Shown here in pieces: positions 1-64,000 of a DNA stretch of 64,000 nt. Each line of letters starts with the position of its first letter. Position 1 is the stretch's first letter. Source of the DNA: Diplonema japonicum (taxonomy: Eukaryota > Protista > Euglenozoa: Diplonemea); NCBI GenBank assembly GCA_964019335.1, contig OZ025705.1, positions 186,001 to 250,000 on the forward strand, written 5' to 3'. The position numbers and the translations under genes are program-made. A model generated the notes under the pieces. That model was not told where the DNA came from. It ran no database searches and was given only the letters and a program-made list of their open reading frames with translations.

Positions 1-1186
1 GTAAGTAAAAAAAATTTAAAAAAATAAAAAATTCGAAGATCTTCAGTTGGCAGGGAGGTGCTCACTGCAAAAAGAAAATAATAACAGAGCGTTACGTTGC
101 CCAAGCATCCCGGGTGCGGGACAGACGAAAGAAAGGGAAACAAAAAGAAAACATAAAAGAGAGAGGGGAAAAAAAAAAAAAAAAACAAGTGCTGAAGTAG
201 AATAAACTTTCTTCTTCTTATTTTTTATTTGAAAAAAGATAGCCCGAGGACTCAGGGTGAAGATCTTTTTCCTTTTTTTTTAAAACGAGAAAGAAAATAT
301 CATTTCTTTTTTTTTTTTTTAAATACTTACTCTATTCTCTTCAGTAGAATAATATAATAGTTAAAAAAATAAAAAAGAAACTAAAAAATAAAAATGAAAT
401 CGGTGTAATCCTTGATATCTCTGATGTTCTTCCCAGAATTTTATCTTGTGCCCAAATCTCGAAAAAGAACAAGCTTCGACTTTAAATTTTAATTCTAGTA
501 AAACCTTTGGGCTCAACTTTCCAGGGAACACCTCCGAGACATGATAAGTACAGCCCATCCCTCAAAAGAGAAAAGAAAGAAAAAACAAAAAAAAAAAAAA
601 CATTTAACAGCAGCCCAATTCCTTTCTAGTAGATTTCAGGCCAGACCATCCAGCATCCGAGAGTAGTAGTAAAGGGTGAAGCTACTGTAGAAAAGAGGAA
701 GAAAAAGTTAAGAAGAAATTCTTTCATTGATCTCATAAGTTGTGTTAAAAAAGCAAAAAAGAAAAAAGAAATAAAAAGGTAAGTAAGTGATTTGTTCAGC
801 ACTCTTGCCCTAACAAAAGAAACCTTTGTAAAGAGACAAAAGAATTTTTGTAGGGCTGTCAATCCATCTTTTTCTAAAGAGAAAGCAAAAACAGAGCACA
901 AGAGGCTGAACAACTTACTGGATTAAACAAAATAAAGGAGGGAAAGGGGAAGAGAAAACACAACCTGGAATGCAATCGATGGGGAAAGGAGAAGTAAGTA
1001 TTATAGGAGTATTTCTTCTTTTTTTTTAAAATAAAAAGCTTGTTGCATAAAATATTATCTTTTGAGTGGCTAAACCCCATAAAAGACCGTTCTTCATGGG
1101 TCCTACAACTTCCTAGAGAGAGAGAGAGGAAGAAAAACCAAAAATAAACCAGATTTTCAGAAAAGTGATGTCGGTTATCTTCAGCA

Positions 1187-3466
1187 TCAGTGGGTGTCAA
1201 CAGGGCAGGCCTCCACAGGGGTCACACCAGTGCAGGTCCCGTCGTTTCCAATCACACACTTCTGGCAACACCCGTAGCAGCTGCCAGGAGCCTTGGGGCA
1301 GTCCAAGCTGGCACACTTCAGCCACTTGTTGCAACCTGTGCAGGCATCGCCCACGCACGGGTTGAACTCACAGTTGTTCTTCGGATTCCTCGAGACGTAC
1401 TTCCCGTTGGGGCACAGCTTCGCATCCAGAGGGCACACAGGGGAAGAGGGGCACTTCGGGAACTCACAGTTGTTGGCGGGGTCCCTCGAGACGGAGCTGC
1501 CGTCGGGGCAGATGAAGGCATCAGCAGTGCACACCCTCTTCGAGCACCCGCACTTCGTGCAACCACAGCCATCAACCACACATTCCTCGTCAGCGGCACA
1601 CCCGCCGTTGGCCGGTGTGGTGCAGGGGTTCACAAGGCAGTTGATTTGTTCCACACACTTCCCGTCACAGTTCTTGCACTGACCCTTCGAGCAGGTAGGG
1701 CACTCGCGGAATTCACAGTTGTTCTTGGGGTCCCTCGAGACAAACGAACCGTCAGGGCACAGCTTTGCATCCTGGGTGCAGTACACAACAGGGCACTCGG
1801 GGAACTCACAGTTGTTCTTGGGGTCCCTCGAGACGAACGAGCCATCAGCACATTCCCTGACATCCAGAGGGCAAACAGGGGAAGAGGGGCACTTCGGGAA
1901 CTCACAATTGTTCTTGGGATCCCTCGAGACGGACGAACCGTCAGGGCACAGCTTTGCATCCTGGGTGCAGTAGTGGGTGTCAACAGGGCAGGCCTCCACA
2001 GGGGTCACACCAGTGCAGGTCCCGTCGTTTCCAATCACACACTTCTGGCAACACCCGTAGCAGCTGCCAGGAGCCTTGGGGCAGTCCAAGCTGGCACACT
2101 TCAGCCACTTGTTGCAACCTGTGCAGGCATCGCCCACGCACGGGTTGAACTCACAGTTGTTCTTCGGATTCCTCGAGACGTACTTCCCGTTGGGGCACAG
2201 CTTCGCATCCAGAGGGCACACAGGGGAAGAAGAGCACTTCGGGAACTCACAGTTGTTGGCGGGGTCCCTCGAGACGGAGCTGCCGTCGGGGCAGATGAAG
2301 GCATCAGCAGTGCACACCCTCTTCGAGCACCCGCACTTCGTGCAACCACAGCCATCAACCACACATTCCTCGTCAGCGGCACACCCACCGTTGGCCGGTG
2401 TGGTGCAGGGGTTCACAAGGCAGTTGATTTGTTCCACACACCTCCCGTCACAGTTCTTGCATTGACCCTTCGAGCAGGTAGGGCACTCGCGGAATTCACA
2501 GTTGTTCTTGGGGTCCCTCGAGACAAACGAACCGTCAGGGCACAGCTTTGCATCCTGGGTGCAGTACACAACAGGGCACTCGGGGAACTCACAGTTGTTC
2601 TTGGGGTCCCTCGAGACGAACGAGCCATCAGCACATTCCCTGACATCCAGAGGGCAAACAGGGGAAGAAGGGCACTTCGGGAACTCACAGTTGTTGGCGG
2701 GGTCCCTCGAGACGGAGCTGCCGTCGGGACAGATGAAGGCATCAGCAGTGCACACCCTCTTAGAGCACCCGCACTTGAAGCACCCGCACGAACCCACACA
2801 CTCCTCGTCAGCAGCACACCCACCGTTGTCCGTCAAGCAAGGGTTGTGGATGCAATTCACCTGATCAATGCACTTCCCTTCGCAGTCGGGGCACTGGCCT
2901 TTGGGGCAGCCCTCCTTCGGCTTGCAACCACAGCCGCATTTCACGTCGGACCAGTGCTCGAACCCTTCCTTGCAAATAAAGTCGATGCGCGTGCAGGTCT
3001 CGTGGTCCCCCATGAAGGTTGCGCCCTTCGGGACACAGGCGGGGACAGGGCACTCAGGGAAGGCGCAGTTCTTCTTCGGGTCCCTCGACACGGTGGATCC
3101 ATCGGGACAGGTCTTCACTTCCTGGGTGCACACCCTCGTGGGGCACTCGGGAAACCTGCAGTTGTTGAAGGGGTCCCTGTGGATCTCGCTCCCATCTTCG
3201 CACACCTTTGGCTGCTGGTCGCAGTCCTTCGGCTCCAGACAGCAGGCGCTGCACTCCCCACAGTAGTTCGCAACGCACTTCTCCCCATCCCCGCAGGGGT
3301 CCTCCTGACAGGGGTCCTTCGTACACTGCACCATGTCCTCCCTCACACACTTCCCATCGCAGTCCCTGCACTTCTTCTCGTTCCAGCAGGGCTTCTCAAG
3401 CCTCTTCAGAGTCAGGGTGCGTCCCTCCGCAAGGGCGAGGAGCCCCGCAAGGATTAGGAGTTTCAT
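1187..3466 (-). CDS. Secreted cysteine-rich repeat protein (759 aa)
   Basis: Signal peptide MKLLILAGLLALAEG; 12 copies of a ~29-aa C-x6-C-x-DG-x4-R-D/N-P-x2-N-C-x-F-x2-C unit plus other Cys modules; strong GC3 bias; upstream poly-T tract and AG. Confidence 0.9.
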   Translation of the reverse strand: MKLLILAGLLALAEGRTLTLKRLEKPCWNEKKCRDCDGKCVREDMVQCTKDPCQEDPCGDGEKCVANYCGECSACCLEPKDCDQQPKVCEDGSEIHRDPFNNCRFPECPTRVCTQEVKTCPDGSTVSRDPKKNCAFPECPVPACVPKGATFMGDHETCTRIDFICKEGFEHWSDVKCGCGCKPKEGCPKGQCPDCEGKCIDQVNCIHNPCLTDNGGCAADEECVGSCGCFKCGCSKRVCTADAFICPDGSSVSRDPANNCEFPKCPSSPVCPLDVRECADGSFVSRDPKNNCEFPECPVVYCTQDAKLCPDGSFVSRDPKNNCEFRECPTCSKGQCKNCDGRCVEQINCLVNPCTTPANGGCAADEECVVDGCGCTKCGCSKRVCTADAFICPDGSSVSRDPANNCEFPKCSSSPVCPLDAKLCPNGKYVSRNPKNNCEFNPCVGDACTGCNKWLKCASLDCPKAPGSCYGCCQKCVIGNDGTCTGVTPVEACPVDTHYCTQDAKLCPDGSSVSRDPKNNCEFPKCPSSPVCPLDVRECADGSFVSRDPKNNCEFPECPVVYCTQDAKLCPDGSFVSRDPKNNCEFRECPTCSKGQCKNCDGKCVEQINCLVNPCTTPANGGCAADEECVVDGCGCTKCGCSKRVCTADAFICPDGSSVSRDPANNCEFPKCPSSPVCPLDAKLCPNGKYVSRNPKNNCEFNPCVGDACTGCNKWLKCASLDCPKAPGSCYGCCQKCVIGNDGTCTGVTPVEACPVDTH
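1190..2755 (-). repeat. 783-bp near-identical internal tandem duplication in the Cys-rich gene
   Basis: 1190-1972 is repeated at 1973-2755; the shadow ORFs are offset by exactly 783 (1293/2076, 1318/2101). Confidence 0.9.
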
Positions 3467-3547
3467 TGTTAGTTTTTTTTTTTTTTTTAAACCTTTAAAG
3501 AAATTACAACATTTTGCACAGGGTGAGAAGAATATAATATGTAAATG

Positions 3548-3590
<43 letters not shown>

Positions 3591-3829
3591 GGCTCCCTGT
3601 GTTCACGAGGGGTAGCTGAAATGATATTGCAAGTGGGAATAAAAAGCGAAAAAGTAAAAAACAGGTGAACAGGGATAAATACTGCATACGAATAAATAAT
3701 TCTTTATGACTATATGTCTTTGTTGTTCGCACGAGCAAAAAAAAGTTTTTAAAAAGCTGCGAAAATTTTCTGCTCGGCACAAGTTGCATATAGTTATAAA
3801 ATCATTTGTCGTAAAAAAAGTTGTCTCGA

Positions 3830-5800
3830 TTTTAGTGGTGCCATGCAGTATGTGACACAGCGGCCACCCTTGTGAAACTTCGCCCCGAAGCCTCTAATAA
3901 ATACTAAGAATAAAGGTGACTGACATCCTCAAGAGGAGCCTCCAACGTACCAGGAATTAAGCAGAGGTTGCTTCCATGGCCCGTATCAGTCTATCGCCGG
4001 AAAGGTTTTGGCATGTTGAAAATTTTCGATCGCGCGTCAGCTTTTGCCACGAGGTCCTCCAGATGTGGGCTTTGGCCCCATGTCTGGAGTAATCTGCATG
4101 CCACTTTTCGTAATGTTGAACCACTCAAACCAGCTCCCCCATACCTTCCAGCCCATGCTCGTATTTTGGATCCACAGATCCTCGATGTCCTCGATGCCAT
4201 GCTAGCCGAATCTGGCTTTGGATTTTGGCAAATGTTAAAATGCAACACGACTTCAAAACCTTTCCAAAGATGGATTACTGATACGGATGTTCCATCCTCT
4301 GACCAGCAGCCAACCATACTTCGGGTACTCACTGATGTACAACTTGCCTCAAGTTCCCCACCTTTTCTCCTGCAAAGCCGCACACTTCTTGTAACCCATA
4401 TTTACTAATGCCCTTAATTCCGTATGAAGATAGGATCTTTGTATTATTATCGTTTGGTCGATATATCATGAGTTGTAATTGTTAACCTTCTTGGCATGAT
4501 TGCTTCCTTAACACTTAAAGACCAGTTTTCATTTGTGAGCAGTGTAGTGTTCCCTCAATGCTGCTGTTTATTTTTTTGTTTCAAACAATAGATAAAATCA
4601 CAATAACGTCGGATCAACGTCCACATACTTCCGCTATTCTATTCCATTTTAGAGGAGATGCACTCTTCTGGCAAGCTAGTGTAGATCACATTAGTGCTTC
4701 AAGGATTGTCAGACGCCTGCTCAAGTAAGATGTGCATAAAAGGCTCTTCTGTGAGGGCATGTGTCGACTCCACATGTAATTCGTGACATGGATGAAATAG
4801 GTCTAAAATAGGTCCAAAGATGGGCTGACTTCCTCCCTCAGTGTTTTCATGTCTTCACTCCTAACTTCTCTACCATCTCAGACCTCAGAGGCCTTCTCGT
4901 ACTTGGTGCGGCTCTTCACAGGTCCCCACCCACTTCGCTATGGTTTCCTAATCGATTTCTCTTTTTTCTTTTTTTCACTCACTGAGGGCCTCATTATTTC
5001 CTCCGGCGACGACGGACGCAGCGGCAAACCCAGGCAGAGGTGGCAGGCACCTGCAGAACACGAACGACCAATAAAGTACAGAAACTGTTAGCTTTAGAAT
5101 CATTGGTCTTTACTTTTTCTTTTCTTTTTCTTTTTCCTTTAGCCCACCACTCTCGTAACAGTCCGAGAAGGCCTCTCTTCGCGCCTCAGCTATGACTGGG
5201 AACACCTCTTCAGCAACAATCTTTGGCTGGGTTGCAGGTATTTTAAAAGGATTGGTTTTTGTGATATAATGATGGGAAAAAAAGAGCTGTAAGAAATGTG
5301 GGGGTGAGAAAACGTTGTTGCATTTATGAAACTAAGGGGGCCCAAGTTGGGCATTTCCGGGACTAGGCGGATTTGAACACTTTGAAAACCAAGGGGGGTT
5401 TAAAAACTTAGGGATCAAGCATGAGTTTCTTTTTTCGAAGACTTGGGGTACTACGCAGGGATTTAGGAAACCTTGGGGACCGGATCAGAAACTTTTCCCT
5501 CCTCCGTTCTCGAACTGCATGCCGTCGTCGAACCTGTACCACATGCGAGTCTGGGACCACTCTCAACTAGAATACCAGTTGAGCTGCTGTACCGAAGAAC
5601 TGTGTACCCTGTCTGCCTCCCCACCTAGGTCAGCATGTCGAAGTTTGCGCGGCTAAGCGTCTGTTCAAAAAGTCTTGTGTGTACTCTGGCGATCCTATCG
5701 GTTCCCTAAGTGAAATCTGGCTTGAAAAAAAATCTCGGATTTTGACATGTTAAAATGCAACACGGCTTCAAGTCACTCACTGATGTACGACCAGTTGAAA
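3830..5800 (-). mobile_element. Heavily decayed non-LTR retrotransposon relic (possibly CRE-like / restriction-like endonuclease type)
   Basis: Broken minus-strand peptides LHFNMSKSE and PIGSPEYTQDFLNRRL (~5650-5765) resemble the end of an RT domain; AIENFQHAKT..AID and LEASG (~3880-4040) resemble an RLE domain; many stops and frameshifts. Confidence 0.4.
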
Positions 5801-6055
5801 ATCACAAATACGTGGATGACGGTAGGCCCCCATCCCGTTCCTGCGGCCCCAGCCACGACATCTGGTCGTCCTCCCGTCCCAAGGGGGTCGAAGAGAGGGG
5901 AAGCTGGTAGTAGCTCGGTTCTCCATCTTTCTCAGCCCGCCTACCCAGCCTCCTCCATTCCTTCAGGCAATGCGGCTTCGATGGTGTTTTCTGTGCCAGT
6001 GTTGCCCTTCGGGGAGGATTCGGAGGCGCCCGACTGTTGCTTAAAGTTTCCCTTA

Positions 6056-6765
<710 letters not shown>

Positions 6766-7094
6766 TTTATTTCTTTTTCTTTTTTTTTGAAAACGCTGTA
6801 TGTCGATACTAAAAGTGCTGCAGGGGTAGACAACATATAGAAAGATAAAAAAGAGACCTTTAAATAAAAGGGTACCCAAAATGGGTATTGAAAGTAAATT
6901 AAATGAGAGCTAAATCGTGTCAGTTGGCCTCCTAGTGCCCTGCCCTCGTACAGTATACGGAGGCGTTGAAGGGCTCGAGGGGAGGTGCTGAAACTTTCAA
7001 CATATAACTTAATGGGGAACAACGGTCCACCGAAGAGGGAGAAAAAAAAAAGCAGAGAAAAAGGTTTTGTCAACATTCTAGTAGGGCTGCCTTG

Positions 7095-7675
7095 ATCTAG
7101 TAATAGACCCCGTCGGAGGGGGGCGGCCCAAAGTGACAAAAAAAAAAGAGGAAGAAAGAAAAAGGAAAAAAAAAAAAAAAAAAAACTATTTCTTAGCGAT
7201 TGTGGCGCTGTGCATCAGCAATGTATGCAACGAATAGTTCACGGTAACCTACAAGATGTAATATCGTACGAGCAATGAAAAAAGAAAAAGAGGAAAATAA
7301 AAAAAGAGAGGCAGGTTTTTTTCTCTCTTTTTCTTTTTGTTTTAAGTTGGTAAAAATGCGTCACATTTCCATCTAGTAATAGACCCCGTCGGAGGAGGGT
7401 GGCCCAAAGTGACAAAAAAAAAAGGTATCTTTGAAGGGAAGCTGCAGTATGTGACAGGATCGCCTAAAAAGAGGAAGAAATAAAGGGGAAAAAAAACTAT
7501 TTCTTAGCGATTGTGGCGCTGTGCATCAGCAATGTATGCAACGAATAGTTCACGGTAACCTACAAGATATAATATCGTACGAGCAATGAAAAAAAAGGAA
7601 AATAAAAAAGAGAGGCAGGTTTTTTTTCTCTCTTTTTCTTTTTTTTTTTAAGTTGGTAAAAATGCGTCACATTTC
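7095..7675. repeat. Imperfect ~280-300 bp tandem duplication
   Basis: atctagtaatagaccccgtcggagg...aatgcgtcacatttc at 7095-7370 and 7371-7675. Confidence 0.85.
7431..7467 (-). promoter_or_regulatory. Conserved 3'-region hairpin element (also 10405-10440, 12398-12433, 15783-15819, 22015-22050, 23934-23970)
   Basis: ~37-nt motif downstream of four unrelated gene types; stem CUGY/GCAG around a loop containing ACAUA, with compensatory changes. Confidence 0.55.
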
Positions 7676-7873
7676 GATACAGCCACCGCAAGAAGTATTC
7701 CACTGACCGTTACACGTTGCCATGCTAGATAGCAACGAATATCTGTTTCAGCAGGGATTACGGCGAAGAAGTGTGGGAGAGCTCTTTTTCTCGGGAAAGA
7801 AGGAGCTTTTTGTTAAGTTTTAATACTGTTACAAATTCTGGAATGAAGAAAGGGGTGCAACGATCTGGAGTGT

Positions 7874-8584
7874 TTAGTTGCTGATCTTGACGCATTGTGG
7901 GGCGTAGTGGCACCAAGACAAGCACCTCGCCCAGTGCGAGTTCTGCTGGTAGCACGACAGACCAGCCTCGCAGCAGTTGGGGTTCGTGAGGCATCCTTGG
8001 TACGTACCAAGTCTGCGGGCGCAGGTGTCGGGAGAAGGCGGGCTGTTCCCGCTGCTAGAACTGCTGCTGCTAGAGCTGCTTGAACTGCTGCTGCTGCTGC
8101 CGGAGCTAGAACTGCTGCTGCTGCTGCTGCTGCTGCTGCTCGAGCTAGAACTGCTGCTGCTGCTGCCGGAGCTAGAACTGCTGCTGCTGCTGCTGCTGCT
8201 GCTCGAGCTAGAACTACCACCACCGCTGCTGCTGGAGCTGCTTGAACCACTGCTGCTGGAGCTACTGCTGCCTCCACTGCTGGAGCTGCTGCTGCTTGAA
8301 CTGGAGCTAGAACTAGAGCTGCTGCTGCCACTGCCTGGGGTAGGGGGGGTCGGAGGTGTTGGGGTCGGAACAGGAGCCGGCACCGTTCCCGCCATGTCAG
8401 GGCACCACGTCGACCAGTTCCACTCGCAAGTGCTCTTGCTCCCCCCACCTCCCCAGCAGGGGTCAGACCACCCCCCAGTCCTGAAGCATGGCTCCTTCTT
8501 ATCAATGCAAACCTGACACTGCGCCACAGTCTGTCCGGAGACACTAGCCGCGAGCAGCAGCAATGCAACAATCATTTTCATCAT
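7874..8584 (-). CDS. Secreted non-catalytic protein: N-terminal 6-Cys module, Pro/Thr and poly-Ser linker, C-terminal CBM1-like module
   Basis: Signal peptide; both terminal modules align by eye with those of the GH18 chitinase at 44798-46312. Confidence 0.85.
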   Translation of the reverse strand: MMKMIVALLLLAASVSGQTVAQCQVCIDKKEPCFRTGGWSDPCWGGGGSKSTCEWNWSTWCPDMAGTVPAPVPTPTPPTPPTPGSGSSSSSSSSSSSSSSSSSGGSSSSSSSGSSSSSSSGGGSSSSSSSSSSSSSSSSGSSSSSSSSSSSSSSSSSSSSSGSSSSSSSSSSSSSSSSGNSPPSPDTCARRLGTYQGCLTNPNCCEAGLSCYQQNSHWARCLSWCHYAPQCVKISN

Positions 8585-8966
8585 TCTGACCGAACCTAAG
8601 CTACAAGGGTGGGGTTAAAAGGGAATGGCAATTAAAACGAGATAATATAGGTTTCAGCAAGACATCACAAAAGGATGAACGCCTTTCTAAAAGGTGTTCC
8701 AAATAAAAGGAAGGTGGTATAAAAATACTTTTGCATCAAGGGTGGACCAATATCCACCGCTCGACATTCGTACCTTTGCACCCATAATGGACCAGCTAGA
8801 GATGAATAGGGTGGAAGATAGAGAAGGCCGTCTTTGGAGACCACATGAAAGGATGAAACAATCACGATCACGATTTGTGGTGGTGACGACGAACATTCGG
8901 ATATATTATTTATTATTATATTATTATTATCATTATTTTCCCCTTTAAACTTTTCTCTTCACACAT

Positions 8967-9326
8967 TCAGAGCTTTGTCGCGACCACAGCCTTGATCTTC
9001 CCATCCTCTATGGTGAAGGTTTCCTTCGCCTTCAGTGTGAGGAGCAGCATCTTCGCCTTCATCGTGCGGGTGAACTGCTTCCCGTCGGCGGACGCTTCGG
9101 GCTCCGAATGCCCGTAGAAGTCAGGCATGTTACTCAGAAGCTGCTTCCTCAAGGCCCCCTTCCCATTCGCCTCAAACTTCGGGTTCTTGAAATGCACGTC
9201 TTCCGTCATCAAGCTCAGCATCCCGTCAACGTCCTTCGACTTCGTGAACTTCGTGTACTGCGCGATAACCTCCATGTTTGCGATTGGTGTTTGTGGGGCT
9301 GCAGATGGGGGTGGGGGGGTTTGCAT
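8967..9326 (-). CDS. SnoaL/NTF2-like small protein
   Basis: DVDGMLSLMTEDVHFKNP...GKGALR...ETFTIEDGKI pattern; GC3 bias. Confidence 0.7.
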   Translation of the reverse strand: MQTPPPPSAAPQTPIANMEVIAQYTKFTKSKDVDGMLSLMTEDVHFKNPKFEANGKGALRKQLLSNMPDFYGHSEPEASADGKQFTRTMKAKMLLLTLKAKETFTIEDGKIKAVVATKL

Positions 9327-9633
9327 TTAAAGAATGCTTTGTTGCCCAAAAATAAAATAAATGAATAAAAGTAAAACCAGGGGGGGCAAGTACCTCACTC
9401 TTGCTTGTGACGAGGGGGACAGGGTGGGTGGGGGGTAGAAACTATATAAAAAGAGGGCTGCAAAAGCCGTAGCTGTTGCTATCCACTCTTTCTCTTGTTT
9501 CAAAAAAAATCAAAGATAAGTTTAAAGACGGGGAAGAGGAGGGACTCTTTCCTCCTCGAAAAAACAACTTTTTTATCTACAATTGCGGGGGGGGGGGGGG
9601 GGATAAAGAAAAAGAAAAGGGCACAGAGAGGGC

Positions 9634-9912
9634 TTATTTCCCAGGGAACTGAGCGTTCTTCTGCTGCTCAAGGAGTTCCTGGAACTTCTGCTTGAAGTGA
9701 GCGGAGTGGTCCCTCATCTTCTTGTTGAACTTGTCGGTGTGCTCCTTGATCATCTTCTCGAACTTGTCGTAGTGCTCCTTCATCTCAGGCGACAGGGTCG
9801 ACTCGTCGGGCTTGTCCGCGAAGAACTTCTTGTTCTGCTCCTCCATCTTCTTGCTGAACTCGGCATCGAGGCGGTCGAGCTTGTCGCTGAACTCCTGGTA
9901 CGTGGTGCACAT
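9634..9912 (-). CDS. KMP-11: Kinetoplastid membrane protein 11
   Basis: 92 aa MCTTYQEFSDKLDRLDAEF...KPDESTLSPEMKEHY...QQKNAQFPGK, closely matching trypanosomatid KMP-11. Confidence 0.97.
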   Translation of the reverse strand: MCTTYQEFSDKLDRLDAEFSKKMEEQNKKFFADKPDESTLSPEMKEHYDKFEKMIKEHTDKFNKKMRDHSAHFKQKFQELLEQQKNAQFPGK

Positions 9913-10864
9913 CTTTTTTTCTTTTTTTTTTTAAAAGGTTGTTTGTGTTGTGTGGCCCTTTTGTTGTCTTATTTTGGAAAGAAGAACGATTCATAGAAAA
10001 CACAAAATATAAACGGATTCATTTTTCTCTTTTCCTTCCCCCTTCCTGTCCCTGACGGCGCCAAAGGATATTCAACGGCCTGAGAGGTCGTCCGAAGGTT
10101 CAGAAGGGGGAAAGGAGAAAGGGAGAGAGGGAGGAAGGGAGGGAGGGAAAGTATAAAAAAGAAGACTTGAACTGTATATTCTTAAAAGGGTACCTTCGTC
10201 CAGTGCAATGCAGGTCTGCACGCAACCACAAAAGAAGGTCACCCTCTTATTTGTTCTTTTTTTAAAGCCGCCACTTCCACGTAAAGACGATTATCACCTT
10301 TCATAAAAGGAAGCAGGGAAGACAGACAGAGGCAACAACCCGTTGCCGTCTGTTGTCGTGTTAAGGAAGAAGTGAAACTTGAAACAAACAAAAGGGGAAA
10401 ACCATTTAAGGGTATCTGCGGTATGTCGCAGAAGGCTTAAATAATAAAGGTAAAAAAAAAAAAAAAGGGAAACAAACGAGAGAGAAGATATGTCAGAGGA
10501 GGGGGGTTGTGTTTGGTATTAAACAAAGAAAAGAAAAATACGATTGCCACAAAGGGGAAAAGGGAAGGGGGCACATCAAACAAGAATTGTTGTGAAAGAA
10601 GCAGGAAAAAAGAAAAAGAAAAAAGAAGAAAAAAAAGAGGAAAGCATCATATGTGGGTCCACAGGGAAGAGAACACACAGACAGGTAAGCAGAGAGGTGG
10701 CGTGACTCGGAGTCACGAAAGGCCCACGCCTTTGCTTGATTTCTTGTGGTTCTCTTCTTGGTTGTCATCCTTCCTTTTTTCCTTTGACTTCGGTTCATTT
10801 CAATGTTTGTTTTTTTCTTGTTTTTTTTTTTTCTTCTTTTTTTTTTGCCAGCTCCTCAGCACCA

Positions 10865-11818
10865 TCACCCGATGAGCTTGCACTGAGAGGCAACGTCGCA
10901 AGTCACCCTGCACTGGGCGTACCACTGGCTCTGCTGGTAGCAACGGCTCGGTGCCTCACAGCAAGAGGGTGACGACAGGCAGCTCCCCCACTCCGCGATC
11001 TTGAGACCAGAGCAGGTGCCTGCGGGAGGGGGCAGGTTCGTGGGGACAGTTGCGGTGGTGGTACTGCTGCCGCTGTTGCTGTTGCTGCTGCTGGTGGTGG
11101 TGGTACTGCCACTTTTGCTGCCGCTGCTGGTACTGCCGCCGTTGAGGCTGCTGCTGCTGCTGCTGGTACTGCCACTGCTGGTGGTGGTGGTGGTACTGCC
11201 ACCACTGTTGCTGCTGCTGCTGCCACCATTACCACCACCAAAGTTGTTGCTGGCACCGTTGAAGTCAAGGTCGATGGCGTTGTAGAAGCTGGCAGAGGTG
11301 TCACCGACATCCCAGACTGCAAGGACCACGTGGTAGCCGCTCCTGGTCGGGACCGTGCAGGAGTGGGTCACCCCAGAGAGAGGAGGCTGCTGCATCTCCC
11401 CGTCCACCGTGCAGAAGGGGGTCCCCTCCAAGGTCTCCCTCCCGAGAGGGTCCACCCCGTTCCACCCTTCCTTCGTGATGAAGTACCTCCAGTCCCGCGT
11501 CACATGGTTCGCCCTGAAGGCCCACGTGAAGTCCATCGCCCCGCTGCTCACAGAGGTCTTCGCCCACCTCGTCGTCGACTGCTCGTTCAGGGGTGTCCAG
11601 TTGTCCTTCCCAGCAGCAGCCACCGTCCCGTCCGCAGGGCCCGTCTCGGGGTACCGGTCCTTCCCCTCCACGCTCTGCGGCTCGTACTGCACCGCCCCGC
11701 AGTTCGTGTTCCTCTTCTGGTTGCACGACCAGCTCCTCGACGACGGGGTCACCACGTAGCCGTGCCCCTGCGCTGAGGCGAACAGGGCGGTCACGCAGAC
11801 AACAGAGCGCAGCATCAT
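10865..11818 (-). CDS. AA10 lytic polysaccharide monooxygenase (GbpA/CBP21-like) with Ser/Thr linker and CBM1-like module
   Basis: Signal peptide ending AQG, mature His1 (HGY), QYEPQSVEG, ANH, WRYFITK, VLAVWDVGDT.ASFYN; ATG follows a poly-A run. Confidence 0.95.
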   Translation of the reverse strand: MMLRSVVCVTALFASAQGHGYVVTPSSRSWSCNQKRNTNCGAVQYEPQSVEGKDRYPETGPADGTVAAAGKDNWTPLNEQSTTRWAKTSVSSGAMDFTWAFRANHVTRDWRYFITKEGWNGVDPLGRETLEGTPFCTVDGEMQQPPLSGVTHSCTVPTRSGYHVVLAVWDVGDTSASFYNAIDLDFNGASNNFGGGNGGSSSSNSGGSTTTTTSSGSTSSSSSSLNGGSTSSGSKSGSTTTTSSSNSNSGSSTTTATVPTNLPPPAGTCSGLKIAEWGSCLSSPSCCEAPSRCYQQSQWYAQCRVTCDVASQCKLIG

Positions 11819-11827
11819 TTCTTTGTT

Positions 11828-11885
<58 letters not shown>

Positions 11886-12688
11886 TGTTTTGGGGTTACA
11901 AAAACCTGGGTGCGTTGAGGTGGATAGGAAAGGAGAAGGAATAAAAGGAAATAAAGAAGCCCCTCCCTCAATTCTGTACCAAAGCAAAGGAGCAAAATAC
12001 AGAAAGGGGGTGAGATAGGGGGTGAGTGAAGAAAAAAAGAGAACAACATCTTCAACATCAGCAGCTTTTCTCTCTCGTTCTTTTATTTTATTTTTTTTCG
12101 GACAAGAACTGTAGCAAATGGCTAAGAGGAGAAGGGGAAGAAGAAAAAGTTGGTGGTTGATGCACACCAACCAAGTTAGGGGGAAGCCAAAAGCAAAAAC
12201 AAAAACAAAAGGAGTATGCTGCACACCTTGGAGGAAGAAATAAATATTTCAAAAAAAAGAAGAAGAAACCCCATTGATCTTCCAGGATAGCCTGTGGAAG
12301 TATGGAACCAAATGAAATGAAATGAAGACCCTCCAGCGCACACACATATCGGAAAAAAGGAAATCAAAAAAAAAAAAAGAGGAAAAAAAAAGAGACATTT
12401 AAGGGTACCTGCGGTATGTAGCACGACGCCTGAAGAAAGAAAAAAGAGTTGGCGGTTCGTTGTTTGTGCAAAGTCGGCGATATCCCGTAGAAAGTTAAAG
12501 CCGAACAGCCTCGACTCTTGGTGTTTTGAGATGTAGTCATCGGAAATTTATATATTTTTAATAAAAGAAAGAATAAAAGAAATTTCTTTTTTATTTACTG
12601 TAAACGAAAAAATCCGGAAGAGAAAAAATATCCGTTTTCCTTTTACAGTAATTTTTTTTTTTTTTTTTTTTTTATGTTGAGGAGGATG

Positions 12689-13459
12689 TCAACAGCAGCC
12701 CTGCTTCTTGCAAACCTTTCCCAACAGGATGTCAGAGCAGCCCTGCTGCTTGCAGACCTCTTCCAGATTGGAGGCGTTGCTCTCGCAGGAGAGACCCTTT
12801 GCATGCATCCTGCCCAGAACAGTCGACTCGGAGAGGTAGAAGTTCGCGAAGGGTGTCATGAAGTCCTCGGAGATGCTCTTCTCGCAGAGCCCCGTCTTCA
12901 TGAGGGCTGCCCGCCAGTTTTGCACCTTCGGGTAGCCGTGAGCAAAGTCGTAGCCGGTCTTCTCCTTGATGATCTGTGTTCGGTGCAGCAAAGGAAGCCA
13001 GGTCATGTCCACTGTGCTCACGGTGTCGCTGTTGAAGAACTCCGCCCCCCCAAGCACCTTCTCCACCTTCGCAAAGGCCGTCGCTATCTTCATCGTCCGC
13101 TCCCTCAACGTCTCCCCGTCACTGCTGGACTGCGCCCCGCACTGCGGCATGTAGTTCTTGCTCCCGAGGTACCCCCAAGCCCTGTTCTGCGCCCTCTGCA
13201 CGAGGCTCAGGTCCGGCTGCAGGGCAGGGTAAGCCTCCTCGATGTACTCCGCGATCGCCTCCGACTCGAACAGCACCTCCTCCTTCTCCGTCACAAGCAG
13301 CGGCACCTGCCCGTTGGGCGAGATGTCCAAAAACCACTGCGGCTTCTCCTTCAGGTTGATGTACTCCACAACGTAAGGGGTCTTCTTCGCCTCCAGCAGG
13401 GCCGTGATCCGCTGAACGAAGGGGCAGATCTTGAAGCTGATCACTTTTAGCACCGGCAT
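12689..13459 (-). CDS. Glutathione S-transferase, Cys-type (CPF motif, omega/DHAR-like), bacterial-like
   Basis: ICPFVQR, KPQWFLDISPNGQVPLL, LFESEAI.EYI; ends in CC. Confidence 0.92.
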   Translation of the reverse strand: MPVLKVISFKICPFVQRITALLEAKKTPYVVEYINLKEKPQWFLDISPNGQVPLLVTEKEEVLFESEAIAEYIEEAYPALQPDLSLVQRAQNRAWGYLGSKNYMPQCGAQSSSDGETLRERTMKIATAFAKVEKVLGGAEFFNSDTVSTVDMTWLPLLHRTQIIKEKTGYDFAHGYPKVQNWRAALMKTGLCEKSISEDFMTPFANFYLSESTVLGRMHAKGLSCESNASNLEEVCKQQGCSDILLGKVCKKQGCC

Positions 13460-14521
13460 TTTGCTTTTTTGTTTTTCTCTCTTTTTCTTTTTTTTTTTAT
13501 GGTGGTCTACTTTAAAGAACGTTTCCCATTAGGATATAGAAAATATTTTTTAAAAAAAGAACAAAAAGATTTTTCTCTTTTTCCTTCCCCCTTCCTGTCC
13601 CTGACGGCGCCAAAGGATATTCAACGGCCTGAGAGGTCGTCCGAAGGTTCAGAAGGGGGAAAGGAGAAAGGGAGAGAGGGAGGGAAAGTTTAAAAAAGTA
13701 GATGCAAACTCCGCGCGAGAGCCGCAGGCCAAAAAAAAAAAAAAAAAAAAAAAGAATAAGAAAAGTCGGAGTGTATATTTTCTTAGAAAAGGGGGCCTTC
13801 TTGTCGAGTGCATGCTGGTCACACCACAAAAAAAAAGGTCTGTTTTATTTATTTTTTTCATTTTTCAAAAATAGAAAAAAGCCGCCATTTCCACGTAAAA
13901 ACGATTTTCGCCTTTCATAAAAGGAAGCAGGGAAGACAGACAGAGGCAACAACCCGTTGCCGTCTGTTGTCGTGTTAAGGAAGAAAGAAATTGAAAACAA
14001 AAAAAGATAATAAAAGAAAAGAGAATTTAAAAAAAAAAAAAGCAATCGAGGGAGAAGAATACCAGAGGGGGGGGGGGGGGGGGTTGAGCAAAAGACGATT
14101 GTCACAAAAGGGAAAAGAGAAAGGGTCACACATCATGGGTGAGAGAGAAAAAAAAGAAGGGAAGCCAAAAAAATAAAATTCACTATGATAGGAACGAAGT
14201 GGTTAGCAACGGCCCGCCATAAAATAAAATAAAAGAAAGTGATGAAGGAAAGCAGCTGTCCCCTGGGAATACGGGTCCACAGGGAGGAGAACACAGACAT
14301 GTTGCGTAGCGAAAGACAAAGGCGTGACTCAGAGTCACGAAAGGTCACCCTCGCCTCACATTGCTGTGCCTCTTCAGATGGTGTGGTTCATTTGTTTTGT
14401 TTTATTTATTTTTTTGTTTTTCTTTTTAAAAAACTTTTGGCTTGTCATCCTTCATTTTTTTTTTGTTCTCATTCTTCAATCCTCGTTTCATTTTAACATT
14501 TTTAGTTTTTTTTTTTTTCCA

Positions 14522-14794
14522 TCACCCGATGAGCTTGCACTGAGAGGCGACGTCGCAAGTCACCCTGCACTGGGCGTACCACTGGCTCTGCTGGTAGCAA
14601 CGGCTCGGTGCCTCACAGCAAGAGGGTGACGACAGGCAGCTTCCCCACTCCGCGATCTTGGGACCAGAGCAGGTGCCCGAAGGAGAAGGCGGGTTCGTGG
14701 GGACAGGTGTGGGAACAGGGGTCGACACGGGAACAGTGGACCCACCTGCTGGGGTGGGTGTGGGTGTGGGGGTGGGTGCAGGTGTGGGAACAGG
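14522..14794 (-). pseudogene. 5'-deleted LPMO copy (Pro/Thr linker and CBM1-like module only)
   Basis: Matches 25721-25978; joined at 14794/14795 to the KMP-11 3' region; no in-frame ATG. Confidence 0.85.
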
Positions 14795-14949
14795 AAAGAG
14801 GGCTGCAAAAGCCGTAGCTGTTGCTATCCACTCTTTCTCTTGTTTCAAAATCAAAGATAAGTTTAAAGACGGGGAAGAGGAGGGACTCTTTCCTCCTCGA
14901 AAAAAAAAATAAAATACTTTTTTATCTACAATTGCGGGGCAGAGAGGGC

Positions 14950-15226
14950 TTATTTCCCAGGGAATTGAGCGTTCTTCTGCTGCTCAAGGAGTTCCTGGAA
15001 CTTCTGCTTGAAGTGAGCGGAGTGGTCCCTCATCTTCTTGTTGAACTTGTCGGTGCTCCTTGATCATCTTCTCGAACTTGTCGTAGTGCTCCTTCATCTC
15101 AGGCGACAGGGTCGACTCGTCGGGCTTGTCCGCGAAGAACTTCTTGTTCTGCTCCTCCATCTTCTTGCTGAACTCGGCATCGAGGCGGTCGAGCTTGTCG
15201 CTGAACTCCTGGTACGTGGTGCACAT
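14950..15226 (-). pseudogene. KMP-11: KMP-11 copy with a 2-bp deletion frameshift
   Basis: cggtgctcct at ~15051 versus cggtgtgctcct in the intact copies; could be a sequencing error. Confidence 0.75.
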
Positions 15227-16122
15227 CTTTCTCTTTTTTTTTTTTTATTCTTCTTGCTTTTGTTGTTTGTAAGTAGAAGTCCTGAAAAAAAGAGAAGAAA
15301 AATATGTATAAATAAATAAAAAGAAGGAAATAAGCAAAAATAGAAGCAAGATGTAGATCTATCTGCACTCGAGACAACATTATGAGCTTCACGAGCTCCC
15401 GCCGACCCAACAGCACACGGGAGAGTGATTCAGCAGCTCCTTCACATGTGTCCAAAATATTCTGAGAGGGAGAGGGAGAGAGAGAGAAGGAGAATTCAGT
15501 ATGATAGAAGACCTAACAATAGAAAGAGGGAGAGTTCTTACAGCTTCTTTGCGGTTTTCCCTTCATATAAGGTGGTGCAAAGGAAAGGGCTGTTAAAACA
15601 AGACAAAAAAGGAGTTAGCTGAACTAATTTAAAGAGTTTAAAAGGGTTCAAATAGAAAGAGGAGGAGAAGATGAAGACAAGATAAGTATATTCGGAGTAG
15701 GAGGAGGAACTAGACTAAATGAAATTACGTGCAAACTGCACTTGCTAACGAGATATTTTGCATGTCAATAAAAAAGTTATCCTTGAACGGAACCTGCAAT
15801 ATGTGACAGGATCGCCTAACGACACAATCAACGCATCTAGGAAAAAAGAAGTAATAAATAAGAGAGAGAACATTTAAAAAAAAGGGGGGAAGAAAGGGAC
15901 AAATCTTTGTAAGACGTCCCCTCCCCTCTTTGATATAGAAAACCAGCAATGTTATATATGGAAGGCAATGAGGTTTCCTTTTCACGTTGGAGAGATAAGA
16001 AAGTTATGAAACACGTGTCAGTGGCTAGCCCCTTTCTATTAACGAAGGGGTGTAAGCAAACACACACACAAGTTTCTTTCTTTCTTTCTTTCATCTTTTT
16101 TTTTTTTTAATTTCATCTTCTT

Positions 16123-18819
16123 TCAGCGGGCTCCAGATGGGGGAGCGAAGCACGTGCATGTCTTGGGAACACCCGCCCCCCCGTTGTTGGGGCCACTCGG
16201 CTTCTTGCACATGGGTCTGTCGAGGCAGCCCTTCGAGGCGTCGTAGTGGCACTGCGAGGAAGCCACACAAGCCGCCTCGTCCTGTTTGAGCGAGCACTGC
16301 TCCCCCGCCGTGACCACGAAAACAACGAAGTGGAGGAGGTCCTTGGTGATGGGGACTTCCACGGGAGGTGCCCCTGCCGCCACCTCCAGCTTGAAGATCG
16401 CGGTCGGGAGGGGCTTCCTGTCGGAGGGCGCCCCAGGGAAGGTGGGAACGTACTTCGGACCACAGCTGCCTGCCTCGAAGCCTGCGTTCAGAAGCCCCTG
16501 CGGAAGGCCCCCGTTCCTAGTGCTGCTGCACGGGGGGCAGTTGTGGAGCACCACGTAGAAGGTGCAAGGGTCGCTCGCCTGGTTTGCAGGGCAGGTCACC
16601 TTCAAGGACATCCCCTTCCTTCCGTGTGCTCCCATGTGCGCCGTCGACCCCGCCAGCCACGAGGGTATCCCCGTCCACATCTGCCCGCTCACGTCGTCCT
16701 TCACAACAGAAGAAGACCCTTGTTGCCCCCCCGCAGCTGCAAGCGGCAGCGTCATCGCCATCACAACAGGGTCTTGATCCGCCGCCGGTGGCACCTTCAC
16801 CGTCACCAAAGCAGGGCCCCCAACAAGCTCCACCATAGGGGCGGCGGCGGAGGGACACTTTGCTGAGATGTCGTAGATCTCGAGGCTCTTCCCGAGGCCG
16901 CTGAGGAAGAGGTGGTCTCCTTCCACAAGGAGCGCGAGGACCATCGCAACCTCGTCCTTCGCGAGGAGAGTGAAGGTCCCCGTTGTCGCTGTCTCCTCCA
17001 GCACAAAGACGCCGTCGCCGCCCGTCCCTCGACACGCAAGGTACAACCTCGACCCGCGGAAGTGCATGTCTTGGCAGTTGGTCGCCTCGGTTGGGGCGTT
17101 CAACGGTTGCTGGGAAAGCGAGGCAGCGTCGGCCTTCCAAAGCTGGTCGGACACCTGGCTCACGTACAGAGAACCCTCATGGTACACAATCCGCCCAAAG
17201 CCGAAGTCGGGGATGGCCTTCATCGCGTGGAGCGACGGGTTCGCAGGATCCGACACGAGGAAAGTGCTGATCCTCCAGTGGGACGTGGAGGCCTTCGCTG
17301 CGTACACCTTCCCGTCGTGGTGGACCATGTCCATCGTCTCCAGGGAATCGGTTTCCGTTGTGAGTGCTGGTGTGTACATCCCCACCAGGTTCAAGGACCC
17401 CTTCGTGAGCACGTAGAAGGACTCCAGTCGAGTCATCTCGTTCATGTAAGCCACGTAGATGTGGTGGGCCGACTCCGCAATCCCACGGTCATTCCTACGG
17501 TTCGCGTCTTGTGGGGCGAAGGTGTTCAACACTGCAGGGACCGCAGGATTCTGCAGGGTGTACACAACCATTGCGTGGCGCCAAGCAACGTACAGCAGGT
17601 CCCCACTCACCAGTACAGCACGTGCATTACCGTGGGCCCCTTTCGGGATCTCCCCCAACTCCACCGGGTTCGCCTTGTCCGCCACATCCACAACCCTCAC
17701 CTTCCCCCCCAGCTCTGTCCCATACACATAATCTCCGAACGACGTCAAGTCCATCATCGCATCAAGAGCCCCCGGTCCTGTTTTCCCAACAAAAACAAGC
17801 TCCATGGGGGTACATCCTCCGGACGAGATCTCGTAGACCTGGAGGGTTTTCCCGAGGCCGCTGAGGAAGAGGTGGTCTCCTTCCACAAGGAGCGCGAGGA
17901 CCATCGCATCCTCGTCCTTCGCGAGGAGAGTGAAGGTCCCCGTTGTCGCTGTCTCCTCCAGCACAAAGACGCCGTCGCCGCCCGTCCCTCGACACGCAAG
18001 GTACAACCTCGACCCGCGGAAGTGCATGTCTTGGCAGTTGGTCGCCTCGGTTGGGGCGTTCAACGGTTGCTGGGAAAGCGAGGCAGCGTCGGCCTTCCAA
18101 AGCTGGTCGGACACCTGGCTCACGTACAGAGAACCCTCATGGTACACAATCCGCCCAAAGCCGAAGTCGGGGATGGCCTCCATCGCGTGGAGCGACGGGT
18201 TCGCAGGATCCGACACGAGGAAAGTGCTGATCCTCCAGTGGGACACGGAGGCCCTCGTTGCGTACACCTTCCCGTCGTGGTGGACCATGTCCATCGTCTC
18301 CAGGGAATCGGTTTCCGTTGTGAGTGTCGGTGTGTACATCCCCACCAGGTTCAAGGATCCCTTCGTGAGCACGTAGAAGGACTCCAGGCGAGTCATCTTG
18401 TTCATGTAAGCAACGTAGATGTGGTGGGCCGACTCCGCAATCCCACGGTCATTCCCACGGTCCGCGTCTTGTGGGGCGAAGGTGTTCAACACTGCAGGGA
18501 CCGCAGGATTCTGCAGGGTGTACACAACCATTGCGTGGCGCCAAGCAACGTACAGCAGGTCCCCACTCACCAGCACACCACGCGCCTTCCCGCGGGCTCC
18601 TCTCGGGATCTCCCCCAACTCCACCGGGTTCGCCTTGTCCGCCACATCCACAATCTTCAAATTCCCCCCCAGCTCCGCCCCGTACACATAATCTCCGAAC
18701 GACGCCATGTCCACCATCGCATCAAGAGCCTGCCCCGGTCCTGTCCCTGCCCCTAGCTTCTTGAGACCCTGGCTTCCCACGCAGAGAGCTGCGAACAGCA
18801 ACATCTTCAACATCAGCAT
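16123..18819 (-). CDS. Secreted LVIVD-repeat (double beta-propeller-like) protein with a Cys-rich C-terminal domain
   Basis: Signal peptide; GDYVYGAELGGNLKIVDVADKANPVELG and VSGDLLYVA repeats; two 960-bp units; C-terminal CPPCS..NGGLP..GSCGP domain. Confidence 0.85.
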   Translation of the reverse strand: MLMLKMLLFAALCVGSQGLKKLGAGTGPGQALDAMVDMASFGDYVYGAELGGNLKIVDVADKANPVELGEIPRGARGKARGVLVSGDLLYVAWRHAMVVYTLQNPAVPAVLNTFAPQDADRGNDRGIAESAHHIYVAYMNKMTRLESFYVLTKGSLNLVGMYTPTLTTETDSLETMDMVHHDGKVYATRASVSHWRISTFLVSDPANPSLHAMEAIPDFGFGRIVYHEGSLYVSQVSDQLWKADAASLSQQPLNAPTEATNCQDMHFRGSRLYLACRGTGGDGVFVLEETATTGTFTLLAKDEDAMVLALLVEGDHLFLSGLGKTLQVYEISSGGCTPMELVFVGKTGPGALDAMMDLTSFGDYVYGTELGGKVRVVDVADKANPVELGEIPKGAHGNARAVLVSGDLLYVAWRHAMVVYTLQNPAVPAVLNTFAPQDANRRNDRGIAESAHHIYVAYMNEMTRLESFYVLTKGSLNLVGMYTPALTTETDSLETMDMVHHDGKVYAAKASTSHWRISTFLVSDPANPSLHAMKAIPDFGFGRIVYHEGSLYVSQVSDQLWKADAASLSQQPLNAPTEATNCQDMHFRGSRLYLACRGTGGDGVFVLEETATTGTFTLLAKDEVAMVLALLVEGDHLFLSGLGKSLEIYDISAKCPSAAAPMVELVGGPALVTVKVPPAADQDPVVMAMTLPLAAAGGQQGSSSVVKDDVSGQMWTGIPSWLAGSTAHMGAHGRKGMSLKVTCPANQASDPCTFYVVLHNCPPCSSTRNGGLPQGLLNAGFEAGSCGPKYVPTFPGAPSDRKPLPTAIFKLEVAAGAPPVEVPITKDLLHFVVFVVTAGEQCSLKQDEAACVASSQCHYDASKGCLDRPMCKKPSGPNNGGAGVPKTCTCFAPPSGAR
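16870..18740 (-). repeat. 960-bp (320-aa) tandem duplication inside the LVIVD gene
   Basis: Shadow ORFs offset by 960 (16970/17930, 17459/18419); long identical stretches. Confidence 0.9.
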
Positions 18820-19269
18820 CTTTTCTGTCTTCTTTTTTTTCTTTTGGCGTTTGTCGCCTTTTTCTCTTTTTTCAGTTAAAAAACCTGTGGTGGAAAGTTG
18901 CGATCAAAGGACCATAAGAAAAGGATTAACAATATTCAAAGAAAATAGGAAAAAGTAGCAACAAGAGGCCATAATAAGTATATAAAAAAAGGGGGCTGCA
19001 AAGACATAGCCTTGCTCCACTATTTTCTTTGTTTCAAAATCAAACGTTGGGTGACAACTCGGCCGTTGAAAGAAGATAAAAAAAAAAGATAAATTTAAAA
19101 TAAAAAGAAGAAACACACAAGAAATAAAAGCGCAGGTAAGACACGTTCATAAAGACAAAGAGAAAGAAAGAAAAAAAGGGGGGTGTTCAATCGCTACTGT
19201 CAATGGTCAAGGAAAGAAAAAGGAGACATAAATTAGAGGAAAGATCTTTTTTCTTTTTTTCTCCTGCTT

Positions 19270-20711
19270 CTACTTCCTGAGGGTGAGCTTGGTGCCCTTG
19301 GGGGCGGACGCGATGCTGCTGCAGATGTTCTCGAAGTAGGTGCCCTGGGTGTCCTGCTCGCACTGCCCGGTGGGCTGGGTGGAGGAGATGGCGAAGCCGC
19401 TGCAGTCGGCGGAGACGAGGTACTCCTTCATGACGAGGCCGGAGGCGTCGCAGGCGGAGATCATGGCAGAGCCACCGCCGGTGACGGGGAGGCACTGACC
19501 GATGGGGAAGGAGTGCGACTGGCAGCCCGAGGTGCACCCCGAGTCGGTGCAGGTCTTCTGGGTGAAGGTCCCCGAGGGGGAGGGGGGAGTCGGGCCAGGC
19601 GGCGAGGGCGGGGTCGGGCCCGATCCGGACACCTTCGAGGTGCAGGGGGAGTTGTTCAAGAGGCACTGGTTGGACCCCCTGGCGAGCCTGATGTACCCGT
19701 TCTCACCCCACGACGCCCCCCAAGAGTTCTTCACGATCCAGTAGTCCGTCGCGAAACCCACAATCAGCACACCGTGGTCCAGCTGCCTGCTGATGCAGTT
19801 CGACATCACACCCCCGGTGTATGTCTGCCACGAGGTCGCGTCCACGGCGATGGAGAGGGGGCCGTTCGTCGACACCCAGGTCGCCATGTCGTCCTCGTTG
19901 TGCGCGATGTCCTGGTGTCCGGAGATGGTCGCCCCCACAGCCTTCGACCCCACGTCCTGGCACGACCCGCTGTTCCCGCCACCCGAGGTGTACGGGTACG
20001 AGGCCTCCGTTACGATCTGCCCGTTGTGCGCAGACAGCAGCCACTCGAAGGCGTTGTCCATGAGACCGCCGTCGCAGCCGTCGTCGTTCTTGTCGCACGA
20101 GACAAGCTCCTGCTCCGAGAGGGAGGTCAGGGTGTTGCCGGCAAGGAACCACTGACCCTCGATGCCACCAGTGGTGGAGAATGCCCAGCAGCTGTTGTTG
20201 TTTAATATTATTATTTTTTTTCTTTTATTTTTTTTCTTTTCTTTTTTTTTTTTTTTTTGTAAATGTCTCTTTTTTTTTTTTTTTTTTTTCTTTTCCTTAT
20301 TTCTTTTGTTTCCCTTCCATACCTCCCGCACTGCTCCTGGTTCTTCACGTGGGTCACAGCCCCCTTGGTCCTCCAGTCCACAGGGGTCGCGGTCAAACCC
20401 TCGAACATCCTGGGAGGGCTCTTCTTCGAGGGAACCTGCAGGTTGTGGTGCACCTTGAACTCCTCTGCCGACAGGTCGCTGAAGGCGTTCATCCCGAAGG
20501 TCGCCTTGGGGTTGGACTCCTCGAACATCGCTGCCTTCAACATGTTCTTCTTGAAGATGGCCCTCCTGTGCGCCTCGTCGGAGCCGGTGTACTTCTTGTT
20601 GTAGGTCTCCTTGAAGTTCTTCCAAAGGAGCGCTTCGTTGGCCTCAATGTACGAGGCAGGCAGACCTGCCGTCGCCGAGGCAAGGCAGAGGAGCGCAAGG
20701 CTGGTCTTCAT
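19270..20711 (-). CDS. Cathepsin L-like C1A cysteine peptidase with cruzipain-type C-terminal extension (436 aa; intron 20192-20322)
   Basis: Signal peptide and I29 propeptide; splicing of GTATGG...CAG restores QCGSCWAF; LDHGV and KNSWG present; Pro hinge and FTQKTCTDSGC extension. Confidence 0.95.
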
Positions 20712-20762
20712 CTTTTCAAGTCCTGTTTTCGCATTGATTGGAAGAAGGGAGTTGAAGATCAA

Positions 20763-20815
<53 letters not shown>

Positions 20816-21243
20816 AAGAATACTAATAAGTTCGACACTCAAGGCTGGCGCTTTCGCGCTCACCCGCTTGTCTTGCAGTTTTCAAAAAAGAAACGAAAAG
20901 AAATAAAAGAGAGAAAGACAGGGACTCCAAAGGTCTAAACAACATCATTGCTAACCCACTTTTCCCCCTTTCACTTTTGCGTGATTCTTAACTCGTGTAG
21001 AATGGAACTGTTGTATATGTGGAATGCTTTGCACTGTCATCACACGAAGTGACTGAATAAAGAGGGCTGCAAAAGCCGTAGCTGTTGCTATCCACTCTTT
21101 CTCTTGTTTCAAAAAAAATCAAAGATAAGTTTAAAGACGGGGAAGAGGAGGGACTCTTTCCTCCTCGAAAAAACAACTTTTTTATCTACAATTGCGGGGG
21201 GGGGGGGGGGGGATAAAGAAAAAGAAAAGGGCACAGAGAGGGC

Positions 21244-21522
21244 TTATTTCCCAGGGAACTGAGCGTTCTTCTGCTGCTCAAGGAGTTCCTGGAACTTCTG
21301 CTTGAAGTGAGCGGAGTGGTCCCTCATCTTCTTGTTGAACTTGTCGGTGTGCTCCTTGATCATCTTCTCGAACTTGTCGTAGTGCTCCTTCATCTCAGGC
21401 GACAGGGTCGACTCGTCGGGCTTGTCCGCGAAGAACTTCTTGTTCTGCTCCTCCATCTTCTTGCTGAACTCGGCATCGAGGCGGTCGAGCTTGTCGCTGA
21501 ACTCCTGGTACGTGGTGCACAT
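21244..21522 (-). CDS. KMP-11: Kinetoplastid membrane protein 11
   Basis: Protein identical to 9634-9912. Confidence 0.97.
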   Translation of the reverse strand: MCTTYQEFSDKLDRLDAEFSKKMEEQNKKFFADKPDESTLSPEMKEHYDKFEKMIKEHTDKFNKKMRDHSAHFKQKFQELLEQQKNAQFPGK

Positions 21523-22466
21523 CTTTTTTTCTTTTTTTTTTTAAAAGGTTGTTTGTGTTGTGTGGCCCTTTTGTTGTCTTATTTTGGAAAGAAGAACGAT
21601 TCATAGAAAACACAAAATATAAACGGATTCATTTTTCTCTTTTCCTTCCCCCTTCCTGTCCCTGACGGCGCCAAAGGATATTCAACGGCCTGAGAGGTCG
21701 TCCGAAGGTTCAGAAGGGGGAAAGGAGAAAGGGAGAGAGGGAGGAAGGGAGGGAGGGAAAGTATAAAAAAGAAGACTTGAACTGTATATTCTTAAAAGGG
21801 TACCTTCGTCCAGTGCAATGCAGGTCTGCACGCAACCACAAAAGAAGGTCACCCTCTTATTTGTTCTTTTTTTAAAGCCGCCACTTCCACGTAAAGACGA
21901 TTATCACCTTTCATAAAAGGAAGCAGGGAAGACAGACAGAGGCAACAACCCGTTGCCGTCTGTTGTCGTGTTAAGGAAGAAGTGAAACTTGAAACAAACA
22001 AAAGGGGAAAACCATTTAAGGGTATCTGCGGTATGTCGCAGAAGGCTTAAATAATAAAGGTAAAAAAAAAAAAAAGGGAAACAAACAACGAGAGAGAAGA
22101 TATGTCAGAGGAGGGGGGTTGTGTTTGGTATTAAACAAAGAAAAGAAAAATACGATTGCCACAAAGGGGAAAAGGGAAAGGGGGCACATCAAACAAGAAT
22201 CGTTGTGAAAGAAGAAGGAAAAAAAAAGAAAGAGGAAAGCATCATATGTGGGTCCACAGCGAAGAGAACACACAGACAGGTAAGCAGAGAGGTGGCGTGA
22301 CTCGGAGTCACGAAAGGCCCACGCCTTTGCTTGATTTCTTGTGGTTCTCTTCTTGGTTACCATCCTTCCTTTTTTTCCCCTTCGATTTCGGTTCATTTTA
22401 ATGTTTGTTCTTTTTCTTGTTTGTTTGTTTCTTTTTCTTTTTTTTTTTGCCAGCTCCTCAGCACCA

Positions 22467-23426
22467 TCACCCGATGAGCTTGCACTGAGAGGCAACGTCG
22501 CACTTCACCCTGCACTGGGCGTACCACTGGCTCTGCTGGTAGCAACGGCTCGGTGCCTCACAGCAAGAGGGTGACGACAGGCAGCTCCCCCACTCCGCGA
22601 TCTTGGGACCAGAGCAGGTGCCCGCGGGAGGGGGCAGGTTCGTGGGGACGGTTGCGGTGGTGGTACTGCCACCACTGCTGCTGCTGCTGCTGCTGCCACT
22701 GCTGGTGGTGGTGGTACTGCCACCAGTGTTGCTGCTGCCGCTGCTGGTACTGCCACTGCTGGTGGTGGTGGTGGAACTGCCACCACTGTTGCTGCTGCTG
22801 CCGGTGGTGGTACTGCTGCTGCTGCTGCTGCCACCATTACCACCACCAAAGTTGTTGCTGGCACCGTTGAAGTCAAGGTCGATGGCGTTGTAGAAGCTGG
22901 CAGAGGTGTCACCGACATCCCAGACTGCAAGGACCACGTGGTAGCCGCTCCTGGTCGGGACCGTGCAGGAGTGGGTCACCCCAGAGAGAGGAGGCTGCTG
23001 CATCTCCCCGTCCACCGTGCAGAAGGGGGTCCCCTCCAAGGTCTCCCTCCCGAGAGGGTCCACCCCGTTCCACCCTTCCTTCGTGATGAAGTACCTCCAG
23101 TCCCGCGTCACATGGTTCGCCCTGAAGGCCCACGTGAAGTCCATCGCCCCGCTGCTCACAGAGGTCTTCGCCCACCTCGTCGTCGACTGCTCGTTCAGGG
23201 GTGTCCAGTTGTCCTTCCCAGCAGCAGCCACCGTCCCGTCCGCAGGGCCCGTCTCGGGGTACCGGTCCTCCCCCTCCACGCTCTGCGGCTCGTACTGCAC
23301 CGCCCCGCAGTTCGTGTTCCTCTTCTGGTTGCACGACCAGCTCCTCGACGACGGGGTCACCACGTAGCCGTGCCCCTGCGCTGAGGCGAACAGGGCGGTC
23401 ACGCAGACAACAGAGCGCAGCATCAT
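22467..23426 (-). CDS. AA10 LPMO with Ser/Thr linker and CBM1-like module (copy 2)
   Basis: Same motifs as copy 1; His brace intact. Confidence 0.95.
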   Translation of the reverse strand: MMLRSVVCVTALFASAQGHGYVVTPSSRSWSCNQKRNTNCGAVQYEPQSVEGEDRYPETGPADGTVAAAGKDNWTPLNEQSTTRWAKTSVSSGAMDFTWAFRANHVTRDWRYFITKEGWNGVDPLGRETLEGTPFCTVDGEMQQPPLSGVTHSCTVPTRSGYHVVLAVWDVGDTSASFYNAIDLDFNGASNNFGGGNGGSSSSSSTTTGSSSNSGGSSTTTTSSGSTSSGSSNTGGSTTTTSSGSSSSSSSGGSTTTATVPTNLPPPAGTCSGPKIAEWGSCLSSPSCCEAPSRCYQQSQWYAQCRVKCDVASQCKLIG

Positions 23427-24011
23427 TTCTTTTTTTTGTTTTTTTTAAAGTTTTTTGGGGTTACAAAAACCTGGGTGCGTTGAGGTGGATAGTAAAGGAG
23501 AAGGAATAAAAGGAAACAAAGAAGCCCCTACTCAACTCTGTACCAAAGCAAAGGAGCAATACAGAAAGGGGGTGAGATAGGGGGTGAGTGAAGAAAAAAA
23601 AGAGAACAACATCTTCAACATCAGCACCTTTTCTCTCTCGTTCTTTTTGCTCTTTTATTTTATTTTTTTTCGGACAAGAACTGTAGCAAATGGCTAAGAG
23701 GAGAAGGGGAAGAAGAAAGAGAAAAGGTTGGTGGTTGGTGACACACCAACCAAGTTAGGGGGAAGACAAAACAAAAACAAAAACAAAAAGAGTATGCTGC
23801 ACACCTTGGAGGAAGAAATAAATATTTCAAAAAAAAAAAACAAGAAAAAACCCCATTGATCTTCCAGGATAGCCTGTGGAAGTATGGAACCAAATGAAAT
23901 GAAGCGCACACACATATCGGAAAAAAAGGGACATTTAAGGGTACCTGCGGTATGTGGCAGGACGCCTGAAAAAAGACTTTGAGATATAGTAAGAGAAAAC
24001 GAGAAAAAAAG

Positions 24012-24048
<37 letters not shown>

Positions 24049-24058
24049 GAGGAGGATG

Positions 24059-24829
24059 TCAACAGCAGCCCTGCTTCTTGCAAACCTTTCCCAACAGGAT
24101 GTCAGAGCAGCCCTGCTGCTTGCAGACCTCTTCCAGATTGGAGGCGTTGCTCTCGCAGGAGAGACCCTTTGCATGCATCCTGCCCAGAACAGTCGACTCG
24201 GAGAGGTAGAAGTTCGCGAAGGGTGTCATGAAGTCCTCGGAGATGCTCTTCTCGCAGAGCCCCGTCTTCATGAGGGCTGCCCGCCAGTTTTGCACCTTCG
24301 GGTAGCCGTGAGCAAAGTCGTAGCCGGTCTTCTCCTTGATGATCTGTGTTCGGTGCAGCAAAGGAAGCCAGGTCATGTCCACTGTGCTCACGGTGTCGCT
24401 GTTGAAGAACTCCGCCCCCCCAAGCACCTTCTCCACCTTCGCAAAGGCCGTCGCTATCTTCATCGTCCGCTCCCTCAACGTCTCCCCGTCACTGCTGGAC
24501 TGCGCCCCGCACTGCGGCATGTAGTTCTTGCTCCCGAGGTACCCCCAAGCCCTGTTCTGCGCCCTCTGCACGAGGCTCAGGTCCGGCTGCAGGGCAGGGT
24601 AAGCCTCCTCGATGTACTCCGCGATCGCCTCCGACTCGAACAGCACCTCCTCCTTCTCCGTCACAAGCAGCGGCACCTGCCCGTTGGGCGAGATGTCCAA
24701 AAACCACTGCGGCTTCTCCTTCAGGTTGATGTACTCCACAACGTAAGGGGTCTTCTTCGCCTCCAGCAGGGCCGTGATCCGCTGAACGAAGGGGCAGATC
24801 TTGAAGCTGATCACTTTTAACACCGGCAT
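24059..24829 (-). CDS. Glutathione S-transferase, Cys-type (copy 2)
   Basis: Protein identical to 12689-13459. Confidence 0.92.
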   Translation of the reverse strand: MPVLKVISFKICPFVQRITALLEAKKTPYVVEYINLKEKPQWFLDISPNGQVPLLVTEKEEVLFESEAIAEYIEEAYPALQPDLSLVQRAQNRAWGYLGSKNYMPQCGAQSSSDGETLRERTMKIATAFAKVEKVLGGAEFFNSDTVSTVDMTWLPLLHRTQIIKEKTGYDFAHGYPKVQNWRAALMKTGLCEKSISEDFMTPFANFYLSESTVLGRMHAKGLSCESNASNLEEVCKQQGCSDILLGKVCKKQGCC

Positions 24830-25720
24830 TTTGCTTTTTTGTTTTTGTTTGTTTGTTTTAGTTTTTCTCTCTTCTTTTTTTATGGTGGTCTACTTTAAAG
24901 AACGTTTCCCATTAGGATATAGAAAATATTTTTTTTAAGAAAAAAAGAACAAAATATTCTTTTTTCTCCTTTCCTTCCCCCTTCCTGTCCCTGACGGCGC
25001 CAAAGGATATTCAACGGCCTGAGAGGTCGTCCGAAGGTTCAGAAGGGGGAAAGTCCCTGACAGCGCCAAAGGATATTCCAAAGGTTCAGATGGGGGAAAA
25101 GAGAAAAAGAGAGAGGGAGTGAAAGTTTAAAAAAAAAAAAGTAGAAGAATAAGAAAGTCGAAGTATATATTTTTTTAGAAAAGGTGCCTTCTTGTCGAGT
25201 GCATGCTGGTCACACCACAAAAAAAAAGGTCACCTCTTTATTGTTGTTGTGTTAAGGAAGAAAGAAATTGAAAAAAAAAAGCATCCGAGGGAGAAGAATA
25301 TAAGAGAGGGGGTTGAGCAAAAGACGATTGTCACAAAAGGGAAAAGAGAAAGGGTCACACATCATGGGTGAGAGAAAAAAAAGAAAGGAAGCCAAAAAAT
25401 ATAAAATTTGATAAATTTCGGTGTGCGGGTGGGTGCTCACCGTGAAATAAAATAAAATATAATGAAGGAAAGCAGCTGTCCCCTGGGAATACGGGTCCAC
25501 AGGGAGGAGAACACAGACATGTTGCGTAGCGATAGACAAAGGCGTGACCCAGAGTCACGAAAGGTCACCCTCGCCTCACATTGCTGTGTCTCTTCAGATG
25601 GTGGCTCTCTTGTTTTATTTTATTTATTCGTTTTTCTTTTTAAAAAGCTTTTGACTTGTCATCCTTCATTTTTTTCTTCTCATTTCTTCTATCCTCGTTT
25701 CAATTTAACATTCTTTTTCA

Positions 25721-26641
25721 TCACCCGATGAGCTTGCACTGAGAGGCAACGTCGCACTTCACCCTGCACTGGGCGTACCACTGGCTCTGCTGGTAGCAAC
25801 GGCCCGGTGCCTCACAGCAAGAAGGTGACGACAGGCAGCTCCCCCACTCCGCGATCTTGAGACCAGAGCAGGTGCCCGAAGGAGAAGGCGGGTTCGTGGG
25901 GACAGGGGTCGACACGGGAACAGTGGACCCACCTGCTGGGGAGGTGGGTGTGGGGGTGGGTGCAGGTGTGGGAACAGGTGTCGCGGTGGTGGAACTGCCG
26001 CCGTTGCTGCTGCTGCCACCGTTTCCATTGCCGCTGCTGCTGCTGCCACCATTACCACCACCAAAGTTGTTGCTGGCACCGTTGAAGTCAAGGTCGATGG
26101 CGTTGTAGAAGCTGGCAGAGGTGTCACCGACATCCCAGACTGCAAGGACCACGTGGTAGCCGCTCCTGGTCGGGACCGTGCAGGAGTGGGTCACCCCAGA
26201 GAGAGGAGGCTGCTGCATCTCCCCGTCCACCGTGCAGAAGGGGGTCCCCTCCAAGGTCTCCCTCCCGAGAGGGTCCACCCCGTTCCACCCTTCCTTCGTG
26301 ATGAAGTACCTCCAGTCCCGCGTCACATGGTTCGCCCTGAAGGCCCACGTGAAGTCCATCGCCCCGCTGCTCACAGAGGTCTTCGCCCACCTCGTCGTCG
26401 ACTGCTCGTTCAGGGGTGTCCAGTTGTCCTTCCCAGCAGCAGCCACCGTCCCGTCCGCAGGGCCCGTCTCGGGGTACCGGTCCTCCCCCTCCACGCTCTG
26501 CGGCTCGTACTGCACCGCCCCGCAGTTCGTGTTCCTCTTCTGGTTGCACGACCAGCTCCTCGACGACGGGGTCACCACGTAGCCGTGCCCCTGCGCTGAG
26601 GCGAACAGGGCGGTCACGCAGACAACAGAGCGCAGCATCAT
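25721..26641 (-). CDS. AA10 LPMO with Gly/Ser and Pro/Thr linker and CBM1-like module (copy 3)
   Basis: Same catalytic domain as copy 2, different linker. Confidence 0.95.
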   Translation of the reverse strand: MMLRSVVCVTALFASAQGHGYVVTPSSRSWSCNQKRNTNCGAVQYEPQSVEGEDRYPETGPADGTVAAAGKDNWTPLNEQSTTRWAKTSVSSGAMDFTWAFRANHVTRDWRYFITKEGWNGVDPLGRETLEGTPFCTVDGEMQQPPLSGVTHSCTVPTRSGYHVVLAVWDVGDTSASFYNAIDLDFNGASNNFGGGNGGSSSSGNGNGGSSSNGGSSTTATPVPTPAPTPTPTSPAGGSTVPVSTPVPTNPPSPSGTCSGLKIAEWGSCLSSPSCCEAPGRCYQQSQWYAQCRVKCDVASQCKLIG

Positions 26642-26647
26642 TTCTTT

Positions 26648-26679
<32 letters not shown>

Positions 26680-26770
26680 CGGTGGTGGAAACTGCAATGC
26701 TTGAAAACTGCCAGAAGAGGGGGGGAAAAACAGCCCCATAAACCACTAAATGTTTCCGTAGTACTTAAGT

Positions 26771-28183
26771 TCACAACCCTCTACCTCTGCCCCGTCCGCG
26801 CTGTGAGCTGAAAACGACGGCTTCACACTCTGCTTGGGGGTTCCATGTTCCAAGGTCGCAACTTGCAGGGATGCAGGTGGCACCCGGCTCGGCTACTTCG
26901 CACTGGAAGCCATGCGGGACGATGCGGCCCGTGTTGCACAACTCTGTGGTGAAAGACGAGGTGTGAGAAGGACGGACAAGGGCATTCGTGGGGCATGGAT
27001 CAGGTGAGCAGTCCACAGACATGGTAGACCACAGGCCAAGGACGCACGTTACTGCAGGGCACGTGTGGCCCAGTTTGAGGAAGGTGCACACACTGTTGGA
27101 TTCCACCACACCAGAACATCCATCGTGTACCACACCCATAGGCAGCTGAAGAGCACTAACAGCGCAACCCTGTTCTTTACAAGAGTCACCAACGAGCTTA
27201 TTGTCCGAAGTGCAGGTCAGCGGGTGGCAGAGGTGGCCTTCCTTCGAGGGGATGCACGTCTCGCCATGTGCCACCCGTTCGCAGCCCTTCAGCGACGACT
27301 CGCAGTACTGTGGCTCAGGCATGGGGTTGCAAACGACTTCCAGTGTCGCCCATCCGCCCTCCCTGCAGACGAGGCTGTCACACGATGTACGACCCGCGGT
27401 GTACCGGCATTCGCCTCCCACTGGGACGTACCCTCCTTTGCCGCAGTGGTGCGAGTCCTCGCTTACTTCTGCGTGGTTGCGGTTGCTGATCTTGTCTACG
27501 GCGCAGCCTTGCGAGACGCACCCTGCGTACCCTGAGATGGTGGACCCGAGGTCGTCGGGCTTGACAGGCGACGCACAAGACGAGAACAGCATGCAGGTCG
27601 CTACCACACCTGCTGTCCAGCTAAAGCAGACACACTTTGGGGTCATCTTGCAGGCAGAGGAACAGGCATCAAGCGACGGAAGATCAACGGAGTACATTTC
27701 TTCGGTAACCGTCCATAAAAGGTCGTGCGTGCAAGGGAGGATCACCACTTCTGAGCTTGCTTGCGTCACTACACTTGGCATGGCTGTCGGGACGTGAGTA
27801 GCAGCTGTTACAACGGGGGCGGCCTGTCCTACTGTTGGGGGGTCGCTGCCTCCTGTCGTGATGTTCCAAAGAACAAGGACAGCGACAAGGAACGGAAGCA
27901 CCCAAAGAACGTGCCTCCTTAGCTTCGCACGGGAGTCCCTGTGCTTGGCCGTCGGGCTGGGGAAGGAGGGCGAGGTAGGGGACACAGGGTTTTCGTCGTC
28001 CTCACCGTCGCTGTCTTTTTTCAGAAGCCGGTGGTAAGCTTCGCTTACTTGCTTGAATGTCTTCTCGCAGCCGTTCCTGTCAGGGTGGTGCTGCATGGCC
28101 AACCTTTTGTACGCACAACGAATACTTGACACATCGCTCCCAGGAGGGAGGGACAACACCTCCCACGGGTTTGGTGCTTTCAT
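26771..28183 (-). CDS. J-domain membrane protein with PAN/apple-like and Cys-rich repeats
   Basis: NPWEVL...IRCAYKRLAMQHHPDRNG (HPD motif); TM segment VLWVLPFLVAVLVLW; C..AC...PKC..FSW pattern. Start chosen by the J-domain boundary. Confidence 0.8.
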   Translation of the reverse strand: MKAPNPWEVLSLPPGSDVSSIRCAYKRLAMQHHPDRNGCEKTFKQVSEAYHRLLKKDSDGEDDENPVSPTSPSFPSPTAKHRDSRAKLRRHVLWVLPFLVAVLVLWNITTGGSDPPTVGQAAPVVTAATHVPTAMPSVVTQASSEVVILPCTHDLLWTVTEEMYSVDLPSLDACSSACKMTPKCVCFSWTAGVVATCMLFSSCASPVKPDDLGSTISGYAGCVSQGCAVDKISNRNHAEVSEDSHHCGKGGYVPVGGECRYTAGRTSCDSLVCREGGWATLEVVCNPMPEPQYCESSLKGCERVAHGETCIPSKEGHLCHPLTCTSDNKLVGDSCKEQGCAVSALQLPMGVVHDGCSGVVESNSVCTFLKLGHTCPAVTCVLGLWSTMSVDCSPDPCPTNALVRPSHTSSFTTELCNTGRIVPHGFQCEVAEPGATCIPASCDLGTWNPQAECEAVVFSSQRGRGRGRGL

Positions 28184-28694
28184 CACTTCTCCATGTAAGT
28201 TGGAGAAGACCCTGTTCCTTTTTAAAAACTTAGTGCAATGGAAAGAAACGGGGGTGTCGTGAATGTGTAGAAGAGAACAAGTAGAAGGGAGAAAGAAAAA
28301 AGAGGGGGGAAGTTTTTTGATCGTTACAACAATAGGGTGTTTTTTTTTTCTTTTTTTTTTCCTTCCTTTTTTCTTTTGACTCATCATGACAAACGGCTAC
28401 AAAAAAAAAAAGATGTCTTTGAAGAAAAAAACTTCGTTTCCCCGTTCAACGTTTCGGTGATGATACAAACAAGAAAAAAAAAGAAATTAAAAAAAAAAAC
28501 ACACCTATTTTTTTTTTCTCTCCTCCCCCCCCACCACAACTTTTTTCCATTCTTTCAACTTTTAATTTGCCAATTTCAACGAGGGAAAAAAAATAATTTT
28601 ATTAATAATAAATAACAAAACCCACCCTTCTCCGAGAAGGGGATGAAAAAGAAAATTAGGAAAAAAAACAACTCGCAGCGCTTTTTTTCTAAAT

Positions 28695-29552
28695 TTAAAT
28701 GCTCTTCACAATGCTCAAAACCTGTTCATATGCAACGAACTGAGCACAGATGAAGACCGACGCCCTCATGAAGAAAGGTGTAAAGCCAGTGTAGAAGGCC
28801 ATCGGCCCCTCATGCTTGAAAGTTTGCGACACCACATCGGTCACCGATGTGAAACGGTTTCCGGGATTGCTGATCCACCGATTCTTTACAACGTCCAAAG
28901 GACACGCTGCGGCGCAGGCTGTGAAAGCAGCTATGAGACCAGAAGAGATATGGAGGGGAACACCCTCAGGGAAGCCTTGCGACATAAGCATCTGCTTCGC
29001 CTGATCGTAGCAACCTACCTCGAAAATATTCATGGTGGCATTCCTCAAAGCATTGGGGCCTATTCCAGTCCAAAGTGCAGAAACACCTTCTTGTGTCACA
29101 ATCATGCCATACGCACGAGTGGGAGAAGGATACCGTGGAGCACCGCCTTTGTTGGTGTCGGCCTGGATCCGTGTTTTCACAACGTCGGCGGGGGATATCA
29201 GGAACATTGATATGCCGCCTGAGGTGAATGCTGCAAGGCATTTTGTCTTGAAGCTTGCAGGTCCTTCGTGGCCCTTTGGTGTCCAGAAATCCCTTATCGG
29301 GGCGTACATTCCCAGCCTGAACCCCGCGCATCCAAAGTGTCTTTGCACACCCGCGGTGACACCCTTCCATAGTTGCAAGACCCCTTCTTCCTTCGCGATC
29401 GTCCGCATCGCATGGACAACCCCTTTGTAGGTGTTCCCTTGCATTTGAAGCCGCACCTTGGCCGTCTCGATGGGGATGGACACCACCTCCGCGAAGCCTC
29501 CTGCGGTGCCCGCTGAGATGATCAATCGGGGCAGGCTTGTGTTTCCGTCCAT
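28695..29552 (-). CDS. Mitochondrial carrier (SLC25; UCP/dicarboxylate-like)
   Basis: Three Px[DE]xxKxR signatures: PIETAKVR, PADVVKTR, PLDVVKNR. Confidence 0.93.
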   Translation of the reverse strand: MDGNTSLPRLIISAGTAGGFAEVVSIPIETAKVRLQMQGNTYKGVVHAMRTIAKEEGVLQLWKGVTAGVQRHFGCAGFRLGMYAPIRDFWTPKGHEGPASFKTKCLAAFTSGGISMFLISPADVVKTRIQADTNKGGAPRYPSPTRAYGMIVTQEGVSALWTGIGPNALRNATMNIFEVGCYDQAKQMLMSQGFPEGVPLHISSGLIAAFTACAAACPLDVVKNRWISNPGNRFTSVTDVVSQTFKHEGPMAFYTGFTPFFMRASVFICAQFVAYEQVLSIVKSI

Positions 29553-29716
29553 TTTTTTTTTTTTTTTTCCCTTTCCCCTTCTGATACCTGGGATGAAACT
29601 ACGACGTTTTAGAGAGGGGGAAAAAATATAAAAAAACAAAAAAAAGACACACCCAAACACGTGTAAAGGAAATGTTTAGAAGAGTTGGGGAGGTGGTAGG
29701 GGGGGGGGGGGGACAA

Positions 29717-29968
29717 CTACGTAGGGACTGTCGCCCATTCATATTTGTAATTTGGCAATCCCGAGGGTCGCAACGGGCCCTGCGGCACAGCTGGACTCGA
29801 CGCCGCACCAGGGGACGGGGCTGTTGCGGCCGCGGGTGCTGGCGTGCCCGCCTGCCCAGGGGTTTTCACAACGGGAGGCGCCATGACCTGTCTGGAAGCA
29901 ACAGGCCCGAGCGAGGTAATCTTCAACCTCCCAACGGGGACAGCGTCCTTGGTGAAGAAGGTCGGCAT
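29717..29968 (-). CDS. Small Pro/Ala-rich hypothetical protein (83 aa)
   Basis: GC-rich island with the ATG directly after an A-tract, as in neighbouring genes. Confidence 0.55.
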   Translation of the reverse strand: MPTFFTKDAVPVGRLKITSLGPVASRQVMAPPVVKTPGQAGTPAPAAATAPSPGAASSPAVPQGPLRPSGLPNYKYEWATVPT

Positions 29969-30114
29969 TTCCTTTTTTTCTTTTTTTTTTTTTTCCCCTC
30001 TTTTTTTTTGTGTCCCCCCTCTTCTATGTGACGTTAAAAAAAAGCCACAAAATAAAAAAATCTTTTTTCATAAAAAAAAAAAAAAAAAAAAAAACTAAAC
30101 ATAAAAAAAACTGA

Positions 30115-31407
30115 TCACAAAGGGGATATATCGGGAGGCGTGGACAGGGAACTCAACTGCACATCGGAAAAGGGCGTCATTGTTAGAAGTAGCGGATTGA
30201 GACAATCATCTAAGTTGACTTCGGGAGACGAAAAGATGGGAGGGGGAGTAGATGGCTGACCAGACGAACCAGAAGGGGGACGCGGGTTTCTAAAAATCCT
30301 GTGAATACCATGTGCTTCTAGGAGCTTAGCCGACACCAATCCCTGTTGATGAAGCTTCTGAAGTGCCCAGAATCGATGATACTTGAAAAGATCTGAGAGC
30401 AACGTCAGGAACCCCGCACCCATACTCATCCCGAGGAATATGAACCCAAACGCTATACTGCGCCCTGCGACAGTGGTGGGGGTGTAGTCACCAAACCCGA
30501 TCGTTGACATTGTGATGAAGGAGTACCAACAAGATGAATAATAAGACCAACCTTCGATTTCCATAAACGCGACGGCCCACAGGGCAATCCAAGCTGTACA
30601 AAAAACCCAAATCGAGAATAGATGGAACAAATTAACGCGGCGTGGGGTTTCTGACATTAAAAGAAACCAAAACGCCAGCCCGACTGGTGCCTTCTCGATG
30701 TTTATGGTGCCGGAATGAGTGGCGGCAAGCTCGGAGAAAACATGTGATGTGATGCGTGTGTCTGGGCTGGATCTTCCCGTTACTTGGCTGACAAGATGGG
30801 TGAAATCGGTGATGGAAAGCTCGGTCCTGCCAGAGTTTGTAAAATCTTCTAGTGTGTTCTCTGCCAATGCCCTCACCTCATCGTTTAGAGTACCGTCGGG
30901 TTTTATGGTAGACGATAGTCTGCGTTTTTTTGACAAAATCGGGATTGGTAGCGTTTTTTTTTTTTTTTTCGCTTCCATTCTCTGTGCTACGCCTTTCATG
31001 ACACCCACGGCGACTAAACCGGCTTCACCCAGGAACAAGCCTATAATGCTTATACCGGGAACTGCGTAGATAGCCGTGAAGACCCTACCATCGTTGGTGT
31101 CAGGGGCAACTGAGCCGTACCCGATAGTGGTGATCACGGTGAGGGAGTAGAACATGCTGCCTGAGAAGCTCCATTTTCTCTCGCCCGGGAAACTGCACAC
31201 CTTCAGGTCGTTGAGGCCTTCCATTTGCTCAGTTGTGAGGTTTAACCGGGCCACCTTGTTCCAGATCTCTGCCGCCCCGTGATTCTCCGCGTCGCTCTCA
31301 ATAAAATACATGCCGATACCCCCGATGACCAGGTACAAGCAGACGGCCACGAAATACCAAAAAAGAAGAAATAGACGCCGTTTTATGGAAATAAAACGCG
31401 AGGCCAT
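30115..31407 (-). CDS. Two-pore-domain potassium channel (K2P)
   Basis: Two pore motifs, TTIGYG and STIGFG, each flanked by TM helices. Confidence 0.93.
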   Translation of the reverse strand: MASRFISIKRRLFLLFWYFVAVCLYLVIGGIGMYFIESDAENHGAAEIWNKVARLNLTTEQMEGLNDLKVCSFPGERKWSFSGSMFYSLTVITTIGYGSVAPDTNDGRVFTAIYAVPGISIIGLFLGEAGLVAVGVMKGVAQRMEAKKKKKTLPIPILSKKRRLSSTIKPDGTLNDEVRALAENTLEDFTNSGRTELSITDFTHLVSQVTGRSSPDTRITSHVFSELAATHSGTINIEKAPVGLAFWFLLMSETPRRVNLFHLFSIWVFCTAWIALWAVAFMEIEGWSYYSSCWYSFITMSTIGFGDYTPTTVAGRSIAFGFIFLGMSMGAGFLTLLSDLFKYHRFWALQKLHQQGLVSAKLLEAHGIHRIFRNPRPPSGSSGQPSTPPPIFSSPEVNLDDCLNPLLLTMTPFSDVQLSSLSTPPDISPL

Positions 31408-31410
31408 TTT

Positions 31411-31445
<35 letters not shown>

Positions 31446-31544
31446 TTTTTATATAAAACTTGGTTTTTTTTTTTTTTGTTTTGTTTTTGTAGGGACCCCA
31501 AAAAAAAAAAGACGTTTTTTTTTTTTTTTTTTTTTTTCTTTTTT

Positions 31545-31964
31545 CTAAGGGCTCACCCCGTAGGGTTTCACTGGGATCCATGGTTTTTTCGTGTGGGGTT
31601 TTCTCCTTGGGGACGGTTCGATATGACCGTGGGGGTTTCTGTGGTGGTCGGTGCAGTAAAATGTGTCCTCCGACTTCAGCTTTGACCCGGAAGGTGTCAA
31701 CAAGTCAATGCTGGTCACCCACGGACCCTCGCTGCTGTGCCTCGGCGGCAGTTCTCGTGTGGGTGTGAACAATTCCTTGGACCACACGTTTCTATTCTTA
31801 TTTCGTATGTATTCGTCAGACGGGAAAGTCCTGCTGGGTTCTTGCTGAGCGCGCTGCTTCTGCAGAACACCTCTCATTCTCCGAGGGTCCACCGCGTAGG
31901 TCTCTTGCAGGCTGAAATCTGCCAAAGAACCTCTTTCGAACTCACGTTCTAGATTTCGGGGCAT
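31545..31964 (-). CDS. Hypothetical protein (139 aa)
   Basis: Coding-like composition, ATG after an A-tract; no family recognised. Confidence 0.6.
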   Translation of the reverse strand: MPRNLEREFERGSLADFSLQETYAVDPRRMRGVLQKQRAQQEPSRTFPSDEYIRNKNRNVWSKELFTPTRELPPRHSSEGPWVTSIDLLTPSGSKLKSEDTFYCTDHHRNPHGHIEPSPRRKPHTKKPWIPVKPYGVSP

Positions 31965-33333
31965 TTCTTTTTTTTTTTTGTATCCCCTCCTTCTTCTTCT
32001 TCTTCTTCTTTTTTTTTTTTTGCAACAAAAAAAAAAAAAAAGACAACATAACGGCTTTGAAATGGTGGGGTGAGGAAAGGGGGGAGACAGGCGACAGGCG
32101 ACAGACACGACGATTTTCCCCCCCCCTTTTTTTTTTGCGAAACGGGGGTAACAAAGAGCCGAGGAGGGGGAGACAAGAGCGGCGAGTTGGTCGAGGAAAG
32201 AGGGAAATGCTTCTAAAAAACCACCACCCCTCCCCCCTTAGCTATGTTGGCAAGGAAACCCGTTTCCAAGCTTTTTTTTTTTTTTTTTTGAAAATAAGTA
32301 TCTGAAAAATAAGGAAACGGATACGGAAACGTCTCCCCGTTTCTTGCCAACATAGCCCCCCCCCCTCCCTCCCTCTTAGTTCTTCTGTCGTTTTTGAAAA
32401 AAAATTCGAACCTCAACAAAAACGCATCACTTTTTTTTTTCTCCCTCTCTTTTTCTTCCCCCCCGGCGGTTACAAAAATGTTGTTCTCTGTTGATTACTT
32501 TTTTCTTTTCTTTTTTTCTTTCTTTCTTTTTTTTTTTTTCCTCTCTTTCCCCCTTGTCATGAGGACCCGATATTCTAGAAAATAAGCGAAATGAATCCCA
32601 AGGCAAACGAATGAAGAAAATAATAAAAGGGACTTTATTTTGTGTACTCTGTGGCTCTGGGCTGCACCACAGGACACTGTAAAGGAGGTGGCACGACAAG
32701 GAGGAAGAGAGAAAAAAAAATAAACAACGAGGGGCTGGCTCTCCCCTTTTTTTTTGCTGGCATTCTCCCAGGGAAAAAAAAAAACGGACGCAAGTTACGA
32801 GTTTAAGAATGGAAAATGTATCACCCCCCCCCCCAGCATAGCTGCTGCTTTGTTCCTGTGGTGATATGCTAAAGTTCAGCGTGTTTTAGTAATGTGAGGA
32901 CTTCGACAGCTGAGATCGCTAAGGAACTATTGCATTTTTTTTTGCCTTTGAAATATTTCAAAACACCACATCCCCCCCTCCCCCCCCCCCCCCCCCCCTC
33001 TTTTTGTACTGTATGTCTCAAAAAGATTTACTTTTTTTTTTCCTTCCCTGGTGTCTTTCCTCACCCCCCCTCCGTCTTCAAGTGACGGGAAAAAAAAAAA
33101 AAAAAAAGCGGTGTACAAAAAAAAAAATTGGTACTGTTCTTTTTTTTATTTTTTTTTTATCGTTTCCCATTCTTAAATGAAAAAAAAGCAACTAAAGGGG
33201 AAGGGGGGGGGGGGAGAGAGAGAATTAAAGAAACAGGCAAAAAAACGCTCCCGTGTTTTAAAAGGGGGGGTGGGGGTTCATATAGATATAACACAAGGAT
33301 AAAAAAAAAAGAAGAAGAAGAAGAAACTTCATG

Positions 33334-33543
33334 TTAACTGATGATTAGAGAGTTGCTACGCACTTTTTTCCGCAGCTTGGCACTTAAGAAACCCCCAAAG
33401 ATGACCAATCCCAGTACACACAACATGGCAAAGACAAACGGGATAAGGATGGTTTCCAACCAATGCTGCACAGAGGACTTGCAAGACTTGTCCTGCGAAT
33501 TAGACTCATCACCACATTGCGTAAGGCAGTACGCCGGGTTCCA

Positions 33544-33582
<39 letters not shown>

Positions 33583-34236
33583 AAGGCACACATACACACA
33601 ACTATTGTCTTCCAAACTTGAATCGTTCAAATTAGTGCTAATCGGTGCCCCGGTCGGGAATGCCCCACAGCACAGTTGCCAACCGCTGCAACGGTAACTT
33701 TCTATTTTTTTTTTTCTTTTCTTTTTTTTTTTTTTTTTTCCCCTCTCAAACATACTCTGCACATCACAAATCAACTGGTCATGACCGGCGACCCTATCCC
33801 GCCAGTTCTGCCCCAGGTCAACACCATTAGCCGCATAGACGATAGACGCAATGGTCAGCCCAAGGATGGCCAGAACCAACCCGATAAGCACCACAACGTA
33901 AAGGACTAAGATGCAAACGGCTCTGCGAGAAAGGGCGAGAAGCCCGATGATGCAGAAGCTGAGGAAGATGCCGCCTATTGCAGTGGCCGCCACTGCGATA
34001 TCCTTGCACGGTTCGCACATTTGAGTGATGGCTGATTTTTCAGCGTACGCCCCGACCACGATCATGGTGATGGCCGCCATCAGCAGGACGACATTCACGA
34101 TTACAAGGCCGTACTGCATGCAGAAGGTGGTGGGGGGTTTCGGGTCTGCTACCCAATCTCCTTGGTCGTCCATCCGGCCGTCTCCCTCTAGCATCGGTGG
34201 GTCGTCCTCCGATCCATACCCGGACCGGTTCGCCAT
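33334..34236 (-). CDS. Tetraspanin (265 aa; introns 33702-33755 and 33545-33595)
   Basis: Three TM helices, CCG motif in the large loop; splicing of two GTATGT..AG introns adds further Cys residues and the fourth TM (ILIPFVFAMLCVLGLVIFGGFL). Confidence 0.85.
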
Positions 34237-34840
34237 TTCAAAGACACTTATTTTGCCGCTTTTTTTTTTTTTTTTTTTCTTTGTCACCCCCCTTCCCAAC
34301 TCCCGCACTGCTCCCCTGAAGGTGTTGTTTTATGTGTGGAATATAGAAGAAAAAAAATATTTAAAAGGGGGGGAACCCTTTACACTACTGGGATGAACAT
34401 GTCATCAATTCCGTCAGACAAAAAAAAAAAAAAAAAAAAAAAACGAGGGGGAAAAAAAAAGGCAAAACTCCCGCTCACCCGCGCCATCAGCTCCTCTTTT
34501 TTTTTTTTTTTTGGAGGTTGGGGTAGAAGCTTTGGAGAAAGGTTTATAATCCGAAAGAAGAAAAAAAAAAAAAAAAAAAACAAGTATACGTTCCTCCTCT
34601 CACTCTCTTCACTCCCACTTTTTTTTGTTTTATTATTTTGTTTAGACACGGGGTCAAAGACTCGTTCCTGCAAGAAAAGAACGAAAACGAGAATAAAAAG
34701 AAGAGTCCTTTTGCTCACTTAATTATTCTATTGTGTATGTGAAAAAAGAAGAGAAGAAAAAAAAAAAAAAAAAAAAAGAAAACCTTCTACCTTCAACATA
34801 TGAAAGGGGGGGACAAGCGGTGTTTTTTCTTCTTTTTTTT

Positions 34841-36919
34841 TTATCCCGACCCGCTAAAAAACCCTTTTCCAACCACCCCTGCTTCTTGTATAAGTTTTGA
34901 ATCGTTCCCGCAGGCGTAGGTGTCGGGAAGACACTGCCTGATCCGACCGGTGGTCTGCGTCCAGTCCTTGCACTTTTTGTCGCTGGACCAAGGGATAGAA
35001 TCGATACTGGCCCCCGTTCTATGCGTGATCTTCTTTGAATAAGTTTGCATGACTGACGCAAAGTACTGACTGTCAAATGTAAACCCGGAGTCGGAAGCAT
35101 GCCCCGAGAGCAGGCGTCCTGCTTGCCGAGCGTTCTCTGTGACCCATTTTGCATATGTCTGGTTTTTGACAACGATGGATAAGGCTGCCTCGAAGTCATG
35201 TAAATCGGAGCTGAACGGAATGTAATGGATCCACGGTTTGAGAAGTTGCGTCCTGACGTCCTTCCACGCACCGCACGACAGGATCACACTGCCGGACTGT
35301 AAAAGCCATGTTGATCTGAATGCAGCGACCACCCCATCAACGAGGAGGATGTACTTAGCTTTGGCTTGCTTTGCCGGTGATAGGAATTTCTGCGAACCTG
35401 TAGGACCCCAACCCCTCCCGCCGCCGATGTCAAGCTGGACCTTCTGCCCGTGCAGGGTGATCTCGCCTTTTTTTTTCTCAGCGTAACATACAAGCCGCTG
35501 TCTGGGGCCCTTCCCCTTGTGATCGCACGCTGTTGAAAACGCACGAAAGAGAACAACATCTGCCTTCTCTTCAAACTTCACCTTTGAAAGCTTTGGGTCG
35601 AAAAAGAAACTGTGGCAGGATCCCGGATGGCGGTTGGGAACGATAATGTCCCGATGCCAACCCGGCACGGTAGACCACGACAGCAGCGGGACAGGTTTTT
35701 TCTCTGGTGTGAACATGTTCCCGACACCCCACTGCGTCCAGGAGTCGATCCATTCCGATGATGGGATGTTCTCTGCTTGATGTGCCTCCCTCAGCAGCGC
35801 ACGCCCTGCTTCAGGCGGCGCTACAAAATTTTCAAAAGCTGGCCCAACACGCGGCTCGTCCAAAGCATTGATCAACATGTAAATAGGAGGGTCGAATGAC
35901 AGCGATGGGTCCGCTTTCAAAGCATGCTCGATCACAAAAACCGAACTTTGAAATATTGAAAACCCCTGCAGCTCATGCTTCCAAGACTGCGGCTTTCCAG
36001 AGGTGTCCCATTCAATAGACCGCCCCGCAATCCTGAGCAGAAAGACAGGGTGGTTCACCCTAGCAAAACTCCGAAGTTCGGTGACGGGGTAGTTCGTCTT
36101 AGGCAGCCCTGTGAACATGCACTGTATGACTTGGTGGTAGTTGAAGGGAAGGGTGTTGTGCTGTGCCGCGTAGGCATCGATGGCTCCGTAGAATTTCTCG
36201 TAGCATGCTGAAGGTATGGTTTGGTCGCCTTCTTGATAATCGAGACATTCTTTGGGGAGCGGGACCTTCAAGGCGGTCTTGTACTGGCAGGGGTTGTCAA
36301 ATCCGTTGTCCGCCTCTTTTTTCCAGAGCTGCAGGGTCTCATCAACGAAACGCTGCTCGGTGGTTGTGAGCTTTGTGTCGCTGTCCAGGGACGAACCGCA
36401 TTTAAAACGCAGAGTTAATTCGTTTTCTCCTTTAGGTCCAGGGTTGCCGCCCAGCACACCAGGGTCAACTTCTAGTTGCAACCTTCCTTTGTGGACATAT
36501 GCATCGACTAGGCCCGAACAGTCATGCTGTCTATTTGACGTTGTCCCATATTTACAGTGGGTGATGTCGGCGATCAAGGGTGAAGCGATGGTGAGAATCT
36601 TCCCTTCCTTTGCCTTGACCTCCATGACAGGGGAGCTGCACTGGTGGATGTGGATGGCTTTTTCGGTGAACTCGTTTGGAGGAGCTTCCGCTTTGTTTAC
36701 GTCTCCAGGAGGAGACGGGGGAGGGCGAGACGCGATAGGTGGAGAGATGGTTTCTGGTTGAGCGGTCGGGCAAGGTCCAACCCTCTCCCGTGTGTTCCCC
36801 ATAGGCAGGCTCATCCCTACAGACAGCCCCAAGCAGACCACCATCACAACCGATCTCCAACCACGTTTCTTGTGCACAGGACCTGTGGTGCTCGCGCCTG
36901 CATTTCTCTGCGCGCTCAT
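34841..36919 (-). CDS. Glycosyltransferase family 90 (CAP10-like), type II membrane protein with a lectin-like insert
   Basis: KYILLVDG..AAFR..WLLQSGSVIL and LKPWIHYIP..SDLHD; N-terminal TM. Confidence 0.85.
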   Translation of the reverse strand: MSAQRNAGASTTGPVHKKRGWRSVVMVVCLGLSVGMSLPMGNTRERVGPCPTAQPETISPPIASRPPPSPPGDVNKAEAPPNEFTEKAIHIHQCSSPVMEVKAKEGKILTIASPLIADITHCKYGTTSNRQHDCSGLVDAYVHKGRLQLEVDPGVLGGNPGPKGENELTLRFKCGSSLDSDTKLTTTEQRFVDETLQLWKKEADNGFDNPCQYKTALKVPLPKECLDYQEGDQTIPSACYEKFYGAIDAYAAQHNTLPFNYHQVIQCMFTGLPKTNYPVTELRSFARVNHPVFLLRIAGRSIEWDTSGKPQSWKHELQGFSIFQSSVFVIEHALKADPSLSFDPPIYMLINALDEPRVGPAFENFVAPPEAGRALLREAHQAENIPSSEWIDSWTQWGVGNMFTPEKKPVPLLSWSTVPGWHRDIIVPNRHPGSCHSFFFDPKLSKVKFEEKADVVLFRAFSTACDHKGKGPRQRLVCYAEKKKGEITLHGQKVQLDIGGGRGWGPTGSQKFLSPAKQAKAKYILLVDGVVAAFRSTWLLQSGSVILSCGAWKDVRTQLLKPWIHYIPFSSDLHDFEAALSIVVKNQTYAKWVTENARQAGRLLSGHASDSGFTFDSQYFASVMQTYSKKITHRTGASIDSIPWSSDKKCKDWTQTTGRIRQCLPDTYACGNDSKLIQEAGVVGKGFFSGSG

Positions 36920-37122
36920 TTATATTAAGAGAAAAGGAAAAGGTGCGTCTTCCTTTTTTTTGTTCTTCTTTTCTCTTTCCCATACTGTGAGGTAGGTATT
37001 ATTATTATTATTTTTTTTTTCCCCATACAGAAAAAAAAAAATTAAAAAAAAATTACTTTTTAGAAGTTACTGCCTTTTTGTCAAAAGGCGACAAAAAAAA
37101 AAAATCTTTTTTTTTTTTTTTC

Positions 37123-37917
37123 CTAGAATGGTGACACGAACGCGTTGTACCAAAAATATACGTGTCGCGAGTTCGGGTTCACACACAAATAACAAAAATT
37201 CTGATTGGGGAATCCAGGGCGCCCGAAGAGCGGTGTTCCAGAGGGCTGTGTAAGGGACGTGACACGATAGATGTGCGAGGCGCACTCTGGCTGAGAAGTG
37301 GTCGGGTTGCGACGAACGCTGACGAGGTCCTTGTAGATACCCTTCACGATGTTGCGGTAGATGGTAAAATCATCTTCGTACTGGCAGAGAGCACCACCAG
37401 AAGCAACCCGATGCAGAACGTGGTAAAGAAATTCGTTTTGTTCATCCTCCGTAAAGAGGCCGGCGTGGTCCGATTCATCTTCACACATTAGAAGCCATCG
37501 CAGTTCGTCGGACACCGTCACCCCCGCATCCAGGAACTGGTCCATCATTTTGGATATCGCTCCGTTTTCTCTTACGATTCCTGCATCTTCGAGCTTCTCA
37601 AACAGATCTAGTTTTGTGAGTGAGCATTCTAATGGTTCAAACTGAGCCTTCACGGTCCCTTTATCTACAGCTATGTGTTCCCCTTTGCTCCCTTTCAGGC
37701 TGATTTCGCTCTTCACGTTCGGATCGTTGAAGAATGCGTTCACGAAGTCCTCCGCCATCCCCCTTCGAAACCCAGTGTCGAAGGAGAAGGTCGCTACCTG
37801 CGAGTGTTCCCACAGGTCCCATTTCCTCAGAAACTCCTCGCCCGTCGTGCTGCCGAAGGTTTCGAGCTTCACATCGATGGGCGTGAACTTCCAGTCGTTC
37901 CTGTCAAGAATCTCCAT
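37123..37917 (-). CDS. CFAP300: Cilia- and flagella-associated protein 300 (C11orf70)
   Basis: FF.DP.V, SDELR.LL, EFLY...GGALCQYED, YKDLVSV. Confidence 0.88.
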   Translation of the reverse strand: MEILDRNDWKFTPIDVKLETFGSTTGEEFLRKWDLWEHSQVATFSFDTGFRRGMAEDFVNAFFNDPNVKSEISLKGSKGEHIAVDKGTVKAQFEPLECSLTKLDLFEKLEDAGIVRENGAISKMMDQFLDAGVTVSDELRWLLMCEDESDHAGLFTEDEQNEFLYHVLHRVASGGALCQYEDDFTIYRNIVKGIYKDLVSVRRNPTTSQPECASHIYRVTSLTQPSGTPLFGRPGFPNQNFCYLCVNPNSRHVYFWYNAFVSPF

Positions 37918-38174
37918 CTTTTTTTTTTTTTTTTTTTTTTCTTCTTCTTCTTTTTTTTCTTTCCCACCTTTTGTGGACCGCGTTGAGAAGAAAGAAAGAA
38001 AAAAAAAAGACGGGAAACAAAAAAAGAAAAAAAATAAAGAGGTAGAAGGAAATCCCTGATCTGGGACGTCCTGTTTGAAAAAAAAAAGAAACGCATATAT
38101 CGAAGATGTGAATGGAAAAAAGGGGGTGGAAATGGAAATCTCCTCCCCGTTCTAAAAAAAAAAAAATATTGCTT

Positions 38175-39147
38175 TCATTGCAAATCCTCTTTTTTCTTCT
38201 GGTGTGGTTTTTTGTACATTTTTTTGCGGAGCGCGAACAAGGGTGGTGGGGCGGTATCGCGAGCACCGTCGACGGCCTTCTGCTGTTGGAGAAGTATGGC
38301 GCTGCGGATGTGGGCCAGTTCGGACGTGACCACCTTGTACTGCTTCTGAAGATGGAACAGGTCCGCGGACGTCTCTGTGAGCTCTAGAGATAAATCTTCC
38401 ACATGCCTCTGCTGCTGTTTCTGGGCCGCCGCGTATCGATATTGTTTCGAAGACTCCTGCACCAGCTGTGTCTCGAGTCGGGAAATCGTAGCTTCAAGCT
38501 CTGCTACCTCCGACCGGTGCTTATTGAATACAGCATCGTTTTGAACGTTCTGAGCATGAACGACAACAGCCTCCATTTCTGTTTTCAATATATTTTCGAA
38601 ATGCATGTGTCCATTTGAAATGGCACCGACGCTGGACCTCCTGCGGTATGTTTGCGTGATGAACTGGCTTTCAAGGATGAGAACGAGCGTCGACCGGAAG
38701 CCGTCCTCCAACGCAGCACGCAGACGCCTTTCCTCTGCAATCGTGTAGTTCAAGACATTGGCCTCCATGGCGGCCACGGTGTCCCTCAGGATCGCCGCCT
38801 CTGCTTTGGCAGCGTCTGCCACAGTGCTGAGCCTTATGTTCTCATCGGATACAGCGTCGTTGGCCTCTCTTAAAGCAGTTGTTTCAGCCAACATTTCCAT
38901 CATGCCGGGTAGGGTGGGCGTTCTCGTCCTCCCCTGAGCACCCGCCCCGCCCACCCTCTCTGTATACTCTACTAGAAAACTGTCCTTTCTTTTCATAGGT
39001 TTCTTGTTTTTCGGGGTATTCGATTCTGAGGGACTTGCCACTGCATTATCTTCAGGTATCTAGGTGGGGGGAGGGGGGTGGTATTTTTTTTTTTCTCCCC
39101 CCTTTTTGTGGTCATACCCCTAGTGTAATGATATCCAATTGTTCCAT
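38175..39147 (-). CDS. Coiled-coil hypothetical protein (304 aa; intron 39060-39117)
   Basis: A GTATGA..TAG intron joins MEQLDIITLG in frame to IPEDNAVASPSES; heptad-like composition. Confidence 0.7.
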
Positions 39148-39154
39148 GTGGTTT

Positions 39155-39186
<32 letters not shown>

Positions 39187-40128
39187 TTTCCCCCTGATTT
39201 TTGAGCGGGGGTAAAGTAAAAAGAAAAAAAAAAAAAAAAATTGTCGTAAAAAAAAAAAAAAGAAATTGAATACAAAACGGTAAAAAAAAATTGGGGGGGG
39301 AAGCTAATAACTGGCAGGGAGGGGAGAGAGAGGCGAAAAAAAAAATGTAAAAGGGGGTGTTTTAATGATTGTTCTTGCCCCCCCCCCCCCCCTTTTTTTA
39401 AATTCTCAGACCCTCGTTTTCTTCTTCTGCGTTTTTCTTTTCTTTTTCGCCCTTTTTTTAAAAAAAACTTATAAGCAATTCTTCCCAATGTTTCATAAGA
39501 AGAACGGAGCAAGCAAAAAGTGAGTATTTCTCTTTTTTTTTTTTTTTTTTATTTTTTTATTTTTTTTTCTTTTTTTTATGAGACTTGAATGAAAGCTGCT
39601 CAGTGACTTAAGCAGCTCCTTCGCACCCCAATAAATTAAAAAGGGGTGATAAAAGGAAGTATAAAATAGTATAAAAGGAACAACATTTTTTTCTTTTTTT
39701 TTTTTTTTGGATGGGTAACATCGCGTAAAACTTGCTATGATTTCTTTGAGGGGGTGGAGAAGAGAGTCAGCAGCAACCCAACGGAAAGAATGAGCGAGAA
39801 ATGTTTACACAGGGTCCTCACCCGTCTCTAGAAGAAGGAAACAGGAAAAAGGGAGGAGGGGGGAAGATAACTATACAAAGCAGAAACAAAACAACACATT
39901 CTCCCCTTTGTTTTTCTCCCATCCCATTCTTTCTTTCAGAACAAAAAAAAGAAAAAAAAAAGCCCCATAAATCTAATTATGGCTTTTTTTTTAAAAAACT
40001 TTTCCCTTATACAAACAAAAAACCTCCAAAGGGGGATGGGGGGGGGTGTGAAAATATAGGCTCATGTGCCTCTCGTCAGCTTAACGCTACCAAAAGCAGT
40101 TTCTTTTTTTCTTCTCTTCCCCCCCAAC

Positions 40129-40157
<29 letters not shown>

Positions 40158-40163
<6 letters not shown>

Positions 40164-43100
40164 CATCCCTGGGCCACCCAAGTACTTCGCCTTCAACTCT
40201 GATATCTTCTCGTCGGTAGACTGTAAAGGAGTGTAAGGAGTAGCCGAGGGCAACGGGGAATAAGGGGACGAGGGCAAGGTCGGGTCCATCAAAAGCGGGT
40301 TCGAGAGCCCTAGCAGCTTTCTCTTAGAACGTTTGAACTCATCAGGTGACAAAACCCCTTGGTCGTGAAGGGAGGAGAGCTCCGTCAAGCGATTGTACTC
40401 GGCGGAGGGCGTCGCAAAGAAAGGACTGGGCCGCGAGAGAGAACTCAGCAACGAAGGAGGCGGTGCGGTTGCCTTCGGACTTCCATGGGCGGACAATGCT
40501 GCCTGAAGAGCCCTGTTCTCCGACAGCAATGCTTCAGATGTCCAATTTATCTGTTCTTTCACAATAGGCGGCTGAACCACCGGCTCTGCAGGCAGCTGCA
40601 ACGGGTAAATGCTTGATTTTAGCGACGACCTTACCGATAGCCTCTTCTGTTCAACCTCTCTGGGTTCCCTCTTGAAAAAGGTAGCCAATGCGTTGCGTCG
40701 GTACTCGTCCCCCCGCAGGCCCACCCATAGATGGATGGCTCTCACCATTGCGTTCAGCGTTCCCCAGAGGCGCCTGGCACTGTCGCCTGTTTTTTTCTCA
40801 TCTGGGATGATGTACAGGGTTGCGTGGTTCGTGAATTTCGCAAATTTGAAGGTTGACGGGATGATGCAGGGGAACCTGTGTTCGTTGACCCTGGTAGGGT
40901 CGTCTTCTTCCTTCTCAGCGTCGATCTCGTACTCCCAACACTTCCCCCTCAGCATCAGTACTGTGCAGAATGCTGGTATTCTGATCTGGCGTACGGCGTC
41001 TGTCACGTACGCGTTGGGGTCCTGTACTAGTTCGATCTTCCCTGTCTTCGACAGGTTGATCATCCTCCGTCTTGTGAACAGTGGTGTTTGGAACCGTTTC
41101 TCCATTTTCATAAGGATTGAGCTTGCGACGAACCCAGCCTCGTGCCACAACGCGCTGGCGAGCTGTTTGTACTTCACGAACATCGGGTTGATGGCGTGGT
41201 ACGGGATGTACAGAAGTCTTGTTTTTGTTTCCGTCCAGCAATCGGAGAACCGTCGTCCCGACACGCTGTTCGGGGTGAGGAGCTGTTGCAGGCCCATGGT
41301 CGGCCCGCTGCTGAACAGTGTCATGTACAACCCCACGCGGACCTGCACCACCCCGCTCACGATGACGAACAACCCGGACAGCTCCTTGCCTTCTGTCTTC
41401 GAGTCGATCCTCATGTGTGCGTCCACCTCTACAAGGCTTGCTCTGCCTTCTTTTAACATGTCTAGCAATTCGTCTTGTGCATCCTCCTCAGCATCTACAA
41501 ACCATGGTGTGTCCTTTTAATTTTTTTTTTTTGAATTATTAATATCGTCGGATTGCATACCACAAGCACCGCCTCTGCTGAGCACGGCTCAAGCGTTGAT
41601 GGGAACTTGCGCAACTGTTTCATCTGCTGCTCGATCATTTTCAGCAGCTCGTACCGATCCTGTGGGAGGAAATGGGGAAATGGATATATAACGGGTTGCA
41701 TACACTTGCATCCAGACGCCCTTCCCGCGAGAATTGTGTGAGTGAATTCCGCATTCTGTTAAGAACCAATCGTGATGCGTGCTTGGTCTGTTTGTTTGTT
41801 TTATATAAAAATGCCGAATGACCTTGACGATGCCATACCTTGATCATGCACGAGATGTCGGCCCTCTCGACGATGGCGTTCTCGGCAATGTCATTGGCAG
41901 AGGATTTGTTGCGCTTGCACTGTGTGATGAGCTTGCCTGCATCGTTCCTCTTGAGGAGGGAGAAGGCACGCGAGGCTACGAGATCGTGGCACTCCTTGTA
42001 TCCAATAGTCATGCTGAACGCACGCCGCCACTTATTCTGAAGATAGTACATCTTAAGCCCCGTTGCCGTGACTGGGTCCGAGATAAACGAAGGCAGTTCG
42101 AAGTAAGGGGCAAGGTTTGACGCCTTCAGGTGGCAATCAGGGTTTTCAGGGTCTTCATCAGCTTTTGTGTTGCGCATGACGTCGACCATGTGCAGGAGGT
42201 TCCTTGCGCTCTCTGTCTCGAGCGTCCCGCTCCCGTACTGCTGGTGCACGGAAGCTTCCACTGTGTTGAGGTACACGTGCTTTGCGTCGTCGCGTTCCAT
42301 GTCTGCTGTAACCTTGATCCTCTCGCCTTTCTTGTTGTAAGGGTCTACGTGCTTTGGGGGCAGGATGTTCTCAATGCTCACTATCTGTTCCAGGTTGCTC
42401 CAGTTCGTGTCGTAGTACAGCGGCTGCGACCGGAGATCGAGGACCGTCTGGTTCATTTCCGACAGCAGTTCCTTGAACCTGTCCGTCATCATCCGCTTGT
42501 TCCTATCGGGGATCTTGTTCAGCTGGTAGCCCTCGACAACCTTCCTCGTTGTCGTCCCGTTGAATACAAGTGTTAAGATGACAATGCCGGCCACATGGAA
42601 CACGAATTTTGACCTGACGCTCGCAGGCACAACGTTCACGTCTGCTTGAATGATCAAGGCCAACGCGAGGCCCACGGCACCTCGGAGGCCGCCCCACGCG
42701 ACCAACGCGTACTCCCCCACGCTCAACTTGTACGGGAACAGCCCGAGAATGGGACTGCTTACAAACAACACGAAGACACGGATGAAGTTGATGGAGCCGT
42801 AGATAATCGCGAGGTAGAGAACATCGATGCCGCCCAGATCACCGTCGAGCGCTTTCAGCGACACGATCATCCCGGCAAGCAAGAAGATCATGGTGTTGGT
42901 GAGGTACACGACAATCTCCCAGAAATGGTGCATAGTGTGCTCGACCTCAGGGGATATAGAATGCCTGTAGTATGACAAGAGCAGGCCGCAGGTAACGACG
43001 CCCAAGACGCCTGACACTCCAAACAGACCCTCCGCTACGAAGAAGGTGATGTATGCCGTTACGAGCGTGATGGTGATTTCGATGAGAGAGTCGTTGAAGA

Positions 43101-44076
43101 CGCGCTGCAGGCAGAGCACAGCTACCCAGCCGACTATTAGCCCGATGAGGGGGCCTCCCAGTGAGACCTTTAAGAACTGCAGGAGAATTTCACCGCCGGT
43201 CAAAGGGATGGAGCAAGAGTAGTCGGTGCATTGGCACTTCGAGATCTGCTCGTTGTAGTAGCACGACCCCCATTCGGCGTCGCAGTTCTTGATGACAACG
43301 GCCTCCTTCAGCACCGCGAAGAAGACAATGGCCGTTCCATCGTTGAAAAGCGATTCCCCTTCGATCATTGTGGAAATGACTGGAGAGGCGCCAAGTTCTT
43401 TCAGAAGAGCAACCACTGCAACAGGGTCAGTGGCTGAGAGGATGGTACCGAGGAGGAGACACGCTGGCCATGTCCATTCATACTCTGTAAAGGCGTACTT
43501 GGCAACCATAGCGGTGAGGAGCGAAGCGAGAGCAAGACCAGGGCCTGCAAGGAAGAGACACTGCCACACAACTTTCTTGAACACAGGTATCTGCATCGCA
43601 AAAGCGCTTTCGAAAATCAGCACCGGTAGGAAAATGTGAAAAATCAAGTGCGGGTTCATGTCGCCTAGCTCCACGTACCGCTTGAAGGATGTTGACTTCA
43701 GACCTGCACCCAGCCCACCCCATCCCATGCCTATTACAAAGAGGACTACAGTGTAAGGAACAGATGTGTCCATAAAGATGTACCGGACCAGAGCGCCTAC
43801 AGCGAAACATCCAAATATCACTATGATGGACCAGGGTGCCTCGGTGTGATCGAGGTCGTTCTCGATGGTGCTTTCGCCCTCTCGGTTCACTTGTTCCAAG
43901 CAGAACGACACATTAGGCCCGGTATGGTCGGGGCATGAGTGCTCGTACCAGTACTGCGTTCCGGAGTACACCGAGCAGTCTACTCTGCCAACGTTCTCCG
44001 GGGTGGTTCCACCCCCTGGGGACGGAGCCGGCGGGCTAGTCCCCACCAGCGCTGCAACCAGCACTACCGACAACAT
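40158..44076 (-). CDS. SOS1/NHX7/SLC9C-like Na+/H+ exchanger with a cyclic-nucleotide-binding-like domain (introns 41788-41838, 41660-41703, 41514-41560)
   Basis: IFLPVLIFESAF, LSATDPVAVVALLKELG, IEGESLFNDG, WGGLRGAVGLAL; C-terminal GLFVIVSGVVQV; three GTATG introns join the ORFs into ~1258 aa. Confidence 0.9.
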
Positions 44077-44797
44077 CTTCCTCTCCCCGCCACCTCCTGT
44101 GGTGCTGAATGTGTTCAAGGTTTTAAGAGAACCGAGCTTATAAAAAAGAAAAAAAATATAAAAGGAGAAACAAAAATCTTTATTGGCACAAGGCGTGTTA
44201 TAAGTGCAACTCCCACCCTTTTTTTTTTTTTTTTTCCTGCCGTTAAAGAAAGAAAAGGGGGGAGCAAGATTGGACAATAAAAAAAGCTTCTCGAAAAGTC
44301 CCACGAAGGGAGAAAGGATAAGAGGGCTCTGGGATTTCGTTGTCTGAAACTTTTTCTTGGGGGGGTGCCAACCTAAGGGGGGGGGAGAAAATGAAATAAA
44401 AACAAACCGCCCTCCATTACAGTAGATAAAAGGGGGCAAGGGGATGCATGGCATGTTGTATACTTGGGTGTCCTCGCTACACCTTGCAGCAGGACAAAAG
44501 AGAAGGGGGAGGAGGGGGAAAAAAAAAAGAAGAAAAAAGCAGCTTAAGACAGAAGGTCGCTCTTTTCTCTTATTTATTTCTTCCCTCTTTCCCTCATCCC
44601 GTCCATTTATTATCGGCCAGCGTTATCCCCAAACAAATAAAAAAGAGAGGAAGCTCAACGGGAGTGAGAAAAGCATAATGTTCTCAAGAGTGGCCGACAA
44701 GTGCAGCTGACAAACGTGTCAGTGAGAACAGCGCTCTATTTAAAAAGAGAAAAAAATGTAAAAATATTTTCGTTTATCGCAACAGATTCCTGTTGAT

Positions 44798-46312
44798 CTA
44801 GTTGCTACTGATCTTCTCACAACCTACTTGGTTGTTGCAGGAAACTAGACACCTGGCCCAAAACTGGCTTTCCTTGTAGCACGACAGACCAGCCATACAG
44901 CAGTTCGGTTCCGAGAGGCATCCTTCCCACTCATTAAACCTGGTAGCACAGCTAGTAGAGGTGACTGGAACGGCAGGCGGGGGTGTCAGAGGAGTGGGCA
45001 CAGGGGTTGGGACAGGAGTGGGCACAGGGGTTGGGACAGGAGTGGGCACAGGGGTCACGGGGATCACCTCCATAGTGGTGTCCTCGGGAGCAGCATTGCT
45101 ACCATTGCTGTTGCTGTTCTTGTTGGCGCTGCACCCCCTGGCAGGGCTGACGGAAGCACTGACCGCCTGGGACCAGGCCCCGTTGATGTCGTCAAAAGCG
45201 ACCCAGAAGAAGGCCCCCCCGTTGCAGGGGTACTCCTTGTTCAGGTCATTCATCACGCTGACAGCCTGCTGCGCGTTGCTGTTGGAGTTGGTGCCCCCGC
45301 AGTCGCTGATGCAGAAGCCGAAGACGATCCTCGTCGGGTCGTTCCCGAGCACATCCGTCACAAGGGTCCTAAGGTGCGTCAGGGCGGGGTTGGTTCCCCC
45401 GTAGATACCCTCCGTGTTGGGGCTCGTGATCCCGTTGTAGTACTGCGGCATGAGGAAGTCCACGGAGCTTGCTGTCTCCTTGATGACGTTGTAGTAGCCT
45501 CTCCCCGGCACGAGGTCGACGTCGATCGGGGTGTGCGTCACGATGTTGGCCCCAACGGGGAGCCTCTGTTTGAGCCCGACAGTCACTTCCCTCAAAAAGG
45601 TCTGCGCCTGTGCCCCCTTCGCGAAGGGGGACCCGTTGTGCCCGTCCTCGTAGTAGTACTCGTAGTCGATGTCCACCCCGTCGAAGCCCTGGTCCCGCGA
45701 GATGTCCACCAGCTGCTGGATCACGAAGTCCTCCTTCCCGTAGCAGTACTCCCAGCAGTCGTTCTTCCCGTCCCAGTGGCCTCCCATCCCGGCCCCGCCG
45801 AAGGACAGGATCACCTTCTTCCCAGCCGCACGCCACTTCTGCACCAGGGCGGGCTGCGGGGCGTTCTCGCACACTGGCACAGGCGAGATCACGCACTGCT
45901 CGTTGCAGATGTTCTTTTCCTCGTTAAATGTGTAGGTCACCGCGAAGGACACGAGGACGTGTGTGTAGGCGTTCATCTGTGCGTCGGTGGGGCACGTCTG
46001 CCAGTTCCCGACGAAGGCCACCATCCTGTTGTCGTCGGAGGCCTGCGCAGAGGGGGCGGGCGGCGTGGCAGGCGGGGCCGGCTGCGAGGGTGTGGTCGGT
46101 GTTGGGGGTGCCATGCCCCCCATTGTGGGGCACCATGTCGCACTGTTTGCTTCGCACGTGCTGGCGCTGCCACCACCTGCATAGCAGGGCTCCGCCCACT
46201 CTGGCTTGAAGCACGGTGCACCCATGTCGATGCAGCGCTGGCACTGTGCAGCCGTTTGCCCAGAGGCACTCGCCGCGAGCAGCAGCACCAACCCGAACGC
46301 CTTCAGTGTCAT
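44798..46312 (-). CDS. Secreted GH18 chitinase with N-terminal 6-Cys module and C-terminal CBM1-like module
   Basis: KVILSFGG, catalytic FDGVDIDYE, MPQYYN; signal peptide; PVPT linker. Confidence 0.93.
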   Translation of the reverse strand: MTLKAFGLVLLLAASASGQTAAQCQRCIDMGAPCFKPEWAEPCYAGGGSASTCEANSATWCPTMGGMAPPTPTTPSQPAPPATPPAPSAQASDDNRMVAFVGNWQTCPTDAQMNAYTHVLVSFAVTYTFNEEKNICNEQCVISPVPVCENAPQPALVQKWRAAGKKVILSFGGAGMGGHWDGKNDCWEYCYGKEDFVIQQLVDISRDQGFDGVDIDYEYYYEDGHNGSPFAKGAQAQTFLREVTVGLKQRLPVGANIVTHTPIDVDLVPGRGYYNVIKETASSVDFLMPQYYNGITSPNTEGIYGGTNPALTHLRTLVTDVLGNDPTRIVFGFCISDCGGTNSNSNAQQAVSVMNDLNKEYPCNGGAFFWVAFDDINGAWSQAVSASVSPARGCSANKNSNSNGSNAAPEDTTMEVIPVTPVPTPVPTPVPTPVPTPVPTPLTPPPAVPVTSTSCATRFNEWEGCLSEPNCCMAGLSCYKESQFWARCLVSCNNQVGCEKISSN

Positions 46313-46467
46313 CTTGTTGTTGTTGTTGTGGAATCTGACAAAATGTGTAAGAACCCGAGAATAGTTCATAAAAAGGGGGGAGCAAATACGTCATATAGCC
46401 TACAAGAAAAATAGAGAAAAGAGAGAAAAGAGAGAGAGGAAGGAAGCTTGCGGTAGATTCTTCTTCT

Positions 46468-46499
<32 letters not shown>

Positions 46500-46856
46500 C
46501 AAAGACGGTTCTCGATGCGAAGAACAGATGGAAGAACAAAAAAAATGCAGAGAATTGAAGCAGGGGGCAAAAAAAAAAAAAGAAAAAAAAAAAAAAGCGA
46601 AGACGGGGGTTCTATTCGCGCGTGGTAGAAATCTGGAGGAAGTTTATAGCCGGAAAAACAATCCTCCTCCCGACAAATCAAAAAGAAAATGCGTGTGTAG
46701 GGTTCTTCATGCCTTTTTCTTTTAAATATTTGGTTCGTTACTTTTTTTTTTAATGTGGCGTATGCAGTGAGATTCTTACGGTTTCTTTTTCTTTTCTTTT
46801 TTTTTGCTTGGAAAAGCAAAACGTTGCTGCCCCCCCCCCCCCCCCCCCTCATTCTC

Positions 46857-47299
46857 TTAGAACACACCACATTTTCTAAAGAAGGAAGACATCACGATTG
46901 GCTTGTGACCCCATTCAGTTTTTTCGAAGTCTGTCCGGGTGCTGGTGGCCGAGTGCCACCCTACCACTTGCGATGCGGTGAGGGGCGTCGCAGCTTTCTG
47001 GTGAGGTGACTTCTGCTTTTGCTGCTTCAGGTAAGGAAGCCTTCCTTTCCCGTCTTCGTAAAGTACTAGCTGATTGCTCGACCGTGGCTGCGCTTTCTGC
47101 TTCGCTACTTCCTTCTCTTTTTTTATCGTGTCGTTCAGGAGGCCGTTCTCAACCTCAATAATATGCTTCGCGTACTTTGATTTCCACCTTTTCAACAGCT
47201 GTCGCTCCTTGCTCACCGCCTCCTTCCACTGTTGCGAAATGATATGGTTCTGCGACCCCTTCAACGAGAACACATTTCCTACTGTGATCGTGGGGTCCA

Positions 47300-47300
<1 letters not shown>
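46857..47300 (-). CDS. Flagellar microtubule inner protein-like (SPMIP1/ATP6V1FNB family)
   Basis: WKE...KE, LY..GKGR..YLK.....P..K...PLT.SQ.VGW and SFFRK.GVF pattern. Confidence 0.7.
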
Positions 47301-47338
<38 letters not shown>

Positions 47339-47589
47339 GTTTCTTCTTTTTTTTTCTTTTGATGAGAGAAAGCCCCTTTGAAAAAAAAGATGACGGTCAG
47401 GGGGTAGAAAGTAAAAAAAAAAAATAAATAAAATAAAATGGGGGAAAACGGGCATCTATTTTAAAAAAAAAAAAAGAAGAAAAGGAGAAGGAAAAAAAAA
47501 AAAAGAGGTACTCAAAAAGGTGATTCTTCCCTCTTTTCCGATCTATGAAAAGAGAGAAAGAAAACAATCTATGTTGCCGTTATAACTGC

Positions 47590-47623
<34 letters not shown>

Positions 47624-47631
47624 CACTCCCG

Positions 47632-50600
47632 TCACGACAAAGAAGACGAGAGCAAGGAGCTGTTTGGGTCGGAACCTGATGACGCAGAGGCGAAGTTGAG
47701 GAGCTCTGCAAGCGAGTCTGCAGTTACCTCACCAGAGGGGTCTATAGTGTCGGGTGTGGCATCAGGAAGGAAGGGGTCATGGAAAGGCCGTGTGCGGGAG
47801 GAAGACGACGAAGAGGCAGAAGATGTGGTAAGCGCAGAGCTCTCCCCTCCCGGGGATGGGGTGGACGGGCTACCGCCTATGACCACAGGCAAGGCCTGCA
47901 CGACTTCCCTCTCTCTCGTTCTGATGGGCGAATCGTTCGATAGTGACGACACAGCAAAGGAGAGCTCCGCCGGAACTGAAGTGCTTTTCATCAGAGCAGT
48001 CGCCGTTTCCTCCAACTTGCGCATCATGCGCGTGTTCTCTTCCACCTCCTCCTGGTTCCTCTGCTGCATTTTCTTGAATACCTCATCCTGCATGCGCATC
48101 CTCTTGATGATCCCCTCATAACCCCCCTCGCCCCCACCTGGCAGGGTCGACACAGTGCTGCCCGATGTGGGGGTGGTCTTCGACGTGCTGCTGCCTGTCG
48201 TCGTCGTTGTCATCGTAGTCGTTGTCACTGTCGTGGTTGTAGGTGTCGTTGCTGGTGTGACACTCCCATCGTTGCTCCCTCGTATGATGGCGGCACGGGT
48301 GGACTGGTAGTTTGTGTCGATCTCACGCTCCATGATCTTCGTAAGAACATTCACCGCATCGTGTGGTGGTGTCCCAGGGATGGTCTCGACAGTCTCCTCT
48401 GACGCTGTGGCCTGCTGCGTCTCCTGTTGTATCGAAGAGGGTTCCTGCACTGGCTCAGGTGTCAGTTCCACCTCTTGGTCCGGTTTCTGTTCTGGCTCGG
48501 GTTCAGGAGTCTCGGCGGGGCTTGACTGAGGTTCTTGTTGTTCTGGCTGTCCCACCTCCTCACTGGGCGTGAGAACATTCCTGTGCACCGCATAGCGCGG
48601 GGCAACAGGGGGCTCCCAAGGATCGGTGGCAGTGGCACGATCTTGCTTCTCCAGCTCTGAAAGGATTTTGTTGTCGATGTCATCATCTGCCACTTGCGTT
48701 TGCGCCTCCGCTTTCGTGGGTTGTGCATTTGGAGGTATGTCGGTGTAGTTGTCGGAGAAGGTGGGGACATCGGCAATCCAGCGAACGGCATGCTCGTACT
48801 GACGTTGTGCACGCTCCTCGACCCTCAACAAGAGATCCTCGGCTGCCGCCTCAGTCTGCGCATTGGATACTGCCGCAGCGAAGCTCTCAACCCCGCTATG
48901 GAACCTTCCTAAAGCCTCAGAGTGCTTTGCAGCATTGATCTCCAGCTCCACCCCAGCGGCCCTGTGTTGCAGTGCTGCCTTACGCAGCCGCATCTCATTC
49001 TGCTCTTGCATCACCTTTTCCTTGAGCGCTACCATCTCCTGGTGTCTCTCCGCCTCCATCTCCAGTGCAGTCTGCGCAGCCTCGCTTCGATGGTTCAGTT
49101 CTTGTATCCTCTTCTCGTGGTCCTCCTCAGACCTCAGAAGCTGCTGCCCCAACTCCTCTGTGTTGCGTCTGATTCGTATGAGGTGCACCTCCTCTGCGAT
49201 AATCCTCTCCCTGTCCTGCACTGCTGAATTGATGGTAACCTCAGGGTAGTCTGTGATCACAGGATAAGGCTTCCCTGCGTCCATAGGGGTGAAGGTCTGG
49301 TATTTGCCGGCACCGCACTCGCTAGGGAGGGCATCCAAATTGACCTTCCTGTGCAGGGTGTAGGTACGGTGAATGACCTTATTGATGTCGGCAGGGTTGT
49401 TTTTTGTGAAGAAGACTTTGAAGAAGGCCTCGCCAGTGGTGGAAGCCCTGAAGACCTCTTTATGCGCAGAGAGGTAAGCGACGTGGAAGAGGAACAACCA
49501 GATGGGCTGGTTGCTGAAGACGTGGTCCATCACCTGCAGCCACTCGTTTGTCGACAGCAGATCAGTGAAGAGCGTCGTCATGGGTGACCACGCGTACCAC
49601 TCGACGGGGCACCCTCTGTCACGCAGGACTTCAAGCGTCTCGGGGTCGAGCTGCTCAAGCAACGAATCGATGAGCAGTACTGCAGGGTAGGAGTAGTGTG
49701 GGTAGTTGGCCAAGTATGCCTGCCCCCAGTTCTGCAGGAAGACCAACGTAACTTCAAAGGCTGCTTTAACGTTGCTCCCAAATGCTTTCGTGATGGGGAA
49801 CACGAGTTCAGGGAGCCATGATGTCACCGACAGCGGTGGGCAGTGGTGACACAGGCACTCCAAGACCTTCACCATTGCTTGTTTCAGCTTAGCGCAGTTC
49901 AGCGGGAACTCTTTGAGGAGGACCGGGACTGCATCGTGGCGTCCCTTGTGCAGAAGAGTCGTGAAGCCCTCACCAGCCGTCTCGCTTGACGTCCTCAACA
50001 AGAACCTCCATATTAATGTTCTGTACTTATCGGGGTACTGCCCGTAGCTGAGGAGCATCCTCCGCAGCTTCGCGGAGTTCAGCGTGATGGCCTTCTGGTC
50101 CAGCTTTGCTTGCAGACGGAGCTCCTCGTCGACGCAGTTTTTATCAAGCTCTCTAAGGCAGTCCTCATGGGGGTTCCTACGACGCTTAACAACCGACTGC
50201 CGCAAGGACACCGCTCTAGAAGATGTCCTACCCGTAGGACCATGGGCAAACCGCCTGTTTTGGTTGGAATACAGTGTCGCAAGCGCTGCGTCAACGGGTT
50301 GCTTCTCGGAGAGGGATTTTTTCGCTCGAAGGTCAGACCGCATCCAGTCGACAGGGGATGCGAGGGAGGACTGCAGGGGAATGGAGTAGCTGACGCATTT
50401 CCCGGACTCGTTGGGGTTGGCTTCAAGCGAGGTTTCAAGGAGCGCACCTTGAGGGGCGATAAAAGTGGGCACAGTACTGTCGCACATCCCGCGCATGGTG
50501 CTCACAAGAGTTGTCTCGGAAGAAGGTGTGGGGTCGGCAGCTTTGAAACTGGCGTAGACACAAGCAGTGGGGAGGTGCAGGATGTGAACAGTCCCACAGC

Positions 50601-51612
50601 CAACGAGGGTGAGGTACTGGTCGCCAGCAAGGGCGATGGAATCCGCGAAGATATTCGGCTTCGTGATGACATTGGAGAGTGTGGCTGTTTTGTGGAAAGG
50701 CCTGATGATGAGCACACTGCCATCTGTGGACAAAGCGGCAAGCCTCGTCTCGTCACCCGACACGAAAAACTCAAGCTGCACCACCCCGCTCCCGTTGCTC
50801 ATCACCTGCAGCGCTTTGTTCATCCGAAACGTTGTTAAATCGTAAATCACCACAGTAGGCGACCCCCTCCCCCCTGCAGCAAGGTGCTCCCCGCCGCGTG
50901 TCAGCGATATCGTGTCGAACATCGTCAACGGAGGAACCTGCGAAGAAGAAGGAAACACAGGAGGCGCTATCTCCTTAATGAGGTTCGGCCCCGCAAGGTC
51001 CCACACACACAGTGCCGTAGCATGGACTGTTAAAAGGTGTTTTGCAGAGGTAGCCACATCCACAGAAGGGTAAGATGATGTTTTCAACGAGTACTTTACA
51101 TCAAATCTATCTGAAGGTGAGCCAGGTGAGTAAGGTGTACACCACACTATGGTGGAGTCCGTGGCTGAGGAGGTTAAGAGGGATAGATGCGGGGAGGAGA
51201 AATGCAGTTTTGTAGCCTTGGACTGGTGGCCGCGAAGCGTGTGGCCGACCCTGCCCTTTTCTACGTTCAAGACCAAAATTGTTCTGTTTTCCAAGGAGAC
51301 TATTATTTCGCTACGTTTTGCGGTGCTGAAAACCATGCCTATCACGCTGTGGCCGCAGCGCTGCAGCAGAGAGAACCTGTTTCTTTTTATGTTGAGGATG
51401 TAAACGTTCCCCCTGCTGTCTCCTAGCCCAAGCCTGCCTTTTTCTATCGGGTCCCATGCGACACAATACGCCACGTTCTTCCCCCCTTCGTGCCTCACCT
51501 CCACCACCGTCCCATCGGCTTGAACCACAGGACTATTTCCCCACAAAGAGCCTGCTTGTACTTGGCCACCCACGGTTAGAATAGGGTTTTTTTTGTGTGG
51601 TAAAGGTGGCAT
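47632..51612 (-). CDS. TBC1D31: TBC1 domain family member 31 (WD40, TBC and coiled coil)
   Basis: N-terminal WD40 repeats (TLRGHQS..), YGQYPDKYRTLIWRFLL, FTDLL...EWLQVMDHVFSN. Confidence 0.85.
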   Translation of the reverse strand: MPPLPHKKNPILTVGGQVQAGSLWGNSPVVQADGTVVEVRHEGGKNVAYCVAWDPIEKGRLGLGDSRGNVYILNIKRNRFSLLQRCGHSVIGMVFSTAKRSEIIVSLENRTILVLNVEKGRVGHTLRGHQSKATKLHFSSPHLSLLTSSATDSTIVWCTPYSPGSPSDRFDVKYSLKTSSYPSVDVATSAKHLLTVHATALCVWDLAGPNLIKEIAPPVFPSSSQVPPLTMFDTISLTRGGEHLAAGGRGSPTVVIYDLTTFRMNKALQVMSNGSGVVQLEFFVSGDETRLAALSTDGSVLIIRPFHKTATLSNVITKPNIFADSIALAGDQYLTLVGCGTVHILHLPTACVYASFKAADPTPSSETTLVSTMRGMCDSTVPTFIAPQGALLETSLEANPNESGKCVSYSIPLQSSLASPVDWMRSDLRAKKSLSEKQPVDAALATLYSNQNRRFAHGPTGRTSSRAVSLRQSVVKRRRNPHEDCLRELDKNCVDEELRLQAKLDQKAITLNSAKLRRMLLSYGQYPDKYRTLIWRFLLRTSSETAGEGFTTLLHKGRHDAVPVLLKEFPLNCAKLKQAMVKVLECLCHHCPPLSVTSWLPELVFPITKAFGSNVKAAFEVTLVFLQNWGQAYLANYPHYSYPAVLLIDSLLEQLDPETLEVLRDRGCPVEWYAWSPMTTLFTDLLSTNEWLQVMDHVFSNQPIWLFLFHVAYLSAHKEVFRASTTGEAFFKVFFTKNNPADINKVIHRTYTLHRKVNLDALPSECGAGKYQTFTPMDAGKPYPVITDYPEVTINSAVQDRERIIAEEVHLIRIRRNTEELGQQLLRSEEDHEKRIQELNHRSEAAQTALEMEAERHQEMVALKEKVMQEQNEMRLRKAALQHRAAGVELEINAAKHSEALGRFHSGVESFAAAVSNAQTEAAAEDLLLRVEERAQRQYEHAVRWIADVPTFSDNYTDIPPNAQPTKAEAQTQVADDDIDNKILSELEKQDRATATDPWEPPVAPRYAVHRNVLTPSEEVGQPEQQEPQSSPAETPEPEPEQKPDQEVELTPEPVQEPSSIQQETQQATASEETVETIPGTPPHDAVNVLTKIMEREIDTNYQSTRAAIIRGSNDGSVTPATTPTTTTVTTTTMTTTTTGSSTSKTTPTSGSTVSTLPGGGEGGYEGIIKRMRMQDEVFKKMQQRNQEEVEENTRMMRKLEETATALMKSTSVPAELSFAVSSLSNDSPIRTREREVVQALPVVIGGSPSTPSPGGESSALTTSSASSSSSSRTRPFHDPFLPDATPDTIDPSGEVTADSLAELLNFASASSGSDPNSSLLSSSLS

Positions 51613-52336
51613 TTTTTTTTTTTTTATAGTGTCCGCTTGTCAGTAATGTTAATTAAGATTGTTAGAAAAGAGGGGTGGGTAAAAAAAAAAAAAAAGAAAA
51701 ACCAACAAAACTTAGGAAAAGGGTGGACAAGGGTGCAGGGAAGGGTTCTTTTTTATTTTTATTTTATTTTTTTTTCTTCTTCGTTGAAAAACATGTCAAG
51801 ATACGAGGGCATTGAATACAAGAAGAACAAAAAAAAAAGCACGAAAAAAAAAAAGAAGATTTGTGGAAGAAAGAGAAACGGGAAGTACGTATCACAAGAG
51901 AAAAATGAAAAATAAAAAACAAGGAACAGAAAATAAAATAAAAATTGCAACCGACATAAAAACGGGCCGCTCCTTTTTTTTTGTTTCATTTGTTGCCAAC
52001 ACGCGACTCGAGGAACGAAAAAAATAAAAATAAAAAGCAGGCAGGAGGGCAAAAAAAAAAAAAAAAAAAAAAAACGAAGCTGTGTAGAAATAAAAAACAG
52101 GGAAGAACTACACACTTACCCCCCCCCCCCCCCCTTCTCATTCCTCTTCCCTACCCACTCACATGCCCCACTCTGTTAATGTGAAATTGAACGAAATATA
52201 AAAAAAGAAAACAATTTTTTGTTTTCTTTTTTTTTGGGAAAGAAAGAAGAAAAATAAAGTATAAAAAATTGAAACAACACTTTCTTTTTTTGGGGGGGGG
52301 TTCCCCCCCCCTCTTTTCTCAACAATCTTCATCTCA

Positions 52337-55300
52337 TCATTTCCGGGCAGGACCCTTGTTGGCATAGTCACGGACTTTTGTAATAAGGTAAGGCGGCAGG
52401 AGATTCTCAACCTTTTTTTTTTTTTCTTTTTTTTTTTTTTGTTTCCCTCTCTCGTACCTGTTTCCTGTCGACAGCGGCGTAGTTGCAGAAGGTTTCCAAG
52501 AACAGAATGCAATTGCAGACCTCGATGGGAATAACCTCCTTGTCCTTCTCCTTCATCTTCGCCTGCGCATTCTCAAGCTCGTTCATGACCACCCTGCAGT
52601 ACTGGCAGAGGTACGCCACGAAAACATCCTTCTGCTGCGAGTGGAACTGCTTCAAAATTGTGACCAGCCCAATGATAAAGGGAGCCCCATCCATGGGGTC
52701 TTCCTTCCTCCGCACCACTAGGCAGTCAATTTGTGGATCGTACGCAAACCTCGGCAGAAATGTAATAACGAACAATGCTAGTATAAACGTGAGATGGGTG
52801 ATGGGCTCTGTTGTAATATAAATCTGTGTGTACGGGTTCGACATTCCGCAATTATCCAGGTATTTCGTCAGCTCGGGAAGGATGGGTTTCCTTCCGTTAG
52901 GATAACGATGAGCTTCGGGGTCAATGTAAAACCCATGGATGTCGTTGAGGAGCGCGTCGTTAACAGATGAAAGTGCTGAATGCAGAACCTGGGAGTCAAG
53001 CTTACACGCGAACTGCAATTCCTTTCCGATGTGCTTCCTCAAAAGCTGGCACCTCCCGATCCGCATCACCTTGTCGAGGAACGCCGGCCACAGTTTTGCC
53101 CCAACTTGGTACGCCTCATGGTAGTACATCTTGGCGTCTCTTGGAAGGGATGACACCGGTTGGAAGTGGCGCGACATTTTCTCAATAAGACACTTCTTGT
53201 CCTCCATTGGGAAGTCCCGCTTGATAATCCGGTTTGTTAAAATTTGCAAATCCTTAACAATCATGAACGCGAGGAGCTTATCACATCCGGCCATTCCGGG
53301 AGTTCCAATGGAACTATGCAGCGTTCCGAATGTTTGAAGACAGACAGACGCACGGCCTCGCTCATCGTACCAAGCTGACAGCTGATCGACGTAAACTGTT
53401 CTACGGGAGTCGGTTTGTTTGAGAAGCTCGTTGACAAGCCTTCCCATGAAGTTGACTGTTCGCTCGCCTTCAATGAGAGGAAGCTTCGGGATCGGGATGG
53501 AGAGGGATTGGTACTGCGATTGCCACGAGTATATCTTCTTCGTGAGGTAGTTGTTGGCCTCCATCTCCACATTGAAGTTGATCAACCTGGAGAACTCCTC
53601 CTGCCACAGTTTCAAACCGTACACGTTCATGTAGTCCTGCACGTACTCGAAGGAGGATTTCATTCCTTGAAGCTTCCTCGACAGATGGTCGAGTCTCTGT
53701 TCAAACGTAGGCGCTTTTTTATCTTTCGAATTGAACTGCAGGCTGTTGTGCAGGGTCACCGACAGTCTATCGACAAGCTCTTTACGGACTCCTTCCTCGA
53801 GAAGTTTCTGCGGGTCGATTTGGATCACGCCCATTAGTGTTTTTTCCATCGCGAGGATCCCTTCTGTGAACTTGGAGATGTTGTATGTCGTCTTTGCGAG
53901 GTCGTACCTCTGGTCCAGCTGCGCGAACTCCTTCATCTTGTCACGCGGCAAGCGTGTTGGACATTCTTGCAACACGTTTGTGAGGATTTCAATGATATTC
54001 TTGAGCTCTTCGAACATCGACGACGGGATGATCGCCAAGACCTTTCTCACAAACTCTACAAGGTTGCTTGAGTAAAACTCACTTGCAGATTCGTAGTCAA
54101 GACTCCGCGCTTCCGCGATTCTCGTCAACGGCAGCTCCATCATAGTGGCGAGCTTCAAAAACGTCGATCTGAGCTGCATCACCAGCGAGGGGCTCTTCTT
54201 GATCTTCTGTTGGATCAGCGGTACGTAACCATTAATGACATTCCACCCGTACGAGAAATCGCCCATTGTCGAGACGGTGATCACGACCCGGTCTTCGATG
54301 TTAACGTACCTGATCATCTGCTTCAGGATCGCCCGTGTGTCGAGGAGGAACTGCCTGACCTGTAAATTCGAGTCAACTTGGTGGTATTCCTCCACTTCTA
54401 CCAACGCTTGTATCAGATTCTGAATCTTCCTCCCTGCCTGTGTGCTGTTCTCGTAATCTAAGTCGTCGATTCTGTTGGCGATGTTCTCGAACCACTCTGA
54501 AAGGGTCTCCTCTACTACCTCTGCGGCCAGCGCGCCTTCTCCTCCGAAATGCTGGGATAATTTGTCCATTTTCGACCTCCCGGTCTCCCTGAGCTCGTCC
54601 CATTTCTCGGACTTTGTTTTGATGAGTTCCGTGAACATCTCTTGCAAGAGGTACTCGAGCTGCGAGGTGTTCAGCAGGAGCATCAAAATATCTTCCAAAG
54701 TGACACCTTGTGTTACCAGCGCTTTGAGCTTTTTGTCCTGAGTGGTCTCGTGAAGCATGAACCACCGGAGCGTCACGTTGCAGTTCCTCACACAGGGCAA
54801 CAGCTTCGAGTGGATCTCATCGAGAACGAATTTCTCGTTCAGAACCCCTTCACGAAGGTATTCATTGACCTCTTTCTTCAGATTGTGCAGCCTGTCCACC
54901 ATGCTGCGCTGGTAGTACTCGATGTTGTCCAACGCCATTGTGTTTTGAATGGCGCGGGTTGCCGCCTTGTAAGGAGCCCATCCCACTGTGAGATCGACAG
55001 TGGTCCCCATGTAGTAGGAGATGATCCAGTTGTCAGGGAAGTGCTTGTCGACGATCTCCCTCATCACGGGCTTCGAGTCGTGAAGTATTTTAGGACGGAA
55101 GTAAAGCAGAACGTAAAGCATCCCAGCTTGCGTGGCGAGGGCGGTGGAACGCTGTTCGGGGGCAGGGAAGTTGTAAGACATTTGATAAATGTCGTCAGAT
55201 CGAATTCTACCTATGATCATATCGCAGATGTCCACAGGGATGGGAATACGGGCGAAGTACTCCTCGGGGTACCCCGCGGGCCTCCTTTCCTTCGAGAAAC

Positions 55301-55889
55301 CTGTGTGCCTCATGAGCCTTACAACATCGTCTAGATTTGCTACATTGCTCGATCCCTTGTACCTGAGGTATGAGATGAGCATTCTTTCTCTCACCCTTCC
55401 AGGGATTTTAACATCGATCTGAAGGAGGATCACCCCGTACAGGTACAACGCCTCCGCCATGAGTTGCTTCCCATCCTGATTCACAAGAATGGACTCAAAA
55501 GTTTGTTGGATGTAGAAACCCTCACGGACGTCTTCCTGTTAATGTGTTATATTAGGAGGTTGGAGGGAGTGTCATACCCAGTAGCTCTGCAGGTCTGTGA
55601 TGTACTTCCAAATCGACTCGAATAGAAGGTAGAACCTCTGAAGGATGTCCATGTGTGTTTCTCTGAATTCCTGTGGAGATTTTTTTTTTTTTTTTTTTAA
55701 ATGAGTGGGGTAGCAAACCTCATCTTTCTCCAGTAGAGCAGGGTTGTTCTGGACCTGCCCTTCGCATTTGTCCTCGTCATTCAAGTATGCAAAATCGAAA
55801 ACGAGTCCCGCGTACTCTGATTTTTTCACGTCCAAGAAGACGGGTGGGATGTTCTCTGAGAGTCGGTTTAGTTCTGCGATGATAGAGCT

Positions 55890-55941
<52 letters not shown>

Positions 55942-56025
55942 CGTAGTTCTTCTTCCATACCTCCCTCTCGACACAAGTTTCAACAATTGCTGTCCGCACC
56001 TGTTATCTCCTCCTAAGAAATCCAT
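52337..56025 (-). CDS. WASHC5: Strumpellin / WASH complex subunit 5 (1159 aa; introns 55888-55960, 55671-55718, 55536-55577, 52412-52457)
   Basis: MDFL...N.CGQ.LL.LVSRG.SIIAEL.RLS, GKQLMAEALYLYG, MREIVDKHFPDNW; all four introns keep frame. Confidence 0.95.
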
Positions 56026-57024
56026 GCGATTCTCTTTTTTTTTTTTTCTTCTTTTCCCCTAACTTCCCTCCCACCACCTCCGCCTGTTGTAAAGTCTGGA
56101 TCTATGGAAGAAGAAAAACAAGGCATAATAATCAAAGGGTCACGAGCAAAGAAAGGGGTAGGGTGAGAGTGTCAACGCCAAATGCGGCTTAGACACATTT
56201 CTTTTTTTTTTTTTTTGTGTGAGATTAGGAAAGAAAAGAAGACATTCAGTCTTCAGAGTTTTTTTTTTTTTTTTTTTCTTTTGCGCAAAAAGGGAGGGAA
56301 GGAACGGTCATCGCAAATAAATAAATATAAAAATTTAAAAAAATAAAGAAGAACTGGCCGTTTGTACGCGCCGGGTAGAAGTTTATAAAACCCTTAAACA
56401 CGTGGCCAACGTTCTCCCTTTGTTTAGACAAGTCAAAGACTTGTTTTCGCAAAAAAAAAAAAAAAAAAAAAAAAAACAACAGCAGCAAGCAAAGATTCTT
56501 TTTTTTTTTTTTAGATTATTGATGCTTCTGCAGCTGTAAATAAAAAAGAAATATAAAAAAAAAGAAAACCTTAGCCAATACATGCAATGCCTCTCACCTA
56601 ACAAGGATAAGCTACCGCCTCTAGGGGAAAACAAACTACAAGAATGGCTACAAAAAACAACAAAGAAAAAAACTGTAAAAAAAAGAGAAATACAGAAAGA
56701 AGAAACATGGATACTCACAATTAGCGTGCACCACGAAGGAAAAAAGTGCATTCAGGGTTTCAATATGATCCCCTGTCCATTCTTTTTTTATTCTTTTCTT
56801 CTGCATTTTCCCTCTTTTTTTTTTTTTTTTTTTTTTTCCAGCCCTTTACAGAAAAGGAAAGAAAGAAAAAAATAGAAATAACATACACCCATTGGACAGA
56901 TAGTATGGGGCTGTTGTCAATAACACTTAACCAAAAATATAAAAAAAAAGTAAAAGGAGAGGAGAAAAAAAATTTTTTTTTCTTTTTTTTCCATACAAAA
57001 AGCAAGTACTTGAATGCGCCATGC

Positions 57025-58635
57025 CTAATTGCACGCCCCTGAGGGGTTGTTGGAGCAGGTGCAGTCCTGCTCAGGGCAAACAGCAGGGTCCACAGAATCA
57101 GCGAAGTTCCAACCGACGCAGTGGTAGCAGGTGATGGCATTGAAGGGGTCGTACACCCTCTTCACACCGAGGAGCCTGTTGTAGTTCTCCATGCTGCCCC
57201 AGTAGCGCTCCTTCCAGTCGTTCGACGGGAAGTTGTGCTGCGGCTCGTTCCAGTACACCCAACCGGTCCCCAAGGGGCGGAGCACGGTCTCCCCCCACGA
57301 GTCCATGTCCGCCACAATCTGCTGCTTCTGCTCTACGGTCGCCTCCTCCGCCCACGAGGACACGCACGTCACCTGGATGTCCGCGTTACGCATGGCAGGC
57401 GAGATAGACGTCAGGTCCCCAGTCGGGTCCATCGTCTTCATGGCACCCCCGAGCACCGACGACTGCGTGCAGAACTTCGTGAAGGGCATGGTCTCCGCTT
57501 TGGTCACCCATGCCGTCGTGGCGTTGATGAGGGCCAGGGCGTCCTCCCCCGACACGGAGTTCGACACCGAGTACTGGTTCCCACCGGGAGGGGGCGACAG
57601 GGAGTCCAAAAGGCTGTAGTAGGTGTTTGTGTTGTTCTGCTGGCAGTTCCCCGGGAGCAGCCCCGGCACGCACCCCGGCAGGCCGGACACCTTCGAGATG
57701 TGCTCGTTGCAGTTGTCGCCGTAGCACCAGGTCACCATGAACACGGGGTTCCCAGGGATCGCTCCAAGCGTGAGGTAGTAGCCACCCGCCTCCTTCGGTG
57801 CCACCGAGATGAAGTTGTGGTAAGCTTGCATAATGGCGGTCTGGTGCTCCTCGCCCTGCGGGAAGAACACCCCGAGGAAGCTCGTCACCTTCTGCGGTGT
57901 GGGGTTCAGTCTGAAGGTCATGCTCACGGTGATGCCGTAGGCGGAGCCCCCGCTTCCACGAAGGGACCTGAAGAGCTCGGGGTGATGGTACTCGTTGGCC
58001 GTCACCACGATCCCTGACGCCAGCACCACCTTCATCTCCACCAGGAGGTCCGCACCGAGCCCGTGCATCCTGCTGAGGTAGCCGTGGCCGCCACCTGTTG
58101 CCCACCCGTACGGCCCCACAGTGCTGTCCCCGCCCGTCGCGATGGCGTACGCCTCGTTTGTCTCAGCCTTCACGTACTCGGAGATCTCGCCGAAGGTCTG
58201 CCCGGGGCCCACCCTGATGTGCTTCTCGTCCCCGAAGTCGAAGATCACCTTCTCGTTGAACTCCGTCATCACGATGTGCACAGCGTTGTCAGCGATGTTC
58301 CTGACGTCCATGTGGTGCCCAGTGCTCAGCACAGAGACGCGCATCCCGTGCCACCTTGCGAAGCGCAGCGACTTCTGGATGTCCCTCACGCAGGTAGGGA
58401 ACACCATCATCGCGGGCTGCGGGGTGTTTGTTCTCGTGCTGTACGTGTACGGGGCGTACTCCGAGTCCGTCTTCAGGTGCACCTCCCCGTGGATGTAGTG
58501 CTTGAACCATTTGAACTGAGTGGCCGTTGGCCACCTCCAGTCCCCGGGAAGGCTGTACCTGTAGCCGTCGGAGCCCCAGGCCTCAGTCGGCACGGCGAGG
58601 GCCATCAACAGGGCAGCGAATAGCAAGCTTCTCAT
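57025..58635 (-). CDS. Secreted FAD-linked oxidase, berberine-bridge-enzyme/AA7-like
   Basis: Signal peptide; STGH (FAD-binding His motif), GGGHGYLSRMHGLGAD, LRGSGG..YG, BBE tail YWG..NY.RL..VKR.YDP.N. Confidence 0.9.
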   Translation of the reverse strand: MRSLLFAALLMALAVPTEAWGSDGYRYSLPGDWRWPTATQFKWFKHYIHGEVHLKTDSEYAPYTYSTRTNTPQPAMMVFPTCVRDIQKSLRFARWHGMRVSVLSTGHHMDVRNIADNAVHIVMTEFNEKVIFDFGDEKHIRVGPGQTFGEISEYVKAETNEAYAIATGGDSTVGPYGWATGGGHGYLSRMHGLGADLLVEMKVVLASGIVVTANEYHHPELFRSLRGSGGSAYGITVSMTFRLNPTPQKVTSFLGVFFPQGEEHQTAIMQAYHNFISVAPKEAGGYYLTLGAIPGNPVFMVTWCYGDNCNEHISKVSGLPGCVPGLLPGNCQQNNTNTYYSLLDSLSPPPGGNQYSVSNSVSGEDALALINATTAWVTKAETMPFTKFCTQSSVLGGAMKTMDPTGDLTSISPAMRNADIQVTCVSSWAEEATVEQKQQIVADMDSWGETVLRPLGTGWVYWNEPQHNFPSNDWKERYWGSMENYNRLLGVKRVYDPFNAITCYHCVGWNFADSVDPAVCPEQDCTCSNNPSGACN

Positions 58636-58940
58636 GTTGTTGTAATGTAGAACTGAGTGGTGTTGGAACAAATGATAATGAAAGGAATGGAAAATAAAAC
58701 GAAAGTTGTGGCTGGGAGATGGTCACAAAAAGCGAACAAAGTAGAAATGGGTCTGCGAATCGTGGTTTCACAACAAAAGAAATATGCCGAGAACATGACA
58801 CAACCATCACACATTCATGTGTTGCGGTCGAACAGGCCCTCGGCAGGAACGGGGCAGGGGTGGGGAAATGGGTGGGTCAGAATCGCAACAGAAGGCACAC
58901 TCCTACCGACCGTCGCTACATCCGACATCTTCTACAAAAT

Positions 58941-60293
<1,353 letters not shown>

Positions 60294-60731
60294 TTATTAA
60301 GTTCTGTGTGGTATATGACTTGTTCACGTAATGAGAAAAGAAAAGCAGAGGACGGCGAGTCGATGTATTCAGATCTCGCAAGCAGCACTTCGAGGTAGGT
60401 AAAGGTAGTGATGCTGCAAAGGGGAAACGAAGATTCTGTCTCCCCAACCTGCTGTGTCATTATATAACAGAGAGAGATAAATAAGAAGAGTTCTGCAGCT
60501 GCTCCCATGGAGCGGTATGTAATCTCTTCTTGCTTTCTTTCGAACTTTCTTTTTTTCTCTTTTGCCTTCTCCTTCACATTGTGAAGTGAGAAAAGAAAAA
60601 GGAGGAGAGAGGAGTACTTTTTAATGACCCGCAAGCCACGTTGGGCTGGATATTTTGCTTTTTTCCCCCTTCATTCCTGAGGCACTCCTTCAGAAAGTGA
60701 GATACAGGCAGAAAATGAAAAAATATATATA

Positions 60732-62381
60732 CTGTAAAACGAAAAACTCCCGAACGGAAAAATGTCCGAGTTTTTTTGGCGTCCGGGAATTTTTCCGTCC
60801 GGGAGTTTTTCCGTCCGGGAATTTTTTTTAGGCAAGGCCGTCAGGGGGCCTGGTACCTACATACTGGCCTGGGCTGCAAACGGCAACCGCGCGAAGAAAC
60901 CCCCAGGGTTCCCCTTCTGCATCTTTGTCCTCCCTTGCTGCCCCTGAGGCAATCAGCTTGTCGAGCCTTCGTGTGGCCTACTACCTTTCTTAATAGATGC
61001 TTTACAGCTGCGTTCAACCCAATATCCATCGGTTGAACCATGTAGGTGAGCCCAGGGGGACAAAAGCAATGTGCACGTTTGCGCCTGCGAACCACTCTAC
61101 GAACCCATAGGCATAGGTCGTGTGAGAGTTGTGGTCGCCGACAAGCAGCAGAATCGGCCCGTTCGGCAAAACCATGGGAATCGATGATTTATAGCAAAAA
61201 GGAAGAAACAGCTCCGTAACCCAGATACCGAGTATCATAATTAGCCCAATGATTGGGCGATGCCGTTAGGCTCCATTCGGTGGGCGGGTGCTTGACCGGG
61301 GCATCACCGGATAATCCCTGCCGGTTGCGTTTCCGCTTTGCCTTTGTATTTAACCATCCAGCCAAGGAAACAGCCAGCTGTTCGGTTATAGCCCGTTTTG
61401 TCCCCCAAGCCACGGACTTTTACGACCTTAGCACCCCTTTTTGTTTTGGTTTTTAACCCCGTATTCCAGACCAATTCCGGCCTTACTTTATGGGTGTCGA
61501 TTATGGACCTGAATTCCATGGTGAAACAGCGTGCCTTCTCGTTGTCCTTCTCGTTTCCGGGCTTTCCGGAGGTGGCTTGCGGCTTTTGTCTTTCTTGCTG
61601 CAAAATTTTGTCAGCCTAGCCAGTGGAAAAGGACAGTGTCCCACCAAAGTCTACCAGGTCTGTCTTTCGGGCTGGATTGGCGCACAGCAGCCCTTCTGCA
61701 TAGGTGCATATTTGTTGTGCTGGGATAGGCTCACCAAGCCCGTTTACCTATTGACTCAAGCAAAAATCTTTCAGCCCCCGAAGGATGCTAAATCCCGTAT
61801 TGGGCGATACGCAGCTATCACGGCGTCGCGGCGGCCAGGGTGTGGTAGGGTGGAATAGCAACGTCCAGTATTTCCGTCTGGAAGAAACCGGGGGCTCTGT
61901 TGAACCTGTTGCTGCCGTCTTCTGACCGAGGCAGAGGCCGCCAAGCTGCTTTCGGGGGTTTGTACTGGCCCGGTGTAAGGAGTTTATCTCGGGGGTGAGC
62001 TGGCCGGGGGTGTCAGCACCAAAGTTGGGCCCCTCACAAGCCAGCTGCTCAACGTGCCTTGGGTAGTCGAACTGGTCAATCTGACGAAAGAAGTACGGGT
62101 TTATGAGAAGTTAAAGATCCCGTAGGTGCTGTTTGTTGGTGCATTGAAAGGGGAAGAAAAATTCAAACTGCCACGCAGGGTGACATTTTGGCTCTGCACA
62201 AGGAATAAAGCCCTTCCAGGCAAACGTGGTGGGAGCTGCTACCCCCCTTAAGTAAAAAAACTTCTTCCCAGAAAAACTCCCGGACGGAAAAATGTCCGGG
62301 TTTTTTTGGTGTCCGGGAGTTTTTCCGTCCGGGAGTTTTTCTGTCCGAGAATTTTTCCGTCAGACATTATTCGTTTTACAG
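60732..62381 (-). mobile_element. Decayed pogo/Tc1-mariner-type DNA transposon (1650 bp)
   Basis: TA|CTGTAAAACGAA ... TTCGTTTTACAG|TA terminal inverted repeats; 16-nt subterminal repeats; frameshifted DDE_1 fragments LLLVGDHNSH and PPGLTYMVQPMDIGLNAAVK. Confidence 0.88.
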
Positions 62382-62727
62382 TATATATATATTTTTTTTC
62401 TTGTTTAGAATACAGTCTTTTCGCTTTAATATTCTTATTTTGTTTTTCCTTAAAAAGGGAAGAAGAGGAAGAAGTAAACGTCACACATTTGTCTTCGCTG
62501 CACATTTTTTTCCCCGAATAATCGCACAGCTAGGTAACACAAAAAAAAAACAAGAGGGGGTAGTTAGAATAGAAGGGGGTGATCCATTTGAATATAAACC
62601 CTACGAAAAACGTTAGCATTTTTTTTTTTTTTTTTTTCAAAACTTTTTTTTAACACCTAACATATTGTCGGTGTAAAAGTAGAAAGCGGCACTTTTTCTT
62701 TTTTTTCCTTTTTCCCCCACATTTTGT

Positions 62728-64000
62728 TTAAAGCGCATGAACCAGGACTTGCATCCCGTTTGAATCATTCTGCCAAGTCACAGAGTTCATGAGGGTGGGC
62801 TTGAAACCAGGCTTAGCTGTGAACCTGAAGTGAGCAAAGATGGTAAGAAGCGCCGTCTTCCCCTCAAGGATGGCCATATTCTTCCCAAGGCACAGACGGG
62901 GGCCTGCGTTGAAGGTATTGTACACATAGTCGTCATAAGCCTTCCCCTCCATCCAGCGTGTTGGGTTGAACTCCTCAGCGTCCTCACCAAAGTAGTCCTT
63001 TCTCCTGTTCGTTGCCATGGTAGCCCAGTGGATGTAGGTGCCCTTGGTGGCTGTTGCACCTGAAGGGAAAGTTACATCCTTTACAGCAATTTTCTCATTC
63101 CCGGGAACGGAAGGGTTGAGCCTCAACGCCTCCAAGAAGACAGCCTCTGCAACAGGGGATTTTCCTTCAATATCGTCGAAGGTAAGAGCTTCTTGAGTGT
63201 TCCCCCCAAAGCATGTCTTTGCTTCCTCGGCAAGCTTGTCCTGCCATTCAGGATGCTGCACCAGGTATTCAACACAGGATGTCAGTGCTGAACCTGTCGT
63301 GTCCCGTCCTGCAATGACAGTGTTGAGGATCATGTCGCGAAGGAACTTTCTGTCGTACTTCTTGCCCTCCTCCTTGGCGGCCTCGAGGAAGAGCCCTGTC
63401 ATGGTCTGGTCGCCCTGCAGGGCATCGTCTCTGATGTTCCCTTCCTCGTCGTAGTACCCGTCCACAACTTCGTTTACATATACGTTTATGCGGGAAATGT
63501 GTTCGGCGGTGTCGCGTTCGCTTTGAGTCAGTCCGAAAGCGGAGTTGATCCACCACCATGGTGCGATGAAGCGGTTCACCACAGAGGCTTGCACGGAGTC
63601 GAAGGACTGCTGGAAACTGCAGTCTTTTTCAACACCCTTCAAAGAGTTTACATTTCTGTTGAAAGCGATCATGTTGATGCAGTCGAAAGTGTAGCAGTAG
63701 AACAACGGTTGGATGTTGTAAGGCACACCGGACGACGCTGCGTCTCGTAGGATCTGAACCATTTCTTGCGCGTGGTTCCCGAAGGTGGTGGACATCCTGT
63801 CGCGCAGCTGTCTTCTGTTGAACATGTGCGCCATCGTGATGCGTTGTTCCTTCCATTTGTCGCCGTTAGTGTTGAAGATGCCGTCGCCGAGGAGGCTGTA
63901 GAATATATCGATGAAGCACTTGGCTTTCATAAACGCGTTGAACTCGTCCTTCAGCATGAACTTAATGTCGTCGGGGTGGTTGATGACGATGGCGGTCTTC
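62728..64000 (-). CDS. Cytochrome P450 (CYP86/704-like by motif), 5' end beyond the window
   Basis: LLGDGIFN.NG..WK, AGRDTT, EALRL, FNPTRW, heme motif FNAGPRLCLG. Confidence 0.95.
   Translation of the reverse strand, partial: KTAIVINHPDDIKFMLKDEFNAFMKAKCFIDIFYSLLGDGIFNTNGDKWKEQRITMAHMFNRRQLRDRMSTTFGNHAQEMVQILRDAASSGVPYNIQPLFYCYTFDCINMIAFNRNVNSLKGVEKDCSFQQSFDSVQASVVNRFIAPWWWINSAFGLTQSERDTAEHISRINVYVNEVVDGYYDEEGNIRDDALQGDQTMTGLFLEAAKEEGKKYDRKFLRDMILNTVIAGRDTTGSALTSCVEYLVQHPEWQDKLAEEAKTCFGGNTQEALTFDDIEGKSPVAEAVFLEALRLNPSVPGNEKIAVKDVTFPSGATATKGTYIHWATMATNRRKDYFGEDAEEFNPTRWMEGKAYDDYVYNTFNAGPRLCLGKNMAILEGKTALLTIFAHFRFTAKPGFKPTLMNSVTWQNDSNGMQVLVHAL

Follow-up and report, generated by a model that had tools for sequence, protein, structure and literature searches.

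The window (the whole 64,000-nucleotide stretch of Diplonema japonicum contig OZ025705.1 analysed here) gives only a loose sample of a family that extends across the genome, with about 50 LPMO and about 40 chitinase domains, and we consider it probable that these genes belong to a secreted chitinolytic repertoire specific to this organism's lineage. An earlier note on this DNA had correctly placed it in a euglenozoan, which proves to be the diplonemid D. japonicum. The chitin-degradation system proposed there held for its enzyme types, its shared modules and the joining of AA10 and GH18 found in relatives, but not as a dedicated locus or with an oxidase as partner. All features of the chitin set and the oxidase lie on the minus strand. 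The idea of a dedicated or tight chitin locus had to be rejected, as LPMO3 and GH18 are 19.5 kb apart and 9–10 housekeeping genes of unrelated function stand between the LPMOs and GH18. The directional cluster also includes genes for DnaJ, a mitochondrial carrier, a K+ channel, tetraspanin, GT90, CFAP300, a Na+/H+ exchanger, a WD40-TBC protein and strumpellin. In the whole assembly we identified at least 49 full-length AA10 domains and about 38 GH18 loci. Ten of the 49 LPMOs are located within 10 kb of a GH18 (expected about 0.6), a statistic which overstates the number of independent events because many LPMO–GH18 pairs go back to a single block that was duplicated.

Features of the chitin set and the oxidase in the window (position 1 is the first letter of the window)
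Feature	Position	Strand	Basis
Binder, 236 aa, predicted secreted	7874..8584	(-)	translation
Segmental duplication copy A, ~5.3 kb: LPMO1, GST gene 12689-13459, LPMO relic	9450..14794	.	self-BLAST
LPMO1	10865..11818	(-)	Pfam LPMO_10 E 4e-43; module alignment
LPMO relic: Pro/Thr linker + intact C-module	~14525..14680	(-)	translation; module profile
Segmental duplication copy B, runs on into LPMO3	21059-25978		self-BLAST
LPMO2, 319 aa	22467..23426	(-)	Pfam LPMO_10 E 1e-43
LPMO3, 306 aa	25721..26641	(-)	Pfam LPMO_10 E about 1e-43; translation
GH18 chitinase, 504 aa	44798..46312	(-)	Pfam Glyco_hydro_18; PDB match 6k7z; motif
BBE-like FAD oxidase, 536 aa, predicted secreted	57025..58635	(-)	Pfam FAD_binding_4 + BBE

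All three LPMOs match Pfam LPMO_10 at E about 1e-43. They likely start at the methionine of MMLRS...; the listed ORFs 10865-12058 and 25721-26746 extend further upstream. LPMO1 consists of a signal peptide, whose predicted cleavage between AQG and HGYV exposes His1, an AA10 domain, a Ser/Thr/Gly linker and an 8-Cys CBM1-like module (10868-11023). LPMO2 has a signal peptide, AA10 domain, Ser/Thr linker and C-module (22470-22625), and LPMO3, 100 % identical to LPMO2 across the first 193 aa, has an AA10 domain, a Pro/Thr linker and a C-module (25724-25879). The three genes derive from the segmental duplication listed in the table, whose two copies are 87–97 % identical in a self-BLAST of the window (14079-14794 aligns with 25308-25978 at 87 %). 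In the same comparison the LPMOs share 99.7 % identity in their catalytic parts, which suggests homogenisation. The relic is 5′-truncated, with neither a catalytic domain nor a Met, and its C-module matches the module profile at E 5e-28 within an open frame of 153 aa. It corresponds to LPMO3 in truncated form within copy A of the duplication and carries a sixth copy of the module, missed by the earlier note, whose count of five intact ones was right.

The assignment of the window LPMOs to the putatively chitin-active GbpA/CBP21 type is supported by structure matches and conserved residues, AA10 substrate specificity being not readable with certainty from sequence. The catalytic domain of LPMO2 matched the solved structures of GbpA at E 3e-58 and CBP21 at E 6e-53, and it keeps the CBP21-equivalent H28, Y54, E55, Q57, S58, E60, A112, H114, W178, D182 and F187. 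Conservation extends to every residue of the copper site and to most of those on the chitin face. GbpA and CBP21 are chitin-active, C1-oxidising AA10 LPMOs. With Vibrio cholerae GbpA and Serratia marcescens CBP21, the diplonemid LPMO has in common His1 directly after the signal peptide, the second His, the axial Phe, Ala112, Glu60 and the YEPQS surface. Unlike them it resides in a eukaryote, the bacterial GbpA domains 2-4 and CBM5/12/73 have given way to Ser/Thr/Pro linkers with one or two modules derived from CBM1, and the genome holds about 49 copies whereas bacteria usually have one or few. The closest homologues outside diplonemids are gammaproteobacterial GbpA-type LPMOs with 50–60 % identity; for the enzymes of marine gammaproteobacteria the value is about 55–60 %. 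In the phylogeny, the root of which is arbitrary, the diplonemid LPMOs group together (SH-aLRT 87) next to the gammaproteobacterial ones, with moderate support for a single eukaryotic clade, and a second small module-bearing group is placed among bacterial sequences. A precedent for a eukaryotic AA10 acting on chitin is the Ustilago maydis enzyme, reportedly active on fungal cell-wall chitin (PMC10617569), which differs from the D. japonicum LPMOs in lineage and biological context.

The five intact genes do share a C-terminal module, as previously claimed: eight Cys are invariant in all five aligned modules, together with L, P, A, Y, A and I. A profile built from the five recovers each of them in the genome at E 1e-27 to 1e-28 and also matches bona fide CBM_1 repeats, on segments which Pfam itself calls CBM_1. 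The window modules stay below the Pfam CBM_1 cut-off (13.6 vs 20.6 bits) and two paralogues reach it. By sequence and by the AF2 model (pLDDT 84), the module is a divergent CBM1. The model has a small knottin-like beta fold and superposes on the CBM1 of Trichoderma reesei Cel7A (1cbh) with TM 0.72-0.73; the core W-G-x-C ... C-x-x-G-x-x-C ... W-Y-x-Q-C and the terminal position behind a glycosylation-type linker are common to both. In contrast to Cel7A, the module has 8 Cys instead of 4, the additional ones falling in a CC pair, in a C-x5-C loop at the C-terminal end and at a single N-terminal position, and its GGxxYxG loop is shorter. LPMO-type and GH18-type modules are only about 40–50 % identical, so any shuffling must be old. 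Of the module shuffling proposed earlier, the shared and modular make-up is real, but recent shuffling is not.

The GH18 gene, already read as a chitinase in the earlier note, scored 37.4 bits against Pfam Glyco_hydro_18 (cut-off 29.6), with the GH18 chitinase 6k7z as the best solved-structure match (E 3e-11). It looks catalytically competent, the motif DGVDIDYE being intact here and conserved in 11 paralogues too. The signal peptide is followed by a 6-Cys N-module (46115-46261), a Pro-rich linker, the GH18 domain, a Pro/Thr linker and the C-module (44801-44956). Relatives with 50–67 % identity were found in diplonemids and diatoms. The binder has a predicted signal peptide (MMKMIVALLLLAASVSG, cleaved before Q), a 6-Cys N-module (8387-8533), a Ser run of about 110 aa and an 8-Cys CBM1-like C-module (7877-8032); it lacks a catalytic domain, and the Pfam search found no family in it. 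The N-module common to the two proteins, noticed in the first reading, is 63 % identical over 50 aa with all 6 Cys kept. Both modules of the binder belong to the GH18-associated subtype and its C-module is 73 % identical to those of GH18 paralogues. It looks like a GH18 gene minus the catalytic domain and would probably act as a bivalent chitin binder or cross-linker.

This binder, which has a second copy (96.6 % identical) at C58:~281.8 kb, would also suit adhesion or colonisation instead of feeding. On this view, the main task of the two-headed binder and the LPMO-CBM proteins would be to fasten the flagellate to surfaces that are chitinous or rich in GlcNAc (for example copepods, moults, marine snow or host epithelia), and cleavage would be secondary. 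GbpA, the closest characterised relative of the LPMOs, is reportedly a colonisation factor in Vibrio, and to our knowledge the culture medium behind the mRNA data for D. japonicum contained no chitin. AA10 mRNA is very high and constitutive in culture, with ten transcripts of 151-1574 TPM each, together about 7,500 TPM or about 0.75 % of mRNA, which are listed without discussion in published supplementary tables (PMC10161547, supplementary file 4). Exact window paralogues were not found in the protein collection, so this transcription concerns close paralogues; one genomic LPMO copy has a 100 % identical counterpart among the EukProt proteins of D. japonicum, in support of the species. We nevertheless regard a mainly adhesive role as unlikely. 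The His brace and second-sphere residues are strictly retained in every LPMO copy examined, the C-modules are also borne by GH18s that look catalytically intact, and the GbpA adhesion domains PF18416 and PF21868 were not found in diplonemid proteins. Moreover, the published data show expression of GH18 and of the downstream enzymes GH19 and GH20 (PMC10161547, supplementary file 4).

The nature of the oxidase was less favourable to the earlier note, which had included it in the chitin set as AA7-like. Such an enzyme would be a dedicated H2O2 supplier to the LPMOs, which we find unlikely. The protein combines FAD_binding_4 and BBE domains, as AA7 oxidases (GOOX, ChitO) do, and its hydrophobic N-terminus reads as a signal peptide. 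BBE-like oxidases often yield H2O2. The gene is on the GH18 strand at a distance of 10.6 kb. Its place in the same directional cluster was correctly seen; that cluster is mixed with housekeeping genes. A gene-only copy, 99.5 % identical, lies at C58:377.3 kb, 2.4 kb from the last LPMO of a tandem array (C58:374-378 kb). On the other hand, the oxidase has no CBM module and no consistent linkage to LPMOs: it has 12 genome matches including itself, and of the ten other paralogue matches, nine lie either on other contigs or at a distance of more than 70 kb from any LPMO or GH18. Among solved structures it is most similar to the fungal VAO-type oxidases 6f74 and 6f72; ChitO, GOOX and XylO come no nearer than EncM or BBE-like enzymes of plants, and the sequence shows no specific affinity to AA7. 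Asp stands in GGDSTVG where we take Cys to be the consensus of the bicovalent FAD motif, so the bicovalent flavin Cys of AA7 is presumably replaced. Rotifers and chytrids have homologues with about 40 % identity, and no carbohydrate enzyme is named among these. The protein is a generic BBE-like flavoprotein, and the published CAZyme table of D. japonicum has no AA7 entry (PMC10161547, supplementary file 4).

Cellulose or another crystalline beta-glycan as the real substrate comes into question given the origin of the shared module from CBM1 and the activity of some AA10s on cellulose. CBM1 modules are classically cellulose-binding, the CBM1 proteins retrieved by the module profile from other organisms are mostly partnered with the cellulose enzymes GH5, GH45, GH7 and AA9, and the Pfam description of LPMO_10 includes cellulose. 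We hold this to be improbable. The profile search gave at least 109 matches genome-wide, and among 58 sampled D. japonicum carriers, 28 have LPMO_10 and 17 GH18 (45 together) and none is a cellulase. Furthermore, the AA10 domains cluster with chitin-specific GbpA/CBP21 and match cellulose-active AA10 structures far more weakly (E 1e-5 to 1e-9), and GH18 is a chitinase and endo-GlcNAc-ase family.

A joint function on chitin is backed by relatives in which AA10 and GH18 are joined in one polypeptide. We found AA10-module-GH18-module fusions among ENA proteins, their AA10 domains grouping with those of Rhynchopus euleeides, and AA10-GH18 fusions of independent origin in diatoms (for example the Seminavis robusta 'Chitin binding domain' protein, Pseudo-nitzschia, Ditylum). 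The diatom proteins resemble the D. japonicum set in the GH18 subfamily (50–58 % identity), in coupling AA10 with GH18 and in having chitin-binding modules. They differ in that their AA10 is too divergent for a phmmer match to the diplonemid LPMO and their modules are CBM14 and CBM18 instead of the CBM1-like one; moreover, D. japonicum encodes its AA10 and GH18 enzymes in separate genes. Diatoms include chitin-producing species, and their chitinases have been proposed to remodel chitin made by the cell itself. A role of this kind, in a cyst wall or in extruded fibres, would agree with the common GH18 subfamily and its fusion to AA10, but it is very improbable here. About 50 LPMO genes, and AA10 transcripts at about 0.75 % of mRNA, seem more than housekeeping remodelling would call for. 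A search of the 62.5-Mb assembly for Chitin_synth_1 and Chitin_synth_2 gave no match (the Chitin_synth_2 control matched in two of the named genomes), weak evidence since the assembly may be incomplete.

Beyond the first reading, the analysis adds the GbpA/CBP21 typing, the CBM1 identity of the module, the genome-wide copy numbers, the fusions in relatives and the binder as a GH18 derivative. For the secreted chitinolytic repertoire, which remains our preferred reading, a GbpA/CBP21-type AA10 would most probably have been acquired once from marine gammaproteobacteria, shed its bacterial accessory domains and gained the CBM1-derived 8-Cys module via O-glycosylation-type Ser/Thr/Pro linkers. It would have been joined by a diatom-type GH18 with a sister subtype of the C-module and a diplonemid-specific 6-Cys N-terminal module, and both families would then have been amplified by tandem and segmental duplication. 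The CBM1-like module would anchor each enzyme to crystalline chitin, where the copper LPMO would introduce C1-oxidised chain breaks with a reductant and H2O2 or O2, the BBE-like oxidase being at most a facultative source of H2O2. GH18 would hydrolyse the loosened chains, GH19 and GH20 would complete the breakdown, and the products may nourish the cell.

Nearly all long open reading frames (ORFs) of the window lie on the minus strand. Mechanical ORF calls overshoot the real starts of these genes, because long A/G-rich runs (e.g. 11819-12058 and 26642-26746), which read in frame as poly-Lys, precede the likely start codons of many of them. The earlier note had proposed three secreted AA10 LPMOs and a GH18 chitinase, and Pfam agrees on all four (see table). 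For 3/3 LPMO genes, the LPMO_10 family (PF03067) matched over the complete model (positions 1-183) and gave 148-150 bits (cut-off 23). The signal peptide is predicted to be cut between ALFASAQG and HGYV, with A/G at positions -3/-1 and His1 directly after the cut, and in the alignment HGYV corresponds to residue 1 of mature CBP21, the AA10 LPMO of Serratia. The equivalents of the second His of the brace (H114), the axial F187, A112 and the second-sphere E60 were all present (CBP21 numbering), and so were W178, D182 and the surface stretch YEPQS. The closest solved structures were Vibrio GbpA (3e-58) and Serratia CBP21 (6e-53), both chitin-active AA10s; cellulose-active AA10 structures were far weaker.

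Coordinates of the described features in the window and examples of LPMO/GH18 genes at contig ends (C-numbers are contigs of the D. japonicum assembly)
Feature	Position	Strand	Evidence or description
Cys-rich protein	1187-3466	-	759 aa, signal-peptide-like start, 783-bp internal repeats at 98.5% identity, no Pfam family
Beta-tubulin 5′ fragment	6193-6770	-	578 bp, 99.3% identical, just upstream of the binder gene
Binder	7874-8584	-	236 aa
LPMO genes	10865-11818, 22467-23426, 25721-26641	-	Pfam LPMO_10, E ~1e-43; counted from MMLRS start
GST gene copies (GST_N + GST_C)	12689-13459, 24059-24829	-	between LPMO genes, inside the segmental duplication
Sixth C-module copy	~14525-14680		5′-truncated, linker and module only
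LVIVD / beta-propeller protein	16123-18819	-	898 aa, signal-peptide-like N-terminus, 960-bp internal repeat
Papain-family protease	19270-20625	-	Peptidase_C1 + DUF3586
GH18 chitinase	44798-46312	-	Pfam Glyco_hydro_18
FAD_binding_4 + BBE oxidase	57025-58635	-	Pfam, 75.4 and 29.8 bits
Beta-tubulin, intact gene	58941-60281	-	446 aa, just beyond the oxidase
LPMO/GH18 pair at both contig ends	C104:1.6-9.5 and 291.6-299.7 kb
LPMO/GH18 at contig end	C39:571-578 kb
LPMO/GH18 at contig end	C5:887-895 kb
LPMO/GH18 at contig end	C11:810-818 kb
LPMO/GH18 at contig end	C61:496-504 kb

Outside diplonemids, the closest proteins came from marine gammaproteobacteria (Halioglobus, Halieaceae, Hahella, Zooshikella and Vibrio) and are GbpA-type LPMOs whose catalytic domains are 50-60% identical to the diplonemid ones. 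The bacterial proteins carry PF18416, PF21868 and PF02839, whereas the diplonemid LPMOs lack all three. A tree built from 151 AA10 domains put the sequences of D. japonicum, D. ambulator and Rhynchopus euleeides in one group (SH-aLRT 87), beside bacterial sequences. Most module-bearing ENA sequences fell with this diplonemid group and one small module-bearing group was placed among bacteria. A single transfer of AA10 from bacteria is the most economical reading of the tree, which was rooted by midpoint only and does not prove it.

The proposal that five genes of the window (the LPMOs, the chitinase and the binder, a predicted secreted protein with no catalytic domain) end in one 8-Cys module, here called the C-module, was borne out by the alignment, in which the eight Cys are invariant across all five copies. 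Among three window C-modules scanned with Pfam CBM_1 (PF00734), only that of LPMO2 gave a match (13.6 bits, E 0.063, cut-off 20.6), and the same scan gave none for those of the binder and the chitinase. Two paralogous LPMOs passed the cut-off at the protein level (21.8 and 21.2 bits), and a genome-wide scan of D. japonicum found just one classical CBM_1. We built a profile (A3) from 26 genomic C-modules and searched it against 1.84 billion representatives, recovering only 235 proteins at E <=0.001. The best match, database protein P0256 (E 8e-63), has 12 repeats, and Pfam recognises CBM_1 in 6 stretches of it (183 bits); the A3 repeat at residues 317-359 spans Pfam's best CBM_1 stretch (325-352). 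CBM_1 was present in 14/80 top A3 matches, and another database protein, P0257, represents an intermediate form with the classical WGQCGG core and an additional C-terminal disulfide loop, as in the C-module.

AF2 predicts a small beta structure for the C-module (pLDDT 84). Using Foldseek, the model matched 1cbh (the CBM1 of Cel7A), 7yhf and 5x39 at TM 0.70-0.73 and rmsd ~2 Å, with E >0.2 and knottin toxins scoring equally; the identity to the CBM1 of CDH was 28-33% (E >0.2), and VIA-align gave Z <=4.2. We conclude that the C-module is a divergent, disulfide-reinforced CBM1, a CBM1 homologue missed by the current family model.

Regarding the chitinase, the Glyco_hydro_18 profile matched with 37.4 bits (cut-off 29.6) at profile positions 1-138 only, and the remainder of the barrel aligned to residues 179-408 of the GH18 chitinase 6k7z. 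The catalytic DxxDxDxE motif reads DGVDIDYE (residue 211), the same as in 11 paralogues. Its catalytic domain shares 50-67% identity with proteins from diatoms and from other diplonemids, and many of the diatom relatives fuse AA10 to GH18 and also carry CBM14 or CBM18. We rejected a common origin of these fusions and the diplonemid AA10, since the diatom AA10 domains gave no match to that of the diplonemids, even at an E-value of 10. Five ENA proteins (P0122-P0126, on contigs of 0.46-0.84 Mb) combine a GbpA-type AA10, a module, GH18 and another module in a single polypeptide, and their AA10 domains group with R. euleeides in the tree.

In translation, the binder opens with a signal peptide and a 6-Cys module, continues with a run of ~110 Ser and closes with the 8-Cys module; a Pfam search of it found no family. 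Its 6-Cys N-module is indeed shared with the chitinase, as had been claimed, at 63% identity. For the N-module, searches of Pfam, Foldseek and the ESM Atlas returned no family, match or result, respectively, and its AF2 models were unstable (pLDDT 82 for the best one and 46-63 for the remaining four; VIA-align Z <=2.6). We found 24 matches in the genome, nearly all at the N-terminus of proteins with the order N-module, GH18, C-module or on two binder genes, and the N-module is also present in GH18s of D. ambulator and D. papillatum. Both modules of the binder belong to the GH18 subtype (identity 73%, versus 39% to the LPMO subtype), and the binder therefore looks like a GH18 gene after loss of its catalytic domain. 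About 88 kb downstream, paralogues of the window chitinase (88% identical) and binder (96.6%) adjoin LPMO genes, so the triad was copied as one segment.

The assembly of 62.5 Mb contains 52 LPMO_10 matches, 49 of them full length, and 58 GH18 matches at ~38 loci. Some of the latter encode giant proteins of ~2,400 aa in which the GH18 domain is present twice. Such giant open frames (~2,400-2,570 aa, two GH18 each) occur on contigs C33, C5, C11, C61, C20, C98, C43 and C111, and at least one (C111) ends in a C-module. The C-module itself has at least 109 matches. In a sample of 58 ORFs carrying it, 28 were LPMOs and 17 GH18s or GH18 fragments; the others were three metallophosphoesterases, three unknown proteins, one protein with a Gly-rich domain and six single ORFs (including the second binder copy), and none of the 58 was a cellulase. 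The metallophosphoesterases (loci L079 on C75 at ~304 kb, and L083 and L084 on C108 at ~149 and ~165 kb) are calcineurin-like and carry the CBM1-like module at the C-terminus, an unexpected partner for a presumed chitin-binding module.

Duplication is visible within the window as a segment of ~5.3 kb (9450-14794 and 21059-25978) that contains the LPMOs and the GST gene, with LPMO catalytic parts up to 99.7% identical. The beta-propeller protein, followed by the papain-family protease, lies between the two duplication units. Beta-tubulin sequence is found at both sides of the region from the binder to the oxidase, which is therefore bracketed by it, a trace of rearrangement. On contig C58 (357-375 kb), a 6,732-bp unit with two LPMO genes is repeated three times in tandem, and a copy of the oxidase gene is next to it at 377.3 kb. 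Contig ends (within ~25 kb) are rich in LPMO and GH18 genes, in many cases one of each with 7-8 kb between them, and by our own count ~16 of the 38 GH18 loci are located within ~25 kb of a contig end, against ~11% expected. This placement looks like that of a subtelomeric gene family.

In D. japonicum, a GH18 is found no more than 10 kb away from 10/49 LPMOs, compared with ~0.6 expected, though many pairs derive from the copying of a single contig-end block and the independent adjacency events are thus fewer than 10. The closest LPMO-GH18 distance inside the window is 19.5 kb, and some pairs in other parts of the genome sit closer (2-8 kb). The earlier note had spoken of a directional cluster; a dedicated gene cluster is not supported: nine to ten unrelated ORFs separate LPMO3 from the chitinase, and two lie between the chitinase and the oxidase. 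The same-strand run also holds genes for DnaJ, a mitochondrial carrier, a K+ channel, a tetraspanin, GT90, CFAP300, a Na+/H+ exchanger, a WD40-TBC protein and strumpellin. We rejected the run as a functional cluster because of these intervening housekeeping genes, and the window is therefore not a dedicated locus; what it shows is an ordinary excerpt from a large family.

The assignment of an AA7-like oxidase to the chitin set likewise lacks support. The oxidase has a signal peptide and lacks a CBM. Its best PDB matches were 6f74, an 'alcohol oxidase' (6e-24), and MtVAO615, of the fungal VAO type. Of the two sites for bicovalent 8-alpha-His / 6-S-Cys flavin attachment, the His motif is present (LSTGHH), and an Asp (GGDSTVG) appears, in a reading by eye against the consensus, to stand where the flavin-linking Cys would be expected. 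Homologues with ~40% identity come from rotifers and one chytrid, and none of them bears a carbohydrate-related name. ChitO scored 1.5e-19, about as well as EncM or the plant BBE-like proteins did; GOOX reached 1e-11. The oxidase thus shows no specific relatedness to GOOX, ChitO or XylO over other BBE-like enzymes, and the published CAZyme table of D. japonicum lists AA1, AA2, AA3 and AA10 with AA7 absent (PMC10161547, supplementary file 4). The genome search gave 12 matches including the oxidase itself. One is a 99.5% identical copy of the gene only (C58:377 kb), 2.4 kb from the last LPMO of the tandem array, and the remaining ones are far from LPMO and GH18 genes. A role of the oxidase as an LPMO partner is possible but unsupported.

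The D. papillatum genome paper reports that LPMOs are absent from that species, and ten AA10 transcripts of D. japonicum with 151-1574 TPM appear in its supplementary table only, without further discussion (PMC10161547); by our own addition they sum to ~7,470 TPM. The D. japonicum protein EP01064_P030242 from EukProt is 100% identical over 280 aa to an LPMO copy on the same contig, confirming the species. Three possible RNA runs hold 21-29% of the words of window positions 7400-12400. An exact-sequence look-up of six window proteins in a protein collection found none of them, an Rfam search of the window found no RNA family, and a search of the D. japonicum assembly found no chitin synthase.

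The best reading of these genes is that they would encode a chitin-directed, secreted, modular enzyme set. Compared with published work, what is apparently new is a bacterial AA10 core with a eukaryotic, CBM1-derived module and a new N-module, at extreme amplification, in an otherwise known chitinolytic system. We tentatively propose, with confidence just short of even, that the Diplonema/Rhynchopus group of diplonemids acquired an AA10 of the GbpA type from bacteria, joined it to a CBM1-derived module and, in D. japonicum, amplified it to ~50 genes, which account for ~0.75% of mRNA. As oxidative chitin degraders, these abundant marine flagellates would thus contribute an unrecognised eukaryotic part of ocean chitin turnover (moults, marine snow, diatom fibres). 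A chitin-specialised CBM1 subfamily and an N-terminal chitinase module would be new as well. If chitin is oxidised, the family would be a source of new chitin-directed CBM1s and of compact, eukaryote-expressible LPMOs for enzyme work, and it would give a clear example of horizontal transfer followed by domain re-tooling. Such a massive, highly expressed family of bacterial-derived LPMOs with a eukaryotic binding module would then suggest that chitin is a major food or attachment substrate.
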